A stretch of 49,721 bases of DNA, taken from positions 1 to 49,721 of the forward strand of contig QPGO01000345.1 in the NCBI GenBank assembly GCA_008632985.1, read 5' to 3'. The translations under genes and the position numbers were made by a program. Below the pieces are notes generated by a model. It made no database searches. It was not told where the DNA came from and saw nothing but the letters and a program-made list of their open reading frames with translations. The number at the start of each line of letters is the position of its first letter. The stretch's first letter is position 1. This stretch comes from Psammoneis japonica. Taxonomy: Eukaryota. Positions 1 to 49,721 of this stretch are shown here, one piece after another.

Positions 1-1499
1 CCGCAGCACGGAATGCCGCAGCGAAGAAGCAGCGCGACGTTGAGTTGCCCTTCTCACCTCGAGCTACGCAGAAGTCGCGCCACACGCTCCATCTCCCACA
101 GGTTCCTAGACCTTTGCAATCTCCCATGTCTACGCCCTCTTCGCCTGCTGCATTTACGAGGGGTGGGAGAGCCCATAGTTGTCGCTCTCTGACGACTCGT
201 CTCATTCGCTTGCCGCGCATTTAGGGGCGTCGCCGCCACAGGACAGCCCAAGATTCTTTCGTCATGGGCGCTTTACCTTTGACGGGCCAGATGGCGGCGT
301 CAGTTCGAGTTCATCCTTTGAAATGCCACCTTCTCCCGGTGCTAGACAAAGCAGCCAGGAGCTCCCTCCCCTTCCGCCGGACTCTCCCATGTCTCCTCCT
401 CAGCGCGAGTATCAACGGCCTCCGCCGCCCCGTCCGTTTCCCTCGCTGGCGTACTCTGGACGCCACGGGCAACCGCCTATGTCTCCTTCGTCCCCGTCAA
501 GGACAAGTCGTCGTCATCATTCAGGTACACCCATGTCTCCACTGCCCTCGGGTCCTCTGCCGCCCGGCATTCATCGACTCTCGCCAGCTGGGTATCAACA
601 GCAGACCATATCCTTACCGCCTGCAACCGCCTGCAACCCACAGGACATCCCGAAACTCCCCTAACGGAAGCCGTTTGTCCTTGACTCCGCGTTCATATCA
701 GCGCTCGCCCGACAGGCAGGAGTTCAGACGCACCCCCGAGTATTCGCAGTCGCCTCGCCAAGGGTACCGGAGGTATGGCAGTCAGTCTTCCGGTCTCTCA
801 GTGCCCCATCTAGGCGGCGAATTACTGCCTGGTTACGATCGTCAGGGCCATCTGCCCATTTCTCCGGTGCAATCCAGTCCGCGATCATATTTGCGACACC
901 GTCCCCAGACCACGATTCGTCCACGTCCCGAGTTCTTGCCGCCTCCACCGACGGCTTCGCCAAGGAAAGGGCAACCCGAACGTGTGATGAGCGCATCCCC
1001 TCGACCAGCCTATTCGCCAAGTCAACATGCGGTTCACCCCTTTCATCGTGATTCTGGGTACACCAATGAAGAGTTTGATCCTCGTCAAGCTCACCAGGAA
1101 TGGCGTAGTAGTGACCAAGCTGAGCAGCGTTCAGAGACTACGCTGTTTGCAACTCCCGAGCAAGTTATTCGGACAAAGTTCGAGAAGAACTTGGATTCCG
1201 ATAGTCCGTCAGGGGTTGTAGACTCTGTGGAGGTGGTGCTAAGCTCCGGAATTGACGTGCCCAAATCAAAGAGTCCCGTCATCCAAAGAAAGAACGCAAA
1301 GGAAGACGACAGGGAGGAGCCAGACCTAAATCCGGCTTCTGACGGAGAAGACAACGACATGGTTCTCTCACCTGTTCCATTCGAGGGGAGCTCCTTCTTT
1401 GGAGAGAATCGTGACCACGAGGCCTCTTCGATACTTGATTTGCCTGAAAACATATTGACTGTTCCCATTTCCCCTTGCGGTCCCAGCGATGTTTCGTGA
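1..1499 (+). CDS. 3' part of a Pro/Ser-rich low-complexity protein, interrupted by two frame changes
   Basis: A coherent Ser/Pro-rich reading runs in frame 3 (3-~178), then ORF 179..664, then ORF 264..1499 with an acidic C-terminus and a stop at 1499. The frame changes are at ~178 and at a 10-bp duplication (ccgcctgcaa x2, ~617-636). No recognisable domain. Confidence 0.45.
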
Positions 1500-1922
1500 G
1501 TTTACGCAAGGAATATAATTTATGCACAAGATCTCTTGAATACATATCCGCGGCTCTGAATAACAAGGAGTTGCGATTCATTACTCTATTTCGCGCTAGC
1601 ACATCGATGATGTATAGAATGTTTGTTTATCAGCTTGAGTGTATTACCGTAGTTATTATGGGTAAAACGGAAGGAGGATCTTCGTCTTCGTACATGCCCC
1701 TGTGTTTTTGTCACATGTGAAATGGGCTTTCATCTAGTAGCGTCGTGGTTATCTCACTCCACGCATCCAGTCATTTGAGCAATGCCGGAACGTAAGAGAG
1801 TGTTCGACCCATTTACATTGAGGATAAAAAACAAAACGAGAAGCAAGGAACAAACGCCTCAGTCAAAAGGCAGCTTCAGCTAGTAGGGCTTCTAGAGTGG
1901 GGAAGTACCTACAGTGTTGCAG

Positions 1923-2122
1923 AAGTAGAAACATAGTATCGTTGTGGCTGAGTAGTCTAAGCCTTCGACAGAATTGGCTTTGGTAGATAGCATCCACACT
2001 CTAGAGCTCTAGAGAGAAATAAGTAGAAACATAATGTCGTTGTAGCTGAGTAGTCTAAGCTTTCGACAGAATGGGCTTTGGTAGATAGGATTCACACTCT
2101 AATAGAGCTCTAGAGAGAAATA
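1923..2122. repeat. Two-copy tandem repeat, ~98-102 bp unit
   Basis: aagtagaaacata...ctgagtagtctaagc.ttcgacagaat.ggctttggtagatag...ctctagagagaaata occurs at 1923-2020 and 2021-2122. Confidence 0.9.
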
Positions 2123-2364
2123 CGCATCTACTACCTAGGAAAAAATATAAAAAGATAATTTTGAAACAAGAAAAACAGGATTTTAGACTTAGTTCCCAGG
2201 AATCGCCTGAAGAAACATGGTAATGACGAGCAAACAATGAAACATCATCCGCGCTGCGAAGACCTCAAATTGGAGGCTAATCCACCAAATCTGGTTTGGA
2301 CATGCTTAACAGGTATCGCCTGGACTAATTAAAGATCTGTTGCAACGACAAACGCTCGTAGCAA

Positions 2365-3330
2365 CTACCAAGAGTCGGAACATCTATTCTGTAACACCAC
2401 CCTGACTCTTCCTGGCGGTGTCTTTTCCGAATCGTGATCACCGCCATTACTTGCGCTTCTGATAGATTTCGGATCAATTCTGGTGGGTGCATTACTCTCT
2501 TCCAAAGGTGATTTGTAGACAAAAATCACACTCAACAACGATGGCGTCAAAACAGCCGTGTTTACCAAAAATGTTGATTCGCATCCAATCGCATCCGTCA
2601 AGTGACCACAGACAAGTGCGCCAACCACATAACCCATGTCTCGAACTAACCGATAAAATCCTAAAGCTAGTCCCCGATTGATTGGAGTAACCTCGTCTGC
2701 TGCTCCTGCCTGTAGAGCGGGATATGCCATGGCGGTGCCGAGCCCCAAGGCAACATCAGCAACCAGCCATACTGTCACATGACGAGCATCGCCCACGACT
2801 CCCCACAAGGCATTTGGCAGTGCAAATAGGGCCATGGAAACAGAGCACATGCTGATGCCCGTTACCAAAAATACCTTGCGCCCAAACTTGTCAGACATTG
2901 CTCCCGTAAAGGCTTGCGCAAAGCCCCAACAAAGCGGATAGAGCGCAATGAGCAGATCGGCATGGGCGTCGCTGAGCAAGTGTTCGTGCTTGAAAAAGAC
3001 TGGAAAGGATCCCCAGGCAAATCCATCCTTGAAGTTGAGCACCATTCCTCCCTACAAGACATCCCAAAACGAGCGCTGGCTTTCTTCCGAAGCGATCCGC
3101 CAGAGGACCCGCAATCGCGTTGGCAATCGCCTTGGATAAATCAAACGTCGACACAAAAGCAAGACGAGTCGATGCCTTTGTCTGACCAAAGGTATCCTTG
3201 GCCATTCTTGGCAAAAGAGAACGCTCGAAACCACAACCTGCTCCCTGCACCAGAAACCAATCAGAATCACCACAAACTGCTCGTGACGATGCCATGTTTC
3301 GCACACAAAACTCCCAGACAACCCATTATT
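2365..3330 (-). pseudogene. MFS transporter pseudogene (bacterial-type family) with internal deletion and frameshifts
   Basis: N-half: GFERSLLP...KAIANAIAGPLADRFGRK (MFS motif A). C-half: GMVLNFKDGFAWG...GAMSDKFGRK...YPALQA...RGLALGFYRLVRDMGY. The halves are joined out of frame at ~3048 with roughly TM4-6 missing. Confidence 0.7.
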
Positions 3331-3778
3331 ATTAATACTTCTTTTTTAACTTGATGGAGTCGCGCAAGTTATGGCTCTAACATGTACCGTACGCTTTTCG
3401 TCAGAGCAATTGGTGAGCGAGGTGATTGGTGGGCTACATTATGGTGTAAAAATACTTGCCAACGAGGTGATTGATGAGGCTTCTCAAAAATGGAAGGGAA
3501 TTTGCGCTCGTTCTGGCTCAGATTCTTCTCGTACTGAAACGGTACATAAATCTGCAGAATGACGAGGTCGCAATTTCGCTAAATCATTATGATGTTTTCA
3601 AAAATACGGTGTCCCGACACAATAACGGCCGCGAACACCGTTGTTGCGTTGGCTGCGGATTGATTTTTCTGTTGTTTTCTGCACAAGAAAGTTTCGACAC
3701 ATTCATTCAAAACCCAACCACCAACGAAGGTCGTTGTTCTTTTGCTGGTACGGTATTGTTGCGTTTCGTGCAGCCAAT

Positions 3779-4714
3779 ATGAGTTACCGGGCTTTAAGTG
3801 GCTTGCAAGAGGTTTTGACCGAAACGAATCCGAGCACGGTTGACTTTATCAGTTTCGGAGACAGAATCAGAAGCGGGGATGAAGGCATCGAGCAATTGTG
3901 CCGCGTCCTTCCGTCCTTTAGCGAGTTACGGTGCCTTAACCTGTGCGCCAATGACATTGGTCCCGAAGGCATCAGGTGTTTGTGCCAAGTGCTGACATCA
4001 CTTCGAAAGCTGAATCGCCTTTTGTTGTCAAAAAACAAAATCGGGGATGCGGGTGTCAAGATTTTGTCACAAGTCATGCCGTCGCTTCCTCTCTTGCGCA
4101 TAATCCACCTAAGCGACATTGGCGTGGGCCCCGAAGGTGTAAAGTTATTCTTTGCAGCATTGGCACAGCACACAGGAATTAAAAGTGTTCGTTTTGGTGG
4201 CAATCCGATCGGAAACGAGGAAGCAGAGTACATTGGAAACGCACTGCTGCAGAATTCAACGATCACATATTTCGATTTACGACGTTGCTCCATTGAAGAT
4301 GAGGGAGCCAAATCGTTGGCACGGATGCTTGAAAACAACACATCCATTGATCACCTTCTGCTGCAGGCGAATCGCATTGGAGATGAAGGTGCAAAAGCAT
4401 TTGGCGAGATGCTCGTGCGAAACGACAAGCTCTTCTTCCTGACTCTTGGCCAGAACTCTTTTGGTGATGCTGGCAAGGCCGTACTGGTAAAAGGCGCGAA
4501 GCAGAATCCTACAATTCTTCCTTACTTTTGGAACGGCATGGATGGTGAGCTGATTGCCGAAATCAAAGAGTGCCAAAACGTTTTGCGAGTGGTGCGTAAT
4601 CGTCTTGCTCCCGTTGGCATTTGGGCGGACGTGTTGGGGCGCGCTCGCAACAACCCAAACCTTATGTTCCACATTGTCAAGGAGAAAGCGGAACTTTTCA
4701 AACGTGAATGTTAG
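3779..4714 (+). CDS. RNI-like leucine-rich repeat protein (NLRC3-like LRRs)
   Basis: Repeated 28-aa units LxxLxLxxNxIGxxGxxxL (LNLCANDIGPEG, LLLSKNKIGDAG, LLLQANRIGDEG). The first ATG is at 3779 and composition is normal. Confidence 0.85.
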   Translation: MSYRALSGLQEVLTETNPSTVDFISFGDRIRSGDEGIEQLCRVLPSFSELRCLNLCANDIGPEGIRCLCQVLTSLRKLNRLLLSKNKIGDAGVKILSQVMPSLPLLRIIHLSDIGVGPEGVKLFFAALAQHTGIKSVRFGGNPIGNEEAEYIGNALLQNSTITYFDLRRCSIEDEGAKSLARMLENNTSIDHLLLQANRIGDEGAKAFGEMLVRNDKLFFLTLGQNSFGDAGKAVLVKGAKQNPTILPYFWNGMDGELIAEIKECQNVLRVVRNRLAPVGIWADVLGRARNNPNLMFHIVKEKAELFKREC

Positions 4715-5059
4715 TTCCTTTGGTGGATGCAGCATTGCGAATTTTTTCTTTTTTCCAGTTCACAGGACATTCCATCCCCGTGAATTCTGAAATGGACTCT
4801 GGACTGTACTTTCGTCTCTACTAGGGTAGAGAGATAATGTTAGCATCAAATTTACGTATGTGACCCGCGCAATGAAGTTGCTTGACTCGATTATTCCTAG
4901 CTCTACCGTATGAAATGAAAATAGCATGCTAATGAGAGCGATAGAGCACTGTGAGAATGACGGAGTAGCTTGCTGAATACTGGCTGTATCTAGTCTAAAA
5001 TGACTGCCGGTGTGGCGCATTAATGAAGTTGTTTGTAAGTTTCGTCGCTGGCGGTAAGA

Positions 5060-8000
5060 CACATCATTCTGCATGCTCCGCCCTCTCCAGTTTTTCTTTT
5101 TTCTGACGATTTTTCACGAACACATTTTTTCGTCATGAGCGCGCGCAATGGCATTCGCGAATGGGATATGGCGCCGCAACCGTGTGACAGTGATGGTGTT
5201 TTGGCTGTCTTGGGGCTAAATGTCGAGGTTGTCTGGGAGCAGATGGTCAACATTTGGTCTGGGAAGTTGGAGCCCAGCTCAAGCAGGACTCATTTGGATT
5301 GTGGTGCAAAGGGGCAGACCAGCACACCATCCTCCCACTGCGGGTGCCTGGAGCTGGTCTGAGACGAAGTTTGCATGATCCCCTGAGGCTGTGATGAGTT
5401 GCCTGTGACTCTGAACATGGCTTTTGCCATTTGTCAGCCAGCCATGCACTTCGTCAAGTGTTGTGAGATGGCTTGACCACCCTTTTTGCGCTGAAGGGCA
5501 TGGCCACAACAGAGAATTTGCGACCATGTCCATCACAACACTCAAGAAGGTCAGGCAGACAGAGTGCTGCATTGCTGTGAATGGAGCACACTGTGGAGCT
5601 GGCATTGGTGCTGCACTTGCTGATTGACAGCGCTGGCCTTGAGATCAGGCAGAGTCTGGATGTTTGTCTTGAGTGTGTCCTCACACACATTGGCTTTCCT
5701 GTCAGCTGCTTCATGTTTCACTTGGCACAAAGCTCTTGTGGGCTGCTGAAGCAGAATCTGAGTGGCCACAAAGTGAGTCCCACATCACAACATGGAAGCA
5801 TGCAGGAGCACTCACTTCACATTTTTGGGTGCAGATTCCATTGGACGATGGATGGATGGTCCTGCAAAATTGATTGGGAGGGCAGACAGGGCCAGTCTGG
5901 GGTTGTCATCAGCCAAGGCCTTGCCATCTGATGCTGGGTTGCTCTGCAAATGCTGTGTGTTGCGCAAATTACGGGTTTGGATGGTCGCCAGGAGGAAAAT
6001 GGGGTGACCATCATTCAGTGCTGTCTTTGCTCCGACCTGACATTTAGGGTCAGCCCTCAAAGCCATGGAGTCGCCGCAATGACGTTCGTTGGGGGTTGTT
6101 GTGCCATGCGGCATTGCACCACAGCTGAGAGAGGTGCTTGCAGTTCGGGACTGAGAGTTTCTTCACGACCGAGAGACAAATGAATGGACCTGATTTTGTG
6201 TTGTTTTGGAAAAGACTGCTGCAGCACCCAGAAGTCTAGGTCGCCAAATGTTCTGCGAGGCTTCAACAAATTGCTCTTGCGACAATCCCGCAATGCTTGT
6301 GTGACACACAACGCCACTGAAAGGCTTTAGCTTTGGACAGTGTTTGAGGGCACGATCCCCATCGTTGGCTTGTTCTGGAAGTGCAAAGGCATGTGTGCAA
6401 CTTCTGCATGGCTCATGAAATCCATTCATTGCAGAATGCAACTCAAATCAATTGTTGCCACAGCTCCACTTTCTAGATGCAGTGCAGTCTGCAACATCCA
6501 ATCTTTCTCATCGAGATCCAAATGTGGTCACCACAGATGAAAGAGTCTTGAGGAAAGAATGCATGGTCTTGCAGTTGCAGTCGAGACAGTCGACTGCAAA
6601 CACTGCAACAACCGACTTGAGAGTGATCCGCAGGCATCCACTGTTGATGGTGACAGAATCACATCAGCCGACAGACAAAAGAGCCTTGAACATAGAAAAT
6701 GAATGTGCCATCGTGAACTTGAACATGCTTGAGCCAATCAAGCGCACAGATGCAGCACCGACTTGAAGACCTGAAGCCGCAAGATGAAGCAATCGCTTGA
6801 TCGAGTCTTGAAACACATGGCGTGCACCACTTTTTGGCAAACCTCTGTGCAAAATGAGTCAACTCACCCTTCTTTTTGTCTTTGCTGCAAAAGTTTGGAA
6901 CATTGCACCTGTTGTCAAACAAAAAAGATTCACAATTTCTGCCAAATGCAACAACACTAGATTGCTGAGCCTCAAGATGCCAGACGGATCACGTCATCTT
7001 GTGATTCGCCAGAGACTTTGTGGTTGAGTTGAAGTGAAGAAAGTCACCAAGATGTCAAGTGCCATGTGCAATTCCAGCTGGAGCACTGCATCTTGGCCCA
7101 CAGGACAAGGTGCAGGAGGAAGTCAAAATGGAAATCACCACTCAAACATGTCATCGAAGTCTGTCCCAGATGCTGAAACCTTCCAAGTTAGAGAAATTTA
7201 TCACACTCTCTGCAATGATTTTTTTTGCCCAACAAAGCTGGTGACAAAACCTTGCTGGTTGACAAGATTGAAGTCAGCAAAGAGTGCGATGTTGCCAAGT
7301 TTGTTGAAATGCGATGTTTTCATCATTCCATTGACAAGCATGACATGGGTTCTCATGTCATTCCCAAAGACCAGATCTCTTGGTGGAAACTGTGCAGCTC
7401 CAGCACATGCACCAGGTGCAGTCATGAAATTTCACAACTGTGCCTGCTGGCATTTGTTTTGTGTTTCCCAGTTGTTGCATTGTTTGCTTCAACTGCTGTT
7501 GACAGTGCTTGTCATTGCAAACATGACACCTGGCTTTGGGAGCTGTTTGTTTGATGAAGTCGATCATTTTCATCCCCGCCACATTGTGAATTTTCATTCT
7601 TGATGATGTGTTCTCACTCTGTTCTAAGCCTTCACACACTCTCTTTATTTTCTTTCATGTTGTTTGTTTGCTTTGACTTTTGACTGCCAACACATCCTGC
7701 AAATCAACCAAACACCAAAGACCCGTCAACATGAAGCTGTTGGCAGATGAGTCAATGCTCAAAAGCCAGCTGAGGATGTCATCCTTCATCAGTGATGCTG
7801 CTGCAATTTCTCATTGTTGAAAGGGAGTGGCTGCCGCTGGAAGTGTGGGTCAGCCGGCGCCAGTGTTGCGGGCAAAGTTGTGACAGCGCTTTAATTTTTT
7901 TTTGAAATTCCACAACAAGGTGGTCAACACGGCGAAAAATTTAGAGAGCAGCAAGAACATTGCAAGGCACAGAAAGCTGGCAGCAGGGAATGCAATGGAC

Positions 8001-9150
8001 ATGAAGTGCACAGCACGGGGAAGACAAAAATTGGCAAAACAGAGCCAAGGGCAGACCAAGCAGGGGATTCAGAAATGCAATCAGATGTGCAGGTGGGCAA
8101 AGCAAAACAGAGAGAGCTTCAAGGAATGGAGGTGAGAGAAGGCACAATTTTCAAAGGCACTGTGAAAAAACAAAAGAGACAAGAAAAGAGGAAAAAGAGA
8201 GAGAAGATGGGTGGGATTTACCATCAGGAGAAACAACAATGCAAAATGCAGCAGGGTCGTTTGTCAGGAATGCATGGCTGTTAAAATTGGTGCTGCAAAG
8301 CCACAAAGCAAAAAGACTCAATTTAGAAAAACATTTCAGGTGCTGATGCTGTGCTGTGTGCAGGATGAGATAAAGTGAAGGAGCAACCAAGTGCAGTTGT
8401 TGAGACAGGTCAAACATGGTTGCAGGCAAGAATGCCTGTTGTTGATTTAGAATCAAGGAGCCTGCAAACTCAGCCACTTCTGAGCTGAAATGAAAAAGAA
8501 CACCCAACTTGGCCAGAGCCAATTGTCTGGGATTGCAGTCAGGGAATGCCCAGATTGTCATGGGCAGACAGTTAGACCAAGAGTTTTGTTGTCCAAGATG
8601 TTGTGTTTGTTGCAGAGTGGCTGACCTCCAGGCAACTGTCGCTGCTGCAGAGGGAGTGTGGCAGCTCTGCTCAAGATCAACAAGCCCCTCATTGTCGCAC
8701 AAAAATGTTGAGACCTGCATGAAGCCCCTGTGTCCTTTCAACAATTGCTTTCTTGGCTGGCTTTTGGACACCATCCTTTTGATGGTGGAGAGTGCAAATG
8801 TGGCCACAGCCATGTTCTCTTGATCTGCTGCAATGTGCGGGAGGGCAGCCACATCCTGGGATGCGCCATCTTTCCAGCCTGTCTCAAACAGCCAGCTCAA
8901 CAACGTGGGCAAGAAGGCTGTTGCAGTGACATCCCAGACATCAGGTGCTTTCTCGACACTTTGAACACCATCATGAAAAAGAGACATGGTGAGGTCAGCC
9001 GTGTGAGCCAGGGTGTCATCACAGTTGGCTGATTCTGGCTTTTTTTTTTCTTGTGCGGTGCGAGACATGGCCGTCAGTTTTATCCGCAAGAAAGGTCATT
9101 CTGAAATTTCAGTGGTGTGATTCTTATGGATGACGCAGCCTTCCGCGCAG
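5060..9150. other. TpA/CpG-depleted, TpG/CpA-rich hypermutated domain A
   Basis: TA dinucleotides nearly vanish over ~4 kb and six-frame ORFs are Cys/His/Gln-rich and almost Tyr-free. Flanking genes have normal TA content. Boundaries are approximate. Confidence 0.85.
5200..7640 (-). mobile_element. Highly degenerate DNA transposon, possibly Mutator-like (MULE) transposase
   Basis: Minus-strand fragments in MULE-like order: VMLVNGMMKTSHFNKLG (cf. DGTYKTN), GTDFD, CTWHL (CxxH), KKW..., and a possible SWIM remnant (..PCRSCTHAFA). Many frameshifts and no TIR found. Confidence 0.35.
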
Positions 9151-9356
9151 TAGATGCATGATTCTTCTCAGGACAAGTGGGAATGCACACCTCAGTAAAA
9201 GAAACAACTACATGACAACATCCGTGTACATACTGTTACAGATGTCTACCTTTCTTTTCAGCGGAAGTACACAGGTCCAACTGGGTATTCCGGGAAGGAC
9301 ATAATGTAGCGGTTTTGCAGCTTCTCTTCGCTAACACCAGTGAAACAACAATCGGT

Positions 9357-12092
9357 TCAGTGCGAAGCCCAGAACATGCCATCTACGTGCTCCGGCCGAT
9401 TAAAGAAATCGGTCATATGCTGAGCAATCTTTTTGCTGTTTTCGCATCTTTCTTGCTCATCGACAAAATCAAGCTCGCTGAATACATTGTAGATCAAAAG
9501 AACAATCAGCATTTCCCGTGCATACGCTTGGCTTCCCTCATCACCGTCATGCAGGGATGGACACTCGGAAATCATATCTTTGATCAAAGGTCCCCAGTCC
9601 ATTGACTGAACCAAATAATCCTCCAGGAACTCGTTCACCGATGCACCAACGACCACCCAATTTGTCATCAGAGTCGTAACTTCCTTGCCAATGCTGTCAA
9701 CCAAGGCCGTCGCATTGAAATCATGGGTGAATGAGCCGGACAGTCCACCAATCTGGCGGGATAAGAAGCCGGGCGTTTTACCGAGACCGTTCGCCACCCC
9801 AGAAAAGTCGCGGCCATATGTGTATTTGAAGGACGTACACATTTCTGAGGGCAGAACGTCGTTTGGTTTTAAGTGTCTTCTTTCTTTGGACGAGCCACGT
9901 TTACGCAATATCGATTTTAGGCACGCCAACGTTGTCTTGTGTGACGACTCAGCCTCTTTCTTAGATTCGCTTAGCGGTTGCAGTACCTTGGTGACCTTCC
10001 CAGTCGACCGCAGAGAATCACCGATTGCAAGAAGGAAAGTTTTAGTGAAATGACCTTTTGAGGGCTTTGTGCCTCGCCAGATTGCTTTGGATTTGCTGAA
10101 AACATCAAATATCCCATCCGCTACCGGGTGTCGTTCCATAAGGCCACGTTCGAGAAGTGCATGGTATAAATGGACGCATACGCAAGCTTGGTTCAAATGA
10201 TTTATCGTGTTTGCTCCAGACTTGATGGATGCAACGTACGTGAATAACAAAAAGTTTCCAGCAACAAGAGGGTTCCAAAAAGCCTGCAGTCTAGTGGATA
10301 AAGAACTTCCGGGATTTCCCATCGGTAAGGTATCATAAAAACCCAGCCATTTTTCTGGGGATTTCCAAAAGCTCTCCTTTTCTTTTATCGCCTTCACCTG
10401 TTTACTGAATGCCTCATATGCAAGCTTCGCTTGAATCGCAGTCCGTTTAAGATCAGAATTCCCTTGGATTGTCAGGAAGCCCATTAGCATGGCATGCACA
10501 GCGAATGAAGCCGATAGCGGCACAGCGCTATCACCCCCTGTGAATAGTTCCATTAGCTCTCGAAACAAAGGAAAGAGAGACTCTGGAATGGCTTTTGATT
10601 CCATGCGCTTCCGAAAGGAGTCGGTTCCGCATAAACGCAGGAGCTGGGGCAAGATCGTTTCGAGCAGCAGCCTGTCCATGCATGCTTCGCTCGTTGACTT
10701 GGCTGGATTTCGGTTTTCGTCCCAGGATGGCCATGTTGAATTCGGCTTGGGGATGCCTTCCGGCAAAAAAGACTTGAGACCTTGCAAAAGAGAGTGCGTA
10801 TGCAAAATGTTGTTGTTCCCGCTCAAGGCGTTGAAGTTTTCCAGCCACCTGTTACCGCGCAAAATGCGGGAGTTGCGACGACACAAATCTTTGAAATTTT
10901 CCGCTTCCTGTACTTCGGCTTTGGTGGAGTCTGGCCCTACCTCGAAAACAACTTGCAAAACGACTATTGTGGAGGCTTTGTTGACTACATCCACAGAAAT
11001 GCCAGATTCACGAGCAAACTCCTCCGCCAAGTTTTCTTCAGCACAACTTTCAGCATTCAAGGGAGATCGAAACCCAACCTCGATACACTTGGCTATGAAA
11101 TTAAGTACCATGTACGGATTCTTAGCAATTCGCTTTCGGTCAATCATTTCTTCAAGCTCATCAACAAGTTTGGTGTTGCGCCAGAGAGCTGCCGCGAGCA
11201 CATGATAAAACGATTTTGACAATTGCGGGCAGTCTACAAAAAGAGACGCTTCCATACTATGAACGTCATCGATAGCCACGTTGATTACAGCAGCCACTTT
11301 CATCAATTCAACGACAGTCTCTTGTTGGTCGAGCATCCCATGTTTTTTACCGCCAGCGCTACGATCTAGGTCTTTCCTCTTACTTTCTAGCTCACTCTTG
11401 AAGTGTTTGAGATGGCGCATGGCATTTGCTAGTATGGCATCGACGCCATAAAGATAACATATCGCGTGAAATGATGTCGATCCCTTGATAAGATCGTCTT
11501 CGATCGAATACTTGCGCTCCGATTCTTTCGGCTTTGTTGCTTTGTAAAGCTCTTCTACGTCTTCGCTACACTGGGAAGCTTCTGCTGGAGAGTGCATCAC
11601 TTCTTCATCGGCATCGATATCATCGTGCAACTCCAGGGCATCAAAATGATTTCCAGCCACTTCTGCTTCTTGATCCTGTTCACCATTGTCTTCTTGTGTC
11701 TTGGCCGACTTGATCTTTATTCCCCCATCCCCAACTAGTTGATGACTCAACTCTTGTGCCTTATGCAGTACACCCCTGCAATACTTTAGCATCGCCAGCA
11801 TGTAATCATGACCATCATCATGACTCTCCCCATACGTTGCTGCAACTTTTTCTCTGAGTTGAATAGATTCCTCAAGATTCATAAGAAGGTCCTTACTAAC
11901 CCGCAACAACATGCTCGACTTTGCTGCAGTGCGCCGCTGTTGTTTCTGTTGCTCTACAAGTTTGTTCAAGATAAACTCTGACGCATTCCCCAGGTCATCA
12001 ACATACTTTAAGGAAAAATCGGAAGGAAGCAGCCGAGCAAGACCATCGCGAAAGGCCCGAGTTTTCTCCTTGTAGCGAGCGTAAGAAGTCAT
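9357..12092 (-). CDS. 911-aa protein with DUF6604-like N-terminal region, function unknown
   Basis: Long intact ORF. The N-terminal YARYKEKT..F, HDYMLAML..C and NHFDALEL pattern resembles DUF6604 proteins (recalled, not searched). Normal Tyr and TpA content. Confidence 0.75.
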   Translation of the reverse strand: MTSYARYKEKTRAFRDGLARLLPSDFSLKYVDDLGNASEFILNKLVEQQKQQRRTAAKSSMLLRVSKDLLMNLEESIQLREKVAATYGESHDDGHDYMLAMLKYCRGVLHKAQELSHQLVGDGGIKIKSAKTQEDNGEQDQEAEVAGNHFDALELHDDIDADEEVMHSPAEASQCSEDVEELYKATKPKESERKYSIEDDLIKGSTSFHAICYLYGVDAILANAMRHLKHFKSELESKRKDLDRSAGGKKHGMLDQQETVVELMKVAAVINVAIDDVHSMEASLFVDCPQLSKSFYHVLAAALWRNTKLVDELEEMIDRKRIAKNPYMVLNFIAKCIEVGFRSPLNAESCAEENLAEEFARESGISVDVVNKASTIVVLQVVFEVGPDSTKAEVQEAENFKDLCRRNSRILRGNRWLENFNALSGNNNILHTHSLLQGLKSFLPEGIPKPNSTWPSWDENRNPAKSTSEACMDRLLLETILPQLLRLCGTDSFRKRMESKAIPESLFPLFRELMELFTGGDSAVPLSASFAVHAMLMGFLTIQGNSDLKRTAIQAKLAYEAFSKQVKAIKEKESFWKSPEKWLGFYDTLPMGNPGSSLSTRLQAFWNPLVAGNFLLFTYVASIKSGANTINHLNQACVCVHLYHALLERGLMERHPVADGIFDVFSKSKAIWRGTKPSKGHFTKTFLLAIGDSLRSTGKVTKVLQPLSESKKEAESSHKTTLACLKSILRKRGSSKERRHLKPNDVLPSEMCTSFKYTYGRDFSGVANGLGKTPGFLSRQIGGLSGSFTHDFNATALVDSIGKEVTTLMTNWVVVGASVNEFLEDYLVQSMDWGPLIKDMISECPSLHDGDEGSQAYAREMLIVLLIYNVFSELDFVDEQERCENSKKIAQHMTDFFNRPEHVDGMFWASH

Positions 12093-12329
12093 TCTAGTGC
12101 TCGTTGTGCTCTGTTTGGTACCGGTATATTATTTCACTTGTATCTCGACTGATTACGTTATAGATCGTATTGGTCCGTTATTGCACTACGGAGGTACAGT
12201 AATACAATAAGCTTGCTGCGTCGACGAAATGAGACTGGCCGCCATGGCAATGGAGTGTGTTCACAGTTTTCATAATTTCGCACAGTGCTACCGGTGTAAG
12301 GTCGTACGCGTATGTTTTATGTAAGCCTG

Positions 12330-13000
12330 TGCTGCTGGTGGGCAACCCACATTGTGCAAGAGAGAACATTTTGATGGCAACTCAACTTGCAACATCTCAA
12401 CAACTCCATGTGCATCCTGGAGGAGGGCTCTTGCCCTCTGAAACAATGCAAGTTGTGCAAGAGGATGTGTGTGCTCTGTGTGCCATCCAAACTGACCCTG
12501 ACCCAACTCTGCATGTTGTCAAAAGGGGGAAAAGGCCAGCTGCAGCAGCATGGGGCACTCAAGTTGGCACACACCCAGCCCAAGAAATTGTCTCATCAGG
12601 GTGTGGCACTCCTCTCCAGGAGGTTCAAACCTTTTGACATGTCTCAAGCACCTGCTGCCATGCACCCCCCCACCTCAACCCAGCCAAGGTGTTGTGTAAA
12701 AGTGCTGGTGCAGACACCCGCTGTGCACAATCAGCTTCACTTTGTGGGTCAACGATGTGGACCATCACTCCCCAGGTGCTCAAAGCACTTGATGGATTCC
12801 ATCAGAAGGTGGTGTGTCATCTTTCTGACAAGCAGGAGCCACGCAGTCTCTCTTGCCTTCCTGATGCCAGGAGAGGGTCACACAGAGCTTCTTTGTGCAG
12901 AGATTGCAGGCTTGTGTTTGATTGGAAGCTGCATCAGGTCCCACAGAGGGTGCACTTGTGGAAAGCATTTCCACCCAACCAGCCACCTGGATCTTTGCAA
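12330..13000 (+). mobile_element. Degenerate non-LTR retrotransposon, post-RT C-terminal fragment
   Basis: H..NSMCILEEGSCPLKQCKLC, LEEVQTF, and LCGSTMWTITPQVLKALDGFHQKVVCHLS (cf. LINE motif LYGSETW.....LKALEGFH.RVAR). Confidence 0.55.
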
Positions 13001-15199
13001 AGGTGCAGAGAGGCTGCCAGGGTCCTCCGCCGGATGCCAGCTCTGGTGTGGAGGAGGAAACACACAGGAGCAGGGGAGGAGATTTTGTCTGCAATGGAAT
13101 GGGTGTGGCTCAGCAGCAGTCTAGCGTGCGGCCCAGGGGGGTGCACCTTCTCTGCTTGGGGATCAACATCCCCAAGTCACAGGCATGGGAGGGGGCTCCA
13201 GGCTCTGGTGGCGAATTGCACTGTGAAACGGTGGGAGCACACTCATGCCGTTGTGGCTGCGGTGTGGTGGCCACAAATTTGAAGGAAGAATGTCGGCCGA
13301 CAAGGGGAGATGACCTCATTGCCCATTGATGACGCAGCTGAAAGTCATCCCCTGTGTTGCCACCATTGAACGCGCCTGAGTTGGCATTTGGAAGCAAGCT
13401 GCTGTTGCTCATTCTTCCAAAGAGCTTCAGCAGCAAGCCAAACACATGGGCTCAAGTTCAAAAAACAGGCTGGCATGAAGGGCCTCCATGAGAATCCCAT
13501 TTTGCAAATGTGGGTTGGCCTGCGCATCTTTTTGCTGTCCTTTCCACCTGTGTTTCAGTGTTGAAATTGTGTGCAATCTGAGAATTTTATTTCTCCCTCC
13601 AACACTGAAGCAAGAGCTGTTTCTTTGTGATGACGACTGTGCCAGCAGCTGATTTGTCTTCAGAATTTAAAGACGAGGAAGATTTTGAAGAACATGATGA
13701 TGCTCCACCCAAAATTGAGAGTGAAGCTTCTGCCCAAGTGAATCAGTGGGGGTGTCAAACGCCACACAATCGGATGAGATGGCAGCACCTGAGGTGCCGC
13801 CTGACACCGCCCCCCCCCTCTTGTCACTTCAGAGGAGCAACCAAATTGTGCAGAATGCAGGGAACAGCTGGGTGAGTTTTTCAAATGCAAGTTTATGATC
13901 AATCAAATGCCTGAATGTGGACATTGCGACAGAACTCACCAAGAAAAGGCAATGACACAGAGTTTGACGTTCTTTTGCAATCTCTGCGTGTTCTTCAGAG
14001 CTGACGGCATTGTCCTCAGTGGTGGCTCAAGTTCAAACAATCAAAGGGCATTGTTCCTCCTCCTGTCTGCAAAATGCAATGGATGTGAAATTGATGAAAT
14101 TGTGAAAGCAGTTGATGCATCAAAACGTGTTGAAGACACCCTGGCAAAAACAGCCTTGGCATCAACTGGCAACAGTGTGAGGCTCAATGCAATTGCTTGA
14201 AGTGAATCTCTCAAAGAACATTTACATTCTGAAATTGGTGTGTTTTCTTGCAAGTTGTGTTGGACACCACATCAAGCAAAACCAAACACTGTTGATGAAA
14301 ATGGGTTTAAGAAGCACTTGTGTGGAGAAAGCAAGACAGGCGCATTTGATTTGTCAAGTTTGTTGTTTAAAACTTCCTCCAAGGGAGTCACCCATCTTTT
14401 GTTTTGGTGCAAATGTGTTTCAAACGCTTGCATGAAAACTTGCACGAAGCATGGGAATCTCATCTTTACGAACAAACTGAGACGGCAATGGATGATGACG
14501 CAGACGACACAACAATGCCGGATCGTCTGAGAGGTGGCAATGCCAGTCATGCGGCGCATCATGTTTTGGGGTGGTTGATCAACAAAGTGCACAATGTCAA
14601 ATTGAGGGGAGCAGACAAAGAAAGTCTTCTTGCCTTTGCAGCTTTCAACGCTGTGAGCCTGGAGACTGCACACGATGCCAAGATGCTGACTCGTTGACAA
14701 CAAAGATTGCAAGCGGCAAAAGCTGGTTTGCATTCATGTGCCTTTTAGAGGCAACATTCATGGCAAATTTCAATGCCAGACAAGTGATTCATCACCAAGG
14801 ACAGGCGCTAAAGAGGATTTTGGAAACAGCCTGAAAAAGCACACCTTTGCGCCAGAAGTTTTTGAAATGTGTGCCGCCCTCCTTCGACTTAAAACAGAGA
14901 AAGGGAATGTGGCAAATGTGCCATGTCTTCCTGTTAAATTGTCACTCAGCACTCAAATCCAGTGACTTGTTGAAACTTGTTTGCAATTCATGGCCAATCA
15001 GCAATGCCAAAAGGTTGGCAACGCAAACTTGCAAAGCTGCAGCACACACACAAGGATGGTGCAAAGTTGTGAATTGCAACTCTGCGTGCACTTTCACCAA
15101 CTGCAATGTACGAAAAAATGACACCGCCACAACACCAATTGCCACAAAATAGATCACTCCATTCTGCAACATTTCCAGGGCTTGAGCATTGCATTTTGC

Positions 15200-17850
15200 T
15201 TGTTGCTTGCCATCACGGCTCTTTTCCAATGCAAGCCCTTGGTGCATGCATTGGAATGTGCCATGGTGGAATGGCTGGTGTTGCCAATTGCACCACGGAC
15301 ATGGCCAAAATGGTGCTTGCAACAATCTTGGTTGGTGCAGCAGAGGAGAGTGGAACATCCCTTGCCAATTGTGCGATGGCACATCAGGGATGCAAACCCG
15401 CAACAGCATCACCTGAAACTGTCTGGTGTCTCATCTGGAATGCAGCACTTTTTCTCTGCAGTCCCATCAGGCCCTGCCAACAAGTCCTGCCATTCTTCAA
15501 TCCATTTGAGGGTGTGCCAAGCAGCTCATCTACGATGGCTTTCCCATTTCTTGGAGTTGCCCAAACCCTCCAATCCTTGTCCCTTCTTGCAGGATCATGT
15601 GAGTTGCAAACATCAAACCAACGATTCATTTTGCAGCACAACTCCCTTGCCTTGCTCAAGACATCAGTGCGCTGTGAGAAAGGGACCTTTGGGAAATCAA
15701 TGGTTGGGTTGCTGCACACTTGGTCAATTACTTTGACCATGGCATTGCTCAACACACAAGCCACAGGCTTGACCTTCATGCGTTGAGCGCGGGACGCTTT
15801 CTTGTTGAAAATGCTTGGACTCAGGTTTCAATGTTCAGCCTGTGCAAACTCATCTCAACAAGACCCAACGGCTTCATGCACATCACCCAAAGTTGAGAGA
15901 TCCATTGGTCGTCCCCCATTGGGTGTCCAAGACAAAGGTTTGTTTCTCATTGCATTCCCAGTGCGCTTCAACAAGTGCAACATGGGCTCCCCGTCCATGT
16001 AAGATTCACAAGCAATCATGCAGTTTCCATCTGGCCTGTGCTGCTCCAACACATCTTGTGGAATGCATTCATTGGCCGGCTTGTTGCACCATCCATTGGT
16101 GTAGAAAACATTCACCCCAGCACAATCAGACACCTCCATCTGCTTCATAATTCCGTTTTCTGCAAGTGCCGCAGCAACCTGATCCATTTGCATCAAGACA
16201 TCGCATGCCTTGATTGATGGATTGTTGTGTGCTCCAGCAATGAAGCTCATGTTGCAACTTGGGTTCATTGATGCAGCACAACAAATGCTGTGTTCTTTGT
16301 TCAACACTGGCAATTCTAGAACTTTCTCCATCTCGTTTCCCTTGCCATGCAGTCCTTTCTCTTCTGTCAACCTGTGCGTGAAGCTGTCAAACAGCCAATT
16401 GACAACATCCATGTTCTCAGGCAGAAGTGCACTGGCTGTCTGATTCTTCTTGTTGTTGTGACGTGCCAACATCATGCCAGGAAGACAAGTCATGGAATCA
16501 AATGCAACCACAACGTCGTTGCATCCTGAAGACTTGCCAAGGTTGTTGTTCGAACACTCTTCACATTGATTTTTCATCATGCCAATCATTTCAAAGCATG
16601 GCCCATCCTCAGTGTCCCCAACAAAATCTGTCATCACCTTCCTGATGCATCTTGGATTGGGCAGGTGCAGCACCTTCTGAAGGGATTCGTAGACCCGACA
16701 GTTTGCATCTCAAAGCAACAAGAGAGAATGCAACAGAACCTCTGTGGCGAACACCAAACACCTTTTGACACCATGCCATCCTTGTTGAATTGTTTCCCTT
16801 GGATGACTTCAAACTGTGCGGCAAGTGTGCGACACTGCAAGGACTCTTCACCAAACCTCTCTTTTGCAATCCATGATGCCATTTCCATCCTGTCCTTCAA
16901 AATCTTTATGTCCATTGGATTGTCAACCTCCTCCGTTGTCTCAGCCAATTCAATCTTGCTTTTAAGCTGCTTGATTTGAAGTTTGAGTCGATTCTTCTCT
17001 GCCTCAGCATGAGCTCTGACTGTCTTCATTGCTTCGGCTGTCTTGTCCACTCCCAGCATGTGTGCCGCCATGCTGTTCAGATGCATGTCAGGCTTGATGG
17101 GGCGGGGCTTGTTCATCTGACACTGAACAGACGCCATTGACTTTGACAATGCACTGCAGCTGCAACACAGTTTAGATTTGCTGCAACCAGAGGTGCAACT
17201 CGAAGACCAAATCACAAGCTCCTCTGGTGAAGAACGATCAATGTAAAATTTTGAACAGTCCTTTCTGTGGGCAAATGCACTAGAGAGCGGAATCTTCTCT
17301 GGTGTCTGAGCAAGGGACACAGTGTGATCTCCGGACCGCTCCTTCATTTTCTCCAAGTTGTCTTGAACAGACATCAATGTTGCTTGCTTGCACTTCTCTC
17401 CACCCCAACCACGGCATGGCATTGAGTCAACATGAAGCTCGTTGGCAACAGGTGCAACCGGAGCTTTCTCCTCAGCAGTGGCGTTTCACCTTGTTGCATG
17501 ACTTCATGGCAGATTGCGCAATGTGAGCATCAACAGACTCAACAAGAGAATCACACAAACCATGGGCCAACAAGTTGATCCAGAATGATTCAATTTGAAT
17601 GTCGGCTTGAGATTTGGGTGCATCGGGATCGAGTTCAAATTTTAATGAATGGCAGTGCCTTTCATTGTCATTGACCTTTCTGCAAAATGTGGCCAAGCCC
17701 TTGGATCCAGGTCCCTTCTGGATTGCATCCGATGCATCACTTTTGGTCATTCCATCTGGAATGCTGCTGTTCTGGAGCACACGGTGAATGTCTCCAGCAT
17801 TTGGCCATTTCCCATCAGAGCTCACCAAGACGTGTGCCATCAAAAGAATG
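15200..17850 (-). mobile_element. Degenerate P-element-superfamily transposase
   Basis: Ordered motifs on the minus strand: YESLQKVLHLPNPR (Y..LR..LP), VVVAFDSM (first catalytic D, cf. FDEM), EVSDCAGVN (second D), MKVKPVACVLS (cf. MKVKLA.QV.S), NRWFDVCNS (cf. FD..NS), TNQDCCKHHFGHVRG (cf. QD.LE..FG.IR). Confidence 0.7.
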
Positions 17851-17959
17851 AGAGCATTGTTGACTCTTTTTTTTAACAGGACAACTGCTTTTTTTTCTTT
17901 CCTGCAGCAGTGCCCTTTTTCTTGCTGGATGCCATGGCTGGACTGCACAAACAAAGATG

Positions 17960-18746
17960 ATGGTTGATGATGTTGGTGTGAGAAAATTGGAAATTCAAAT
18001 GACAAGTGCTGAATCACGTGAAGAAATTGGAAAGTGGCAACACTCATTTGCAATCCAAACTGAAGCAAAAAAAGGAGGAATGGAGCAAAGAAGAAGCTGC
18101 GACAATTTCCATTTGCTCTTGCCTTGTCAAATGCTTAAAAACAAGACTGGAGCACACATGTCCCTACATTGTAACGCTGATGGCGAAACAGTTGAATGAG
18201 TTGGCAACGATGATTTTGGAGGCCATTCTTGTGGGGACAAATCATGCCACTCTTGGACCATTGGAACGGACCGCCATTGGAGCTGTCTGCGCATCAACAG
18301 AGTTATTTCTCTTGACAGATGAAAGCCAAGATTGTGCAGACTTGTGAGAATTCTTGGAAGACTGCATGAGGGAACTAAATGTGCTTGCATCCAGCAACAT
18401 TTTAACTTCACCACAGTCTCTTGTGAATGGTGACACAGCTGTTGCAATGTCTGCAGCAGCCATGTCGTTGGGTGGAGCTGTGCTGAGCTCAATGCAGCCT
18501 GCAGCAAAAGGAGCGGCTGCTTTTGTTCCCAACAATCCAGTGACGCAGTTTGCCAACAGCATGTTTTCATCAACCGCACCCAACACAGCACCCGGCACAA
18601 GTCCGAGTGACTGCAAAGCCACTCCACCAGACACAAAGGATCTTCCACCCTTCCCGAGTGACATCAAACAGCCATGGGATGAAAATGACAAGTTGAAAAG
18701 AGAGCCTGTCCCTGCCATGATGCTGCGACACTTGCATTTGTCATGA
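17960..18746 (+). pseudogene. COQ9: Ubiquinone biosynthesis protein COQ9 pseudogene (hypermutated copy)
   Basis: LKTRLEHTCPYI...ERTAIGAVCASTELFLLTDESQDCADL*EFLEDCMREL matches the COQ9 C-terminal pattern R..L..IY.STEL..L.D.S.D..DTW.FL..R. It has an in-frame stop and Y->C changes. Confidence 0.7.
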
Positions 18747-18750
18747 TCCT

Positions 18751-19720
18751 CTACAACCAAAGAAGCCAAGCCAGCATGGGTGTCTGTTTTCCCATGTGGT
18801 CTCTTGTTTGACTGACCTTCACTGCCCATTCTCCAAAGCAAGTGGACAGGCTTGACAGTTGGGCATTGTTGAGAACCCTTGGCATGACCCACGTGACTTG
18901 CACTTTTTTGTCCACTTGGTCCACACTTCCCTGGATCAATCCCAAGCTGAGAGCGCCCTCATGATTGCCAGCTCAACCTGATCCTTGGGTGTGTGGATGC
19001 ACTCCGCTGCATCCTGAAAGGAAAGAGTCCAGTCAAAACCAGGTTGCTCAAACACCACATTGACCAAGGCCAGAAGGGCAATTTTTTCTTGCAACAAAAA
19101 GAGGCCCAATTGGAAAGAGTGGGCTGCTTTGTAATTTCAGAAGCGTGCTTCTCCAAAATGGCTTGAAACTGCAGCACGTCTTCCTTGGCACTGGCGTGCA
19201 CAAGTTCCATGAGCCAAGCATTGGGAGTGTTTTCCAACTCGTTGAGAATTGGCATTGTGACAACTTGGCCAAAGTTGTAGACACCGTCTCCTGTCAAGGC
19301 TGCCAAACTGAGATTGGCAGCCAACTGGAATTGCTCTTGTTGTGAGAGCGTGTCGAGAGCCATGCAGTTCAAGCAACTGAGCACTTTGTGATGACAAGCT
19401 TCCAGTGGACCAACCGCCTTGCAGTGTGCCATGGCACACTCATGATGAGCTGAGTGAACAACCCTCGTGTCCTGCACAGGGTCCTGCAACTCTTTGAGAG
19501 TCTTGCTGTTGCTCTGGATGGTTTTCTTGATTTGCTGCAGCGCATTGTTGTCTGCAGTTCCACTTGCCTCCACAAGTTTGAGCAACAAGAGCAACAATTT
19601 GGATTCCATGTAGAGTGAGGCTGCTGGACTGAGTTGTTTCTTGTCCTGCAACAAATTCTTGAGAACTGCCTTTGCACAAGTGCCGTCTTGGTTGGAAACA
19701 AAAAATGAAACTTGACTGGC
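18751..19720 (-). pseudogene. PSMD13: 26S proteasome lid subunit RPN9/PSMD13 pseudogene (hypermutated copy)
   Basis: LSLAALTGDGVYNFGQV..PIL..LENTPNAWL and RALSLGLIQGSVDQVDKKVQVTWVMPRVL match RPN9 PCI-region motifs. Frameshifts are present, and the YY pairs read HH/HC/CH. Confidence 0.85.
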
Positions 19721-20239
19721 AATGCCCCCCACACCTGCTTGTCTCAACCACACCTGTGCCCTCCTTTCCAGCTCCATCACATCTCTTGGCTCTTGTGCCC
19801 GTCATTCACCTTGCCCCCCCCCCTGGCACCACACTCAATCATCAATCACCCCAGTGCCAAGACCCCACTTGTGCTTCTGGCTCTGGCTCGCTCCTCTCCC
19901 TTTTGCTCACACTCACCCTTTCCTTCGTTGACCCCGCTGCTGGCCCCAAAGCAGCTGCTGGATTTTGTTCCCCATCCAACATGCCATGCATCTGGTCCTC
20001 AGAATTTGCCCCCAGCTTCTCATCTGACAAGGCTGCTTCCTTTGCCAAGAGGACCTTTTTTGCCCTCCTGCAGCTCAACTTGCTTCTGATGAACAAACTC
20101 AAAGTGTGCTCTTGTGCTTTTGCTGATGATGCCCTGTCCCTCCTGTCACCCACCTCCTCTCTGCTGAGGACATTTGCTGCAACTTTTCATCATTTTGAGG
20201 ATCATTTTAAGTCCAGTCAAATCTCTTCCACCGGGCCTT

Positions 20240-21140
20240 GCATTTTGCCAACATGTCATTGTTTGCAAAGCTTGAGTGCCAAAATTGTCAAGATTGGCTT
20301 GCCCTTCCCATGGACTGAGATCCTGCTCTTGTTTGGCATTCAACAACTCATTTTGCTTGATGGCATGTCATCTCGTGAGGTGGCACAGGTGGTGTTGCCA
20401 GTCAAGTCTGGAGGTCAGGGCATGTCAAATGCATGTCTCTGGCCTGGATTCCATGTTGCTCCTGTGTTTCTGACTGTGGGGAGTTGCCTGTTTGCTTGAC
20501 CCATCAGGACACAGCTGTTGAGACAGACAGCAGGAGCACTTGTCTGCAAAGTGGCAAAAGCTTGCCAAGCAGATCATGCAGTTGATGGAACTTGGGGTTT
20601 GGGGCTCCATTGCACCATCAATGTGGTGCAGCAAGTCTTCACTTGCAGGGCGTGTTGATTTGGCATGCAGTTGACTCACAAGTTCTTTTGTTGTCTTGAC
20701 AGCGCATCTCCCCTTTTTCTTTCTGGGGTGGCTGTCCACCCCAAAAATGGGAAAAAGCTGGAGCGCCATCTTTTGTGGCACTCTTGAGGCAATGTTGCCC
20801 TGTGCAACCAGTTTCTGTGTCAACTGCTGACATTGGTGTGCAGCAATCCTTGTTTGTGCACAAGCCAGTCAATGGACTGCAATGACTGCAGTCGCATTTG
20901 AAGCATTGTTGCATGCTTTCATGTTGTCATTTCTGTTTTTGCACCACACTGCTGCTCTCTTTCTTTCAGATGTCATCTCTCAAGAGTTTCTTTCTTGTCT
21001 GGGGCCCACGGTGTGGTGTTTGGTGCTGCATGTCCCAAGGTTTGTGGCTGGCATGTGCACAGGACCACTCAGGCACGGATCGCCTCCTGTGTGTTTTTTG
21101 TGGATTCATTGCACCCTGACTTGCAATGACACACTGTAAA
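20240..21140 (+). repeat. Hypermutated copy of the repeat at 22450-23385
   Basis: Collinear with 22450-23385, for example gtcaatggactgcaatg vs gtcaatagactacgatg, and ccctgtgcaaccagtttctgtgt vs ccctacgcaaccgatttctatat. Confidence 0.9.
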
Positions 21141-21289
21141 ATGCACATGTCCAAAGTTGCTTCTGGCATTGATTGTTCAATGGGCCAGCCCAAGAGGCTG
21201 TGGGACAAGGTTGGTGCACACCTGGAGCTGAGGACACTGCAAGGCCACTCTCTTCCACCCTTTTGTCATTCTTGTAAAATGACACAGCA

Positions 21290-21560
21290 GCACTTGCATT
21301 GTTGCCAGTTTTTTTGCTTGTGTGGGGTGGACTCCAATCACATTGTCAAAGTCTGCCTTGGTTGCTCCCATCTTGACAGCTGCCACAACACCTTGCAGCC
21401 ACATTGTTTCTCCGGCTTGATCTGTTGCCAGCAGAAGAACTCCGGCCATCTTGTCTCAGTGTCAGTTGCTGTCTGAATGAAGACAATTTGATGTGGTGTG
21501 CATTTCTGACTTTGGAAAGGAGTGCATCATTGGTCAAAATTTAGTCATGCATGCTGTCAC
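21290..21560 (-). pseudogene. Glutathione-reductase-like C-terminal (dimerisation domain) fragment
   Basis: [40 protein letters not shown] matches the GR signature [27 protein letters not shown]. Confidence 0.75.
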
Positions 21561-22291
21561 ATTTTTGAGCATCCTCTTCTGCATGCCCGACAGATGCAGT
21601 TGCTGCAAACACCCCACAGATTCTTCAACATTGCAAACCCACTCAAATCAAAGAAATGACATGACTCTGTTGAAAGCTCTTGTTCTTGTGCAAGATTGAT
21701 GTGGCCACAAAGCCAAGACTTGCACCCTGTTGCTGTTTCAGTTTCTTGGGTTTTGATTTCTTCATCCAAGAACTCTGATGGGATCTTCGATGCTTTCTTT
21801 CGAAACCCTGACAAGTCATGTGTTGCTGTTGGATTGGAGTTGCCACTGTCGTTCACATCCATCTTTGCTGTCATGGCGATCGATCAACACTGCAAACTGC
21901 AACTGCGGTGCAGTGTGAACTGTCGGCATGTTTGATGTTTGAGCTGCTTCGAAGTGTGATGACCTCGATCTCCAAATGGGCTTGCGCTCGCTCGCTCGCT
22001 CGGCGGCAGTTTTCTGCGTCTGTACTTGCGTACGGCTACCGTTGACGAGTTTGGTGGCGGCGGCGGCGGTTTTTGCTTTTTCTAAGTACGGTTACCGTGA
22101 AGCGTACGTAGGAATTCGTAATATTTTTGAAAGTACCAAGATCTCACGAATGTTCTACATACGAAGTGATGGTATCGATTATACAAACATACACAAAAAT
22201 GATAGTGATTGAGAAAATTGGCAACGGTCACGACACAAACCAAAACTCTCGAACGCTTTTTTCTTTCGCGCTCTTCTTTCGCTCACAACTC

Positions 22292-22587
22292 GTCGTCTCG
22301 CACGATGTGTTTGTTGTTTGCCAAGCAGGAACGCAGGCGATCGCCCAGGATGGCTCACCCTTCCTGTGGATAATAGAAAGTCTTCTCTTGCTTGGCAGTT
22401 ATACAACTCATTTTGCTTGATGGCGTGTTGTCTCTCTTTTAAAACTAGTCGTCTCGCACGATGTGTTTGTTGTTTGCCAAGCAACGAATGCCGCGATCGC
22501 CGAGGATGGCTCGCCCTTCTTCTGGAATAGATTGCTCGCTCTTGTTTGGAATTCCACAAATCATTTTGCTTGATGGCGTGTTTTCTC
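22292..22587. repeat. Two-copy tandem repeat, ~150 bp unit
   Basis: gtcgtctcgcacgatgtgtttgttgtttgccaagca...tcattttgcttgatggcgtgtt occurs at ~22292 and ~22448. Confidence 0.85.
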
Positions 22588-23385
22588 AATCGGCGGCGTA
22601 GGTGTTGCCAGTTAAGTCCAGAGGTCGGGGCAAATCGAATGCGTCTCTCCGGCCTTGAGTCCATGTCACTCTCGTGTCTTTGAGCGTAGGAAGTTGCCTG
22701 TTCGCTTGACCCGTCAGGTCACGGCTGTTGAAACAGACAGCAGCGTTCGTCTGTGAAGCAGCAAAAGCTTGCCAAGCAGATCATACCGTTGACGGAACAC
22801 AGGTTTGGGGTTCTGTCGTGTCATTGACATGATGCGGTAAGTCTTCACTCGTAGGGAGTGTTGATTTAGAACGCGGTTGACTCGCAAGTTTTCTTGCTGT
22901 CTCCGTAGTACGTCCCCCCTTTTTCTTTTTTTTGGGATGTTGATCCACCCCGAAAATAGGAAAAAGCTTGAGCGCTATCTTCTGATGGCGCTCTTGAGGC
23001 AACGTCACCCTACGCAACCGATTTCTATATCAACTTTTGACGTTGGTGTGTTTCAAATTTTGAAACACTCTTTGAAACTATTCCAATACAAGTAGAAAGA
23101 CTAAAAGTACAAGATAGCAATCTTTATTCTTGCGTAATGTATTCCGTACGTACGTCAATAGACTACGATGGCGGTCGTAGCGCTTGCGATGTCGTTGTTT
23201 CTGTTTTAGTACTACACCGCTCCCCTCTTTCTTTCAGATGGGGTCCACGCTGGGGTGGTCATTACGGGATGCCCCCAGGCTTGTCATCGATATGTGCTGG
23301 ACTATTGCGACGCTAATCGCCCGCTTCCCTCGGGGTTATGCGAGCCATCTCAATTACAAAGTAGCTAGCTACGATGCTCTGTAGA
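22450..23385 (+). repeat. Unmutated (TA/CG-retaining) copy of the repeat at 20240-21140, probably TE-derived
   Basis: Aligns to 20240-21140 with an extra AT-rich insert of ~65 bp at ~23051-23115. Its reading frames are broken and the family was not identified. Confidence 0.8.
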
Positions 23386-23519
23386 CAGGAACGTAATATT
23401 CGAAATTCCCGAGCGTTCCGGGTTTTGCTCGTGAATGAAGACAGTAAAGAAAACAAATCTAGAGATAGTGCTATGAGATAGCAGTCAACACCCGCAATAC
23501 ACCAAATGAAAAAAGTCTA

Positions 23520-23945
23520 ATGGAGTCACGCAACGTCGTGTCCACGCCGATTTCTAGTTCCAATGGATGTTGTCCAAACCAGAGCTACTTCCGATACCGG
23601 TATCTCAACTACGCCAACCCACTTTCGGAAGAGATGGTGGGCGATTCAATATTCTTTTTGAATGTTGATGGCATCCTCCACGCGATGTATGTCATTGTGA
23701 AATACATTGCTGAGCATGATGCAAATCATCCGTGGCACAGGTATTCTTCAAAAAACCAAGGGCGGTACAAGTTCCAAATGGACTTAGCGCTAGAGATGAT
23801 GAGCCAATGGATCAAGCTTGATTGGAAAGACACGGGAATTGAAGAATCAAAACCAAAACGGATGAGGAAACTTGGGTACATTCCATGCGACTGCAAAGAA
23901 TGCTTCTTATGTAAAGAGGGACTTACCCATGGCATCGGTGGAAGC
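23520..23945 (+). mobile_element. Putative piggyBac-like transposase C-terminal fragment
   Basis: HAMYVI...W..YSSKNQGRYKFQMDLALEMM..WIKLDW...YIPCDCKECFLCKEGLTHGI resembles the Cys-rich tails of diatom piggyBac-like transposases (from memory). No catalytic core is present. Confidence 0.4.
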
Positions 23946-24789
23946 GACGACCGACTCCTCATGACGCAGCAGCAGTTGTTTGCCAGAAGGAAAGAAGCAC
24001 TGCAGCAACTCATCCTAGATGATGTAGATCGTGTTACAGCAAGATTCGGGACAATACCGATGGCGACGTTCCCTCGGCCCAGCTTGATGCACATTGTCAC
24101 AAGACGAGACTCTGGTGCAGCGCTTGCGGGACGCACGGAGCGGCCATTTGCGAATCCTGTTGGCCGGACTACAATCACGACATTGAGTAATGCGATAAAA
24201 TTCAATTTCATATTTGAAAACTTGAAACAGTCACTTACCAGTTGCCAATATCGTGCGACACATGGAGCCGCGCCTAACGAGACCAGCGCAACACAAGATT
24301 TGTCGGTCGGTGCGTCAAAACAAAGCACCCTTATGCTTGCAAAACAATTCCCAGAACACAGAGCACAACAGCATTAAGTCGTATTCTCGACTTTGGTGGG
24401 TGTCATAAAATACAAGGGTCGCTCAAGTACGGAGAAAGCTTCGAAACATAGGATTCATTCGCAGCGTCATGGCGCCGCTGTGATAGCGCACCCCCCTTAC
24501 ATCACGGTATGAACATCTCCAGGAGCACCAACAAATGACTGAAGTATCCCTTATATGTTAAACAAACAGAATAAATCCTGAATATTCATACAACATCGGC
24601 AAAACGTGTGAGAAACGCAATAACACAACTCCCCCAACTCGAAAAATACCGAAGCAACGCGCACAAATCGCTGCATGTAGCACCAAACTCACATCCGAAT
24701 TTACATTGACACACCTCTTCACCTCATCAATTCCAAAAAACAAAACGCAAAGCTTGTGTCAAGGGTATATTGAAGTTTATGTTTCAAAA

Positions 24790-25315
24790 GGAACTGCAAG
24801 ATGAGACGCTGTGGTTGCGACGCTGGAGCAGTGCGGCTTCTGATGTCATTGTGGCTGTTGATGTTGTGTGTTGTGTGTGGGCAAAAATTATGCGCGTGCG
24901 CGCGATTCGGGAGAAACAAAGAACGAAGAAGGATGGAACTTCTCATTGGACTTGCGCCACCAACCAACCATGGTTGGATGGTTGAGTGTGTTGTCTTTGG
25001 TGGCTGGAAGAACAGGAAGCCCCGCCTGTCCCTCATCATCATTTTGGCACAGTGGAGATTCCCAGCTGCAGAGCCTTGGGTGTCACAAAAAAGTGACAAA
25101 GAAATTGTGCAGCTGCTTTGGCTGGGATGGTGGTTGTGGACTCTGTTGGGGGTTTCTGGCGATGACACAACAAGAACTGTGGTTGGGCAATGCAAGCCTT
25201 GTCTTGGGTGGACACAGCACCTTGTTGTCAGACCAAGATTGTGCCGCATCAGTCATGCTGCAGAAACAAGGCAGACAATGATGAGACAGTGCGCAAGTCC
25301 ACAGTTGCACTGCAA
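24790..25315. other. Small TpA-depleted island (domain C)
   Basis: About 520 bp with a single TA by my reading (~24889), TG/CA-rich, between normal-composition flanks. Confidence 0.7.
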
Positions 25316-25439
25316 TGTACGTGTTTCATATCAGTGCTCAACGATACCCGTGCGTGCGTGGTCGGTTCGCGCCACGCATGCAAAAAAAGACGTCGACATT
25401 CTCTCGCATCAATAAATATCAAACATCAACAATTTCACC

Positions 25440-26726
25440 ATGATGAAGTTTAGCAGCCTCGTGTTAGCCGGGCTCGTCCTCCCACGCCTAGCATCCGCCT
25501 TTTCGTTTGCAAGCCCACAAGCCGCTTCCAGCTTTGTGGACATTAGCGAACTTGCGGAACGCGATGTGTACTCCATGGAAGAGTGGGCAGCCCAATGTGG
25601 AGTGCAAGAGGCCGAGGGTTTCGAGCTTACAAGCTATGATGGGAACGACTATTATGCAGCAACGCAAGCGGATCTACCAGCCGGAAGTCCCGTTTTGTTT
25701 GTTCCCAACGACATGATATTTTCGGCTTCAAAATCGGCTCAAGAGTTTGGTCAAGCCCTCGGGGAAGCCGAATATCAGCTAGCCAGCGCTGGGTTGGAAG
25801 AAAAGATTCCCCTCTTTCGCGTCTTTATCAAGATTCTAGTGGAATACCAAAAGGGCAATGAATCTCCCTGGTTTCTCTGGCTGAACTCCTTGCCTCGTTT
25901 CTTCAACAATGGAGCCGCAATGACGTATGCGTGCTTTGATTGTTTGCCACCCTACGCTGGATACTTGAGCCTGCAAGAACGAACCAACTCTGTCAATTTT
26001 CAAAAAGCAGCAAAGCTTGTGCCCATACTCGGCGAGGAAATCACAAGCGATGTTCACACCTTAAAGTGGGCCTACAATGTCGCTACCACTCGAGCCATGG
26101 AGTTGAACGGCGAAAAGTTGATTGCGCCCATGGCGGACTTTTTTAATCACGGTACCGAAACCGAGGTGGAAATTGGTCTTGACGAGGAAGGTAACGTCAT
26201 AGTGTACAGTACAAAGGATGTTCCCGCCGGTACGCCTCTTCGCATGTCCTTGGGTGACTCGACGAATCCTACTCCGCTGTTTGCAAGGTATGGATTCCTG
26301 GACGACTCGTCGCCGGCTACTTTCTGCAAGGCGATGCATCTTCGAACGGAAATGGAAGAGCTCGGTTATGACTTTTCAAATTTGCTCTTTTACAAGGAAA
26401 CAGGAGACGTTTCTCCCGAGGTTTATGACATTTTTCTTTACTCCCTTTTAAAACAGGATCCCGAGAACCAGCAGGCTTTTTACCAAGCTGTCGTGAATGG
26501 CGACGAGGACACCAAGAACCAGTACCACGAGCACTACTATCCCTACACATTGGAAGCCATCAAGAAGCACGTGGATGACACTTTGGCCGAGCTGGACAAT
26601 CTTTCCGCCAAGGCCATGAGCTACGATCCAAGCACGCACCCCCGTGTTCCGGTCATTTTGGCCCACAATGAGTTTGTCAAGCAAACGTTTTTGAGAGTCA
26701 AGGCAAACCTTGATAGCAGCATGTAG
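25440..26726 (+). CDS. Plastid-targeted SET-domain protein lysine methyltransferase (Rubisco LSMT-like family)
   Basis: Signal peptide followed by ASA-F cleavage motif (MMKFSSLVLAGLVLPRLASA|FSF). SET motifs: ATQADLPAGSPVLFVP, WAYNVATTRA, LIAPMADFFNHG, LFARYGF. Intact ORF. Confidence 0.85.
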   Translation: MMKFSSLVLAGLVLPRLASAFSFASPQAASSFVDISELAERDVYSMEEWAAQCGVQEAEGFELTSYDGNDYYAATQADLPAGSPVLFVPNDMIFSASKSAQEFGQALGEAEYQLASAGLEEKIPLFRVFIKILVEYQKGNESPWFLWLNSLPRFFNNGAAMTYACFDCLPPYAGYLSLQERTNSVNFQKAAKLVPILGEEITSDVHTLKWAYNVATTRAMELNGEKLIAPMADFFNHGTETEVEIGLDEEGNVIVYSTKDVPAGTPLRMSLGDSTNPTPLFARYGFLDDSSPATFCKAMHLRTEMEELGYDFSNLLFYKETGDVSPEVYDIFLYSLLKQDPENQQAFYQAVVNGDEDTKNQYHEHYYPYTLEAIKKHVDDTLAELDNLSAKAMSYDPSTHPRVPVILAHNEFVKQTFLRVKANLDSSM

Positions 26727-27392
26727 AGGCGTGTGCTCTTTGATTTATATAATTCATTTTTGGTTGTTGTTGTTGTGCGGTAATCATGCTATCCATGGAA
26801 GAAATGCGTAAGCATTTCCCACATGTAATGTTGTGACAAAGATATTGTCACAACTTGCTTTTGCAATGTGAAAACAGCTTTCTATGGGTAGCATACTGCA
26901 GTCTCTAGACTAGGTTTATAAGTCGCACAGGTATCACGTGGGCCATTTAATTAGCGCCCGAGACTGCTTTTATGATTCGCAAAGTTGACGACTTGATTGA
27001 TGTTGCATAATAGCTGGTATTTCGGTCTGACTTGTAGATAGTAGCACTGGTTTAGAGAGGGATCGAGTTGGTAGCCTATGTTTGGTAATGTCCTATATGT
27101 AGGGTATTCTGATTGAAACGATTCTAAGCGCGTGAATTTTGATTTGAACAGATTCCAATGTCTATCTGGGATTTGGATCTAGCATTCGGTTTTCCCGTTT
27201 CTATATCAAACTACTTTTGCAGACTTCACATGCCTGTATGCATAGTGTCTCCCACCGAGCTCGATCTGGATTCGGGTCTTCTCCGCAATTCTTCACTAGC
27301 CGGCTCCACCGCTTCAGTTTTGCAAAGCAGTTCGAATTCGTAGATAAAGATAACGAGGAAGAAGTTAAAGAGAAGAAACAATACTTAAGTAG

Positions 27393-27827
27393 TCAATCTA
27401 CTCGAACACTCTCTTTATTAGCAGGTAGTTCCTGAAGTAGCTCCGGACGAATGCGAACTAATTCGAATATCACATCCAGTCCACTGTTAGACTTCCTCTC
27501 GAAGCCGGAAGGCGGCTTTTCGGGAGCTGACGCAGCCAGCAAGAATGGAAACAGTCCTGTTTTTGGATCAAGAGTACTCACTGAATCTGGGAAAGCCTTC
27601 CACAACTGTCTTACTACTTCCCATACGTGACCCAATTCGATGGCACAGTGAAGTGCCAGCCGACGATCAGTCGTTGCTGGTGTAGCCGCAGCCCGAGGAC
27701 GAGCCTTCAGCAACAAAAGAATCACATTGTTTTCGCCTTCCGTCATTTCCATGTCGAATGGCGGGGCCGGATATAACCGAAGCTTTTCAAGTACTTTTTG
27801 GGCCCACGGGGCCTGCAAGGCACTCAC
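27393..27827 (-). pseudogene. C-terminal fragment of a diatom-type ankyrin-like protein
   Basis: RLALHCAIELG...LWKAFPDSVSTLDPKTGLFPFLLAAS...LDVIFELVRIRPE. No intact upstream frame. Confidence 0.55.
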
Positions 27828-29499
27828 TTCCTTTGAGGTCAGCGACGGTGCACATCCGCGGGGCTCCGCACTTTTATTCTATCACGGCGGATGTACGTGA
27901 TACGCGATTGGTATACCGCCCCACCACCAATGCATCCAAGAAAGACCGTCGCCTCTGCCACACAGACATTTCATTGTTTTTCATTCCGGAGGCATGCTTT
28001 ACTTGTTCCATTTGTGGGAGCTACATTGGTCCAATCCGCGGGCACTACACCGCGACGACGCGGCGGCGATGCACGTGCCTATGGCACCGCCCCATCACCA
28101 CCCATCATGTATCCAAGAATTCCTTTATCTCGTTTTTGCTTACCCTCTGACGTGCCGATCCAACGTCCAACGGACGAATGTAGTGGCGCTCCGTCCTTGT
28201 CCCCATCCGCGGTACCGCGTAACGTGCAGATTGATGCCACATCTACTTCACCTTCTGGCTCTCCGACTTTTGGTCCTATAGTCTGTGGCCTGCAGGACTT
28301 GTGCCCTCGTCAGCTTGTCCCGCAGCATTCTTCCGTCATCTGTTTCAGGCGGTACACCGAGTGAAGTTCTGTACGGAGGCCCCAGTGACGAACCTTCTAG
28401 TGCTATCCCTCTGACGTGCCAAGACATTCTGCAACCGGCGAATCTAGTGTGGCGCCGTCTTTGTCCTCATAACAGTACCAAGTGACGTGCCTACACTATC
28501 ACCCCTGGCTTGTTTGGGTCCCTTTGAGTTGTCGATGATGAACTATGTTCCTCGGATGCAAAATGTGCACACGTACGTTCCAAACTGTTATTGTTTGTTT
28601 TACCAGTGCTTCTTTTTTTTTCTAACACGCGTGGTGTGCTTTTGGCATTACAATTTTCCCTGTACAGTCCATCTCCCTCCACTCTGAGGTTACCACATAG
28701 GAATCTCTTGTTGATTCATCATATGGACTTGCGTGTGATTCGCTTTTTCAGCCGCGGCAAGAAGAGGCATTCGTGTAGAATGTCTTCTGCCGTGAAGTCG
28801 CCGAGTGCATTGTCATCGACCGCCGCCGCAGGGCACTCCCTCCATCCAAAGTATGTAGCCCCGAAAATTTCCTCTCCCTCATCTGGCACTCATTCAATCT
28901 CAACATGCTTTTCTCCTTTTACAGGAATCCCATACTTGCCGTTACGAAGACATAAAACAGACAGCGGCTTGTGTTTTTGAAGAGAAGCTCGCGCTTCCTC
29001 CTCATCCTTGTACAGTATGGGTGATAGGGCTTCTAGCGGATCCTTTCTTTGTAAGTATCTGAGCCATTGTTGTTGGTGCCGTTGCCATCGTCTGCCTCGT
29101 CTTCATCTCCATCGAATTCGACCTCAACTTCGTGTTCGGTTTCGCCTCCGTACCCGTCTCCCGATAGCTGTTCATTGTATGCGTTCAGGATTCGCTGGAT
29201 TCCTTTTAACTTCAGGAACTTGGTGAGTGCATTGTATGGCCAGTTAGTTGCCTTTCAAGCCCTGCAAGAATGGCCGGTTGTATCTAATGATTGCTTCTCC
29301 TAGGAATACTGCAGCTCACCTTGTGACAGCAAGTCAGAAGCGAAAAGGGAGGGATGATAAATTAAATTACTGGTTGCATGCACTTATTCAAATTCGAATT
29401 TCTGTCAAATTTTGAGAGGTCACCGACATCTGTCCTCTGTTACAAAAAGAAACTTAGGCTGAAGGACTGAACCTCCATGTCCAAACCAAACTCATTCCA

Positions 29500-30027
29500 T
29501 GTCAAACACATTCAAACTGGCAGCACCTTTGTCAGTCAGGTTCCTTGATTGGAAAATAAGCAAAGTGTTTCTCCCCTCCAGAAGCCAGAAAGTTGGCAAC
29601 AACAACATCAATTCTCTTGCTGGTGATTGAAGCGACCCTCCCTGTGAACTTTTGGGCGCGGGGGGGGGGGGGGGGGGGGTCTCCAATTTTCCATTGCCTG
29701 TCATCTGTGGGTGGTGAAGGCCTGCTTGTGCTCTGCTCACCTTCTTGCTTTCCAGCCTCCAACTCTTCAGTGGCCCTTGCCTTGAATGACCTCTGCCTTT
29801 CTCACTGAACTGGTTTTTCTTCTGCTCAGCAACCAATCTGAGGCTGTGCTTCTGATCTGGGAGATGCTCTGAAAAAAGCACCACTCTCCCAGCCTGCGCC
29901 ATCATGAAAGACATTTCTGGCAACAGCTTGCCTTGTGCCAAGATTTTCAGTGGTGTCATTTCTGAAAAAATGACATGTTGACATCCCTCTCAAAGTTTGA
30001 GAAGTCTGGTGGGTGAGTTGACACTGC
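29500..30027 (+). repeat. Direct repeat copy 1 (~530 bp, partner at 32662-33231)
   Basis: tgtcaaacaca...ttccattgcctgtcatctgtg...gttgacactgc. The 3' ~340 bp are nearly identical to 32885-33231. Confidence 0.9.
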
Positions 30028-30249
30028 TCTCTCCAGCTGCTCTGAGGGGCCTGGGCCTGCAAGAGCCTCTTCCTCTTCCTCGCTCAAGAGCACTCTTTGT
30101 GCCCCAAAGGCCAGTCTCAAAGGGTTGAGCACAGTTTGGGTGGCTTGCTCAACTGGAGCTGTGGTGGCAGAGCAACCTCCAGGAAGAAGCGCACAAAAGC
30201 AAGAAGCATGGTTTGTGGTGACAGAGCAGCCTCTGTGAGGAGTGCAGAG

Positions 30250-31460
30250 CTGTGCAGTGGCCAGGTGTCAGCCAGCAGAAAAAGTCTCTTCTGACAAAGT
30301 GTTTGCAGAGAACCCTGGCGGCATGGTGTCAGTCAGCAGAAAAAGTCATTTTTGCCAAAGTGTTTGCAGTGCTGTCTTCTGAGCTTGCTTTCCACATCCC
30401 AAGGAACACTCAAAGCATTGAGCGCAGTTTGGGTGGTGGTTTGCTGGTGGAGTGTGGCTGTGGCACCAGAGCAAAATTTAGGCAGCCCATGCAGAGAGGC
30501 CCAGTGTCAAAGTGTTGGCCACAAGAAAAAGTCCCTTCTGCCAGACTTTTTGCACTCTCAGCTTCTGAGCCCACACTTTGCGCACCAATGTGCAACCTCA
30601 AAGGCTTGGGCACAGCTTGGGTGGGTTTCTTTTTGGCTGTGGTTGCACTGGCAGAGCAGCCTCTGAGTGTGCAGAGAACCCCAGTGACTGTGGTTGCACT
30701 GGCAGAGCAGCCTCTGAGTGTGCAGAGAACCCTGGTGAAAAAGTGTCAGCCAGCAGAAAAAGTCACTTCTGCCAAAGTGTTTGCAGTCTTGTCTTCTGAG
30801 CTTGCTTTCCGCATCCCAAGGAGCCATCTCAAAGGGCTGAGCATGGTTTGGGCAGTGGTTTGATGGAGTGTGACTGTGGTGCCAGTGCAAAATTTGGGCA
30901 GCCCATGCAGAGAGGCCCAGTGCGGTCAAAGTGTTGGCCACAAGAAAAAGTCACTTTTGCCAGACTGTTTGCACTCTCAGCTTCTGTGCCCACATTTTGC
31001 ATGCCAGTGTGCAACCTCAAAGGCTTGGGCGCAGTTTGGGTGGGTTTCTTGGCTGTGGTTGCACTGGCAGCAGAGCAGCCTCTGGGTGTGCAGAGAACCC
31101 TGGTGGCAAAGTGTGTCAGCCAGTGGAAAAAGTCACTTCTGCCAAAGTGTTTGCAGTCTCATCTTCTGAACTTGCTTTCCACATCCCCCAAGGAACACTC
31201 AAAGGGCTGAACACAGCTCAGGTTGGCTCTTTCTTGACTGTGGTTGTGGTGGTGGCAGAGCAGCCTCTGTGTGTGCAGAAATCTTGTGTGTGATGACCAG
31301 GTGTCAGCCAGTGGAAAAAGTTGCTTCCAACTGATGCAAATGGTTTGCAGCCCAAGCTTCTGAGCACACTCAGTCTGTCCCCAGGCACAATCTCAATTCA
31401 TTGAGGAGCAAGTGTTGGCCAGCAGCAGAAAAGCCCCTTCTGACAAATTGTCTGCACTCT
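30250..31460. repeat. Degenerate tandem array (~370-430 bp higher-order units with short subrepeats)
   Basis: Recurrent gtgtcagccagcagaaaaagtcacttctgccaaagtgtttgcagt, cagcccatgcagagaggcccagtg and ggttgcactggcagagcagcctctg. Confidence 0.85.
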
Positions 31461-32661
31461 CAGCTTCCTCCACACACCCAAAAGCACAAACTTCTTGAGG
31501 GTCATCTTCTTTTTTTTGGCTCAACATTGCCCCAGCCTGACTGCAGGTGAGTCAGACTTGATCTTTCTATCTGGACAATGGACACCCCAAGTCATCAGCT
31601 GGGAGTTCTGACCAACTCACTCTGGCCCAGGGGTGGCCTTAAAGAGCATTCATTGTGGTTGGCTTGGTCCATCCTCTGTTGTTTTTTTTTTGGCCTGACA
31701 TTGCCCCAGACCAAGAGCAACAAACAAATCAAACAGTTGTCAGCTGAGAGTTCTGGCTGGCTTGCTCACTGCGTGATCCAGAAGCAGACTTTCAAAGTCT
31801 GCCCCTTGTTGAAAGAATTCATTGCAGCTGCCTTCTTGACTCATCTGGAGTTGTTTTTTGGCCCAAAATTGTCCCACGCTGCCAGCTGAGGGGTCTGTCC
31901 AACTCACTGTGTTGTCCCTGGGGGGCTGACTTTGAGAGCATTCATTCTTGTGGTTGCCTTGGTGATGGACACCCCAAGTGCAACAAACTGACCATGCAGT
32001 TGTCAGCCAAGGGCTCCAGCCAATTTGCCAATTTGCTGTGACCCAGGGTTTGTGGGCTTTAAGAGCATTCATTGTGACTGCCTTGGTTCGTCCTGCGGTG
32101 TTGCTTGTTTTGGCTGTGTGATGACACAGCCCAACAGTGGATGCAACATGACATTCCCTCTTGCAAGTGTTGAGCACCTCAAGAGGCAATGAAGTTTGCT
32201 GACATGCAGCAGCTGCTTGCCTTGTTCTTTCCAACCAAGAAGCACATGCAGTTTTTGGAAAAATGGGAGAATTCAACCACACTTCCAATGTTCTGCAACA
32301 ACAGCAGATGGGACACATTGCACCAACAAATGCTGAGCTTTGGGACAGACAACCACAGGCTGGCCCTCAGAAAGGCTGGGAAAACAAGTGCTGCTGCTTA
32401 AGAGTCATCATCTTTGCACACTCATGCTCTGAGGCATCTTGCTTCTGCTGGGATTCTTTCATTCAAGTTTGGTCACAAAATGAACCCCAGGTGAGCTTTG
32501 CTTGATTTTTCTTCTTTCTGCTGGCAACCATCAACAACTTGCCAATTGGAGCATGCAAGTGATGTCACTCCTCCACACATCAAGCACAAAAAGACCAGCA
32601 GTCTCATCAACTTCAAATGTTTCAACAGCTTCTTTGTGCAGCCATTGACCTCCTCTTTTTG

Positions 32662-33231
32662 TGTCAAACACATGCAAGCTGGCAGCACCTGTGTTGGCTG
32701 GGTTCATTGATTGGAGAACAAGCAAAGTGAGCTCCCCTCCAGAAGTCAAAAAGTCAGCAACAATGTTGTCAATTCTGGTGCAGGTGAGCTGGCCCTCTTT
32801 GTGAACTTTTGGGTGGAGAATGTTGTCCAAGATGGAGTCATTTCAGCTGCCTGTCCTTTTTGTGATCTGATTTCCAAGACACTCTTTTCCATTGCCTGTC
32901 ATCTGTGTGGGTGGTGAAGGCCTGCTTGTGCTCTGCTCACCTTCTTGCTTTCCAGCCTCCAACTCTTCAGTGGCCCTTGCCTTGAATGACCTCTGCCTTT
33001 CTTGCTGAGCTGGTCTTTCTTCTGCTCAGCAACCAATCTGAGGCTGTGCTTCTGATCTGGGAGATGCTCTGAAAAAAGCACCATTCTCCCAGCCTGTGCC
33101 ATCATGAAAGACATTTCTGGCAACAGCATGCCTTGTGCCAAGATTTTCAGTGGTGTCATTTCTGAAAAAATGACATGTTGACATCCCTCTCAAAGTTTGA
33201 GAAGTGAGTCTGGTGGGTGAGTTGACACTGC
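32662..33231 (+). repeat. Direct repeat copy 2 (partner at 29500-30027)
   Basis: Near-identical minus-strand ORFs 29492..29959 and 32899..33159 (MTPLKILAQG.LLPEMSF...). Confidence 0.9.
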
Positions 33232-35905
33232 CATCATGACACAGTTCCTGATGACAAGATTTGTTTGCTTGTGATGCTCTTTCTGGAAAAATGTTCTGCT
33301 GGCATCCCTTTTGCAGTTTGAAAAGTCTGACAGGAGGTGAGTCAAGACCCCTTCTCTCACTGGCACTCCAAGGGAGGATCCACAGGTCCCTCATCTTCCT
33401 CAGCCAAATGAGCAAAGTCAGCGGCAGTGTGTGCCCTGTCTCTCTTCTTGACACTCTGGCCACCATTGCCCATGGGGGCAGTGGCTTGGGTGGAGGGCTC
33501 CCCTTTTTGCAGAGCCTGGGCATGCCCTCTGGTTCTGGCACCTTTGTCTGCATCTGGCCAGCTGGGATGTTGTCACAATGTGGTTTGTGTTTGCCTCTCA
33601 CAAACAATGCAGGAGTGCCAGGCTGAATTGCACACTTTTGACAACTGCAAGAACACTCACCTGTCTGCGCCAGCTGCACATTTTCTGTGCTTGCCCACAA
33701 CGTGCACCACCCTGTCATCCCTTTGAGCAAACCCACCACAGATCACCTTGTGGCAGCAAGTCAAGAGCTCTGAACAGCAGCAAAATGGGTTGTCACCACC
33801 CTTTTCACATGGCATGAGATGGAGTGTCTTGGGCTGTGGGAGGTCTGGGACAAGGAGCGCTCTTCTCCTGCATGTTGCAGATGGCCTGGCCATCAGGTCT
33901 GATGGGGGGGGGGGGGGGGCAGTGGCGGGTCTCCTGCTCTAACAGCTTCTGCCATTTGACAGAGATGGGAGGTCTTGGACTGCAGATCTGAGGCAAGGAG
34001 TGTTTGCGTGTTGAAGAAGACCCTGGCCACATCTGAGAGGGGGTGGCACAGAGGGTCTTGCCCTGCTTGAACAGCTCTGTTTCTGCCATCTTGTTCAAGC
34101 CAAGAGCTGGGTGGCACAGCAGTGATTGGTGTGTTGTGAGACCAGCCAGTTGGCAATGTTGATGAGAGAGCAGCAAAAAATGTGGTTGCATTGTGGGCCA
34201 AAAAGCAACAACAACAAAGAGTGCTGACAATGGGATGGCACCAGCACGCCCCTTGCAGACGCATTGAGGGAAAACAAGCTGCAATGCTGGTTGCACACAC
34301 CAGTTGTTCAAACACATGTCACAATCGGTTTTTGATTGACAACACATTTTTGGAAGTGAATGTGCACACATTAAAATGCAGACAAGCAAAATTTCAAATT
34401 GCCAAAATTTTGAACACAAATTTGTTTGTCCTTGGAAATGCAACACCACAATTTTGACCCAAGAAAACTCATCCAAAGCACAACAACCAAACCAATCATC
34501 ACAATCCAAGAAGCAACAACACCATGGCCTTGTGATGCATTGTCAGGCCACAGATCCAGGAGGGCACTGCTTGACTTGCTTCAGCAAGTTCATTGTGTTG
34601 TTGTCATTGCTGCTGCAGCTGTTGAATCTAATTCTTTGTGGCGTGCCTTTCAATGAGCACAGGAGAGAGCACGCAATGATGCACGGTGCAGCAAACCCCA
34701 CTGCCAACAACATTGCCACTGACAGGAGTGCAGGAACCCAAAAAATGGAAGAAGGGGTGAGCACAGTTTGGTGTTGTCATTGCCATCATTCCAGCCATTG
34801 AATCCAATCATTTCATTTTTGCATGCTTTTCAACCATGCATGTCAAAGGACGCAGAGAGCGACAACAGCCTGGAGGCTTCTTTGTCACATGGCGCAGTGC
34901 ACCCCAATGCCAACAATGTTGCCACTGGCAGGAATGGTTGAACCCAAGAAGCAGCAGAGTCCTTCATGGCAGGGGCAGTGAATGGATGTTGGGGTGAAGG
35001 GTGAAGCAAACTGGCTTGATTTTTCTTGACACACATGCACACATGTGTGCATGTCCTTTTCCAAGTGTCCTCAATGCTCAACAGCTCTGCTTTTTGCACT
35101 TCAGCAGAGACATCACAATTGACCACAAACTGGAACATTTGGCAAGTCATCCTCAGAACAGCTCTCTTTTCCTTTTCTGGTGACTCACACCAATTGTTTT
35201 TCCCTCTTGCATGCACTGCCACGGAGCATCCAATGAGGTGCAAAAGAAGAGAGCGTGCAAAACCACCATTCTTGCAGCAAGGGCCACAACAAATCCTTTG
35301 TGAACAAGTCTCAGGATGATGGTGCATGCTGCAAGACAGAGACACAGGAAGAGGCTTGACGATTGAAAGTTTTCTTTTTGCATTGACGATCACAAGAAAC
35401 TGTGTGGTGGAGCGAGTGCTGTGGAACTTCAGCTCCACCAATGTGTGATGACCCAGTTTGTTTGATTGCATCTCAATTGATCCTCTGTTGATGTCATGGT
35501 TGTCAGTGCTGCAGCATGCAAATGCATTGCACCGCAGTTGAGAGTGATGCTGTGCCAGATGCATGGTCCACAGGAACAGAGGAGAGCACTGATTCCTGGT
35601 GTTCCAGAAGCGGGCCGTCCCCCAGAAGATTGGAGGAACCCTCAAACCCAGAAATGTGAGACAGCAACTTGGCACCCAGGAACAAAAACCAGCAACATCC
35701 AAGAAGGACCACCCAGAAATTCACCTGGAGAAAGGTGAAAAATCCAGCAATGTGACAAGCAAAACCCCACCTCCCCAGTGATCTCCTCCAGAAAACACGC
35801 CATGTGGCATCCAAAGTCATGCACAATGAAGTGTGCTCAGGAAATCCAGAAACTCCAAGGACATCATTTCTGGAACTCTCGCGTGCAGTGCAGCCACTGG
35901 ACGAG

Positions 35906-35907
<2 letters not shown>

Positions 35908-35938
<31 letters not shown>
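35908..35938. repeat. (GA)n microsatellite
   Basis: About 15 GA units. Confidence 0.95.
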
Positions 35939-35939
<1 letters not shown>

Positions 35940-36749
35940 AGCAGCACCTGGCATTGTGGAGCAGCAGCCACTTCCTCCAGCAAGTGACAATTGCACTGCT
36001 TCTGCGTAAATTGTCTTGAAAGGAAAAGCATCCATGACCCACAACCTGCCACCATCAAAACATCACATGGAAATGCTGCGGCAACAAGATGATCACTCGT
36101 GCCATCAAATTCCACTTTCTGTGATGATGGCATTCCATGCCATGGACCCTCCTCCACCAAATCCAAGTGTCTGCTCAGTTGGTGCGCTGGTGCAGGTGGT
36201 GCCGGAACACTGCACGGGACAACCTGACAGCAAAGGTGGGGTCAGCTTTGTCACTGAATTCAACACTGCCAATGGCCCAACGAATGTGTGGCACACAGGT
36301 GACAAAAGTCACAACCCCTCTCACTTCAAGAAGAAGACCAACTTGAAGAGAAAGAGCTTTCAAAAAGTCACAACCCCTCTCACTTTAAGAAGAAGACCAA
36401 CTTGAACTTTGCTGAACAGCAATGCTTGCAATGCAGTGTTTGAACATGTCAAGGAGAGTGTCATCCATTGCACACAGAAAGAGTGTGTGCAAGGCATGCA
36501 TTTGACAAGATCTTCAACAGACTGAAACGCAAGGACTGTGGTTCTGAGAGACCTGCCCTGGGCATGTTCGCAATGACAGCACCAGCGGACACACAGCTGA
36601 AGATTGTCAAACCAAGATGGAAGAGAGCAAGCAAGTGGCAAGACACCAAAAGAGTTGAAAACCAGCACAAAGCAGAGCCACACAAGCACAATGACAAGCA
36701 CACTTGCCAAGATCTCAGATGACTGCTGTGCCAAGCAAATGAAGCAGAG

Positions 36750-38330
36750 AGTGCAGGGTGACCCCAGTCACCCAAACACAATGCAGGGATGATCAAATCA
36801 ACTTGTTGATGCTGATCCAGTCCCTGTTGGAGCATCTAGATTTGGGCTTTAGAGAACCGGGAAGAGATGAATTTGAAGAAAAAAGACACGCAGCATCCCA
36901 ACCCCAACATTTTCCTCAACATGAGGTCAACACCCATCCAAACACCTGCCAAGTCCCTGAAGAGCATGCTGAGTGCAAGGGAACAAGAGAACAAGTTGCC
37001 GAGCAGTTGCCTGTCAGGATTCAAGCATCAGAGGAATGGCACTGCAAGGGAGGGTCTAAGAGACAGAGAACGTCAGCAGACAGATTTGTTTCCAATGCCA
37101 AGGAGTGCAAGGGCAAAGGTGCTGCAATGGTCCACAGAATGCTGAAAGAGACAGAATTCAAGACATGGGTGACATTCCTGTTTGCAGAGAACAGCAACGA
37201 ACATTGCTGCAAGAGCTTGGAGAAGAGCTTCTTGAGAGACTGCAGCCTGGGCAAGGACACACCACCTGTCCAAAGACATGACTGGAGGACACTGGACAAG
37301 GCAATGGACGTGCTGCTGAACCATCCTAAAGACAAAATCCTTCCAAGCAACACAATGAGAGGAACAACAAGCACACAAGCAACAACAACAGCAAAATTGA
37401 GAACAAGAGTGAGAGGTCTGGCATTCCAAAGGGCCAGAGCCATGCCCAGAAGAGCAGCCAGAGCAACACTGCAGTGTGTTGCTGCAGCAACCAACCAAAT
37501 CACAAGCTCAAAGATGGAAATCAGGGGACAGAGCCATGTGCAGACATGAGGTGATGACCACCCATTGGCAGACAGTGCCGACACAAGCATTGAGCCACCA
37601 GATCCAACCAATCAACCCGCTCCAGCTGAGGCAAGAGTGCTGCATGGCAAGGCTTGCAACAGGAAAACAAGAGGCCAGAGATGAGCATGAGAACCAAGCC
37701 AACCACAGAAATCAAAGTGGATGAAATCATCCTCAACAATGGCTCCACAACCTCCTGCATGGCAGCAAGCCAGAGACTGGTGCACAATGTGCAACAAGCA
37801 AAGACCAAGGTTGATCTGTTTGTGGGCACAGCAGTGGACACTTTGGATGAAGACTGCACCATGTCTGGATGGGGGGACATGAAGCCGGGGTCACAGAACA
37901 TGACAGCAAGCATCCCCAGTTCAAAAGATGAGAAGAGCAAGCACTGTGTCACATGCAACAACTGAGTGGCATGGATGGCTGAGTTCTGATTGCCAGAGGA
38001 CAAGAAGACTGGCAAACAAGTTGTGGTGTTCAAAGTGAATGACATCAGACCATGTGCCTTTGCACAAAGCAAGAAGTTGTTTGACCACACAAAACATCTC
38101 CAAGAAGCAAGTTGCACACAAGCATGCTGTTTTGCAGAACAAGAACAAGAGAACAAGAAGCACAGGAGTGCAAGGCTCAGGCTGTGCTGCAAAGCTGGAG
38201 CACCCAGTGTGAGGGATTTCAAGCCATTTTTGCATTCAAGCCACCAGGTGAAGAACAGGATGATGGCCATTTGACAGATGATGTTGAAGAAGAAACAAGA
38301 GAAAATGGAAATGTTCTCTGCTGTTGCTGG
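36750..38330 (+). mobile_element. Old degenerate Ty1/copia remnant (gag-protease region) of a different diatom lineage
   Basis: RTLDKAMDVLLNH (gag), EIILNNGSTTS...LVHNVQQAKTKVDL (protease, cf. ILLDNGST), EQENKK..ARLRLCCKAGAPSVRDFK (cf. AR.LY..LG.PS..DFK). No LTRs found. Confidence 0.55.
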
Positions 38331-39493
38331 TTGCAACTAGCAGCCCTGGGTTTGTGGCAAGGATTGTGGACAAAGAGATGCCAGTTGATGATGAAAGCAC
38401 ATGAGGACATCAAACTGTGGAACCCTGAAGCACTTGAGGCCTCATCCAGCTCCAGGTGACGCACAATCCACCATGCAAAAGGGTGCAGTTTAGCATGTCA
38501 AACTCCTTCAAATTTGATTTTTTTGAAAATCGAAATGCAAGTGTGCACACAAACACACGAGCTTTGTGTGCACTTGCCCTTCGATCATTTTTTGAGCGAG
38601 TTCATTGTGCCAAGTGCACAAATGGCCAGTGATGGGAATCAAACCTCCTCTCTGTGCATCACCTGCTGGAGCTGGAACAGGCCTTGAGCACATGTCCCCA
38701 CCATCATGCCAATGTTTCCATCCACAACAATTTGAGAGCATTCATCTGAGACTGTGCAACATGCTTGGAAGGCACGCAAGAGGGAGTTTTGGCAAATTGT
38801 TGGAAGCTGAGTCACGAGGCAAGGAAAATTTGGACAACGCACAAAGATGGCAAAGAGAACATGAAAGATGAGCATGCCACTGGATTGACAGGCAATGAGG
38901 AGCTGCAAGAATTGGCCCTTTAAAAGAGCTGCATTGATGGCTTGCACAAGACATCAAAGATCGGCTGCCCTGCTCCTGTGGCATGGACAAACATGAGTGT
39001 GTGCCCCCCTCATGTGACTCAATGCCAGCCACTGTCCTGAAGCTGTGCTGAGTTGTTGCAGGTTTCTTGCAAGCAGTGCAGACAGCGCCATTTGTGCAAC
39101 ACTGTCAAAGCTTGTGCTGCTCTTCCACCGTGGTGTCAACCGCACAAACCCTGCACACAGGTGGCTCTGTCACAGTGTTGAGTTCTTCGACTTGAATCCT
39201 GAGATGGTCAGCAGCTGGGTTGCAAACCTGGTTGATGGTTGATGGTTCACACAGTGAAGAGAGATTTCATCATGCTCGTGTGGAACATTTTTTGCAGAGC
39301 TTGGCCCAGCAACATGGTCAGCCACTCTCCTGATGATGTGCGGCACGCGCCAGCTTGCAAGTCTGGGGCCAGCGCAACATTGGCATGAGTGGCGGGAGTG
39401 TGCTGGAGCAGCGCCCAGATCATGGGAAATGCAAAGAACCCAGACACACTGAAGAAATGATGCCATCGCTCCTGACATGGCTCATTTGGCAAT

Positions 39494-39582
39494 TCTTTGT
39501 GAGCAAGATTTCATTGTCACCAGTTTCTCTCACCTCTCAGCTCTTTGTGAGCAAGATTTCATTGTCACCAGTTTCTCTCACC
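39494..39582. repeat. 48-bp tandem duplication, second unit interrupted by the copia insertion
   Basis: Unit tctttgtgagcaagatttcattgtcaccagtttctctcacctctcagc starts at 39494 and again at 39542. The second unit resumes as tctcagc at 46709 after the element. Confidence 0.92.
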
Positions 39583-39858
39583 TGACAGGATTTGAACAGG
39601 ATTTGGATGCGCGCGAAGTGTCGCGCGCTGTTTAGTTTACCGCGCACAGTTTTGTGTGCTTTAGTTCCGCGCGTTCACGCGCGATGTAGTTTGCTTTCGA
39701 GCCACAAGGCTCACAAGAATAATAACAGTAGCCCGATTATACCGACTTACACGTCTTTCGGCTCCTGTAACGGTCTCTGAGCGGAGACTCATCTGCTATT
39801 TAGACAGCAGTAAGGAGTTATTGTTTGAATTCTTGCCATTTGCCTTCATTTTCTATCA
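39583..39858 (+). repeat. 5' LTR (276 bp)
   Basis: TGACAGG...TTCTATCA, 270/276 identical to the 3' LTR. Confidence 0.97.
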
Positions 39859-39873
39859 GATTAACAGTCTTGC
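39859..39873 (+). promoter_or_regulatory. Putative primer-binding site complementary to the tRNA-Asn(GUU) anticodon arm
   Basis: GATTAACAGTC directly after the LTR is the reverse complement of GACTGTTAATC. There is no canonical TGG start. Confidence 0.55.
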
Positions 39874-40804
39874 TCATTGTCAACCCATTGAGCAACCGCC
39901 ATCGTCGTCGTTGATTTACCGACGACGCTATTTCAATTCTGCGTGGACCTCCGTATATATTCTACATACATCGGCAAGTCTACGCGCGTTCAATACCAGG
40001 CATCGGCAGGAATTTAACGTCACCGTCAAGTCTCCTTACCGCTGGATATCTGGATTGATTATACTACCTTCGGTCGCTGAAGACTTATATTCAACGGTCA
40101 TATCCAAGTCTATCCTTGATCAACATCCCTTGATATACCTATTCCTCGGTTAACGGTCAAGAACCCTACACATTCAAGGATCTTAGTCGCTGAAGACATA
40201 TATATATATACATGTACATGTCTTCACGGCCAAGAACCTTTATCCACTCTTCGGACTGCGGTTTTGCTGCCACTCTACAAGCACACCGAGTCCATTGCAC
40301 CTGATCTACCCCGGACTGCTGGTGCTCTACAGTTCCACTGGGTCCACGAGGACGACTGTGAGAGCAAGTGGCCGTGATTGCAGCCTGCGTTGGGGCGAGG
40401 GTGCTTTCCCGCGTTTGTTCGTTCGTCCACAGCGCCCCAACGCCTGCGTCAACTGGCCAGCCTGATCGGGAAATCCAACCGACATAAAAACAAGAACGGT
40501 TCGGGGGTCTTGTCCACCTCCAGTCAGCTTGCCTGCAGGGGTTTACAACCCGCTGCTCCGCTCGCAAGCAACCCAAAGCGCCGCTGGCTGCGGGTTCGGA
40601 CGTGCCGGCACAACTCTGCGGACCGGACAGGAAGTTTAGCACTTGACAACGAACGGGACAACAAAGCCCGGCGACTTCTGATTTTAAGATGGTTCAAGAT
40701 TTCAAGTCAAGTCTGTTTCAAGTCAAGTCCATTCTCGCCCAAGTTTCGAGTCCACCTTCGCTTCCCAACCAGAATTGATTGTCCTGACACCACTTTTGTC
40801 TGCC

Positions 40805-41930
40805 ATGGTTCTCACTCGTCAGCAACAAACCGATGGTTTCGAGCATGTTGTTGGAACCGTGCTTGCCCAAGGTGCTGGGAGTCCTCTTCGTTTGGCTTTG
40901 GCCCAAGACGGCACGGACTCGCATCAGGAACTGTTCACGTTCATGCCGCCCCAAATCGACTGGCTTGAGCACGACAACGGCACCAATGCAATCCCTTTGC
41001 CCCGTGGTTACAAGAACATGTTAGCAGCGCTGGTTAGTCTGCACATTGTCAAAGCACACAAAGGTCTTGACGTTGCCAACGACTCCTCTTTGTTCACGCA
41101 TGATGAGTTCCTTGCCTGCCGCCTCAGCCCCGACTGCATGTCTTCTGTGTCCATCGGCAGCTCACCCCTTGCACCTCCACATGTCACCAACCCGACCAAG
41201 GCACGCGACCTGGTGCGAGACTTCAAGCGAGGCATCAAGCGTGATCCCACCGCTTTCACGGCTCTCAAATCCGACAAGCAGTGGCACACTTGGCACACCT
41301 CACTTGTGGCACAAGCCCGTGCCCAAGACGTCGAGTGCATTCTAGACTCATCGTACAAACCGACCAGCCCCGAAGACAAACTGCTCTTTGCTGAACAGCA
41401 AAAGTGCATGTTCGCCGTCTTCGAACGCATCCTTCTCACCGACAAGGGCAAGGCTCTCATTCGCGAAAATGTGGGGTCTTCTGACGCACAGACCGTCTGC
41501 CGCTCCTTGTCTGAGTGCGCGCTTGCCTCCACCCGCGCATCTGTCGAGTCCTCCACCCTGCTCACGCACCTCACCACCGCACGTCTTGGTGATGGCACTT
41601 GGAAAGGTCCGACCCACGGGTTCATCCTTCATTGGCAAGATCAGTTGCGCAAGTGCGAGGCACTCATCCCCCGCCAGTGACCACTTCTCTGAAGGACAGA
41701 AGCGCGTCATGCTCGAGAATGCCGTGCACCCTGTCGAGGAACTCCGTGCTGTCAAGAACCAAGCTGATCAGCATCGTACACAGAGTGGCAAGAGCCTCAC
41801 ATGCGATCAATGCTGTGGCTTGCTCCTCTCCGCGGCAGCTCAGCACGACAGCACGTTTCAACCCAAGACGACACCCAGAGCTCCCCGACGCGCCACACAT
41901 GCACACGACGTCCCCACTCCGAGGAACCGT
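40805..41930 (+). pseudogene. gag: copia gag, frameshifted at ~41670
   Basis: DFKRGIKRDPTAF..LK.DKQW..W...AQARAQDV..ILD, TDKGKALIR, FILHWQDQLR, MLENAV. Confidence 0.85.
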
Positions 41931-44900
41931 CCGACGATGTGTTCTACGACATTGACAGCGACGTTGACGTCCTTCAAGCCAATGCTGCCCACACCCGCGG
42001 TCCCAGCCTCGCCGGTGTCCAATGGAGACGTCTCCCTCCCGACCACCAACGGCTCTGGGATTCGTTGCCCGATTCCTCCAAGGCGATCATCCTTGAGCAT
42101 TCTCGTCCGCCTCCCCGCAACCCGCGAGCCAGCAACTGCCATGAGTCTGTTGCGGCCAACCTTCACGACCAACACCTTGGGAGTGACAGTGATGTCAACT
42201 TGTCCAACACGACTCCTGCTGACTGTGGTGACTCCGCTGCACATGTGGACGCCACTTCGGACAATCCCATCCTGGCGCACCTCACCAAGCGCAAGCCACT
42301 GCCACCCAGTGATCTGCAACGTCTGTTGTCACCCAACCAAGCCCCCAATGCCAGTCGACCGGGGCCATCCGCCGCTTCCTCTGCCCCGCCAGCTCCTGCA
42401 GATGACACAGAACTTGACGGCCGCACTTGCCGCCGCGTCAACAACCACAATGTCATTTGCTCTGCCTCTGCTCATCGCTCCACACGCACTGGCGCTCTAG
42501 TCGATCGTGGGGCCAACGGCGGCATTGCTGGCGACGACGTTCGCGTCATTGCACGCACCTCTCGCCAAGTCGACGTTCAGGGCATTGACGATCACCAATT
42601 GGTGGACATCCCCATTGTCACCGCTGGTGCCGTCATTGAGACCCAGCGTGGTCCCGTCATCGCCATCCTCCATCAGTGCGCATGCACGGGAAAGGGCAAG
42701 ACCATCCATTCCTGCGGCCAGCTCGAATGGCACAAACAGGATGTCAACGATCGCTCTGTCAAGGTGCCCAACGGCTTGCAACGCATTGCCACTCCTGATG
42801 GCTGTGTCATCCCCATTGACATCAAGGCTGGCCTGCCTTGTGTTGCCATGCGACCTTACACTGATGCCGAATGGGACACCCTGCCCCATGTCATCCTCAC
42901 CGGTGATGACACATGGGACCCTTCCGTCCTCGATCACTCTGTCACTGACGACGACCAGTGGTGCGACGCGATCTCTGACCTGCAGGACGATCCCACCGCC
43001 AACCCATTTGACGAATGCGGCAACTGCCGTCACCGTGTCGTTGTCAACGAGACCATCTTGTCCGCTTCCTTGTCTGCCGATCACGCGTCCGCCCTCGATG
43101 ATCACCTCATTCTGAACGACGACGTGTTCTCCGAGTGTCATCTACATGCGATTGACCCCCAGGGCGATGACGTTCCACCTCCGGAGCGCACTGCACAGCC
43201 CAAGGACCCCCCCTTCGAGTCTCTTCGGCCTCACTTTGGCTTCCCACCCACCGATGCGGTCCGTCGCACTTTTGACTGCACCACGCAGTGCGCCCGCATG
43301 CCCGCCGGCACACACCTTCGCAAGGCCTACAAATCACCCAACCCCGCCCTTGATGTGCACCGCCGCAACGAGCCCATCGCCACTGACACCGTTTGTGCCG
43401 ACACCCCGGCCGTCGACCATGGTTGCACCAGCGCCCAACTGTTTGTTGGCACCGAGTCTACCGTCACTGACGTCTACGGCACTGAGACGGACAAAGAGTT
43501 TGTCAACACACTCGAGGATCAGATCCGTGAACGTGGTGCCCCATCCAAACTCATTAGCGACCGTGCTCAAGTTGAGATCAGCAACAAAGTGCTCGGGATC
43601 CTACGCGCCCTCTTCATCTCCAGCTGGCAAAGTGAGCCTCACCAGCAACACCAAAACTTTGCCGAGCGTCGATGCCAGACCGTGAAGCGCATGGCGAACA
43701 CTGTCATGGACCGTTTTGGTTCGCCCGCCCACACATGGCTGCTGGCGCTCATGCACGTGTGCTTCACACTCAACCACACAGCGTCCCCACGTCTCCACTG
43801 GCGCACGCCCCTCGAGACTCTCACTGGATCCACCCCGGACATCAGCCCATTGCTTCGCTTTCACTGGTGGGAACCAGTGTGCTTCCACCTCGATGACTCT
43901 GATTGGCCGTCCGAATCCCGTGAGTTGCGTGGACGCTTCGTTGGCATTGCTGAGCACGTCGGCCACCAGATGACCTTCAAGATCCCATCTGACGAGACTC
44001 AGAAGATCCTCTGCCGGTCCAACGTTCGCTCCGCTGCCCCCGATCCTGCCGTTCGAAACCTGCGTCTTGATCCTCCTGATGGGGAGCCACCTGAACCCAT
44101 CATCAAATCTCGCCATGATGACAACCCCATCGATTCTCCTGATGGGGAGGGTCAGGACACCCAAGATGCCAGTTTTCGATCCGCAAGACATCATTGGACG
44201 TACCTTCCTCATGCAGCCACAAGAGGACGGACAACGCCACAGAGCTCGCATCGTCAAGGCCGTCGAAGACCACGAATGGAAAGTGAACGGCAATCCCGAG
44301 CTCACTAAGTTCGTCTGCTCTGTCAACAATGACGAACCACGAGGAAGTCCTTGCCCACAATGACATCATGAATCACATTGAGCAAGAAGACGAAGACACC
44401 ACCATTTGGAAATTTCGACGCATCGCATCACACGAAGGACCTCTGAAGCCTCACGACCCAACCTGGAAAGGCTCAAGCTACAACATCATGCTTGAATGGG
44501 AAAGTGGGGAGATCACGTCCGAGCCTCTTGCCATCATCGCCAAGGACGACCCCGTCACCTGTGCCATCTGTGCACGAGAGAACGGACTCCTCGACACGGA
44601 TGGCTGGAAGCGGTTCCGCACTGTCGCGAGGCGCCAAAAGAAGCCATTTCGCATGGCCAACCAAGCCAAGCTTCGCTCCTTCCGCACTGCACCTCGCCAC
44701 AAGTGCGGATGCGAAGTTCCCCGGAACTGCAAACACGCCATGTCACTAGACGAACGCAACGGCAACCGCAAGTGGGGAGACGCAACTAATCTCGAGATGG
44801 ACCAACTCGACGAATGCAAAGTCTTCCATGACTGCGGGCCCTTCAAGTCTTCCACTCCTCCTGCGGGACACAAGAAGATCCGAGTGCACCTGGTGCACGA

Positions 44901-46427
44901 CGTGAAACACGACGGTCGCCACAAGGCACGACTCGCAGCCGACGGGCACCTCACGGACGCCACCTGTCGACAGTGTCTGCTCCGGAGTGGTCTCCCTCCG
45001 TGGCCTTCGGCTGATGATTTTCCTGGCCGAACTCAACGAGCTGGAGACATGGGCCACCGACATTGGCAATGCCTGCCTTGAAGCCACCACCAAGGAGAAG
45101 CTTTACATTGCAGCTGGACCCGAATTTGGCAAACTCGAAGGACACATCCTTGTCATCCACAAGGCACTGCATGGACTGCGCAGCTCCGGTCTCCGCTGGC
45201 ACGAGCGCTTCGCCGACTGCCTGCAAGCTGAAGGCTTCTTCCCCTGCCGCGCCGAACCCGACATTTGGATGCGCAGGAACGGCGACCACTGTGAACACAT
45301 TGCCGTTTATGTGGATGACCTCGCCATTGCCATGAAGGACCCTCAATCTTTCGTCGACACTCTCACGGAAAAGTGCAAGTTCAAGCTCAAGGGTGCGGGA
45401 CCCATTGAGTTCCATCTGGGTTGCAACTTTTCCCGGGACCCCGACGGAACCTTGTGCCTGTCTCCGCGCAAGTACATCGAGCGCATGGTCGACAGTTGCG
45501 CCCGACTGTTTGGGGAGAAACCCACCACCAACGCCCTGTCACCTCCAGAGAAGGGTGACCACCCCGAACTGGACACTTCCAAACTGCTGGGACCCGATGG
45601 CATTCACAAGTTCCAGTCTCTTGTTGGTTCACTCCAATGGGCAGTGTCCCTTGGTCGAATTGACATTGCCACGGCTGTCATGTCACTCTCTAGCTTCCGA
45701 GCTGCGCCCCGTCAAGGCCACTTGGATCGTGCCAAACGCGTCTGTGGGTGCCTCTCCAAGATGCGACACGGTGCTCTCCGCGTTCGCACGGAAGAGCCCG
45801 ACTGTTCGGATCTCCCTGCTCCGGCCTGTGAATGGATGCATTCCGTGTGTGGTGAAGCAGAAGAGATGATCCCGAAGGACGCTCCACCGCCCCTTGGCAA
45901 GTTCGTCACTGCCACCCACTACGTCGATGCAAACTTGCACCATTGCATGCTCACCGGACGCTCTGTCATGGGAATGCTCCACTTCCTCAACAAATTCCCG
46001 GCTGATTGGTTCTCCAAGAAACAAGCCACCGTGGAGACTGCAACCTGCGGATCTGAATTTGTTGCCGCAAGGAATTGTGTTGAGCAGATTGTCGACCTGC
46101 GCATCACCCTGCGCCACCTTGGCGTCCCGATCCGCAATGTCAGTTGCATGTTCGGTGACAACAAGTCGGTTGTAGACAGTGCCACCATCCCGCACTCCAA
46201 GTTACACAAGCAACACACCGCACCATCGTTCCACCGTGTGCGTGAGGCAATTGCCTCTGGTTGCCTTGAGTTCCACTTCATCGAAGGCTCCCGCAACCCT
46301 GCTGACATTCTCAGCAAGCATTGGGGTTGCTCCCAAATCTGGGACCTTCTCCGCCCCCTCATGTTCTGGAACTTCATTCCATCCGAAGTCGAATCTGTTT
46401 CTGTGGCTCCTCAAGCAAACTGGGGAG
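41930..46427 (+). pseudogene. pol: copia pol (protease, integrase, RT, RNase H) with several frameshifts and Tyr->Cys/His changes
   Basis: LVDRGANGG (PR), IATDTV / LISDRAQ / SEPHQQHQNFAER (IN DDE), DGRHKARL, DIGNACLEA, KALHGLRSSG, IAVYVDDL (RT), YVDAN, GSEFVA, FGDNKSV, NPADILSK (RNase H). Frame changes at ~44170, ~44335 and ~44960. Confidence 0.93.
46417..46427 (+). promoter_or_regulatory. Short polypurine tract
   Basis: AAACTGGGGAG immediately 5' of the 3' LTR. Confidence 0.65.
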
Positions 46428-46703
46428 TGACAGGATTTGAACAGGATTTGGATGCGCGCGAAGTGTCGCGCGCTGTTTAGTTTACCGCGCACAGTTTTGT
46501 GTGCTTTAGTTCCGCGCGTTCACGCGCGATGCAGTTTGCTTTCGAGCCACAAGGCTCACAAGAATGATGACAGTGGCCCGATTGTACCGACTTACACGTC
46601 TTTCGGCTCCTGTAACGGTCTCTGAGCGGAGACTCATCTGCTATTTAGACAGCAGTAAGGAGTTGTTGTTTGAATTCTTGCCATTTGCCTTCATTTTCTA
46701 TCA
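46428..46703 (+). repeat. 3' LTR (276 bp)
   Basis: Matches 39583-39858 except at 6 positions and is followed by TSD TCACC. Confidence 0.97.
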
Positions 46704-47145
46704 TCACCTCTCAGCTTGATCTCACTCTACAGTGGCATGATGGACGGCGGCATGGAGACAGCAGTAAATCTTATGTCAGTGTCTATACCCGAATGATTTT
46801 TAAAAACCAGCAACCGTTGAGTTATTCTCAACGGAAGTTGAAGTTGATAGTCAATTGATGTTCTAAGACATCACTGCATGTCTGTATGTGTGGTGGCCAC
46901 GCAACGATTTGCTTCTTCTTTCTTCCGTCCTTTGTCCTTTCTCTTCGGCACTCGGCATGGCGTTGCTGTTGGAAACGGTACTGTAGGTAGGTACCCTTGT
47001 TTTGCAACCAAACGGCTTAGCTATGCTTTGTGGATGGACAGTGTTGCACGCTAGAATTGTAAAACGTAGATCTTGGCAATTCCTCTTCACTCACTTGTTT
47101 TACCTCTCATCTCACTTTCTCAAAAGCCGACTCGCTGATTTCATC

Positions 47146-48843
47146 ATGTCGTCGTCGATTCTTCCTTCAAGACCAAGACTTTTTTTGACGACTCTTTTCT
47201 TTGGATTGCTGTTAGTCTCATCAGTGATTGCAGACGATCGACCCAATTTTATTTTCTTGTTTGCGGATGACTTGGGCTTTGGCGATTTGAAATCGTACGG
47301 GCACCCGTATGCACGCACCCCTCACCTAGATCGACTTGCAGCCGAGGGAAGTTCGTTTCGTTATTTTCACGTTGCGGGCTATGTATGCCCCACGTCTCGT
47401 GCAGGTTTTATGACGTCTCGGTATCCCTCGTGGTTTCCCAATTACACGCCAGACTATGGTTTTAAAGGAGCCATGACGGTTACAAAGTTGCTACAGGATG
47501 CCGGCTATGTCACGGGTCATATAGGAAAGTGGAACATTGGTGATCCCAAGCCCGGCAGTTCCGATCGAGATTATCCACCATATGGTATGAGTCATGTTCG
47601 AATTACAGGCGATGGCAACAATTTGCCCGAGGGCAAGGAACATGAACGGTATAGTTTGGCGATTGATTTTGTGGAAAAATACAAGGACCAGCAACCCTTT
47701 TATTTAAATGTTTGGATGTACGCGGTACACTCACCCGTGGAACCACCACGGTATCTGGTGGACATGTTTGATGGACTCAAAGTGAATCGAAGCGACTTTG
47801 ACGAGTATATGCAAAAGAAATTTGACGATATTCGGGGCTTTGGGAAAAGCATTGACTTGGCTATGCAAACATACTTGGGAGAAGTCTATGGCATGGATCA
47901 AGAAATTGGTCGACTGCTGACAAAATTGGATGAATTGGGATTAGCCAACAATACTGTGGTGATGTTTTCCAGTGACAATGGTCCTTCTGTGGTGGATGAA
48001 GCCAAGGAATTTACGAAGGCAAGCTGGGGAGGAGGCTTTCGGGGTGGAAAATTTGAATGGTACGAGGCGGGAATTCGTGTCCCGTTCGTTATTCGTTGGC
48101 CTGGACACATACCTGCCGGCAAGGTCAATAGCGAATCCTTTACATCCGCACTGGATTGGCTACCGACGGTTGCCACTCTGGCTGGAGTGGACGTGCCTTG
48201 GAATTTGACGGAAGGAGAAGACGTGAGCGACATTTGGCTTGGTTCGGATCGGTCTCGTCAGAATCCTACTTTTTACCAACACCCTGGAAAGAGCGACATT
48301 TCCGTGCATTACAATGGATGGAAGTCGTACGATTGGAATCGGGAATTGTACAATCTACGAGAGGATCCAGCAGAAAAGGTAAACCTGTATGAAAGCCGCC
48401 GCGACATTGTCAATGCACTAAAGAATTTGAAGGCTCAGTACAAGGCCACTATACCACTGGATCACAGGTTTGGGAGTCAGTCTGCCGTGGATTTTGATCC
48501 GACAGAGCCCGTAACACGGTGGATCATTCCCGAAGTGCTCCTCGATGGGTCAGCCACGGCAAGCCCAACGCAAGCGGCCAGTGAGTCTCCCAGCATGACA
48601 CCTACCCGATTCCCCTCTTCTTCTCCTCGACCTTCCTCGGCAACAGCAAGCCCCGTTCCAACTCTCGCACCAACAATTACGGAAACAACATCGAGTCCAG
48701 CAGACACGGAATCTCCCACGGCTGCACCTGATAGTCCTGCTACCGAGACGCCATCCTCGAACGCCTCCACGCGGCAGCAGATCACTTATTTCCTTGTCGT
48801 GTCAATTGTTTCCTTGGTTTCATTGTTCTTTGCCGCAAACTAA
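47146..48843 (+). CDS. Secreted, probably membrane/GPI-anchored S1 (formylglycine-dependent) sulfatase
   Basis: Signal peptide, RPNFIFLFADDLGFGD, CPTSRAGFMTSRYP, GYVTGHIGKWNIG, FSSDNG, GGKFEWYEAGIRVPFVIRWPG, ELYNLREDPAE, then an S/T/P-rich stalk and a hydrophobic C-terminus. Likely start ATG at 47146. Confidence 0.92.
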   Translation: MSSSILPSRPRLFLTTLFFGLLLVSSVIADDRPNFIFLFADDLGFGDLKSYGHPYARTPHLDRLAAEGSSFRYFHVAGYVCPTSRAGFMTSRYPSWFPNYTPDYGFKGAMTVTKLLQDAGYVTGHIGKWNIGDPKPGSSDRDYPPYGMSHVRITGDGNNLPEGKEHERYSLAIDFVEKYKDQQPFYLNVWMYAVHSPVEPPRYLVDMFDGLKVNRSDFDEYMQKKFDDIRGFGKSIDLAMQTYLGEVYGMDQEIGRLLTKLDELGLANNTVVMFSSDNGPSVVDEAKEFTKASWGGGFRGGKFEWYEAGIRVPFVIRWPGHIPAGKVNSESFTSALDWLPTVATLAGVDVPWNLTEGEDVSDIWLGSDRSRQNPTFYQHPGKSDISVHYNGWKSYDWNRELYNLREDPAEKVNLYESRRDIVNALKNLKAQYKATIPLDHRFGSQSAVDFDPTEPVTRWIIPEVLLDGSATASPTQAASESPSMTPTRFPSSSPRPSSATASPVPTLAPTITETTSSPADTESPTAAPDSPATETPSSNASTRQQITYFLVVSIVSLVSLFFAAN

Positions 48844-49121
48844 GTGCAAGGGCATTCCTATAGAAGAAGGTGGACTGCGCATGCCATTGGTTAAAGCAGC
48901 AGTCACAGTGTACAGTACATGAAACGGGAATAATTTTAGAGTGGTGACGTCGTTGGATACGGTATCGCATCCAGTTGCGAAAAATAGAAATTCTATTTGA
49001 TTTACTTACCCATCATGATGTCGGTTTGTGAGTTTTTTTGGTCGCACTTGGCCAGCTAGAGTACAACTAGCTAGGGCCTAAAGTACTAACATTTACATGA
49101 AACTGGAGCTATGAACCAACA

Positions 49122-49721
49122 CTATGACATTACAAAAAATGCGATACGTTTCCCCTCTATTCTTTGTTGAAAACAAAAAACGGAAAGATCGGTGCTCCAA
49201 CGTCGGGCCTCCACTTGTCGTATGCTTCTTGTCCCCGCCTCATACCTTTCAAGCTGTCGTCGATCTAACCGTTTCGATGCTTCAGTCATTATGGAGAAAA
49301 TACCATACAATCCAATGCTGGTCGTGACGTGTGGAATTGTGTTGGAACCAAAGCTCGCCACGCCGCTGACCGCCAAGCCTAACCAAAACAATGCGTCTCC
49401 CAACAAGCAGTTTGGGTGGCAACAAACACGATAAACTCACGACGCAGGACCAGCAAAGTATTTGGTTTGATCTCCAGAACAACGCCAAGCCAATTCATCC
49501 TTTCGTGACTGCACCATCTGCGACAATACGGAGTGCGTACAGCGCAAGAGCAAGGCAAAAAATAGCGAAACACCGAATGCTATTAGAAAGCGTTTCAAGC
49601 GAGGGCTCTTGTCCAATTCCTTGAATTTCTTCTTGTTGCTCTGCGCTCGTCGAGAGAGAAGGCGTACCTGCCATGGGGGATGATAAAGGATTGATTCCAA
49701 ATGCTCGAGCCGTGGCTATTC
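49122..49721 (-). CDS. Possible C-terminal part of a multi-pass membrane protein with broken frames
   Basis: Hydrophobic segments are spread over several frames (FAIFCLAL, LFWLGLAVSGVASFG, IGLYGIFSIM). No recognised domain. Confidence 0.25.

Follow-up and report, generated by a model that had tools for sequence, protein, structure and literature searches.

Five blocks that have lost almost all TpA dinucleotides occupy 30,496 bp (about 60%) of the window, by which we mean the whole 49,721-bp stretch of DNA analysed here (Table 1). They are three long blocks (D1, D2 and D3), a 538-bp mini-block and the internal region of a copia retrotransposon, and their observed/expected ratios (o/e) for TpA are 0.03-0.11, as determined from sliding windows, 200-bp counts, exact TA positions and per-segment o/e. 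Among the six intervening segments, five show a TpA o/e of 0.58-0.67, a CpG o/e of 0.96-1.15 and a TG/CA o/e of 1.11-1.18; in the sixth, the copia 5' LTR and leader (39583-40329), TpA o/e is 0.99. These values confirm the original prediction of bounded TpA-poor, TpG/CpA-rich domains and a TpA-poor copia body, with normal genes between them. The edges of the blocks are sharp, being resolved to about 50-250 bp: at the left edge of D2 the final TA at 12322 is followed by one at 12697, at its right edge 21600-22022 is without any TA, and the mini-block is flanked by TA at 24778 and 25318. Some unaffected genes lie within 300 bp of mutated stretches. In D1-D3, TpA loss and CpG loss have common boundaries. 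TG and CA are near-equal in number over D1-D3 and the mini-block (2704 vs 2645).

Table 1. Features of the window, with the composition of the TpA-depleted blocks
Feature	Position	Strand	Details
D1 block	5060-9100	.	Edges set by TA positions; 22 TA in 4041 bp, TpA o/e 0.081; CpG o/e 0.35; TG/CA o/e 1.73
D2 block	12325-22020	.	TpA and CpG both depleted; 43 TA in 9696 bp, TpA o/e 0.067; CpG o/e 0.29; TG/CA o/e 1.75
Weak transposase-like remnant in D2	15387-15827	-	PF21788, TNP-like GTP-binding insertion domain
Rpn9/PSMD13-like proteasome lid gene fragment, hypermutated, in D2	18962-19801	-	PSD13_N, E 1.3e-25
Old repeat copy, TA-free, CpG-poor	20259-20852	+	Duplicate of TA-normal 22470-23062
Pyridine nucleotide-disulphide oxidoreductase dimerisation domain fragment in D2	21180-21455	-	PF02852
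High-copy TA-normal repeat, not hypermutated	22021-23335	+	Adjoins D2 right edge
Mini-block, 538 bp	24780-25317	.	Directly upstream of SET-domain-like ORF; 1 TA in 538 bp, TpA o/e 0.031; CpG o/e 0.48; TG 76 vs CA 46
D3 block	29460-39582	.	Most complete TpA and CpG loss; internal repeats; 18 TA in 10123 bp, TpA o/e 0.028; CpG o/e 0.134; TG/CA o/e 1.78
Copia 5' LTR, not hypermutated	39583-39858	+	276 bp, TG...CA termini, 16 TA, 21 CG
Copia 5' leader, not hypermutated	39859-40329	+	TA present
Copia internal region, gag-protease-integrase-RT, TpA-hypermutated, CpG intact	40330-46427	+	RVT_2, E 3e-20; 31 TA in 6098 bp, TpA o/e 0.114; CpG o/e 0.90
Copia 3' LTR, partly hypermutated	46428-46703	+	10/16 TA remain

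When 177 distinct ORF translations of the window were scanned against Pfam, the blocks yielded RVT_2 of the copia element, one transposase-like domain below threshold and two host-type gene fragments. The transposase-like match in D2 (E 6.2e-4; its 20.6 bits fall short of the curated cut-off, 24.8) is a lead only; the oxidoreductase fragment scores above its cut-off (E 2.7e-6, 28.0 vs 25.3 bits). Aligned to human and rat PSMD13, the Rpn9/PSMD13-like fragment has His (four) or Cys (two) opposite six positions that are Tyr in the solved protein. Because D2 holds host-type gene fragments, the target class is broader than transposable elements (TEs). No TE or viral protein domain was found in D1 and D3 by the Pfam scans of ORF translations, and the basis for regarding these blocks as foreign or repeat DNA is their internal repeats together with a summed contig depth of about 2-14x single copy. 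The earlier description of the blocks as mostly TE-rich is thus borne out only in part, by the copia RVT_2 and, at sub-threshold level, the transposase-like domain; Pfam finds little else of that kind, and host-type fragments are present. In D3, the most frequent double difference within two pairs of internal repeats is CA-versus-TG, with 7 cases in 29491-30031/32653-33235 and 8 in 30299-30852/30716-31222, which suggests mutation in place, independently in each copy.

The copia element is flanked by a 5-bp target-site duplication, TCACC (39578-39582 and 46704-46708), and its four organism-named matches are all diatom. These matches make a diatom source for the window probable; two host proteins carried no taxonomic information. 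The region 39859-40400 has 37 TA and 33 CG. The two LTRs differ at 6 of 276 positions, and at each of these the 5' LTR has TA where the 3' LTR has TG (five) or CA (one); no difference of any other kind was found in the 276 bp. In five related metagenomic elements the same class makes up 11 of 119 LTR differences (P = 6e-7 against 6/6). Within the body, TA-consensus sites, defined as having TA in 60% or more of a minimum of 15 relatives, are kept at 7 of 47 positions, the others including 26 TG, 9 CA and 5 TT, while seven normal relatives keep 301/347 (P 1e-23). CG-consensus sites are kept at 24/27. Conserved Tyr columns are kept at 4 of 22, with 11 Cys and 4 His, as against 365/392 for the other conserved columns (Fisher P 7e-16).

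A third comparison is provided by the old repeat copy in D2, which is 75% identical over 601 columns to its TA-normal duplicate. None of the 14 TA of the normal copy is retained (7 are TG, 5 CA), nor are 37 of its 38 CG (16 TG, 17 CA), while TG is retained at 43/50 and CA at 21/30. The three polarising comparisons of the original prediction (the LTR pair, the conserved Tyr codons and the duplicate) all hold, and the direction of change is from TA to TG/CA, by loss from a TA-bearing ancestor. The normal duplicate lies within a region (22021-24779) of TpA o/e 0.64. Bins at 22002-23335 have a summed contig depth of 4137-5259, compared with about 57 for single-copy genes, and the bin with the copia LTR reaches 199,295; both are TA-normal. 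Summed contig depth is 233 in the bin that includes the mini-block (24670-25336). Because the sequences of highest summed contig depth are TA-normal, repetition alone is not the trigger, and the process is not repeat-targeted in the sense of fungal RIP, as had been supposed. RIP changes C to T at CpA, creates TpA and AT-rich DNA, and is triggered by duplication. It resembles the present case in that regional, dinucleotide-specific transitions inactivate inserted or duplicated DNA and leave sharp compositional blocks; however, its polarity is opposite, since here TpA is destroyed and TpG/CpA created, and here the sequences of greatest summed contig depth are unmutated.

The process is strictly TpA-specific. 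Consensus dinucleotides other than TA are kept at 60-100% in the window copia, and AA-consensus sites at 72/93, compared with 70-82 of 90-104 in normal relatives. In the blocks, 3-mer ratios are unchanged for AAA/TTT (1.01) and AAG/CTT (1.09), and those of TC-containing 3-mers (0.79-1.39) indicate no TC depletion. The original prediction hinged on a 5'-T context for the excess of A->G changes; the changes are confined to TpA, with AA unaffected. Flanking bases also matter. Only 6 of 115 surviving TA have a 3' pyrimidine on both strands, compared with 203/623 in normal DNA, and TTAA, CTAA/TTAG and CTAG account for 59/115 survivors vs 99/623. The TG:CA outcome in copia is 16:3 at Y-TA-Y and 9:6 at R-TA-Y.

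The LTR pair and the target-site duplication show that the process acted at least partly after integration, on chromosomal DNA, as predicted. Since the copia has lost its TpA sites and kept its CpG sites, CpG loss is distinct from TpA loss and slower, and 5-methylcytosine deamination does not account for TpA loss, again in line with the prediction. CpG decay has the same TpG/CpA products, shares the D1-D3 boundaries and converted 33/38 CG to TG/CA in the duplicate, but it is slower and cannot remove TpA. Judged from these comparisons, TpA loss outpaces CpG decay and, by a wide margin, ordinary substitution. Many of the 80 metagenomic relatives of the copia are CpG-depleted (o/e 0.03-0.31 in 14); 13 of those 14 are TpA-normal, and only L066 is TpA-depleted by mutation. 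L066, from an unrelated metagenome assembly, has 3 TA in 2447 bp and keeps 0/15 TA-consensus sites and 0/13 conserved Tyr (5 Cys, 4 His); on these counts it reads as a second natural example of the TpA-erasing signature.

From the observed polarity, TpA specificity and post-integration action we infer the remainder of an explanation. Chromosomal DNA would be mutated in place, TpA becoming TpG or CpA (A:T->G:C on either strand), with the action confined to sharply bounded inserted, duplicated or decayed DNA and adjacent genes spared. At this level the proposal is highly probable. The window would then hold an age series: young insertions that are TA-normal, the copia that has lost TpA, and older blocks that have lost both TpA and CpG. 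As to chemistry, we tentatively favour an enzyme that deaminates adenine to hypoxanthine at 5'-TA-3' and may prefer 5'-TAY-3'; hypoxanthine would be read as G at the following replication. Such an enzyme would be drawn to these stretches by whatever mark labels them as silent or foreign.

The original prediction put the process forward as a candidate new one. As a kind it is not new: for Bigelowiella natans, a distantly related alga, A->G/T->C hypermutation confined to TpA, with a rate of about 6e-7 per site and generation, is reported in the parts available to us of a recent preprint (Mettrop et al., bioRxiv 2026; 10.64898/2026.01.13.699255). The data come from mutation-accumulation lines and concern integrated NCLDV and virophage DNA; in two viral inserts, 230 of 231 de novo mutations were A->G or T->C, every one of them at TpA, and the genome has 124 clusters in which TpA is depleted and CpA+TpG is enriched (10.64898/2026.01.13.699255). 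The similarities, as far as that text goes, are that only A->G/T->C changes occur at TpA, giving TpG or CpA by strand, that they occupy bounded inserted regions with the adjacent genome normal, and that the sequences most depleted have a TpA frequency of about 0.0018, the value found in D3 (18/10,122 = 0.0018). There are also differences. B. natans is a rhizarian, whereas the copia relatives here are diatom; its rate was measured, whereas the window evidence is a footprint; and its targets are viral inserts, whereas in the window an LTR retrotransposon, host-type fragments and unclassified repeats are hit, and no viral genes were recognised. TpA is almost fully erased here (o/e 0.03-0.11), unlike in the active viral insert reported (Rho 0.45), and the available preprint text, in which 'CpG' has 0 occurrences, is without co-extensive CpG loss, a TpA-before-CpG order or a flank preference. 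Literature searches on diatoms and algae found no description of TpA hypermutation in diatoms, in agreement with the original prediction. The window is most likely a second-lineage example of TpA hypermutation after B. natans; taken to include this kinship, the process-level proposal is still probable, slightly less so than without it.

A different chemistry, which we consider unlikely yet the best surviving of the alternatives, would start from thymine: the T of TpA would be modified as a silencing mark, for example by a TET/JBP-type hydroxylase that oxidises it to 5-hydroxymethyl- or 5-formyl-uracil, and would now and then mispair with G to give T->C. Because TpA is self-complementary, all polarised changes fit T->C equally, and sequence does not separate this chemistry from adenine deamination. 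The common D1-D3 boundaries of TpA and CpG loss are also as expected for two marks on the same chromatin. However, we know of no 5hmU or hydroxylase in diatoms, TC is not depleted in the blocks, and mispairing of 5hmU has to be assumed frequent enough for about 85-97% of sites to be lost. The precedent is in dinoflagellates, where, according to the accessible part of the source, a TET/JBP enzyme produces the 5hmU that silences transposable elements, and where older work on Crypthecodinium had T preferentially replaced in TA and TC; that part describes no mutational footprint (PMC11572971). The likeness thus lies in a thymine-directed modification on repeats with an old report of TA/TC preference. 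A base-resolution map of Breviolum, as far as available, has 5hmU without sequence preference (PMC11071213), which argues against a TpA-directed mark.

In contrast to in-place mutation, editing could have preceded integration, through an ADAR- or ADAT-like activity on UpA in retrotransposon RNA or a deaminase on cDNA. Animal retroelements carry footprints of APOBEC3 and ADAR, which act on RNA or pre-integration replication intermediates and which share with the present process a deaminase-type, context-specific transition hypermutation of mobile or viral nucleic acids. According to the Discussion of the preprint, the part that bears on it, ADAR prefers a 5' U (10.64898/2026.01.13.699255). The copia has a sense-strand bias at TA-consensus sites (TG 26 vs CA 9, binomial P 0.006), and its body is mutated while the 5' LTR and leader are untouched. 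The flank context described above largely accounts for the bias, however, and the LTRs share one template yet have six TA->TG/CA differences, which is impossible by RNA editing. Editing of minus-strand cDNA predicts plus-strand TA->CA, but five of the six LTR changes are TA->TG. D1-D3 and the mini-block hold no recognisable retroelements and have near-equal TG and CA, and D2 carries host-type gene fragments. Given that the LTRs are asymmetric and that blocks other than retroelements are affected, the process here must have acted on chromosomal DNA, unlike APOBEC3 and ADAR, and pre-integration editing is very improbable.

An artefact, in which a modified base in silent chromatin was misread or polishing introduced errors and the true DNA is TA, deserves equally little credence. 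Contigs were built independently (by k-mers) from the raw reads of a public run, X1. These contigs match the window over 0.8-1.5 kb at 20099-20879 (0 differences, depth 63.7), 33904-34983 (0), 35951-37463 (1) and 38506-39523 (0), and the depth of the TA-free contigs is 58-70, compared with 55-57 for flanking single-copy genes. Because independent contigs carry the TA-free sequence at single-copy depth, it is no polishing artefact; the raw-read check, made on this one run, thus supports the original prediction. The platform of X1 is not on record, and X1 may be the assembly's own sample, so that the match excludes assembler and polisher errors but would not reveal a chemistry-level misreading common to all reads of the library. 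The blocks do coincide with CpG-depleted, presumably modified chromatin, but CpG loss is an ordinary evolutionary signature, each site is fixed as TG or CA without mixtures, and L066 has the same signature. The equivalent changes in B. natans were, in the preprint text available, called de novo from Illumina data (10.64898/2026.01.13.699255).

Patch repair by an error-prone Y-family polymerase (Pol-eta-type, WA->WG), one of the candidates of the original prediction, or GC-biased gene conversion in heterochromatin would each give A:T->G:C and can be regional. The Pol-eta motif includes AA, however, which is kept in copia as in normal relatives, and the AAA/TTT and AAG/CTT ratios are unchanged, so this candidate does not fit; gene conversion is without dinucleotide specificity. 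Both leave an o/e of 0.03 for a single dinucleotide unexplained, and are less credible still than an artefact. Least probable of all is native composition or selection, in which the blocks would be foreign or coding DNA that never bore TA: a TA-poor copia body does occur in the relative L033 (0-4 TA per 200 bp), yet L033 keeps 11/14 conserved Tyr, the LTR pair, Tyr sites, TA-consensus sites and duplicate pair all show TA loss, and a polyprotein with 4/22 conserved Tyr and three frame changes is not under selection. For D2 and copia, native composition is refuted by the polarised loss from a TA-bearing ancestor.

By comparison with L033, the copia body may owe part of its low TpA to native composition. 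AT->AC (n=24) and TG->CG (n=25) differences in the window copia are not part of the signature because the codon usage of normal GC-rich relatives matches them (30 and 31 in L062, 31 and 30 in L034, 29 and 25 in L023). The frame changes in the body, located by tblastn near 44160, 44338 and 44962, sit oddly with LTRs that are free of ordinary substitutions.

The window has an overall TpA observed/expected ratio (o/e) of 0.30, with TG and CA o/e of 1.45-1.48 over its 49,721 bp, an average that masks two compositional states. Five TpA-poor blocks, D1, D2, a mini-block, D3 and the body of a copia LTR retrotransposon (table), were delimited from 200-bp bin counts, exact TA positions and segment statistics, and together make up 30,496 bp, or 61% of the window. 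The DNA between them is normal: five of the six inter-block segments have TpA o/e of 0.58-0.67, CpG o/e of 0.96-1.15 and TG/CA o/e of 1.11-1.18, and the sixth (39583-40329, the copia 5' LTR and leader) has a TpA o/e of 0.99. Block edges are sharp to ~50-250 bp. At the left edge of D2 a TA at 12322 is followed by the next at 12697, and at its right edge the stretch from 21600 to 22022 has none. Functional-looking ORFs are found 200-300 bp or less from block edges. The original prediction, made by inspection, of bounded TpA-poor domains with normal genes between them is confirmed. A TA-rich unit of ~98 bp is tandemly duplicated in the normal DNA at 1923-2122, its two copies being 91% identical.

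Coordinates of the TpA-poor blocks, of annotated features and of matches to contigs of the public sequencing run X1
Feature	Position	Strand	Description
D1	5060-9100		22 TA in 4041 bp; TpA o/e 0.081, CpG 0.35, TG/CA 1.73
D2	12325-22020		43 TA in 9696 bp; TpA o/e 0.067, CpG 0.29, TG/CA 1.75
Mini-block	24780-25317		1 TA in 538 bp; TpA o/e 0.031, CpG 0.48, TG/CA 1.80
D3	29460-39582		18 TA in 10123 bp; TpA o/e 0.028, CpG 0.134, TG/CA 1.78
Copia body	40330-46427		31 TA in 6098 bp; TpA o/e 0.114, CpG 0.90, TG/CA 1.42
DUF6604 ORF	9360-12128	-	923 aa, uninterrupted; between D1 and D2
Sulfatase ORF	start 46987		near right end of copia
RVT_2 domain			copia; Pfam
TNP-like domain	15387-15827		inside D2; sub-threshold
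Rpn9/PSMD13-like fragment	18962-19801	-	inside D2; PSD13_N, E 1.3e-25
Pyr_redox_dim fragment	21180-21455		inside D2; 28.0 bits, cut-off 25.3
X1 contig match	20099-20879		0 differences; depth 63.7; TA-free
X1 contig match	33904-34983		0 differences; depth 57.6; TA-free
X1 contig match	35951-37463		1 difference; depth 63.5; TA-free
X1 contig match	38506-39523		0 differences; depth 69.8; TA-free

The run X1 comprises 141 Mb of Logan contigs; of the words sampled from 26001-36000 these contain 88%, and they were compared with 20001-40000. No RNA data set was listed for 26001-36000, which says nothing for or against expression. The X1 contigs reproduce the TA-free sequence with zero or one difference and at single-copy depth, equal to that over single-copy genes (57.4 over 25289-27461 and 55 over 27920-28971). 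X1 is possibly the assembly's own source and so does not represent a second chemistry; its contigs were built from raw reads apart from the deposited assembly, which excludes assembler and polisher errors. That TA was misread or altered in DNA not truly TA-free is unlikely, given this independent assembly, the same codon-level footprint in a locus from another data set (L066, discussed below) and the de novo mutations called from Illumina data for the rhizarian alga B. natans (10.64898/2026.01.13.699255).

Three internal comparisons concur on the direction of the change. The copia element (39583-46703) is flanked by a 5-bp target-site duplication (TCACC), and its LTRs, 276 bp long, begin with TG and end with CA. 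They differ at six positions, each time with TA in the 5' LTR and TG (five) or CA (one) in the 3' LTR, and over the 276 bp compared there is no substitution outside TA sites. Among 119 differences between the LTRs of five related metagenomic elements, taken as a control, 11 belong to this class (P = 6e-7 for 6/6). Conserved columns of the copia protein were defined by tblastn with 118 homologues, at a minimum of 70% agreement among at least 25 aligned homologues. At the 22 conserved-Tyr columns the window copia has Tyr in only four, and otherwise Cys (TGY, 11), His (CAY, 4), Phe (2) or Trp (1), whereas 365 of 392 other conserved columns are kept (Fisher P 7e-16). At nucleotide level, 7 of the 47 TA-consensus sites (15 or more relatives aligned, 60% or more of them with TA) are kept; 35 of the 40 changed sites have become TG (26) or CA (9), and the remaining five are TT. 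Seven normal relatives keep 301/347 in the same analysis. The third comparison is between duplicates of 75% identity, 20259-20852 inside D2 and 22470-23062 just outside. None of the 14 TA of the outside copy is kept inside D2, where seven are TG and five CA; CG is kept at 1/38 (16 TG, 17 CA), TG at 43/50 and CA at 21/30. The Rpn9/PSMD13-like ORF, compared with the solved mammalian PSMD13, likewise has Tyr replaced by His (4) and Cys (2). The change from TA to TG or CA had thus been correctly polarised from the sequence. L066, a metagenomic locus encoding a relative of the copia protein (2447 bp, the whole contig, from a different metagenome assembly), is a second natural example of the footprint of TpA erasure. 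It contains three TA (TpA o/e 0.02, CpG o/e 0.31) and keeps 0/15 TA-consensus sites (7 TG, 4 CA) and 0/13 conserved Tyr (5 Cys, 4 His).

In copia each of the 15 non-TA consensus dinucleotides is kept at 60-100%, and only TA is lost. The lowest are AT (62/104, mostly AT to AC) and TG (68/99, mostly TG to CG). An A:T to G:C bias extending beyond TpA was considered and rejected, since the two changes are equally present in normal GC-rich relatives (AT to AC/TG to CG: 30/31 in L062, 31/30 in L034, 29/25 in L023) and so belong to the codon usage of the copia clade. CG-consensus sites are kept at 24/27 in copia, which indicates that the TpA process is distinct from CpG decay and far ahead of it there. 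In D1-D3, TpA and CpG loss share boundaries to ~100-250 bp, and we read the CpG loss as a separate, second process in the same blocks. It has the form of 5mC decay, CpG being depleted to TpG/CpA (CpG o/e 0.13-0.35 in D1-D3; 33/38 sites in the duplicate), a type of decay without power to explain the loss of TpA. Among 80 metagenomic copia relatives, 14 have CpG o/e of 0.03-0.31, and 13 of these 14 have TpA o/e of at least 0.44 (L037, L045, L052, L056, L015, L036 and L070: CpG o/e 0.03-0.15, TpA o/e 0.44-0.92), so in this clade CpG has often decayed with TpA retained. Only in L066 among the 80 has TpA been lost by mutation. L033 has a TpA o/e of 0.27, yet keeps conserved Tyr at 11/14, so its coding region is natively TA-poor, and the low TpA of the window copia body may in part be native as well. 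The first 800 bp of L033 are TA-normal and its body is TA-poor; the idea that the 5' end is spared in two independent elements was dropped because that body is natively so.

The flanks of surviving TA were compared between the blocks (n=115) and normal segments (n=623). A pyrimidine 3' of the TA on both strands (ATAT, ATAC/GTAT, GTAC) is found at 6/115 survivors versus 203/623 normal sites, on one strand at 50/115 versus 321/623, and on neither strand (TTAA, CTAA/TTAG, CTAG) at 59/115 versus 99/623. The 3-mer ratios concur (ATA/TAT 0.03, GTA/TAC 0.03, CTA/TAG 0.10, TAA/TTA 0.18). At polarised copia sites, TG and CA number 16:3 in Y-TA-Y and 9:6 in R-TA-Y. A preference for 5'-TAY-3' on the mutated strand is tentatively suggested; it is kept tentative since no support is added by L066 (2:2 and 4:2) or by the LTR sites, of which about half fit. 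This flank context explains much of the sense-strand bias in copia (TG:CA 26:9), and no asymmetry of replication or transcription is therefore claimed. A global strand bias was rejected. Polarised sites favour A to G on the window + strand by 42 to 17 (P 0.0015); without copia the figures are 16 versus 8 (P 0.15), D1-D3 and the mini-block total 2704 TG and 2645 CA, and the TG/CA skew of the blocks in 500-bp windows does not exceed that of genes.

The copia element also bears on where and when the change occurs. By parsimony, 0/16 TA of its 5' LTR are changed, and its leader is untouched, with 37 TA in 39859-40400. The body has lost ~85% of TA-consensus sites while the LTRs carry no ordinary substitution; the 3' LTR has lost 6/16 TA, and the right flank is normal. 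Polarised hits run from 40970 to 46665. The six LTR differences post-date integration, so that chromosomal DNA is the substrate of at least this part of the process. In the unmutated leader, ~130 bp before the TA-poor part, a (TA)6 microsatellite is intact (40199-40210). The polyprotein reading frame, followed by tblastn, shifts at 44160, 44338 and 44962 (frame 2 to 3 to 1 to 2) within a ~800-bp span, in an element whose LTRs lack ordinary substitutions; the shifts could reflect errors of assembly or genuine indels, the latter perhaps left by repair of deaminated sites.

Repetition as such is not the trigger, and in this respect the original prediction of repeat targeting, in the sense of RIP, is not supported. 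Depth summed over contigs at least 80% alike, a rough copy number at best, is highest in TA-normal DNA (4137-5259 over 22002-23335 and 199,295 in the LTR-containing bin, with single copy at ~57), and these stretches are unmutated. Between internal repeats of D3, CA versus TG is the commonest double difference (7 and 8 cases), from which it follows that the copies were mutated independently after duplication. Two young TA-normal insertions sit exactly at the right edges of old blocks, the high-copy repeat 22021-23335 at that of D2 (22020) and the copia 5' LTR at that of D3 (39583). Before copia was inserted, the edge of D3 lay less than ~50 bp from the insertion site and ~280 bp upstream of the sulfatase ORF. 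The picture is of a layered island in which young inserts are TA-normal, an intermediate insert has lost TpA only, and old material has lost both TpA and CpG. Insertion is evidenced for copia, by its target-site duplication, and for the repeat copy 20259-20852; D1 and D3 are taken to be inserted DNA by inference.

Pfam scans covered 177 distinct ORF translations from the window (in batches of 32, 26 and 120), and among these no ORF of D1 or D3 has a Pfam domain. The description of the domains as TE-rich holds for copia and the D2 repeat copy; for D3 it is suggested by internal repeats and a summed depth of ~2-14x single copy. The presence of host-type gene fragments in the blocks widens the target class from transposons to inserted, duplicated or dead DNA. 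The organisms named among the 120 copia matches listed (Nitzschia inconspicua, Phaeodactylum tricornutum, Cylindrotheca closterium and Nitzschia sp.) are all diatoms, and on these four matches the window is probably of diatom origin. The DUF6604 protein has one homologue, at 24% identity, in a collection of 5.8 billion proteins, and its atlas neighbours are mostly ascomycete, an odd family profile for a probable diatom. The sulfatase has no near-identical protein in the same collection, the best match being 51% identical, and no match that points to an organism. This result and the long uninterrupted ORFs speak against a sequenced reference species as the source, and the window is not from B. 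natans.

Fungal RIP, a duplication-triggered process that affects all repeat copies, changes C to T, usually at CpA, and creates TpA. The window differs on both counts: the change is opposite at every polarised site, and the stretches of highest depth (rough copy number) are TA-normal. The closest counterpart is in B. natans. Of 302 nuclear mutations in 15 mutation-accumulation lines, two integrated viral regions received 231, and 230 of these 231 were A to G or T to C, all at TpA, the rate per generation being ~6e-7 per site, or ~7e-7 per A/T site, with 3.5e-10 as background (10.64898/2026.01.13.699255). The genome has 124 clusters of 1-kb windows depleted of TpA and enriched in CpA+TpG, and 324 CDS with a mean TpA frequency of 0.0018, enriched in reverse-transcriptase and DDE domains (10.64898/2026.01.13.699255). 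Every testable defining feature of that process, as the preprint presents it, is seen in the window, here as a footprint alone: A to G or T to C change (6/6 in the LTRs, 35/40 changed sites in copia, 12/14 in the duplicate), restriction to TpA in copia (D1-D3 being also CpG-depleted), and bounded stretches with normal flanks, inserted in the case of copia and the D2 repeat copy. Many consecutive 1-kb windows of D1-D3 (TpA o/e 0.00-0.12, mean TG/CA o/e 1.57-1.99) would be classed with its clusters by the window thresholds of the preprint, with o/e perhaps computed unlike its Rho; all windows of the copia body satisfy the TpA threshold, but only a few the TG/CA threshold (1.27-1.60). The two cases differ in lineage, targets, completeness of erasure, flank preference and the co-extensive, slower loss of CpG.

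The process had been proposed as new; the first description of its kind dates from 2026 and concerns another lineage (10.64898/2026.01.13.699255). That preprint, on one rhizarian alga, is the sole report we found of chromosomal TpA-specific A-to-G hypermutation, and it mentions neither diatoms nor CpG. In the full-text literature outside subscription journals no description of TpA-specific hypermutation in diatoms was found, and two studies of diatom TEs (PMC2806351; 10.1101/2025.10.24.684338) do not mention TpA, dinucleotides, hypermutation or deamination. The window adds several points to what the preprint describes: near-complete erasure, action after integration, a halt within a few hundred bases of genes, precedence over CpG decay, mutation of host-gene fragments as well, and sparing of TTAA, CTAA and CTAG.

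As far as sequence comparison can establish it, the change is TpA-specific and A:T to G:C, and acts on integrated DNA, on both strands and in bounded stretches; that it is much faster than background has indirect support. At B. natans rates, most TpA would, by a rough estimate, be lost in ~1e5 generations, in which time the LTRs would be expected to gain far less than one ordinary change. The underlying event may be deamination of adenine at TpA, yielding A to G, targeted to bounded stretches. Adenine deamination is the favoured chemistry because it has exactly this outcome, and because an adenine with a preceding U is the natural target of TadA/ADAT2-fold polynucleotide adenosine deaminases. 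Further reasons are that one ADAT2 has been demonstrated to deaminate DNA (PMC10354150; cited in 10.64898/2026.01.13.699255) and that the B. natans authors advance the same hypothesis (10.64898/2026.01.13.699255). Its main rival is enzymatic modification of thymine at TpA leading to T to C, which sequence alone cannot separate from A to G. In dinoflagellates the base 5hmU is described as marking and silencing repeats, and a TA/TC preference was reported in older work (PMC11572971); base-resolution data from Breviolum did not confirm that preference (PMC11071213). TC is not depleted in the blocks. Editing before integration by an APOBEC- or ADAR-like enzyme is disfavoured: it predicts the same edits in both LTRs and in retroelements only, whereas the LTRs differ at six TA sites and D1-D3 have no retroelement domains by Pfam. 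Error-prone patch repair of the Pol-eta type (WA to WG), among the candidates first put forward, predicts A to G at TA and AA alike. AA-consensus sites in copia are kept at 72/93, comparable to controls, and AA-containing 3-mers are unchanged in the blocks, which rules out a WA motif; Pol-eta and gene conversion both fail on context and are disfavoured. A natively TA-poor composition is contradicted by the polarity of the change.

We raise as a tentative possibility, one we would not yet call probable, an ancient, dedicated DNA-editing defence common to diatoms (stramenopiles) and chlorarachniophytes (rhizarians). An adenine deaminase preferring 5'-TAY-3' would be directed, to within less than 300 bp, to newly silenced insertions and would erase their TpA, with all Tyr codons and the TAA and TAG stops, in ~1e5 generations, well ahead of methylation-driven CpG decay. 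If this were true, protists would have a widespread analogue of RIP with the polarity reversed, which would also be a natural A-to-G editor targeted to double-strand DNA. Should the source be a diatom, which the copia relatives suggest, the process would also occur in stramenopiles, a second major lineage, and what was a single-species curiosity would become a candidate for a widespread genome defence of marine protists. The enzyme could be sought in diatoms, which offer genetically tractable models, and a natural A-to-G DNA enzyme would be of interest to base-editing research. The order of TpA before CpG loss, the survival of TTAA, CTAA and CTAG, and the untouched 5' LTR and leader are testable features.

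The footprint also has consequences for annotation. TA-free DNA has TGA as its sole stop and so contains many long ORFs on both strands; D2 and D3 have many ORFs of at least 200 aa, with lengths of 200-300 aa on both strands over 12375-21950 and 29495-38336. Such spurious ORFs mislead gene callers, and hypermutated TEs evade homology-based repeat annotation. Within D3, 30240-31400 holds a diverged direct-repeat array with spacings of 61-416 bp, mostly ~180-230 bp, and in this region ApT is also low (AT o/e 0.27-0.51 in 1-kb windows).

Follow-up and report, generated by a model that had tools for sequence, protein, structure and literature searches.

One-sided loss of TpA and CpG between neighbouring repeat copies suggests position-targeted hypermutation of a 9.7-kb DNA tract

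Introduction

Textbooks know the irreversible silencing of invading DNA by mutation from two cases only, fungal RIP and APOBEC-type editing. RIP changes C:G to T:A, mostly at CpA, by which it makes TpA and lowers the GC content; it needs a duplication, mutates both copies, depends on cytosine methyltransferase homologues of the RID or Dim-2 type, and is recognized by a TpA/ApT index above about 0.89 and a (CpA+TpG)/(ApC+GpT) index below about 1.03. APOBEC and ADAR editing leave strand-polar clusters on retro-copies, in sequence contexts of their own. Deaminase-type hypermutation of the APOBEC/ADAR kind has been described as a defence against retroelements (PMC4866542), and methylation-driven CpG decay or MIP-type silencing of repeats, in which CpG turns into TpG or CpA in silenced, transposon-rich DNA, is treated for Tuber and Ascobolus (PMC4165359). 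The closest known case to the one described here is the TpA hypermutation of Bigelowiella natans. As described in a preprint, mutation-accumulation lines of this alga undergo TpA-only A:T-to-G:C hypermutation that is region-limited and 1000-fold above background, new mutations arise in only some of the lines, and integrated virus DNA is hypermutated at TpA as well (Mettrop et al., bioRxiv 10.64898/2026.01.13.699255); CpG is not mentioned in the main text of that preprint. In the literature searched, we found no other TpA-specific A:T-to-G:C hypermutation beyond this 2026 preprint on one alga.

Here we describe a stretch of 49,721 nucleotides, referred to as the window, in which one of two neighbouring repeat copies has lost nearly all of its TA and CG dinucleotides. 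We favour, with a probability of about 0.6, the reading that the left copy was hypermutated in place within a targeted tract, TpA and most CpG being turned into TpG or CpA according to position and not to pairing. The features on which this reading is based are collected in Table 1.

Table 1. Positions of tracts, repeat copies, gene remnants and mobile elements in the window
Feature	Position	Strand	Remarks
Tract A	5218..9080	.	TA nearly gone, CG moderately depleted
Tract B	12323..22022	.	9.7 kb; TA nearly gone throughout
P-element-like transposase GTP-binding insertion domain, weak match	15387..15827	-	Pfam TNP-like_GBD E = 6e-4, below curated cut-off
Rpn9/PSMD13 (proteasome lid subunit) pseudogene	18784..19747	-	5'-truncated, residues ~84 to end; Pfam PSD13_N E = 1.3e-25, PDB alignments
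Converted repeat copy	20241..21138	.	Inside tract B, within 929-bp TA-free gap (20208-21137)
Glutathione reductase fragment (last ~43 residues)	21294..21422	-	Pfam Pyr_redox_dim 2.7e-6; PDB glutathione reductases 8.6e-9
Right margin of tract B	21788..22022	.	CG density normal, TA still missing; converted at TA only
Spared partial (third) repeat copy	22275..22434	.	Left end common to all three copies; families D10, D18
Spared full repeat copy	22431..23383	.	Normal CG and TA; multi-copy family member
Small TA-free, TG/CA-rich stretch	24890..25317	.	Outside large tracts
Tract C	29456..39582	.	TA and CG both nearly gone
Copia-type LTR retrotransposon	39583..46703	+	276-bp LTRs (39583-39858, 46428-46703), 5-bp target-site duplication; RVT_2 3e-20
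Copia interior	40544..46478	+	TA-only conversion: ~30 TA remain, 430 CG kept; pol split over several ORFs
Copia 3' LTR	46428..46703	+	6 differences from 5' LTR

Results

Dinucleotide changes between the repeat copies are one-sided

Local alignment confirms that two stretches of the window, 20259-21138 (left) and 22470-23383 (right), are collinear; matches number 617 and mismatches 205 (140 transitions and 65 transversions), and there are 150 gap columns. The seven examples of spared and converted motifs quoted in the original prediction can all be read in this alignment. When bases are collapsed to purines and pyrimidines, 20241-20841 and 22450-23051 agree at 92.8% over 609 columns. Opposite the 53 CG of the right copy, the left copy has TG at 21 sites, CA at 21, an unchanged CG at 3 and other dinucleotides at 8, while the 34 TA of the right copy are found as TG (13), CA (11), unchanged TA (1) or others (9). 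TG and CA of the right copy are unchanged in the left copy at 54 of 67 and 26 of 39 sites, respectively; retention is 4/87 for CG and TA versus 80/106 for TG and CA (Fisher p = 7e-26). The aligned columns of the left copy contain only 7 CG and 1 TA, one of which stands opposite TG or CA. The direction ratio of changes from CG or TA to TG or CA, right-to-left versus the reverse, is 66:1 (binomial p = 9e-19), which is far from symmetric. The original prediction that TA and CG had become TG or CA in one copy only is thus borne out by 42 of 53 CG and 24 of 34 TA with a single reverse case, but it describes only part of the differences, because no more than 90 of the 205 mismatches lie at CG or TA of the spared copy.

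The 115 mismatches elsewhere (68 transitions and 47 transversions) indicate that the copies are old, and simple arithmetic from the alignment gives about 15-18% divergence at non-target columns. Together with the finding of three copies that share one end, this divergence does not agree with the simple linked duplicate that had been supposed. The partial copy aligns with 22431-22587 at 131 matches and 25 mismatches. The summed word depth of the spared-copy family exceeds that of single-copy contigs about 100-fold, being 6970 in the bin 22342-23008 versus 57-74, and as many as 14 distinct contigs coincide at a single place; the contigs mapping to the spared-copy position align with the spared, unconverted sequence. 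Judged from these alignments, the pair represents two old members of a multi-copy, retroposon-like family, and the divergence and common end suggest that all three copies may have been inserted independently as 5'-truncated retroposon copies.

Both strands are changed, and the outcome is the reverse of RIP

Conversion in the repeat pair has yielded 34 TG and 32 CA, and A:T to G:C changes make up 28 of the 72 target-site transitions. Strand-coordinated runs of TG or CA outcomes were sought along the converted copy and none was found, as there are 31 runs versus 34.0 expected (P = 0.27) and neighbouring outcomes are alike in 32 of 60 cases. Paralogues differ from each other by TG-CA double changes, and paralogous contigs hold alternative TG/CA states. 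Both strands are hit, and every site is hit independently. Such changes, equal on both strands and strictly confined to two self-complementary dinucleotides, clearly differ from the strand-polar clusters of APOBEC or ADAR editing. Strand-biased conversion was also considered as the source of the excess of TG and the negative AT skew that mark 19.5-22 kb and was ruled out, because the spared copy is equally biased (67 TG, 39 CA) and the conversions are divided 34:32.

The TpA/ApT index is 0.02 in the converted copy and 0.86 in the spared copy; over the converted copy and the tracts it is 0.02-0.08, with (CpA+TpG)/(ApC+GpT) at about 1.98-1.99 (1.98 in the converted copy). These values are opposite to those of RIP and refute it for the tracts, in agreement with the original prediction that the pattern is unlike RIP. 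The GC content also shows no AT enrichment, being 0.44-0.53 in the tracts, like that outside, and 0.55-0.60 in the Copia interior. RIP, or another pairing-dependent process from which one copy escaped by chance, could be brought to mind by a DUF6604 protein encoded in the window, a family found mostly in Ascomycota, and by the LTR differences of the Copia element, which alone could be read as CpA-to-TpA. We nevertheless regard such a process as extremely improbable, since the indices are reversed, half of the changes run from A:T to G:C, the GC content is unchanged, and conversion has passed over the full and partial copies of a multi-copy family but reached gene fragments that are not repeats.

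Converted DNA forms tracts with sharp borders

The converted regions of the window comprise three large tracts, the Copia element, where only TA was changed, and one short stretch free of TA. In the large tracts the observed/expected ratios are 0.00-0.16 for TA, 0.00-0.58 for CG and 1.4-2.3 for TG/CA, and TA-free gaps reach 1541 bp. The interval 12550-21780 of tract B contains 149 CG, 43 TA, 1029 TG and 981 CA, and 29520-39300 of tract C contains 76 CG, 18 TA, 1058 TG and 1112 CA. CG depletion within tract B is strong at 19.4-21.8 kb and moderate at 13-19.5 kb. Four borders, at 12322, 22023, 29455 and 39583, are sharp to within tens of bases; tract borders end about 230-300 bp short of flanking gene starts, and the end of tract C coincides exactly with the Copia insertion site. 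At the right edge of tract B, CG resumes at 21788 and TA at 22023, and the spared and partial copies begin at 22275. The right copy therefore lies 250-400 bp from the border with about 250 bp of normal DNA between, and a later arrival of the spared copy, the alternative offered in the original prediction, is not needed. The prediction that targeting follows place and not pairing gains from the same observations, as a multi-copy family is spared, non-repeat pieces are converted and the borders are sharp.

We found no consistent periodic spacing among residual CG and TA, and no nucleosome-scale periodicity among residual CG. A tRNA and Rfam search of the whole window gave no match, and hence there is no RNA gene at the tract borders; neither are there inverted repeats of at least 40 bases in the window, purine/pyrimidine space included, so that the tracts have no bounding terminal inverted repeats. 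No viral hallmark was present among the 112 ORFs scanned in the window.

Gene remnants in tract B give the direction of change

A three-way alignment of the converted, spared and partial copies offered too few columns to tell in which direction the repeat pair had changed. This was taken from neighbours in the same tract and from contigs of another tract repeat. In a tblastn comparison of the Rpn9 pseudogene with eight homologues, nine Tyr of the homologue P0002 stand opposite 4 His, 3 Cys and 2 Tyr, and 17 Arg stand opposite 4 Gln, 3 Cys, 2 Trp, 1 His, 3 Lys, 2 Arg and 2 other residues. Tyr of the homologues has thus become His or Cys, and Arg has become Cys, His, Gln or Trp, and the reverse was never seen among the eight homologues. 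An unconverted parent Rpn9 was not among the seven homologue matches, the best of which is 51% identical. The sole named relative is from a diatom.

Functional sequence might be under selection against CG and TA, for instance to escape a nuclease or sensor, a reading with unrelated precedents in viruses and phages that purge particular dinucleotides. Here this reading has a close to negligible probability, because the Rpn9 copy is truncated, frame-shifted and has lost conserved Tyr and Arg, and the Copia polymerase has lost 11 of its 17 conserved Tyr.

Read on the minus strand, the glutathione reductase fragment lies immediately upstream of the converted repeat copy, and no second copy of the converted gene fragments exists within the window. 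A PDB search with the ORF at 21560-21883 (minus strand) gave no match. The non-repeat pieces of tract B, the Rpn9 pseudogene and the glutathione reductase fragment, are converted as well. Conversion has reached a Copia element and a retroposon-like repeat as well as truncated gene copies and a weakly matching transposase remnant; these targets include non-retroelement sequence and in this respect also differ from APOBEC/ADAR targets.

Because tract B is made of 5'-truncated gene copies and mobile-element pieces, part of its conversion could predate the arrival of these pieces. A full version of this idea is ADAR- or APOBEC-like editing of RNA or cDNA before integration, in which the tracts would be piled, pre-edited insertions and their borders insertion borders. 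The truncated gene copies, retroposon-like repeat and transposase remnant of tract B are consistent with it, and the Copia element could have inherited its interior in the converted state. Such editing predicts one polarity, however, whereas TG and CA outcomes are interleaved in a single copy without runs; moreover, the Copia LTRs diverged after insertion, the edge of tract B has a 235-bp margin converted at TA only, and unrelated pieces make up one continuous, saturated tract of 9.7 kb. We consider editing before integration unlikely.

The Copia element has lost TA rapidly and kept CG

LTRs of a Copia element are identical at insertion, which makes them an internal clock for TA loss versus background change. 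The LTRs of the window's element differ at six positions, where TA of the 5' LTR stands against TG (5) or CA (1) of the 3' LTR, with no other differences and no CG changes; 6 of 16 TA have been lost from one LTR. The two LTRs alone cannot fix the direction of their six changes, since an RIP-like change of CpA to TpA on the 5' side would leave the same pattern. For the converted DNA at large the direction is settled by proteins, as the Copia polymerase, like the Rpn9 pseudogene, has His or Cys where relatives have Tyr: the 17 Tyr columns conserved in the family are occupied in the window by Cys at 8, His at 3, Tyr at 4 and Phe at 2, compared with 14 of 16 conserved Tyr kept in the control relative L001. 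Conserved Arg is kept at 21 of 23 columns. Among the 57 TA of L001, 31 are TG or CA in the window element and 6 are kept, and the reverse transcriptase stretch of the window element contains 7 TA versus 44-64 in relatives. Conversion begins about 0.7-0.9 kb into the element, sparing the 5' LTR and leader. Conversion of the interior may date back to an ancestor copy, and only the six LTR changes certainly followed insertion. By simple arithmetic, TA loss in this element runs at tens to hundreds of times the background rate, and with its CG retained the two kinds of change are separable.

This rate bears on slow, ordinary decay, in which passive CpG loss in long-methylated DNA would be combined with a repair or composition bias against TpA. 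CpG depletion does differ among the tracts, as it would with age, and other metagenome Copia relatives have CpG-only depletion (L006 at 0.09, L012 at 0.16, and L042, L044 and L045 at 0.21-0.22). Yet the LTRs have no background differences while 6 of 16 TA, together with most interior TA, have gone, and no known passive bias is TpA-specific with loss to 3% of expectation. Such decay is quite unlikely to be the cause.

Heavily modified bases misread as their transition partners would also give both kinds of change, as the miscalling of modified C and A is expected to yield just such transitions. The Rpn9 pseudogene spans three frames with two frame changes, which resemble indel errors and could be assembly indels. 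Against an artefact of sequencing or assembly, contigs of sequencing run X1, from one sample that may be the window's own source and would then be no independent witness, show no differences over 6655-9458 in tract A at an ordinary word depth of 66-74, paralogous contigs carry alternative TG/CA states, and two independent metagenome Copia contigs, L029 and L031, have the identical TA-only signature. We hold an artefact to be very improbable.

Discussion

Hypermutation of the tract in place would proceed as follows. Nearly every TpA and most CpG of tract B would have been changed to TpG or CpA by single transitions on either strand, leaving untouched the right copy beyond the tract border. One part of the process, TpA to TpG or CpA (A:T to G:C), would resemble adenine deamination in the T-A context and appears to be the wider and more complete part. 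The other, CpG to TpG or CpA, is what would be expected from deamination of methylated cytosine; it varies among the tracts and is missing in the youngest target, the Copia element. Both parts would be directed by chromosomal position, that is, by a sharp-bordered tract that some feature presumably marks, conceivably the chromatin named in the original prediction, and not by sequence repetition or pairing.

This pattern shares with RIP in Neurospora and other Ascomycota the irreversible, dinucleotide-specific transitions in mobile elements and duplicated genes. Unlike RIP, however, it destroys TpA, raises CpA and TpG, leaves GC constant and spares a repeated copy in this window. The deeper difference is one of direction, since RIP makes TpA and the tracts lose it. 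The CpG component (42 of 53 sites in the repeat pair) has the outcome that methylation-driven CpG decay would give, but such decay does not explain the loss of TpA, and CpG loss in the window trails a TA-specific process. The resemblance to B. natans is greater. As far as the preprint describes it, that process likewise turns TpA into TpG or CpA depending on the strand, is region-limited and far outpaces background change. Its targets in the alga are inserted or foreign DNA, to which the elements and gene copies of the window may correspond. The Copia LTRs, with 6 of 6 changes at TA against no background differences, the CG kept in the Copia interior, the 24 of 34 TA converted in the repeat pair and the sharp borders all conform to this type. 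In contrast to the preprint's description, the outcome in the window is saturated (TA at 0-16% of expectation) and known from the end state of the sequence, tracts of mobile elements and pseudogenes are hit along with a Copia element, without a viral hallmark among the ORFs scanned, and conversion extends to CpG in most tracts, a component added in tracts A to C beyond the TpA-only pattern.

The window thus makes an end state visible, kilobase tracts without any TA, from which TAA and TAG stops as well as Tyr codons are consequently absent. The window also indicates that a TpA process can be coupled with CpG loss and that targeting may follow the tract rather than homology. The tract borders are concrete places at which to test for tract marks, and the pattern is a clear assay signature in the search for the enzyme. 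Base-editing work, too, could take an interest in an editor of adenine in DNA that acts in the TpA context.

A broader reading, which we find doubtful, is that a single tract-targeted DNA-editing defence erases CpG and TpA, the two self-complementary pyrimidine-purine steps, is recruited along transcribed mobile-element bodies, forms a mirror image of RIP and is widespread, the window probably coming from a marine or environmental eukaryote. The editing might then be done by a single dual A/C deaminase of the ADAT2/3 type or by two coupled enzymes, and recruitment along transcribed bodies would be in keeping with Copia conversion reaching into the transcribed part of the 3' LTR. The word widespread is used because the same TA-only scar is present in the environmental Copia elements L029 and L031.

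Tracts of TA and CG depletion

The dinucleotide table of the whole window reveals three large tracts in which TA and CG are both depleted and TG/CA is almost doubled, with no difference in GC content inside and outside them. The counts of TA, CG, TG and CA are 43, 149, 1029 and 981 in tract B (12550-21780) and 18, 76, 1058 and 1112 in tract C (29520-39300), respectively. The longest TA-free gap is 1541 bp, and the gap holding the converted copy of a repeat in tract B is 929 bp. The tract borders are sharp. On the left of tract B the last CG lies at 12309 and the last TA at 12322, some 230 bp away from where the DUF6604 gene starts, and on the right the first CG is at 21788 and the first TA at 22023, leaving a 235-bp margin converted at TA alone. 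A scan of the window found neither tRNAs nor other known RNA genes at a border, and no periodic spacing of residual CG/TA sites was seen. Apart from the large tracts, 24890-25317 is a 429-bp TA-free, TG/CA-rich stretch inside overlapping ORFs for which no family match was obtained.

It is very improbable that the tracts are a sequencing or assembly artefact. Contigs of sequencing run X1, whose sample may be the one that was assembled, were compared with the window over 5000-24999. Two of them reproduce 6655-9458, a stretch that belongs mostly to tract A, without a single difference, which speaks against base-calling errors. At single-copy positions 6392 and 16433 within tracts, the sole X1 contig has CG and the window TG (at least two such places, among 40 of 1643 variant rows); this could be CpG-to-TpG polymorphism or an assembly difference.

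Features of the window and the evidence for them
Feature	Position	Strand	Evidence or remark
MFS transporter, split in two ORFs	2368-3325	-	unconverted flank
LRR_6 protein	3626-4711	+	unconverted flank
Tract A	about 5218-9080		dinucleotide table
DUF6604 protein, 911 residues	9357-12092	-	unconverted flank
Tract B	12323-22022		dinucleotide table and border scan
PSD13_N (proteasome lid subunit Rpn9)	18962-19801	-	Pfam E = 1.3e-25
Pyridine-nucleotide disulphide reductase end	21180-21455	-	Pfam; matches last ~43 residues of glutathione reductases
Tract C	29456-39582		dinucleotide table and border scan
Copia-type retrotransposon	39583-46703	+	RVT_2 domain, 276-bp LTRs, perfect 5-bp target-site duplication
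Sulfatase	47002-48843	+	unconverted flank

One-way conversion in the repeat and in a gene copy

Local alignment of the repeat copy in tract B (20259-21138) with the right-hand copy (22470-23383) gives 617 matches, 205 mismatches (140 transitions and 65 transversions) and 150 gap columns, and the seven sequence examples of the original prediction are all legible in it. Once purines and pyrimidines are collapsed, 20241-20841 and 22450-23051 match at 92.8%. The 53 CG of the right copy appear in the left copy as 21 TG, 21 CA and only 3 unchanged, and its 34 TA as 13 TG, 11 CA and 1 unchanged, while TG is retained at 54 of 67 sites and CA at 26 of 39. Changes from CG/TA to TG/CA thus run from right to left by 66:1 (binomial p = 9e-19), and the left copy retains 4/87 CG and TA versus 80/106 TG and CA (p = 7e-26). 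These context counts bear out the claim that one copy was converted and the other spared, and the differences are not symmetric between the copies.

The outcomes are equal and free of runs (TG 34, CA 32; 31 runs against 34.0 expected; neighbours agreeing in 32/60), which argues that each site was converted independently, on either strand. If ancestral CG or TA were converted in this way, converted paralogues should differ by TG-CA double changes, and 12 are found in the main pair, with more among multi-copy contigs (17391/2, 17768/9, 17838/9) and in 7/19 double differences of the repeat in tract C. Tract C holds a 540-bp direct repeat with arms at 29491-30027 and 32653-33231, 3.2 kb apart, and a tandem array of 180-230-bp units lies between them (30240-31330). 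Its arms share about 80% identity in the first 170 bp and 98% in the remainder, and copying or homogenisation of this remainder must have followed conversion.

The direction of change can be read from the Rpn9 copy, which begins at about residue 84. Each of the 8 homologues compared with it is followed through three frames, the frame changing twice. TA is part of every Tyr codon, and CG of four of the six Arg codons. Opposite the 9 Tyr of the Rpn9 homologue P0002 the copy has His 4, Cys 3 and Tyr 2, both Tyr remaining in it align with Tyr of P0002, and opposite 17 Arg it has Gln 4, Cys 3, Trp 2, His 1, Lys 3, Arg 2 and others 2; PDB alignments show the same replacement pattern. These are exactly the products of TA to CA/TG and CG to TG/CA, indicating that the TA/CG-free state is derived and that this is a dead gene copy. 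Selection against CG and TA, a reading close to negligible, fails on such broken tract content.

TA and CG in the Copia element

The Copia interior (40544-46478) has kept 430 CG and only about 30 TA, and the 5' LTR and leader (39583-40485) have normal TA density. The two LTRs differ at 6 sites only, each TA in the 5' LTR and TG (5) or CA (1) in the 3' LTR, with 0 CG differences and 0 other changes over 276 bp. The LTR pair alone gives no direction for these differences, which is taken from the interior. One LTR has lost 6/16 TA while background differences are 0 in 276 bp; by our own arithmetic, TA change thus exceeds background change tens to hundreds of times in rate. This pattern indicates that TA conversion happens without CG conversion, that at least part of it is later than this insertion, and that it is fast. 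Slow passive decay, which we regard as quite improbable, fails on this LTR clock. Editing of RNA or cDNA before integration is the less improbable of these two but still unlikely, failing both on the LTR differences and on the two-strand symmetry of the repeat.

Comparison of the polymerase ORF with metagenome contigs yielded 49 related loci, whose amino-acid identity ranges over 38-81%. Most relatives (37 matches tabulated) have 3.7-5.5% Tyr and a TA observed/expected ratio of 0.51-1.12, against 0.8% and 0.11 in the window copy. Tyr is conserved at 17 columns across 15 normal relatives, and there the window has Cys 8, His 3, Tyr 4 and Phe 2, with conserved Arg kept at 21/23 and conserved columns identical at 261/302; the control relative L001 keeps Tyr at 14/16. 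The 57 TA of L001 correspond to TG 16, CA 15 and TA 6 in the window DNA.

A TA-only scar is also present in relatives L029 (227-1615), L031 (99-1487) and L009 (1653-2759), with TA ratios of 0.16-0.29 and CG ratios of 0.70-0.79. Tyr is 0.6-0.9% in the first two, with Cys/His at 13-14 of the 17 conserved columns, and 2.7% in L009, with 7/14. Each of the three has its own set of Cys/His choices, distinct also from that of the window, which shows that the conversions were independent. Five other relatives (L006, L012, L042, L044 and L045) have CG ratios of 0.09-0.22 and normal TA, so CpG loss and TA loss occur separately in nature.

On its right, tract C ends precisely where the element (flanked by 39578-39582 and 46704-46708) is inserted. 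To the left of the element are 660 bp without TA; to its right TA and CG reappear in the first 25-45 bp, roughly 300 bp upstream of the sulfatase ORF. Copia either inserted at the border or acts as the border. Conversion spares the 5' LTR plus roughly 0.65 kb of leader and affects the interior as well as the central part of the 3' LTR, which suggests, as a hypothesis only, a link between conversion and the transcribed body.

Mode of action and comparison with Bigelowiella natans

The best reading, to which we give a probability of about 0.6, is a hypermutation that acts in place, is confined to tracts and consists of two separable parts. The wider and faster part would turn TpA into TpG/CpA, likely by adenine deamination in T-A context; the TA-only state is found in Copia, the tract B margin, L029 and L031. 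The second part would turn CpG into TpG/CpA, likely by deamination of methylated CpG; it differs between tracts and is missing from Copia. The converted copy sat within the tract and the spared copy just beyond; normal DNA past the end of tract B holds the spared copies, which start at 22275 and 22431. Repetition is neither necessary nor sufficient for conversion, which supports the proposal that targeting is by place and not by pairing; the chromatin basis proposed for it is putative. The predicted unlikeness to RIP holds as well: RIP or another pairing-dependent process is barely credible, as the RIP indices run in reverse (TpA/ApT 0.02-0.08, substrate index about 1.98-1.99).

A full-text literature search found TpA-specific hypermutation only in a 2026 preprint on B. 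natans (10.64898/2026.01.13.699255). According to its main text, 231 of 302 new mutations fell within two integrated virus regions, at about 1000-fold the background rate; all but one of the 231 were A-to-G or T-to-C, every such change on TpA. The preprint further describes 124 clusters poor in TpA and rich in CpA+TpG and proposes an ADAT2-like candidate enzyme (10.64898/2026.01.13.699255). The window signature matches the TpA signature described there. Saturation, coupling to CpG loss, the LTR clock and tract borders go beyond that account, whose main text mentions neither CpG, LTRs nor borders (10.64898/2026.01.13.699255).

Repeat family and flanking genes

The pair had been called a duplicate, which proved too simple. 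As many as 115 of the 205 mismatches lie away from CG/TA of the spared copy, and about 15-18% of non-target columns differ (own arithmetic), which argues for old copies and against a fresh duplicate. The repeat is moreover a multi-copy family. Single-copy X1 contigs have word depths of 57-74; the summed word depth, which by the tool's own warning is not copy number, is 6970 in bin 22342-23008 against 389 across the converted copy, and at most 14 distinct X1 contigs occur at one place within that bin, where they align with the spared copy. All three window copies share their left end, toward which depth increases, and they would fit minus-strand, 5'-truncated retroposon copies. In tract B the repeat comes after the fragment from the 3' end of glutathione reductase, and the Rpn9 copy too is 5'-truncated, so that the tract resembles an accumulation of retro-copies and remnants of elements. 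Along the Rpn9 stretch other X1 contigs differ by 89-111 per kb, and one with TA- and CG-bearing flanks is probably the intact gene.

The window is probably distinct from the annotated B. natans reference. The best protein match of the sulfatase ORF is 55% over a partial match, with no near-identical protein in the collection, and the window genes are long ORFs without interruption, whereas B. natans genes are intron-rich. Relatives of Rpn9 and the sulfatase are mostly environmental sequences, the sole named Rpn9 relative being from a diatom, and DUF6604 family members are mostly ascomycete. Among X1 contigs the DUF6604 gene region (9461-12180 and 18460-19723) also occurs in another version, 12-17% different and equal in X1 depth to the window version, and this other version dominates run X2 of the same sample (59-121 versus 8-10). 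Two related genomes, or haplotypes that diverge strongly, may be present in the sample; alternatively, X2 may be a library of a different type.

Follow-up and report, generated by a model that had tools for sequence, protein, structure and literature searches.

The window analysed here, the whole stretch of 49,721 bp, carries a Ty1/copia LTR retrotransposon whose two LTRs differ at six TpA sites and nowhere else, and the interior of this element, like three other blocks of the window, is strongly depleted of TpA. The explanation that we consider probable is that a recent copia insertion was hit by a regional process that changes TpA into TpG or CpA, a process shared with the other blocks and with a signature of the type known from Bigelowiella natans (Mettrop et al., bioRxiv 10.64898/2026.01.13.699255). 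The local trace in the LTRs would then reflect a genome-wide-looking, TA-erasing process acting on transposons in what is probably a diatom genome.

The element was recognized as Ty1/copia by its TG...CA LTRs with a 5-bp target-site duplication and by an RVT_2-type reverse transcriptase (RT) that follows the integrase (Table 1). A purine-rich run, GGGGAG, lies directly 5' of the 3' LTR. The protease-integrase (PR-INT) open reading frame (ORF) had no match in Pfam; its phmmer relatives overlap the same polyproteins as those of the RT ORF, and single-base length differences in 44150-44961 shift the pol frame from 2 to 0, to 1 and back to 2. The closest named relatives of the RT ORF and of a fragment of the proteasome subunit Rpn9, the only two named matches, were from diatoms, and the searches gave no nearly identical database protein. 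Among the other genes of the window, a sulfatase gene had no database match above 51% identity, and one gene encodes DUF6604, a family known mostly from Ascomycota.

Table 1. Positions of the features discussed, in window coordinates.
Feature	Position	Strand	Remarks
TpA- and CpG-depleted block	5000..9000		rho TpA 0.089
TpA- and CpG-depleted block	12500..22000		rho TpA 0.068
P-element/THAP9-like transposase remnants	15387..16709	minus	inside block 12500-22000
Hypermutated fragment of proteasome subunit Rpn9/PSMD13	18962..19801	minus	inside block 12500-22000
Unmutated old paralogue	22470..23240	+	32 TpA, 50 CpG
Depleted block	29500..39480		rho TpA 0.029, rho CpG 0.135; its end lies some 100 bp upstream of the 5' LTR
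Target-site duplication TCACC, 5 bp	39578..39582 (left), 46704..46708 (right)		directly outside the LTRs
5' LTR	39583..39858	+	276 bp, TG...CA; 16 TpA; taken as the unmutated state
Leader and start of internal region	39859..40330	+	normal TpA density; spared
TpA-depleted interior	40331..46427	+	starts at about 40330
Protease-integrase part of pol	41768..44308	+	846-aa open frame; 8025 phmmer relatives
Frame-shifting zone	44150..44961	+	three single-base length differences from other copies, at 44150/1, 44337-9 and 44960/1
RT-RNase H part of pol	44906..46480	+	Pfam RVT_2, E 3e-20
3' LTR	46428..46703	+	276 bp; 10 TpA remaining; 6 changed sites

The sequence-only reading held that all six LTR differences were TpA to TpG/CpA changes, all of them in the 3' LTR and none at CpG, and direct comparison confirmed this exactly. 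A repeat finder and the comparison of both 276-bp LTRs gave exactly six mismatches and no indels: one T/C mismatch (39687 T versus 46532 C, LTR position 105), where the 5' LTR has TA and the 3' LTR has CA, and five A/G mismatches (39721/46566, 39724/46569, 39730/46575, 39739/46584 and 39820/46665), all TA in the 5' LTR and TG in the 3' LTR (LTR positions 138, 141, 147, 156 and 237). By context, 6 of 16 TpA sites differed, compared with 0 of 21 CpG sites and 0 of 244 positions outside TpA, in agreement with the sequence-only reading (6 of 16 TpA, 0 of ~21 CpG and nothing else in 276 bp). Between the 5' and the 3' LTR, TA goes from 16 to 10, TG from 18 to 23 and CA from 17 to 18, with CG at 21 in both. 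If the differences were random transitions, the chance of six out of six being TA to TG/CA would be (32/276)^6 = 2.4e-6, and with every substitution equally likely it would be 3.3e-9. The bases 3' of the changed positions are mixed, and the four neighbouring changes at LTR positions 138-156 all lie on the same strand. Reverse transcription of LTR elements makes both LTRs from one template, so that a pair which nevertheless differs only at TpA points to action after integration. The prediction that LTR-based age estimates would be inflated also held, with an apparent divergence of 2.2% (6/276) versus 0/244 outside TpA; dating by LTR divergence would be inflated in such genomes. Two exact LTR patterns searched in metagenome contigs gave no matches.

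A comparison of two LTR sequences alone cannot polarize the changes. One explanation for the data is therefore a RIP-like process, in which the 3' LTR has kept the ancestral sequence and its 5' counterpart was mutated from C to T at CpA and from G to A at TpG. This was the refuting alternative named beforehand in the sequence-only reading; CpA>TpA and TpG>TpA form the classical RIP dinucleotide signature, and the DUF6604 gene would fit an ascomycete context. However, the polarity of the element interior is the opposite. The RT and PR-INT ORFs together have 26 codons at which the family conserves Tyr, and 20 of them encode Cys or His in this copy. At the 17 Tyr-consensus columns of the RT ORF (341 conserved columns in an alignment that included 60 of the 120 relatives listed) it has 10 Cys, 3 His, 1 Phe and 3 Tyr, a loss of Tyr at 14 of 17, and at the nine such columns of the PR-INT ORF it has 6 Cys, 1 His, 1 Phe and 1 Tyr. 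The latter alignment used 80 of the 150 relatives listed from a phmmer search of its own, as the RT relatives overlap only the last ~150 residues. The Tyr content is 0.7%, whereas the 120 relatives listed average 4.6% and none of them falls below 2.25%. The RT ORF has 43 differences from conserved columns, 23 of them explicable by one transition, and 19 of these 23 are TA changes (14 TA>TG, 5 TA>CA), the other four being CpG-type and none of any other kind. These replacements establish TA as the ancestral state in the element interior, and they lend support, if only indirectly, to TA as the original state at the six differing LTR positions. Of 45 sites taken to have been TpA originally, 30 now read TG and 15 CA, which means that both strands were affected; strand-coherent tracts were not detected among them (19 runs versus 21 expected, p = 0.31).

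The 5' LTR and leader (39583-40330) hold 53 TpA and are untouched, and the loss of TpA then sets in near 40330-40500 as a step and not as a gradient. From 40500 to 46427, rho TpA is 0.11, with a rho CpG of 0.90 and a GC content of 58%. The 3' LTR adjoins this TpA-free interior, whereas the 5' LTR adjoins the TpA-normal leader. Together with the three other blocks, the interior accounts for 29,411 of the 49,721 bp, or 59% of the window. TpA density is 3.9/kb in these four blocks versus 40.8/kb elsewhere, rho TpA is 0.03-0.11 versus 0.60, and rho TpG/CpA is 1.3-1.8 versus 1.15-1.18. In the three non-element blocks rho TpA is 0.03-0.09 and rho TpG/CpA 1.69-1.81; the element interior, at 1.53/1.33 for rho TpG/CpA, falls below the second depletion cut-off used for B. 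natans. The older blocks also carry saturating CpG>TpG/CpA, whereas CpG in the element interior is intact. The TpA that survive in the blocks are biased by tetranucleotide, with ATAC, ATAT, ATAG and GTAC the first to go and TTAA, CTAA and CTAG resistant, and the changed LTR sites follow this bias: 6 of 9 sites in the classes most depleted in the blocks were changed versus 0 of 7 in resistant classes (p = 0.0105). On this ground we infer that the six LTR changes share their process with the blocks.

As for what the blocks contain, the copia element and the P-like transposase are mobile DNA, the Rpn9 fragment is of host type, and two blocks (5000-9000 and 29500-39480) have no recognized content. 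A Pfam scan of 68 block ORFs of at least 110 aa gave one clear match, the Rpn9 fragment, and one weak TNP-like match. Three block ORFs compared with viral contigs had no relative there, by a method that needs exact peptides and is ill-suited to mutated sequence. Inside the 12500-22000 block, the paralogue at 20259-20972 has 0 TpA and 5 CpG; in its alignment with the unmutated paralogue, 15 of 22 TpA read CA or TG, with no reverse changes. Since only the in-block paralogue lost TpA, targeting appears to go by place and not by homology. If the duplication came before the mutation, this is again difficult to reconcile with RIP, which mutates both duplicates, whereas here one of the two retains its 32 TpA. 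RIP indices are likewise reversed in the blocks (TpA/ApT 0.02-0.11; (CpA+TpG)/(ApC+GpT) about 2), and both the element and the Rpn9 fragment are related to diatom sequences. RIP of the 5' LTR was thus not supported, and we give it almost no credence.

The element family is very abundant, with a summed word depth over the element of 65,000-163,000 compared with about 60 in the flanks (1000-2700x). Contigs of read words aligned with the window showed that the same sites vary between TA, TG and CA in other copies; at 40690/1, for example, about 61% of the depth is CA, 31% TA and 8% TG. An inspection of 40 of the 543 variable places, none of them inside the LTRs, gave some 29 variable sites, of which 15 are TA/TG/CA sites, several of these occurring in all three states. 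The alternation of TG and CA at one site requires a TA ancestor, a further point against RIP, and the change has recurred independently among copies. At 45546, all other depth reads T, giving the Leu codon that the protein consensus also requires. At 40369/70, 94% of copies by depth have CA where the window copy has TG. Some states are common to most copies, and part of the interior depletion may for this reason be inherited from progenitors that were already mutated.

The same abundance suggests another possibility, that a real process exists but that ectopic gene conversion by another family copy, or an assembly or polishing mosaic, produced the six differences between the LTRs. With such a summed depth, the assembled copy could combine several family members, and as copies differ mainly at TA/TG/CA sites, mixing would give just such differences. 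The six LTR states of this copy rest on the assembly, no uniquely anchored contig covering them; the nearest single-copy read contig begins at 46674, 3' of all six changed sites. However, the matching TCACC duplications favour one intact insertion, the LTRs have no differences outside TpA even though family copies vary at CpG and elsewhere too, and the cluster of four changes at LTR positions 138-156 falls on one strand. We regard a mosaic or conversion origin as improbable and consider that the 3' LTR probably acquired its six changes in situ.

A sequencing artefact was also considered, in which modified TpA and CpG in silenced blocks are miscalled as TG or CA. Miscalls of modified bases in long-read assemblies could give TA/CG-poor, TG/CA-rich blocks, and sharp blocks that lack TA and CG and have gained TG/CA are what is seen here. 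Yet k-mer contigs from read run X1, at a depth of 55-80, match 30126-30666, 33904-34983, 35951-37463, 37434-38028 and 38506-39523, all within the TpA-free block 29500-39480, with 0-1 other letters; the platform is unrecorded, so that this is not airtight, and the four read runs come from one sample and one study, maybe the sample behind the assembly, which makes the read check not an independent one. Run X1 also resolves TA, TG and CA as alternatives at individual sites of the family, and the element interior has kept its CpG while its TpA is gone. An artefact is accordingly very hard to credit.

A third alternative would place the change earlier, as APOBEC3-like editing of adenine in single-stranded cDNA during reverse transcription, with I:T mismatches resolved differently in each LTR. 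In retroviral APOBEC3G gradients, the regions that become double-stranded first are spared; a gradient of this kind would spare the LTRs and the region after the primer-binding site, and the spared 5' 750 bp resemble this. Minus-strand editing, however, predicts only TA>CA on the plus strand, whereas TG outnumbers CA by 30 to 15, and the onset at 40330-40500 is step-like. The signature also marks a block with DNA-transposon remnants, a fragment of a host gene and one of two paralogues, and the changes described in the B. natans preprint arise in integrated double-stranded viral regions (bioRxiv 10.64898/2026.01.13.699255). Editing of cDNA is therefore highly improbable. The fast, context-specific, two-strand change after reverse transcription that had been proposed from the LTR pair is supported by the interior polarity, by the polymorphism among copies, by the position of the 3' LTR on the side of the depleted interior and by precedent.

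We propose that a copia element of a very abundant family inserted recently and that, after integration, a regional process would have turned TpA into TpG or CpA, i.e. A:T to G:C, on either strand. It would have nearly emptied the interior of TpA and extended into the 3' LTR, altering 6 of 16 sites, but would have left the 5' LTR and some 470 bp of the leader alone. The same process would have emptied TpA from the three other multi-kilobase blocks, at least one of them a DNA transposon. Its most likely role is defence by inactivation of foreign or mobile DNA, here with Tyr codons becoming Cys or His codons, and a chromatin or RNA-guided mark may delimit the blocks. The chemistry would be deamination of adenine to inosine in DNA, and an ADAT2/TadA-like adenine deaminase is the leading guess for the enzyme. 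In the natural substrate of tRNA adenosine deaminases (ADAT2/TadA-like), U precedes the target A. The same phenomenon could have another chemistry, in which the thymine of TpA is modified, for example by TET/JBP-type hydroxylation, and T then changes to C. Thymine modification in dinoflagellate DNA occurs preferentially at TpA, and T>C at TpA on either strand gives the identical TG/CA outcome, so that sequence cannot discriminate between the two. We nevertheless think a thymine route unlikely, given the action of tRNA adenosine deaminases on A after U and the naming of an ADAT2 homologue as candidate in the B. natans preprint (bioRxiv 10.64898/2026.01.13.699255).

In its widest form, towards which we lean slightly, this interpretation holds that a TpA-directed and probably adenine-deaminating DNA hypermutation defence exists outside chlorarachniophytes, in a diatom-like stramenopile; that it is guided by genomic domain and not by homology; and that it silences retrotransposons and DNA transposons alike by removing nearly all of their TpA, RTAY-type sites being lost first and TTAA, CTAA and CTAG last. 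If this is true, it would be a widespread eukaryotic counterpart of RIP with the opposite chemistry. Confirmation would provide a second, phylogenetically distant case of a mutational genome defence known from one 2026 preprint, and TpA-specific A:T>G:C hypermutation would not be the curiosity of one alga. Transposons would be targets besides integrated viruses, and the process might reach saturation, reshaping over half of a 50-kb region. The finding would also hint at an enzyme, existing in nature, for the editing of DNA adenine in a TpA context. There are also practical consequences. Homology-based transposon annotation fails on such sequence, as Pfam missed the protease and integrase and most block ORFs have no match, and in TpA-free DNA TGA is the sole stop codon, which creates spurious long ORFs in six frames.

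Several known systems resemble this process in part. Hyper-editing of double-stranded RNA by ADAR, a metazoan family, also changes A to G with U preferred before the edited A, but it acts on RNA, and RNA editing cannot make two LTRs differ. Knisbacher and Levanon reportedly described, in 2015, APOBEC3 editing of retroviral and LTR-element cDNA. That system shares with the present one a deaminase-type hypermutation fixed in integrated LTR elements, in which clusters of one transition type are possible. It differs in producing plus-strand G>A in a GG/GA context, or TC on the minus strand, before integration, whereas the changes here affect both strands, differ between LTRs and extend to DNA other than retroelements; editing of the APOBEC3 type proper was rejected, all changes being at TpA. 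Fungal RIP is comparable in its dinucleotide-specific transitions, its transposons riddled with missense changes, its compositionally distinct blocks and its role in genome defence. It changes C:G to T:A at CpA, in contrast to A:T to G:C at TpA, and GC content here rises and does not fall.

The closest parallel is the hypermutation of TpA to TpG/CpA in integrated NCLDV and virophage DNA of B. natans (Mettrop et al., bioRxiv 10.64898/2026.01.13.699255), which was the sole report found in a literature search that returned none of such hypermutation in diatoms or LTR elements. In that preprint, two integrated viral regions gained 231 de novo mutations, of which 230 were A>G or T>C, all at TpA; the changes arose in integrated DNA as the host grew clonally, at a rate of about 1e-7 to 1e-6 per site and generation, the candidate enzyme is an ADAT2 homologue and, unlike in RIP, a single-copy region was targeted (bioRxiv 10.64898/2026.01.13.699255). 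Both systems have changes at TpA only, to TpG/CpA, on either strand and in kilobase-scale regions of integrated DNA, with long-term depletion of TpA and enrichment of CpA and TpG, and the preprint describes RT and DDE transposon-type domains as enriched among the TpA-depleted genes of B. natans. The evidence is of a different kind, an LTR pair and family polymorphism here and mutation-accumulation lines there. Saturating CpG>TpG/CpA in the older blocks is a feature of the present window, unlike B. natans, as is the tetranucleotide bias (TTAA, CTAA and CTAG resistant), which is absent from the Results and Discussion of the preprint. The host also differs, being a diatom-related organism in which the process is seen on a copia LTR element and on a P-like DNA transposon, and depletion is near saturation, with rho TpA of 0.03-0.11 compared with the 0.45 given for the NCLDV region of B. 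natans.

Repeat searching of the window recovered two 276 bp direct repeats that start with TG, end with CA and are bounded on both outer sides by TCACC, and direct comparison of these LTRs gave six mismatches and no indels. The 5' LTR reads TA at all six sites and the 3' LTR reads TG at five and CA at one, with four adjacent sites (LTR positions 138-156) all changing to TG. TpA numbers 16 in the 5' LTR and 10 in the 3' LTR, CpG numbers 21 in either, and over the full 276 bp no position outside TpA differs; were the differences random transitions, P would be 2.4e-6 for all six being of TpA type. On direct recount the site and dinucleotide counts are exactly those of the sequence-only reading. 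Reverse transcription copies both LTRs from one template, so the differences date from the last moments of cDNA synthesis or from some later time, and RNA editing was rejected because it cannot make two LTRs from one template differ. No uniquely anchored contig of run X1, one of four sequencing runs matched to the window, covers the six sites.

Positions of the features discussed, with base composition (rho, dinucleotide ratio) or supporting evidence
Feature	Position	Strand	Detail
Block	5000-9000		rho TpA 0.089, rho CpG 0.354
Block	12500-22000		rho TpA 0.068, rho CpG 0.291
Block	29500-39480		rho TpA 0.029, rho CpG 0.135
Element interior	40500-46427		rho TpA 0.113, rho CpG 0.895
Remainder of window			rho TpA 0.604, rho CpG 0.976
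LTRs	39583-39858; 46428-46703		5'; 3'
LTR mismatch	39687/46532		T/C, TA in 5' LTR, CA in 3' LTR
LTR mismatch	39721/46566		A/G, TA in 5' LTR, TG in 3' LTR
LTR mismatch	39724/46569		A/G, TA in 5' LTR, TG in 3' LTR
LTR mismatch	39730/46575		A/G, TA in 5' LTR, TG in 3' LTR
LTR mismatch	39739/46584		A/G, TA in 5' LTR, TG in 3' LTR
LTR mismatch	39820/46665		A/G, TA in 5' LTR, TG in 3' LTR
846-aa ORF	41768-44308		8025 phmmer relatives
RT ORF	44906-46480		Pfam RVT_2, E 3e-20
Run X1 contig matches in TpA-free block	30126-30666; 33904-34983; 35951-37463; 37434-38028; 38506-39523
TNP-like RNase H N-terminal features	15858-16709	-	atlas score 0.92
TNP-like_GBD	15387-15827	-	Pfam E 6e-4, below curated cut-off
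Rpn9/PSMD13 proteasome lid subunit fragment	18962-19801	-	PSD13_N, E 1.3e-25
Paralogue in block	20259-20972		0 TpA, 5 CpG
Paralogue outside block	22470-23240		32 TpA, 50 CpG
Sulfatase gene	47002-48843		intact
DUF6604 ORF	9357-12128	-	923 aa, uninterrupted

Sliding dinucleotide counts along the window revealed four nearly TpA-free blocks with sharp edges, among them the element interior, which together span 29,411 of the 49,721 bp, contain 115 TpA (3.9/kb) against 828 (40.8/kb) in the remainder, and are enriched in TpG and CpA (rho 1.3-1.8). Within the element, 53 TpA fall in 39583-40330 (5' LTR and leader), TpA is then sparse up to 46203 and the 3' LTR retains 10 of 16, a distribution in which the TpA-free tract tapers off in the 3' LTR and the 5' LTR and leader are spared. 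The survival of TpA by tetranucleotide, comparing the 115 in the blocks with the 828 outside and collapsing reverse complements, was highest for TTAA (0.47), CTAA (0.26), CTAG (0.19), GTAA (0.13) and CTAC (0.095) and lowest for ATAA (0.06), GTAC (0.05), ATAG (0.02), ATAT (0.013) and ATAC (0). Changed LTR sites made up six of nine in classes with a ratio of at most 0.095 and none of seven in the more resistant classes (p = 0.0105), which ties the LTR changes to the process that acted on the blocks. Of 45 sites in the element that are inferred to have been TpA originally, 30 now read TG and 15 CA, and their clustering by strand was not significant (19 runs, 21 expected, p = 0.31).

RVT_2 is the Ty1/copia reverse transcriptase. 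The RT part had 2321 relatives at E <= 0.001 among 7999 candidates scored, the best of them 65-69% identical and one named, from the diatom Cylindrotheca fusiformis; no database match to the element exceeded 69% identity. A Pfam scan of the 846-aa ORF upstream gave no match, and its relatives belong to the same polyproteins as those of the RT part. Single-base length differences from other copies at 44150/1, 44337-9 and 44960/1 split pol into frames 2, 0, 1 and 2. Word depth summed over the element, which is not a copy number, was 65,000-163,000 in run X1 against about 55-80 in flanking single-copy contigs, so the family is very abundant. The element inserted into a tandem duplication of 48 bp (39481-39528 and 39529-39576, 88% alike; whole feature 39481-39582 and 46704-46717) and split its third, partial unit, at most about 100 bp from where the 10-kb TpA-free block ends on the right.

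The direction of change was read from the proteins. Alignment of the RT-RNase H ORF with 60 of the 120 relatives listed (P0003-P0062) gave 341 conserved columns, and at the 17 with consensus Tyr this copy has Cys (10), His (3), Phe (1) and Tyr (3); with 80 of the 150 relatives listed, nine such columns of the PR-INT ORF hold Cys (6), His (1), Phe (1) and Tyr (1). Tyr content is 0.7% in both ORFs, whereas it averages 4.6% (minimum 2.25%) among 120 relatives. At codon level, omitting the first 20 out-of-frame residues, the RT ORF shows 43 differences, 20 of which need more than one transition; the 23 reversible by one comprise 14 TA>TG, five TA>CA and four CpG>TpG/CpA, and none of any other type. 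Judged from these Tyr-codon losses, codon-level transitions and low Tyr content, TA is the ancestral state, with TG and CA derived in the lineage of this copy. The earlier proposal of a context-specific TpA to TpG/CpA process after reverse transcription, with TA ancestral, is supported, for the six LTR sites indirectly, the evidence on polarity coming from the element interior.

Variation within the family was read from 40 of 543 variable places (run X1 reads against the window). TA/TG/CA sites account for 15 of the roughly 29 distinct variable sites among those listed, about six others being CpG-type and eight of other kinds. Several sites show all three states, as at 40690/1 (about 61% CA, 31% TA and 8% TG of depth) and 40659/60 (about 45% TG, 43% CA and 12% TA); TG and CA cannot interconvert by a single change, so a TA ancestor must have mutated independently on either strand. 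At 41011, 42334 and 45546 the window has CA or TG while 90-100% of depth has TA, and at 45546 all other depth reads T, restoring the Leu demanded by the protein consensus, so that two independent lines agree. At 40369/70, 94% of depth is CA and the window TG; as some derived states are common to most depth, part of the TpA depletion may have been inherited within sub-lineages, against a purely in-place origin.

A sequencing or assembly artefact is an unlikely cause of the blocks. Run X1 contigs of depth 55-80 match the TpA-free block with 0-1 other letters and fit the normal flanks equally well, and the TA, TG and CA family variants are all read in that run, which argues against consensus or base-calling error; the four runs, however, share a single sample and study, possibly the assembly's own, with no platform on record. 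Across a complex internal repeat array in this block (30100-31470, several units 70-85% similar) the contigs join in many alternative ways, skipping 187-1098 bp, a pattern suggestive of variants in length or of additional copies at other places. Mid-block, at 33906-33920, is a stretch of about 15 G. Both 35500-38500 and 19500-22000 have a strong A/T skew (A at 160-175 and T at 77-83 in each 500 bp, or vice versa), exceeding what TpA loss on one strand alone would give. As loss of TpA leaves TGA the sole stop codon, long spurious ORFs open in all six frames, a trap for gene callers; the three non-copia blocks hold 68 of at least 110 aa.

Block 12500-22000 contains P-element/THAP9-like transposase remnants with domains in the expected order, an RNase H N-terminal part followed by the GTP-binding insertion domain, which Pfam barely detects, probably owing to the hypermutation. 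Adjoining them is the Rpn9/PSMD13 fragment, lacking the N-terminal ~95 residues and the PCI domain, whose nearest named homologue belongs to the diatom Grammatophora oceanica and which may be a piece of the gene that was captured or duplicated, not the working gene itself. At columns with Tyr in at least three of six homologues (P0248, a 154-aa fragment, left out) the fragment keeps Tyr at two and has His at four, Cys at two, Phe at one and gaps at four. An old paralogue pair, 76.8% identical over 704 aligned bases, has one member inside this block and one outside. Of the TpA in the outside copy, 22 fall in the alignment, and at these the block copy has CA (8), TG (7) or other (7); at the 44 aligned CpG of the outside copy it has TG (19), CA (17), CpG (2) or other (6); in the reverse direction there are no TpA-type changes and one of CpG type. 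That the in-block copy alone was stripped of TpA shows that targeting goes by place, not homology. RIP was rejected, since polarity in the interior runs from TA to TG/CA and a single paralogue of the pair is affected. CpG is also strongly depleted in the three non-element blocks (rho 0.13-0.35, 0.98 elsewhere, 0.90 in the copia interior). This saturating decay is a feature of the old blocks and is absent from the young copia interior; it may reflect methylated CpG having decayed in the ordinary way for longer, or the same system may have a second activity. The sulfatase gene adjoining the element had no database match above 51% identity, and together with the 69% ceiling for the element this speaks against a sequenced and annotated reference such as Bigelowiella natans, for which near-identical matches would be expected. 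The named closest relatives of the RT part and of the Rpn9 fragment are both diatoms, and on these two hits the host is probably a diatom. Known DUF6604 members are mostly from Ascomycota and other markers in the window point to diatoms; a wider family range or transfer could account for this ORF.

The signature in a DNA transposon, a gene fragment and one paralogue points to action on chromosomal DNA. Full-text literature searches found no report of TpA>TpG/CpA hypermutation in diatoms or LTR elements, and the sole published precedent found is a preprint on mutation-accumulation lines of Bigelowiella natans (bioRxiv 10.64898/2026.01.13.699255). There, two viral regions integrated in the genome account for 231 of the 302 nuclear mutations, and 230 of the 231 are A>G or T>C, every one of them on TpA; the preprint also describes 124 TpA-depleted, CpA- and TpG-enriched clusters and 324 coding sequences poor in TpA, among which RT and DDE domains are over-represented, and proposes an ADAT2 homologue as the enzyme. 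By analogy, we infer that adenine would be deaminated in DNA at TpA, yielding TpG or CpA. Modification of thymine at TpA would leave the same pattern, and it is the likeness to B. natans that favours adenine deamination. The process in the window shares with that of B. natans its direction towards TpA and differs in its distant lineage and transposon targets, and so extends to both a form of hypermutation whose only description is a preprint of 2026.

Follow-up and report, generated by a model that had tools for sequence, protein, structure and literature searches.

The window, a whole contig of 49,721 nucleotides from the diatom Psammoneis japonica (GCA_008632985.1, QPGO01000345.1:1-49721), contains a copia element that has lost most of its TpA and little of its CpG, together with older domains that are poor in both dinucleotides. 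The first-pass annotation described this as two separable clocks, with TpA loss preceding CpG loss. The question raised by the locus is whether the two losses run independently, or whether they differ in rate under a shared exposure.

Sequences and site classes

The assembly searched was the 91.4-Mb genome, in which the silicon-transporter family PF03842 has 24 matches, in keeping with a diatom host. The copia set consisted of 37 full-length copies, namely 13 initial copies and 24 of the 40 additional stretches fetched; the other 16 were dropped, as they were not full-length single alignments, and 8 partial loci were left unused. The copies were chosen by similarity or by reverse-transcriptase score, and they thus represent the young end of the copia family. 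Site classes were assigned column by column in the body (146 TA and 427 CG sites), with 21 ambiguous alignment columns set aside. Base composition was also determined in 678 non-redundant 500-bp windows, which came from search hits and are not a random sample of the genome. The listed sequencing runs with matching sequence were four DNA runs of a single study, with no RNA run among them. Contigs of one sequencing run were matched at 99% and showed no differing letters; these are short fragments, possibly of the source sample, and therefore provide no independent support.

Structure and base composition of the copia element

The features of the element are listed below, all on the + strand.

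39578..39582: target-site duplication, left copy, 5 bp
39583-46703: full-length Ty1/copia LTR retrotransposon
39583..39858: 5' LTR, 276 bp, TG...CA; TpA largely spared, 16/20 family TA sites kept
39859..40300: first part of the 5' leader; TpA spared (o/e 1.05), 31/37 sites kept
40301..40799: rest of the leader; TpA-hit, 6/27 sites kept
40800..46427: gag-pol body, Ty1/copia; several open frames in the window copy
44969..45496: reverse transcriptase, Pfam RVT_2 (PF07727), E 3e-20
46428..46703: 3' LTR; 6 differences from the 5' LTR, all TA to TG/CA in the 3' LTR
46704..46708: target-site duplication, right copy, 5 bp

The direct LTRs bounded by TG...CA, the identical 5 bases at both element ends and the RVT_2-type reverse transcriptase are those of a Ty1/copia element. 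A Pfam search for the integrase on three frames upstream of the reverse transcriptase gave no match. The element adjoins a sulfatase gene, and stands at the right margin of domain D, one of the old domains described below.

The body was said to be TA-poor yet still CpG-rich, and the counts bear this out. Within 40800-46430, TA occurs 27 times where 249 are expected (o/e 0.11) and CG occurs 411 times where 459 are expected (o/e 0.90), and the minimum TA count among 500 base shuffles of the body was 216. The CpG-rich motifs quoted as examples were located at 42429 (gccgccgcgtc) and at 43411 and 45352 (cgtcgac). The TA-poverty holds for the body; the 5' LTR and the first 440 bp of the leader are largely spared. 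Most family copies are likewise spared in the leader at 39859..40300, which is hit in a minority. The depletion of the body should also be corrected for its starting point: the least-hit copy has a TpA o/e of 0.49, so the family probably started at only about 0.5-0.6.

At the family sites of the body, the window copy has changed 119 of 146 TA (62 to TG and 57 to CA) and 19 of 427 CG. Between its two LTRs there are 6 differences in 276 sites, each of them TA versus TG/CA. The LTR differences are few and all of the TA class; the element is young.

Direction, timing and context of the TpA change

Over the 37 copies, the body TA sites were read as TA (1925), TG (2117), CA (1329) and CG (2), and the body CG sites as CG (15114), TG (379), CA (274) and TA (0). 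The two LTRs of a copy are identical at insertion; over the same copies, 306 TA-class and 41 CG-class dinucleotides and 32 other sites now differ between them. Moreover, sister copies share the TG or CA outcome about as often as all pairs do (0.72 versus 0.69). The site counts, the LTR differences and the outcomes of the sisters show that TA is changed to TG or CA on both strands of chromosomal DNA after insertion.

The element is a retrotransposon, and A>G outside TA is about twice as frequent as C>T outside CpG; changes made in the RNA or during reverse transcription, by editing or by error, might therefore be considered, as might an assembly artefact. Such an origin is barely credible. It is refuted by the LTR pairs, in which TA sites differ between the LTRs of a single copy, and by the two-strand pattern. 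A host gene copy also carries the same change, the neighbouring genes are normal, and one copy of a second family, with identical LTRs, has intact TA.

Retention of TA ranges from 0.88 to 0.16 among the 37 copies, and within a copy the hits are grouped in patches, a signal that extends to about 200 bp (z 3.5-5.2). TA loss in the young family is about three times as fast when the A is followed by a pyrimidine, and it is slowed by a T at -3 or -4, or an A at +1 or +2; sequence context accounts for about one quarter of the variance in site rate. The preference for a preceding T is strict. Singleton A>G changes were found at 0.17% of AA, 0.17% of CA and 0.13% of GA, whereas TA sites are mostly lost, and the relative rate per A at TA is several hundred times that of A>G elsewhere. 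The A>G changes outside TA show strand symmetry and a weak correlation with TA dose (rho 0.33, p 0.04), a pattern as expected of off-target activity.

Selection on coding effect was also considered. The TG share by codon position is 0.66/0.59/0.49, which is inseparable from the +1 context bias and gives no basis for a claim of selection. The site rates gave a hint of nucleosome-like periodicity, with a peak at about 124 bp (global p 0.013 in 13 copies and 0.068 in 37 copies); no periodicity of CpG loss was found.

Relative rates of TpA and CpG loss

CpG loss per copy ranges from 0.9% to 7.5%. The TA/CG dose ratio is 32 when inherited CpG losses are removed, 35 for CG sites lost in at most four copies, and 52 for the median TA site. 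A second copia family gave a ratio of about 40 (187/238 TA and 14/368 CG lost). Per dinucleotide, TpA is thus lost at about 30-50 times the rate of CpG, in agreement with the earlier claim of a much faster TpA process, and TpA is nearly exhausted while CpG is still about 95% intact.

The slow component has the features of deamination in methylated transposons. CpG transitions occur on both strands, at 17 times the rate of non-CpG C>T (1.65% versus 0.095%, in 13 copies). The CpG decay is as expected of deamination at putatively methylated cytosines; such deamination gives no TpA loss.

Older domains and their decay

The other features of the window used here are as follows; strand is given where assigned.

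5001..9000: older domain A, a patchwork of repeats
12400..22000: older domain B
13480-18024: 4.5-kb repeat inside domain B
18028-19723: decayed Rpn9/PSD13-like gene copy inside domain B
20259-20972: decayed copy of the 22441-23200 repeat, inside domain B
22441..23200 (+): one member, with TA intact, of a repeat family with many copies; the unhit comparator
29500..39577: oldest domain, D

The o/e values of domains A, B and D were taken over 5001-9000, 13001-22000 and 30001-39500, where TA/CG is 0.09/0.35, 0.07/0.31 and 0.03/0.14, respectively; the older domains are poor in both dinucleotides, as first described. The four gene-like stretches between the domains have TA of 0.55-0.61 and CG of 0.94-0.99.

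Age was compared at sites outside TA/TG/CA/CG. Domain B differs from its relatives by 4.2% (the Rpn9-like copy from its own relative at 43/892 sites), domain A at 20/211 and domain D at 81/674, whereas the LTR pairs of the 37 copia copies hold 32 such differences in 10,195 aligned bases. The old domains are therefore older than the copia element, since their divergence of 4-12% is about ten times the LTR figure or more. Compared with a TA-intact relative, the Rpn9-like copy has lost 49 of 57 TA and 58 of 80 CG. Old repeats thus converge on TG/CA from both sides, as had been proposed. This host gene duplicate within domain B has been hit at TpA like the repeats, whereas the neighbouring genes are normal.

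Coupling of TpA and CpG loss

The separability of the two clocks fared less well. Across the 37 copies, TA dose and CpG loss are correlated with rho 0.68. The value is 0.76 on the 404 CG sites lost in at most four copies, and it is 0.74 both when the four least-hit copies are left out and when terminal branch length is removed. Eleven of 12 sister pairs are concordant in TpA and CpG loss, and the cross-half correlations are 0.49-0.58. The coupling is also seen across the segments of one copy. In the 5' LTR and leader segments, 5 of 1155 CG were lost where TA was kept and 14 of 318 where TA was lost; the other two non-body segments hold few TA-spared cases and show no clear contrast. In the second family (three copies), two copies have been stripped of TA along the 5' 2.5-3.5 kb and keep it in the remainder. 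Its TA-hit bins lost 14/368 CG (3.8%) and its spared bins 5/504 (1.0%; p 0.008), with other changes also 1.7-fold higher in the TA-hit bins. The first-pass annotation had named losses that scale together as the result that would refute the two clocks, and in the young range they do so. Part of the coupling may be plain age, since background divergence is too sparse for dating copies: divergence outside TA and CG gave too few changes to serve as a clock within the young copia family (rho 0.10 and 0.06 with singletons), and terminal branch length gave rho 0.33-0.36. The within-copy contrasts are free of this age effect and rest on small counts.

Two independent clocks would mean that insertion or homology sets off a burst of TpA loss, early or in episodes, and that CpG decays afterwards for unrelated reasons. 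Besides the large rate gap, several observations are in line with this. The two losses are not strictly proportional (chi2 95.6 on 36 df; a constant model with no relation gives 121.7), with overdispersion around proportionality, and doses corrected for site rate fit worse (chi2 182-202). Some CpG decay also occurs where TpA is spared. In the 22441-23200 repeat, five TA-spared copies lost 25/171 CG and 5/92 TA, and six TA-hit copies lost 59/188 CG and 89/100 TA. CpG decay therefore goes on, more slowly, where the TpA process is absent, although ascertainment from three references may inflate this decay; it is in line with the report, in the accessible text of PMC6604790, that CG is the most mutable dinucleotide in Phaeodactylum. 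Moreover, the Rpn9-like copy keeps 8 of 57 TA, more than the approximately 2.5% predicted by one-clock extrapolation (p 8e-5), and old sequence reaches a TA plateau at an o/e of about 0.03. This excess indicates either a resistant class of sites or a slowing process. A similar process in Bigelowiella, discussed below, is active in only some lines according to the available text of that preprint.

Against a burst stands, besides the covariation of copies and of segments, the distribution of the 500-bp windows. Of the 678, 211 have CG below 0.4 and every one of these has TA below 0.3, whereas 99 combine TA below 0.2 with CG of at least 0.6; these windows are search hits. The contexts of the surviving TA also argue against it. 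Among 195 survivors in 162 old windows, TTAA (60), CTAA (53) and GTAA (38) are common, whereas ATAC is found 0 times per 1963 precursors and GTAC once per 1213. The fast contexts are absent and the slow ones kept, which matches the context bias of the young family. If the process had stopped, tens of fast contexts would be expected to have reappeared at several percent divergence, and the TpA process thus apparently still runs in the old domains. Independent clocks are accordingly rather improbable. The coupling is loose, as the failure of proportionality and the CpG decay in TpA-spared copies show; the faster TpA loss would then be a rate difference under a shared exposure, probably in silenced, methylated chromatin. 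Of the claim of separability, the modest independent decay of CpG stands and the lack of covariation does not.

Repair of deaminated CpG as an unlikely source of TpA loss

Coupling is also predicted if TpA loss is a by-product of error-prone repair of deaminated 5mCpG, by mismatch repair and polymerase eta as in antibody hypermutation. The A:T phase of somatic hypermutation is similar in that A is changed to G at TA, and in the 13 initial copies TA sites were lost more often at up to 15 bp from a CpG that the same copy had lost (z 3.3). Once inherited losses had been removed, the 37 copies did not show this clustering (z at most 1.05 in 7 bins), and it was rejected. A correlation of site rates with CpG loss is also seen in one of 16 bins, that of 2-10 bp (z 2.8); whereas CpG distance or density has no effect on site rate. 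According to the accessible text of PMC2213188, polymerase eta targets A after A or T (the WA motif) and needs repair patches. In the copia copies AA is not hit and strand-coordinated clusters are absent: the strands of neighbouring hits are unrelated (p 0.40), and strand runs of neighbouring TA hits in 13 copies were not found (0.54 versus 0.53 for the null). The polymerase eta version is largely refuted, and repair of CpG is a very improbable source of the TpA loss. The first-pass annotation had come to the same view from the retained CpG, which is no proof, because a repaired T:G leaves the CpG intact; the evidence is that of AA, strand and distance.

Proposed mechanism and candidate enzymes

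The observed direction, timing, use of both strands, rates, context bias and coupling could be explained by a single silencing state that drives both a fast A-to-G change at TpA and a slow decay of methylated cytosine, which we consider probable. A process acting on nuclear DNA would change A to G at TpA site by site, on either strand of inserted repeats, only where the chromatin is in a particular state, established over stretches of about 200 bp to kilobases. This state, presumably 5-methylcytosine heterochromatin, would also raise the decay of CpG to TpG, read as 5mC deamination. Time in this state would be the common exposure; with TpA loss 30-50 times faster, TpA would be nearly gone with CpG about 95% intact, and old repeats would end at TG/CA from both sides.

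The chemistry might be deamination of adenine to inosine by an enzyme of the TadA/ADAT type, a tentative assignment that we hold at somewhat less than even confidence. The pure transition and the strict 5' T fit adenine deamination. In tRNA loops, TadA and ADAT2/3 act on an A that follows a U. The bias of engineered TadA at -1 is only slight, however, according to the available text of PMC10085711. A profile search of the genome with PF00383 gave 9 matches. On reading of the translations they include dCMP deaminase-like proteins; the matches also include a TadA-like gene with an N-terminal extension, an ADAT2-like exon, a guanine-deaminase-like domain fused to a 2OG oxygenase, and one frame without a solved relative. 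A chromatin-targeted or dedicated deaminase was sought among these genes, and only ordinary TadA-like and ADAT2-like ones were found. The genome also encodes several C5 methyltransferase genes, none of them assigned specifically to DNMT5. In Phaeodactylum, 75 of 85 LTR-copia elements are methylated, via DNMT5, as given in the accessible part of PMC9998398.

The same chromatin gating might act through another chemistry, in which G comes to replace a modified adenine such as 6mA, or an alkylation side-product, at TpA through miscopying or through excision and filling-in, with no dedicated deaminase. The two strands, single-site events, patches and coupling would fit equally well, and the genome search found no special deaminase. 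However, the change is a nearly pure transition (2 CG among 3448 changes), and the strict 5' T and the +1 pyrimidine preference look enzyme-like. Known eukaryotic 6mA is also located at ApT, in active chromatin. These make the other chemistry improbable.

A broader form of the deaminase reading is possible but doubtful. CG-methylated heterochromatin in diatoms may recruit a DNA adenosine deaminase that continuously strips TpA from silenced repeats, and this could be an A-to-G counterpart of RIP, guided by methylation, across distant SAR lineages.

Comparison with known systems

Fungal repeat-induced point mutation (RIP; RID/DNMT4-related) is similar in its repeat-confined, dinucleotide-specific transitions and its link to the cytosine-methylation machinery. 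RIP is set off by homology pairing during the sexual cycle. It changes C to T and creates TpA; whereas the diatom process removes TpA, gives no runs of hits on one strand, and can leave half of a high-identity copy untouched. The body CG sites hold no CG-to-TA change, and TpA is depleted. Diatoms carry DNMT4 relatives, according to the text available from PMC9998398.

The relatively close parallel is in the chlorarachniophyte Bigelowiella natans. The available text of a preprint (bioRxiv 10.64898/2026.01.13.699255) reports TpA-specific A:T to G:C hypermutation in integrated giant-virus and virophage DNA, at a per-generation rate raised about 1000-fold, and proposes an ADAT-type adenosine deaminase that is as yet unproven. 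Both systems show TpA to TpG/CpA on both strands, with almost no other changes, in TpA-depleted clusters of foreign or mobile regions. Genes are spared in both; in the diatom, a host gene duplicate within a domain is also hit. The lineages differ, as diatoms belong to another supergroup branch, and the diatom changes reach near exhaustion in multi-copy LTR elements and in the host gene copy. The Bigelowiella study measured per-generation rates, whereas the diatom rates are relative only. The rate ratio, CpG coupling, flanking-base bias and patch scale come from the diatom data only; in the preprint main text, supplements aside, the terms 'CpG' and 'diatom' do not occur. A literature search for reports of TpA hypermutation in diatoms or stramenopiles, with most subscription papers outside its coverage, gave this preprint as the only relevant item.

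Implications

These data tie an unexplained A-to-G signature of genome defence, measured so far in one chlorarachniophyte, to the territory of CpG decay. If the shared exposure is correct, the TpA/CpG pair would be a two-range readout of the time a repeat has spent under silencing. Diatom DNMT5 knockouts exist, and the link between CG methylation and TpA mutation is therefore directly testable. The context bias also gives a fingerprint for the enzyme: a 5' T is required, a pyrimidine after the A is favoured, and a T 3-4 bases upstream is protective.

LTR-divergence dating in this genome is inflated about tenfold, because about nine tenths of the LTR differences are of the TA or CG class. Damaged copies can also look intact, since TpA changes make no stop codons in a coding frame; for example, 12 of the 37 copies still have a frame that is open over 1850 codons or more.

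TA loss in a second copia family and a host gene copy

The second copia family, an LTR family distinct from that of the window, includes two partly stripped copies:

L176, G000:C244:29100-37600, second copia family copy
L177, G000:C44:54500-63000, second copia family copy

In both, the 5' 2.5-3.5 kb is TA-stripped and the 3' half is almost intact, with a graded boundary between them; it looks as if the process had spread from the 5' end or from the flanking DNA. The spared part is the 5' end in the window's copia family; whereas in L176 and L177 the 5' part is the stripped one. A further copy, L175 (G000:C37:567000-575500), has identical 348-bp LTRs and a gene-like TpA content. L175 is a very recent insertion, which the process has yet to reach.

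Besides transposons, host gene copies are also affected. In domain B, a duplicate copy of a proteasome Rpn9/PSD13-like gene (window 18028-19723) has decayed: compared with its TA-intact relative L056, it has lost 49 of 57 TA and 58 of 80 CG.

Domain edges and tandem repeats in the window

Window 20850-23601 matches L055 on another contig (G000:C36) with 99.3% identity over 2.75 kb. The common stretch crosses the sharp edge of domain B, and the match is a recent duplication or a second haplotype. An isolated TA-depleted patch of ~400 bp (24801-25200; TA 0.04, CG 0.57) lies in gene-like surroundings.

A tandem duplication of ~45-50 bp (39490-39587) lies immediately left of the copia 5' LTR and contains the target-site sequence of this element. 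Imperfect tandem repeats in domain D (30240-31330; spacing ~185-230 bp) also occur on other contigs, in longer arrays.

Other genes in the genome

The C5 DNA methyltransferase genes L128, L129, L130 and L134 (G000:C301 and C297) form a group lying in TA-depleted DNA (TA o/e 0.00-0.07, CG 0.68-0.82), and some contain internal stops. These genes may be cargo of an inserted mobile or viral element, itself a target of ongoing hypermutation. Elsewhere, in a single open frame (L118:313-1785, minus strand), a 2OG-Fe(II) oxygenase related to thymine dioxygenase is fused with a guanine-deaminase-like domain; the role of this fusion is probably in nucleobase salvage. Another single open frame, of 1511 codons (G000:C38:226311-230342), carries three silicon-transporter domains.

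Follow-up and report, generated by a model that had tools for sequence, protein, structure and literature searches.

Which process could replace tyrosine by cysteine and histidine throughout a retrotransposon polyprotein, and did it act on RNA, on cDNA, or on the DNA of the integrated copy? This question is raised by a Ty1/copia LTR retrotransposon at 39583-46703 of the window (the whole stretch of 49,721 nucleotides that was analysed). The element has direct LTRs of 276 nt (TG...CA) and a 5-bp target duplication, TCACC. As identical 5-bp repeats lie on either side, both LTRs derive from one insertion. The element consists of the following parts (obs/exp, observed/expected ratio).

39578..39582, plus strand: TCACC target-site duplication, left copy, read from the flanks (right copy, 46704-46708)
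39583..39858, plus strand: 5' LTR, 276 nt, TG...CA; TpA-rich (16 TA, obs/exp 0.85)
39859..40329, plus strand: leader, first 471 nt, undepleted (37 TA, obs/exp 1.08)
40330..46427, no strand: hypermutated tract; 31 TA remaining in 6098 bp (obs/exp about 0.1), 445 CG kept, GC 0.578
40805..44140, plus strand: gag-protease-integrase part of the polyprotein, frame 2, from tblastn of intact relatives and alignment
44145..44961, plus strand: continuation of the polyprotein in frame 0 (44145-44336) and frame 1 (44338-44961)
44963..46477, plus strand: reverse transcriptase and RNase H part, frame 2 (Pfam RVT_2, E 2.3e-18)
46428..46703, plus strand: 3' LTR; 10 TA remaining, six differences from the 5' LTR

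The reverse transcriptase is of the RVT_2 type (the match spans residues 3-170 of the ORF from 44987) and lies in the C-terminal half of one gag-pol, which in the alignment is collinear with 21 intact single-ORF relatives; Pfam detected no integrase in the element or in two intact relatives. The only named relative of the reverse transcriptase is from the diatom Cylindrotheca fusiformis (66% identity), and the copia elements of diatoms were reportedly divided by Maumus et al. in 2009 into CoDi groups (CoDi1-7). The reading frame is broken near 44150, 44338, and 44961, in short homopolymer runs unrelated to TA, where contigs of other copies are one base shorter. A palindrome containing (TA)6 is present in the undepleted leader at 40176-40240.

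A previous sequence-only reading had quoted 12 peptide motifs with Cys or His at normally conserved Tyr positions, and all 12 are present in the translation. We compared the whole gag-pol with 21 relatives having uninterrupted ORFs of at least 1800 amino acid residues, in which 631 columns were conserved at 80% or more. Tyr was kept at five of the 34 conserved Tyr columns and lost at 29, where it was replaced by Cys (TGY, 18 columns), His (CAY, seven columns), or Met, Gly, Trp, and Phe (one each). The other conserved columns were lost in 45 of 597 cases (Fisher p = 6.4e-25), and the substitutions are concentrated at TA, as had been proposed. In the reverse transcriptase-RNase H part, compared with 120 relatives, 10 of the 12 Tyr columns conserved at 90% or more were lost (six to Cys, three to His, one to Phe), versus changes at 7 of 198 other conserved columns. 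The polyprotein contains only 12 Tyr in 1909 residues (0.63%, versus 3.08-4.38% in the relatives), and its Cys content is 3.2%, versus 0.98% in the relatives. The Tyr-specific loss was confirmed as real and far beyond chance.

The direction from Tyr to Cys or His, also assumed by that reading, is borne out by Tyr in the 120 reverse transcriptase relatives and the 21 full-length relatives, and other copies of the element read TA. At the quoted sites, Tyr was the majority residue in the 21 relatives except at the first Cys of DECGNCR (majority Phe, 7/21); the majority was weak at some sites (6/21 at the second Cys of HQCACTGKG, 12/21 in SCMFGDN). Active relatives might have shared the Cys and His, but Tyr is invariant in 21/21 intact relatives at DIGNAYLEA, KALYGL, and ETATYGSEF. 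The notion that the copia lineage is naturally poor in TA and Tyr and still functional is hardly credible, as the element lost Tyr in these invariant motifs, its reading frame is broken, and in 78 of 80 related metagenomic loci every strict Tyr column covered holds Tyr rather than Cys or His. Two metagenomic relatives, L020 (TA obs/exp 0.24) and L035 (0.27), are nevertheless moderately TA-poor. L035, with four His at 12 strict Tyr columns, shows the only partial signature among the 80; L044 has four His as well, although in this locus TA is just mildly reduced and CpG has decayed.

At the dinucleotide level, the coding part (40805-46427) contains 4.8 TA per kb (obs/exp 0.11), whereas the 21 relatives average 49.4 per kb (range 30.3-76.6), with an obs/exp of 0.46-0.91. 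Its CpG obs/exp is normal at 0.90, the GC of the tract has been raised to 58%, and about 90% of the interior TA is gone. The interval named earlier, 40805..46427, covers the coding part, but the TA loss extends from 40330 in the untranslated leader to about 46665 inside the 3' LTR, and is limited to this tract. The left edge is sharp, between 40328 and 40485: TA is dense as far as 40328 and thereafter occurs about once per 190 bp, evenly spread, up to 46203. The host DNA to the right of the 3' LTR has normal TA. The interior of the element is saturated and its 3' LTR partly changed, yet the 5' LTR and the initial 471 nt of the leader, which belong to the same repeat family, carry no such changes. 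Nothing in the present data explains the edge at about 40330.

The change of TAY to both TGY (18) and CAY (seven) within one copy agrees with the proposal that both strands were hit, as is expected if the target is TpA in duplex DNA, where this palindromic dinucleotide reads the same on either strand. Changes predicted at other TA codons were also found: Leu to Pro three times (all CCA), Val to Ala twice (GCA), and Ile to Met (ATG). Lys columns were kept in 22 of 24 cases and Asn columns in 15 of 17; the Lys to Glu and Asn to Asp changes were both preceded by a codon ending in T, and AAR and AAY codons without a preceding T were unchanged. The damage consists of missense changes rather than stops, as had been noted, and the only in-frame stops are three TGA codons (41678, 41690, and 41765) in the gag-protease-integrase part, within 41678-41767.

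RNA is the substrate of ADAR and ADAT2/3, only one strand of a given molecule is edited, and ADAR accepts ApA as well. The element resembles their products in its A>G changes with T (U) 5' of the A, as editing by ADAR and fungal ADAT2/3 (TAD2/TAD3) converts A to I (G) and favours U 5' of the edited A (bioRxiv 10.64898/2026.01.13.699255). We rejected ADAR-type RNA hyper-editing, as the sequence-only reading had done, since seven Tyr to His and three Leu to Pro changes represent T>C on the sense strand, Lys and Asn codons were spared, in disagreement with the neighbour preferences of ADAR, and the two LTRs differ, on DNA, at six TpA.

In all six LTR differences, the 5' LTR has TA and the 3' LTR has TG (46566, 46569, 46575, 46584, and 46665) or CA (46532), with the polarity taken from the element interior and not from an outgroup LTR. 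The differences fall on 6 of 32 TpA positions and on none of 242 other positions (Fisher p 1.6e-6); the C/G positions, CpG included, are unchanged (0/129). Because the LTRs of one insertion differ only at TA, DNA was the substrate of at least these six changes. The copia element is young. The absence of non-TpA differences between the LTRs, together with the normal CpG and the loss of most interior TA, means that TpA was lost far faster than background; the loss is orders of magnitude faster than background mutation and CpG decay.

In addition, the window contains three older tracts (about 24 kb), in which nearly all TA and CG have been lost to TG/CA.

29557..39582, no strand: older tract that ends at the insertion site; 10 kb with 18 TA and 83 CG remaining, TG/CA obs/exp 1.5-2.3
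12322..22023, no strand: older tract nearly without TA or CG, containing host-gene fragments
5217..9081, no strand: older tract nearly without TA or CG; 20 TA and 68 CG in 3.9 kb
18962-19801, minus strand: Rpn9 pseudogene, in the 12322..22023 tract
21177-21455, minus strand: glutathione-reductase-like C-terminal fragment, in the same tract
15387-15827, minus strand: weak P-element-transposase-like match, in the same tract

The copia element is itself selfish DNA; among the 160 ORFs scanned in these tracts, only host-gene fragments and the one weak transposase match were found. The older tracts stop 230-280 bp from an intact ORF (9357-12092). Compared with its homologues, the Rpn9 pseudogene shows Tyr to His/Cys and Arg to Cys/Trp changes; its nearest named relatives are from diatoms. 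A flanking sulfatase gave no match above 51% identity. An odd run of 18 G at 29657-29674 suggests local assembly trouble. The depletion is not confined to retroelements: a 600-bp duplicate lies in depleted DNA (20259-20840) and its twin in normal DNA (22470-23050). Only the former was mutated: 15/15 TA were lost (eight to TG, six to CA, one to CG) together with 38/39 CG. The two sequences are 75.7% identical, or 92.8% if all purines are counted as one letter and all pyrimidines as another. In this pair, the only datable one, transversions amount to about 5% and non-YpR transitions to about 10%.

Such age, and the joint loss of TA and CG in all three older tracts, would suit a mutation bias that acts slowly and regionally in silent, methylated, or late-replicating chromatin, so that TA and CG decay over long times. 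We regard this explanation as quite improbable, as in the element about 90% of the interior TA disappeared while the LTRs acquired no other difference and CpG stayed at 0.90. The older tracts do resemble methylated transposons undergoing CpG decay, with CG converted to TG/CA, as in the datable pair; however, that decay accounts for the loss of CpG but not for that of TpA, and the young element has kept its CpG.

The TA that survived in the four tracts (n = 115) are found in YTAR 59 times and in RTAY 6 times, whereas those in the undepleted rest of the window (n = 828) are found 146 and 250 times, respectively (p 5e-14 for YTAR, 3e-10 for RTAY). The trend is present in each tract separately: RTAY is the most mutable context and YTAR the least. 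By hand tally of inferred ancestral contexts, YTAY changed to TG 17 times and to CA three times, and RTAR eight times to each. The strand choice does not cleanly follow a T-A-Y rule. The excess of Cys over His is due at least partly to local context, since the sense strand of every Tyr codon reads T-A-Y.

The same excess, A>G on the sense strand at Tyr codons (18:7, p 0.04; 23:8 with the LTR changes, p 0.011), would also fit editing during retrotransposition, in which an adenine deaminase would act on genomic RNA and/or single-stranded cDNA in the particle and the copy would integrate already mutated. Saturation is found between the leader and the polypurine-rich interior end, with the 5' LTR spared and the 3' LTR lightly changed, and this distribution resembles the profile left by editing of reverse-transcription intermediates. 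Towards the end of reverse transcription, the minus-strand copy of the 3' LTR can be present as a single strand, and LTR differences could arise in this way. However, five of the six 3' LTR changes are plus-strand A>G, contrary to exposure of the minus strand to an A-deaminase; TA density drops abruptly 471 nt into the leader rather than at a primer-binding site; and TG and CA changes are intermixed from one end of the tract to the other, without a gradient and with survivors about once per 190 bp. Moreover, the same signature is seen in DNA without sign of reverse transcription, namely the local 600-bp duplicate and the host-gene fragments, and in Bigelowiella natans the process acts in place on integrated DNA (bioRxiv 10.64898/2026.01.13.699255). 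We therefore consider editing during retrotransposition unlikely.

Contigs of a sequencing run, X1, bear on whether the element sequence could be an artefact, either of a mis-assembled or mis-polished high-copy repeat or of base-calling errors at modified bases in TA context. The element is highly repetitive in this run (summed word depth 64,000-190,000, versus 60-80 in the flanks; 14,010 contigs), no long exact contig over the element interior was found among the matches listed, and the frame breaks in homopolymer runs may be assembly errors, as may the G run mentioned above. On the other hand, contigs of other copies have TA at sites where the element reads TG or CA (45546, 42334, and 41011, among others). 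X1 contigs also show the alternative outcome, with CA where the element has TG (40369/70, 40690/1, and 40714/5) and TG where it has CA (40628/9, 40659/60, 40970/1, and 41844/5); other copies were mutated independently at the same sites. Variant places among the X1 copies comprise 336 transitions and 53 transversions. The contigs listed over the unique flanks (depth about 60-70) have no mismatch in seven of eight cases and one in the eighth, and for the depleted unique DNA at 35151-39523, six of the seven pieces listed match exactly and the seventh has one mismatch. The sampled 31-letter words of 39300-48800 are present in X1 at a share of 0.74, higher than the unique flanks alone could account for, although this run may be the assembly's own data. 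Since the changes are also coherent over 6 kb, codon by codon, with sharp edges, an artefact is very improbable.

We thus favour, with a probability of roughly 0.7, a region-targeted TpA to TpG/CpA conversion on the DNA of the integrated copia element, of the same kind as in B. natans. After integration, the process would have introduced A:T to G:C transitions at TpA only, in a region presumably singled out by a tract mark, and would have continued until about 90% of the TpA in the 6.1-kb tract was gone. Every element protein would thereby be destroyed by Tyr to Cys/His and related missense changes, with GC rising to 58% and no stop codon created. The chemistry would most likely be a deamination that turns adenine into hypoxanthine, a base read as G, and a TadA/ADAT-like deaminase that requires a 5' T, with an apparent preference for a pyrimidine 3' of the A (T-A-Y), is a candidate enzyme. 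Tracts silenced for much longer would also lose CpG, probably by deamination of 5-methylcytosine, so that both CG and TA end as TG/CA.

Two known systems are comparable in part. RIP of ascomycetes ruins repeated or foreign DNA; it converts CpA/TpG to TpA by C:G>T:A changes and yields AT-rich DNA and stop codons. The present case shares with it dinucleotide-specific transitions in place, sharp edges, and strong dinucleotide skew, but fungal RIP was rejected because the direction is opposite: TpA was lost, GC rose to 0.58, and no TAA or TAG arose. In addition, only one copy of the duplicated pair was mutated. In retroviruses and LTR retrotransposons, APOBEC3 deaminates C to U on minus-strand cDNA, which results in a strand-specific G>A change, and APOBEC3G edits cytosines in HIV. 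As proposed here, the mutator of the retroelement is a deaminase, and the integrated copy retains the damage. APOBEC-type cDNA editing was rejected, as there is no G>A excess and no C/G position of the LTRs was changed; here the changes are A:T>G:C at TpA, on both strands, and also affect non-retro DNA.

The closest precedent is the TpA hypermutation of integrated viral DNA in mutation-accumulation lines of B. natans (Mettrop et al., 14 Apr 2026; bioRxiv 10.64898/2026.01.13.699255). In that work, two integrated viral regions received 231 of the 302 new mutations, which were A>G or T>C with one exception, and the GC-biased mutations there were all at TpA, giving TpG or CpA; the de novo rate was about 1000-fold that of background, with activity in some of the lines only, and the target was a single copy (bioRxiv 10.64898/2026.01.13.699255). 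The genome contains 124 TpA-poor, CpA+TpG-rich clusters, reverse-transcriptase domains are over-represented in TpA-poor genes, and an ADAT2-like A-deaminase is put forward as a hypothetical agent (bioRxiv 10.64898/2026.01.13.699255). Common to both cases are the nearly exclusive A>G/T>C changes, the restriction to TpA, the delimited tracts beside normal DNA, the changes to resident DNA (here probably after integration), the long-term trace of DNA poor in TpA and rich in CpA+TpG, and a speed above background, which is measured in lines there and known only from the LTR comparison here. In contrast, the target here is an LTR retrotransposon near saturation (obs/exp 0.11, versus 0.45 in the NCLDV region), and the host is different, probably a diatom to judge from the relatives of the element reverse transcriptase and the Rpn9 pseudogene. 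The older tracts here also lack CpG, for which the Results and Discussion of the preprint, as far as drawn on here, contain no counterpart; the preference for RTAY over YTAR and the spared 5' LTR and leader were seen here.

The TpA hypermutation signature has so far been reported in one other alga only. What is new here is its near-saturation on a retrotransposon, the sharp tract edges, and the flank rule. The signature is that of a DNA-level, genome-defence-like hypermutation, and its role may well be defence.

In the element's coding part, TA occurs 4.8 times per kb (observed/expected 0.11), as compared with 30.3-76.6 per kb (mean 49.4) in 21 intact relatives and 45.9 in the closest of them, the metagenomic locus L002. 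CpG observed/expected is 0.90 and the GC content 0.579. The left end of the element is undepleted up to 40328, with 16 TA in the 5' LTR and 37 in the next 471 nt. Beyond that point the frequency falls in a single step; the following 6098 bp contain 31 TA, evenly spaced as far as 46203. The 3' LTR contains 10 TA and is followed on the right by normal host DNA. From 40330 to 46427, TAA and TAG are nearly missing on both strands, and as a result each of the six frames has long ORFs, among them two of 214 aa and 242 aa on the minus strand. The parts of the element are as follows.

39583-46703, plus strand: Ty1/copia LTR retrotransposon
39583-39858 and 46428-46703: direct LTRs of 276 nt with TG...CA ends and six differences
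40757-44140, frame 2: first gag-pol segment
44145-44336, frame 0: second gag-pol segment
44338-44961, frame 1: third gag-pol segment
44963-46477, frame 2: fourth gag-pol segment

A 5-bp target duplication, TCACC, was read from the flanking sequence on either side. Immediately to the left of the insertion there are two 48-nt tandem repeat units (39481-39576), with the element at the start of a third. The insertion point is exactly where a depleted tract meets normal DNA, the promoter of a sulfatase gene (47002-48843); in a collection drawing on NCBI, UniRef and JGI, no match to this sulfatase exceeded 51% identity. The genes of the window are long uninterrupted ORFs. A palindrome surrounds a (TA)6 run at 40176-40240, where the leader is not depleted. 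Neither blastn nor tblastn (six long relatives as queries) detected a second copy of the element within the window. The last ORF of the element contains RVT_2 (Pfam, E 2.3e-18), and tblastn showed one gag-pol, collinear with intact relatives, spread over the four frame segments. Three in-frame TGA codons lie within 41678-41767. Each frame break coincides with a short homopolymer run that is one base shorter in contigs of other copies. Single extra bases relative to those contigs were found in homopolymer runs at 40435-40490, 41668, 44150, 44338 and 44960, three of these sites being the frame breaks; the extra bases may represent true indels, or else errors in the assembly of a repeat with many copies.

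The sequence-only reading had proposed that Tyr is systematically replaced by Cys and His across gag-pol. A search with the RT-RNaseH ORF gave 2632 relatives, among which a diatom, Cylindrotheca, was the only named one, and we used the best 120 (55-69% identical). Of the 12 columns with Tyr in at least 90% of these relatives (hereafter, the strict Tyr columns), the element has lost 10 (6 Cys, 3 His, and 1 Phe), as compared with changes at 7 of 198 other conserved columns. A metagenome scan yielded 80 loci with DNA, 21 of which have an uninterrupted gag-pol ORF of at least 1800 aa (L050 was excluded as a near-duplicate of L046), and 631 columns are conserved in at least 80% of these 21. Only 5 of the 34 Tyr columns are kept; the 29 losses are 18 Cys, 7 His, and one each of Met, Gly, Trp, and Phe. 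All non-Tyr conserved columns together show 45 losses in 597 (Fisher p = 6.4e-25), and thus the proposed replacement is borne out. The Cys and His codons are TGY and CAY throughout, so that one copy carries the A-to-G marks of both strands, also as proposed. Changes predicted at other TA codons are present as well: Leu to Pro three times, all CCA, Val to Ala twice (GCA), and Ile to Met once (ATG). The Lys-to-Glu and the Asn-to-Asp change are both preceded by a codon ending in T. All twelve quoted motifs exist in the translation, and their Cys or His residues stand where the majority of the relatives have Tyr, except for the first Cys of DECGNCR, where the majority residue is Phe (7 of 21); at some sites the Tyr majority is weak, the second Cys of HQCACTGKG being one of them (6 of 21). 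The conceptual polyprotein consists of 0.63% Tyr (3.08-4.38% in relatives), and its RVT_2 score is 67 bits as compared with 88-104 in intact relatives.

Across the 80 loci, TA observed/expected in the RT region ranges from 0.24 to 1.12, and in 78 of the loci the strict Tyr columns are free of Cys and His. One metagenomic locus with a related copia RT, L035 (1-2561), shows a partial version of the signature: observed/expected is 0.27 for TA and 0.77 for CpG, the GC content is 0.56, and four of the 12 strict Tyr columns have His. Where L035 has lost Tyr, it has almost always gained His, a bias opposite to that of the copy in the window. Another locus, L044, also has four His, but we rejected it as a second partial case, as its profile is that of CpG decay with TA merely mildly low. 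L020 is poor in TA (0.24), yet neither Cys nor His occurs at its strict Tyr columns, and it was likewise not accepted as a carrier. Two database proteins have Cys or His at 10 of 26 (P0020) and 7 of 20 (P0103) Tyr columns.

The LTR pair indicates at which stage the changes were made. At all six differing positions the 5' LTR has TA, and the 3' LTR has TG (five) or CA (one); thus, 6 of 32 TpA positions differ as compared with 0 of 242 others (p 1.6e-6). Both LTRs of one insertion are copies of one template, and the identical target duplications on both sides indicate a single insertion. Therefore, the six changes arose on DNA, their polarity from TA to TG or CA being taken from the interior. 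Since the LTRs show no background difference, the loss of TpA must have been very fast relative to ordinary mutation. It might be supposed that the element was instead edited as a reverse-transcription intermediate, because the damage spares the 5' LTR and the first 471 nt of the leader, saturates the interior, and hits the 3' LTR lightly, a profile that resembles that of such edited intermediates. We consider this unlikely: the tract edge is step-like, no gradient exists along the tract, TG and CA outcomes are mixed, and the 3' LTR changes are plus-strand A to G. The same signature in non-retro DNA of the window also argues against it. Such DNA lies in the three older tracts (23.6 kb in total), which are listed here with the features related to them.

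5217-9081: older tract, 20 TA and 68 CG left
12322-22023: older tract, 44 TA and 165 CG left
15387-15827, minus strand: P-element-like transposase GTP-binding insertion domain, below threshold (E 6e-4; score 20.6 bits, cut-off 24.8)
18962-19801, minus strand: truncated copy of Rpn9 (26S proteasome subunit), in the tract 12322-22023
20241-20841: mutated copy of a duplicate pair, inside the tract 12322-22023
21177-21455, minus strand: glutathione-reductase-like C-terminal fragment (Pyr_redox_dim, E 2.7e-6)
22450-23051: unmutated twin of the duplicate pair, 1.6 kb outside the tract
29557-39582: older tract, 18 TA and 83 CG left

In the older tracts, nearly all TA and the majority of CG have disappeared, and TG and CA are present at 1.4-2.3 times expectation. 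Normal DNA with intact ORFs lies beside the tracts, and the transition takes up a few hundred bases. The 600-bp duplicate pair (aligned 20259-20840 and 22470-23050) allows a direct comparison: none of the twin's 15 TA is kept in the tract copy (8 TG, 6 CA, and 1 CG), and only 1 of its 39 CG (18 CA and 16 TG). Identity is 75.7%, rising to 92.8% when purines and pyrimidines are each pooled. The remaining changes, at 32 of 249 other A/T positions and 18 of 203 other C/G positions, show that the pair is old. Part of the duplicated piece is tandemly repeated at 22275-22587. A purine/pyrimidine-recoded self-comparison of the window revealed no further hidden duplicates.

The Rpn9 copy, probably a pseudogene, shows Tyr to His or Cys and Arg to Cys or Trp relative to human PSMD13 and six homologs; its best homolog is 51% identical, and a diatom, Grammatophora oceanica, provides the sole named homolog. 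The glutathione-reductase-like fragment lies at the end of the depleted tract, and the rest of that pyridine nucleotide-disulphide oxidoreductase gene was not found. Among 160 ORFs of the older tracts, Pfam detected only PSD13_N, Pyr_redox_dim, and the sub-threshold TNP-like_GBD; this weak transposase match may hint at the former nature of its tract. Long ORFs are expected there by chance because only TGA stops remain. As the signature is present in a duplicate and in host-gene fragments, the process is not confined to this copia family and, as far as can be seen, is not tied to reverse transcription.

Several other features were observed in the window. Direct repeats about 98% identical (29687-30028 and 32885-33232) lie within one tract and are both depleted, so that the duplication must be younger than the mutation. 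Tandem-like repeats occur at 30091-31363, and a run of 18 G (29657-29674), possibly an assembly artefact, replaces about 90 bases that the related copy has at 32797-32886. A small TA-free patch of 429 bp (24889-25318; TA observed/expected 0.27, CG 0.64) is surrounded by otherwise normal DNA and lies directly upstream of the ORF 25440-26726. No tRNA gene was found as a candidate tract boundary.

The stretch was found in one sample (four coded runs), and no RNA run containing it was among those listed. In one of the runs, X1, seven of the eight listed contigs on unique flanks, including 35151-39523, have no mismatch at a depth of about 60-70, and the eighth has one. Over the element, X1 has 14,010 contigs with a summed depth of 64,000-190,000. 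The variant places on the whole stretch covered by the contigs show 336 transitions and 53 transversions. Of 408 variant places, the 40 with the strongest support were evaluated; several of them, at 40618, 40989, 41011, 42334, and 45546, have TA in other copies and TG or CA here. Among the same 40 there are adjacent double differences, TG here and CA elsewhere or the reverse, at 40369/70, 40628/9, 40659/60, 40690/1, 40714/5, 40970/1, and 41844/5, as expected if one ancestral TA (or CG) was hit independently in different copies. These contigs speak against a consensus artefact, although X1 may be the assembly's own data and thus not an independent proof.

Whether a TA survives depends on its flanks. 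The element's tract and the three older ones together retain 115 TA, including 59 in a YTAR and 6 in an RTAY context, as compared with 146 and 250 of 828 outside (p 5e-14 and 3e-10). The trend is present in every tract separately, and also when the survivors of the element are compared with TA contexts in the ORFs of the 21 relatives (p 0.04 each). Survival scaled by length is about 0.27 for YTAR, 0.08 for YTAY, 0.07 for RTAR, and 0.016 for RTAY, close to a model of two independent strand hits in which the mutability of A in T-A-Y is about threefold that in T-A-R. By hand tally of inferred ancestral sites, strand choice is 17 TG to 3 CA in YTAY but 8 to 8 in RTAR; this backs the T-A-Y preference only in part, and no model based on context alone or on strand alone accounts for the counts. 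The excess of Cys over His was not ascribed to the transcription strand, since Tyr codons are already T-A-Y on the sense strand. TadA and ADAT act on U-A-C in the anticodon loop, of which the T-A-Y motif is reminiscent.

A matching process, TpA hypermutation, is described for the chlorarachniophyte Bigelowiella natans in a 2026 preprint (Mettrop et al., bioRxiv 10.64898/2026.01.13.699255). In that study, two integrated viral regions received 231 of the 302 new mutations of mutation-accumulation lines, a rate of about 6e-7 per site per generation, and only some of the lines showed them. All but one were A to G or T to C, and every GC-biased change was on TpA, to TpG or CpA. The genome has 124 TpA-poor, CpA- and TpG-rich clusters, TpA-poor genes are enriched in reverse-transcriptase domains, and an ADAT2-like adenine deaminase was proposed as the agent. 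The window is alike in spectrum, specificity, tract form, and speed. Its host, as far as can be judged, is not B. natans but probably a diatom: no sulfatase match exceeds 51% identity, and the two named relatives, Cylindrotheca for the RT and Grammatophora for Rpn9, are both diatoms. In full-text searches, we found no other description of TpA hypermutation, and nothing relevant on diatoms with hypermutation or an RIP-like process.

At a probability of about 0.4, we propose that a tract-targeted defence by adenine deamination ("reverse RIP") may exist in diatoms and chlorarachniophytes, and perhaps widely in algae. It would act strand by strand with a T-A-Y motif, in chromatin domains able to exclude the 5' LTR and leader, and together with CpG decay would turn the CG and TA of silenced DNA into TG and CA. 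The deaminase, the targeting signal, and the role in defence are what we infer here. If this is true, the process would leave relics that are Tyr-less, stop-poor, and GC-enriched and are misread by homology searches and gene finders. In such tracts, Tyr-to-Cys/His changes lower profile match scores, the loss of TAA and TAG creates long false ORFs in all six frames, which are traps for gene finders, and GC-rich islands of such origin can pass for foreign DNA. The rule of RTAY over YTAR offers a handle for testing candidate deaminases on oligonucleotides, the sharp tract edges one for comparison with chromatin marks and small RNAs, and LTR pairs are usable as clocks. The present host offers an LTR element that can be dated and on which the process has reached saturation, and a second host, probably a diatom, would lift TpA hypermutation from a curiosity to a more general feature of genome defence in eukaryotes.
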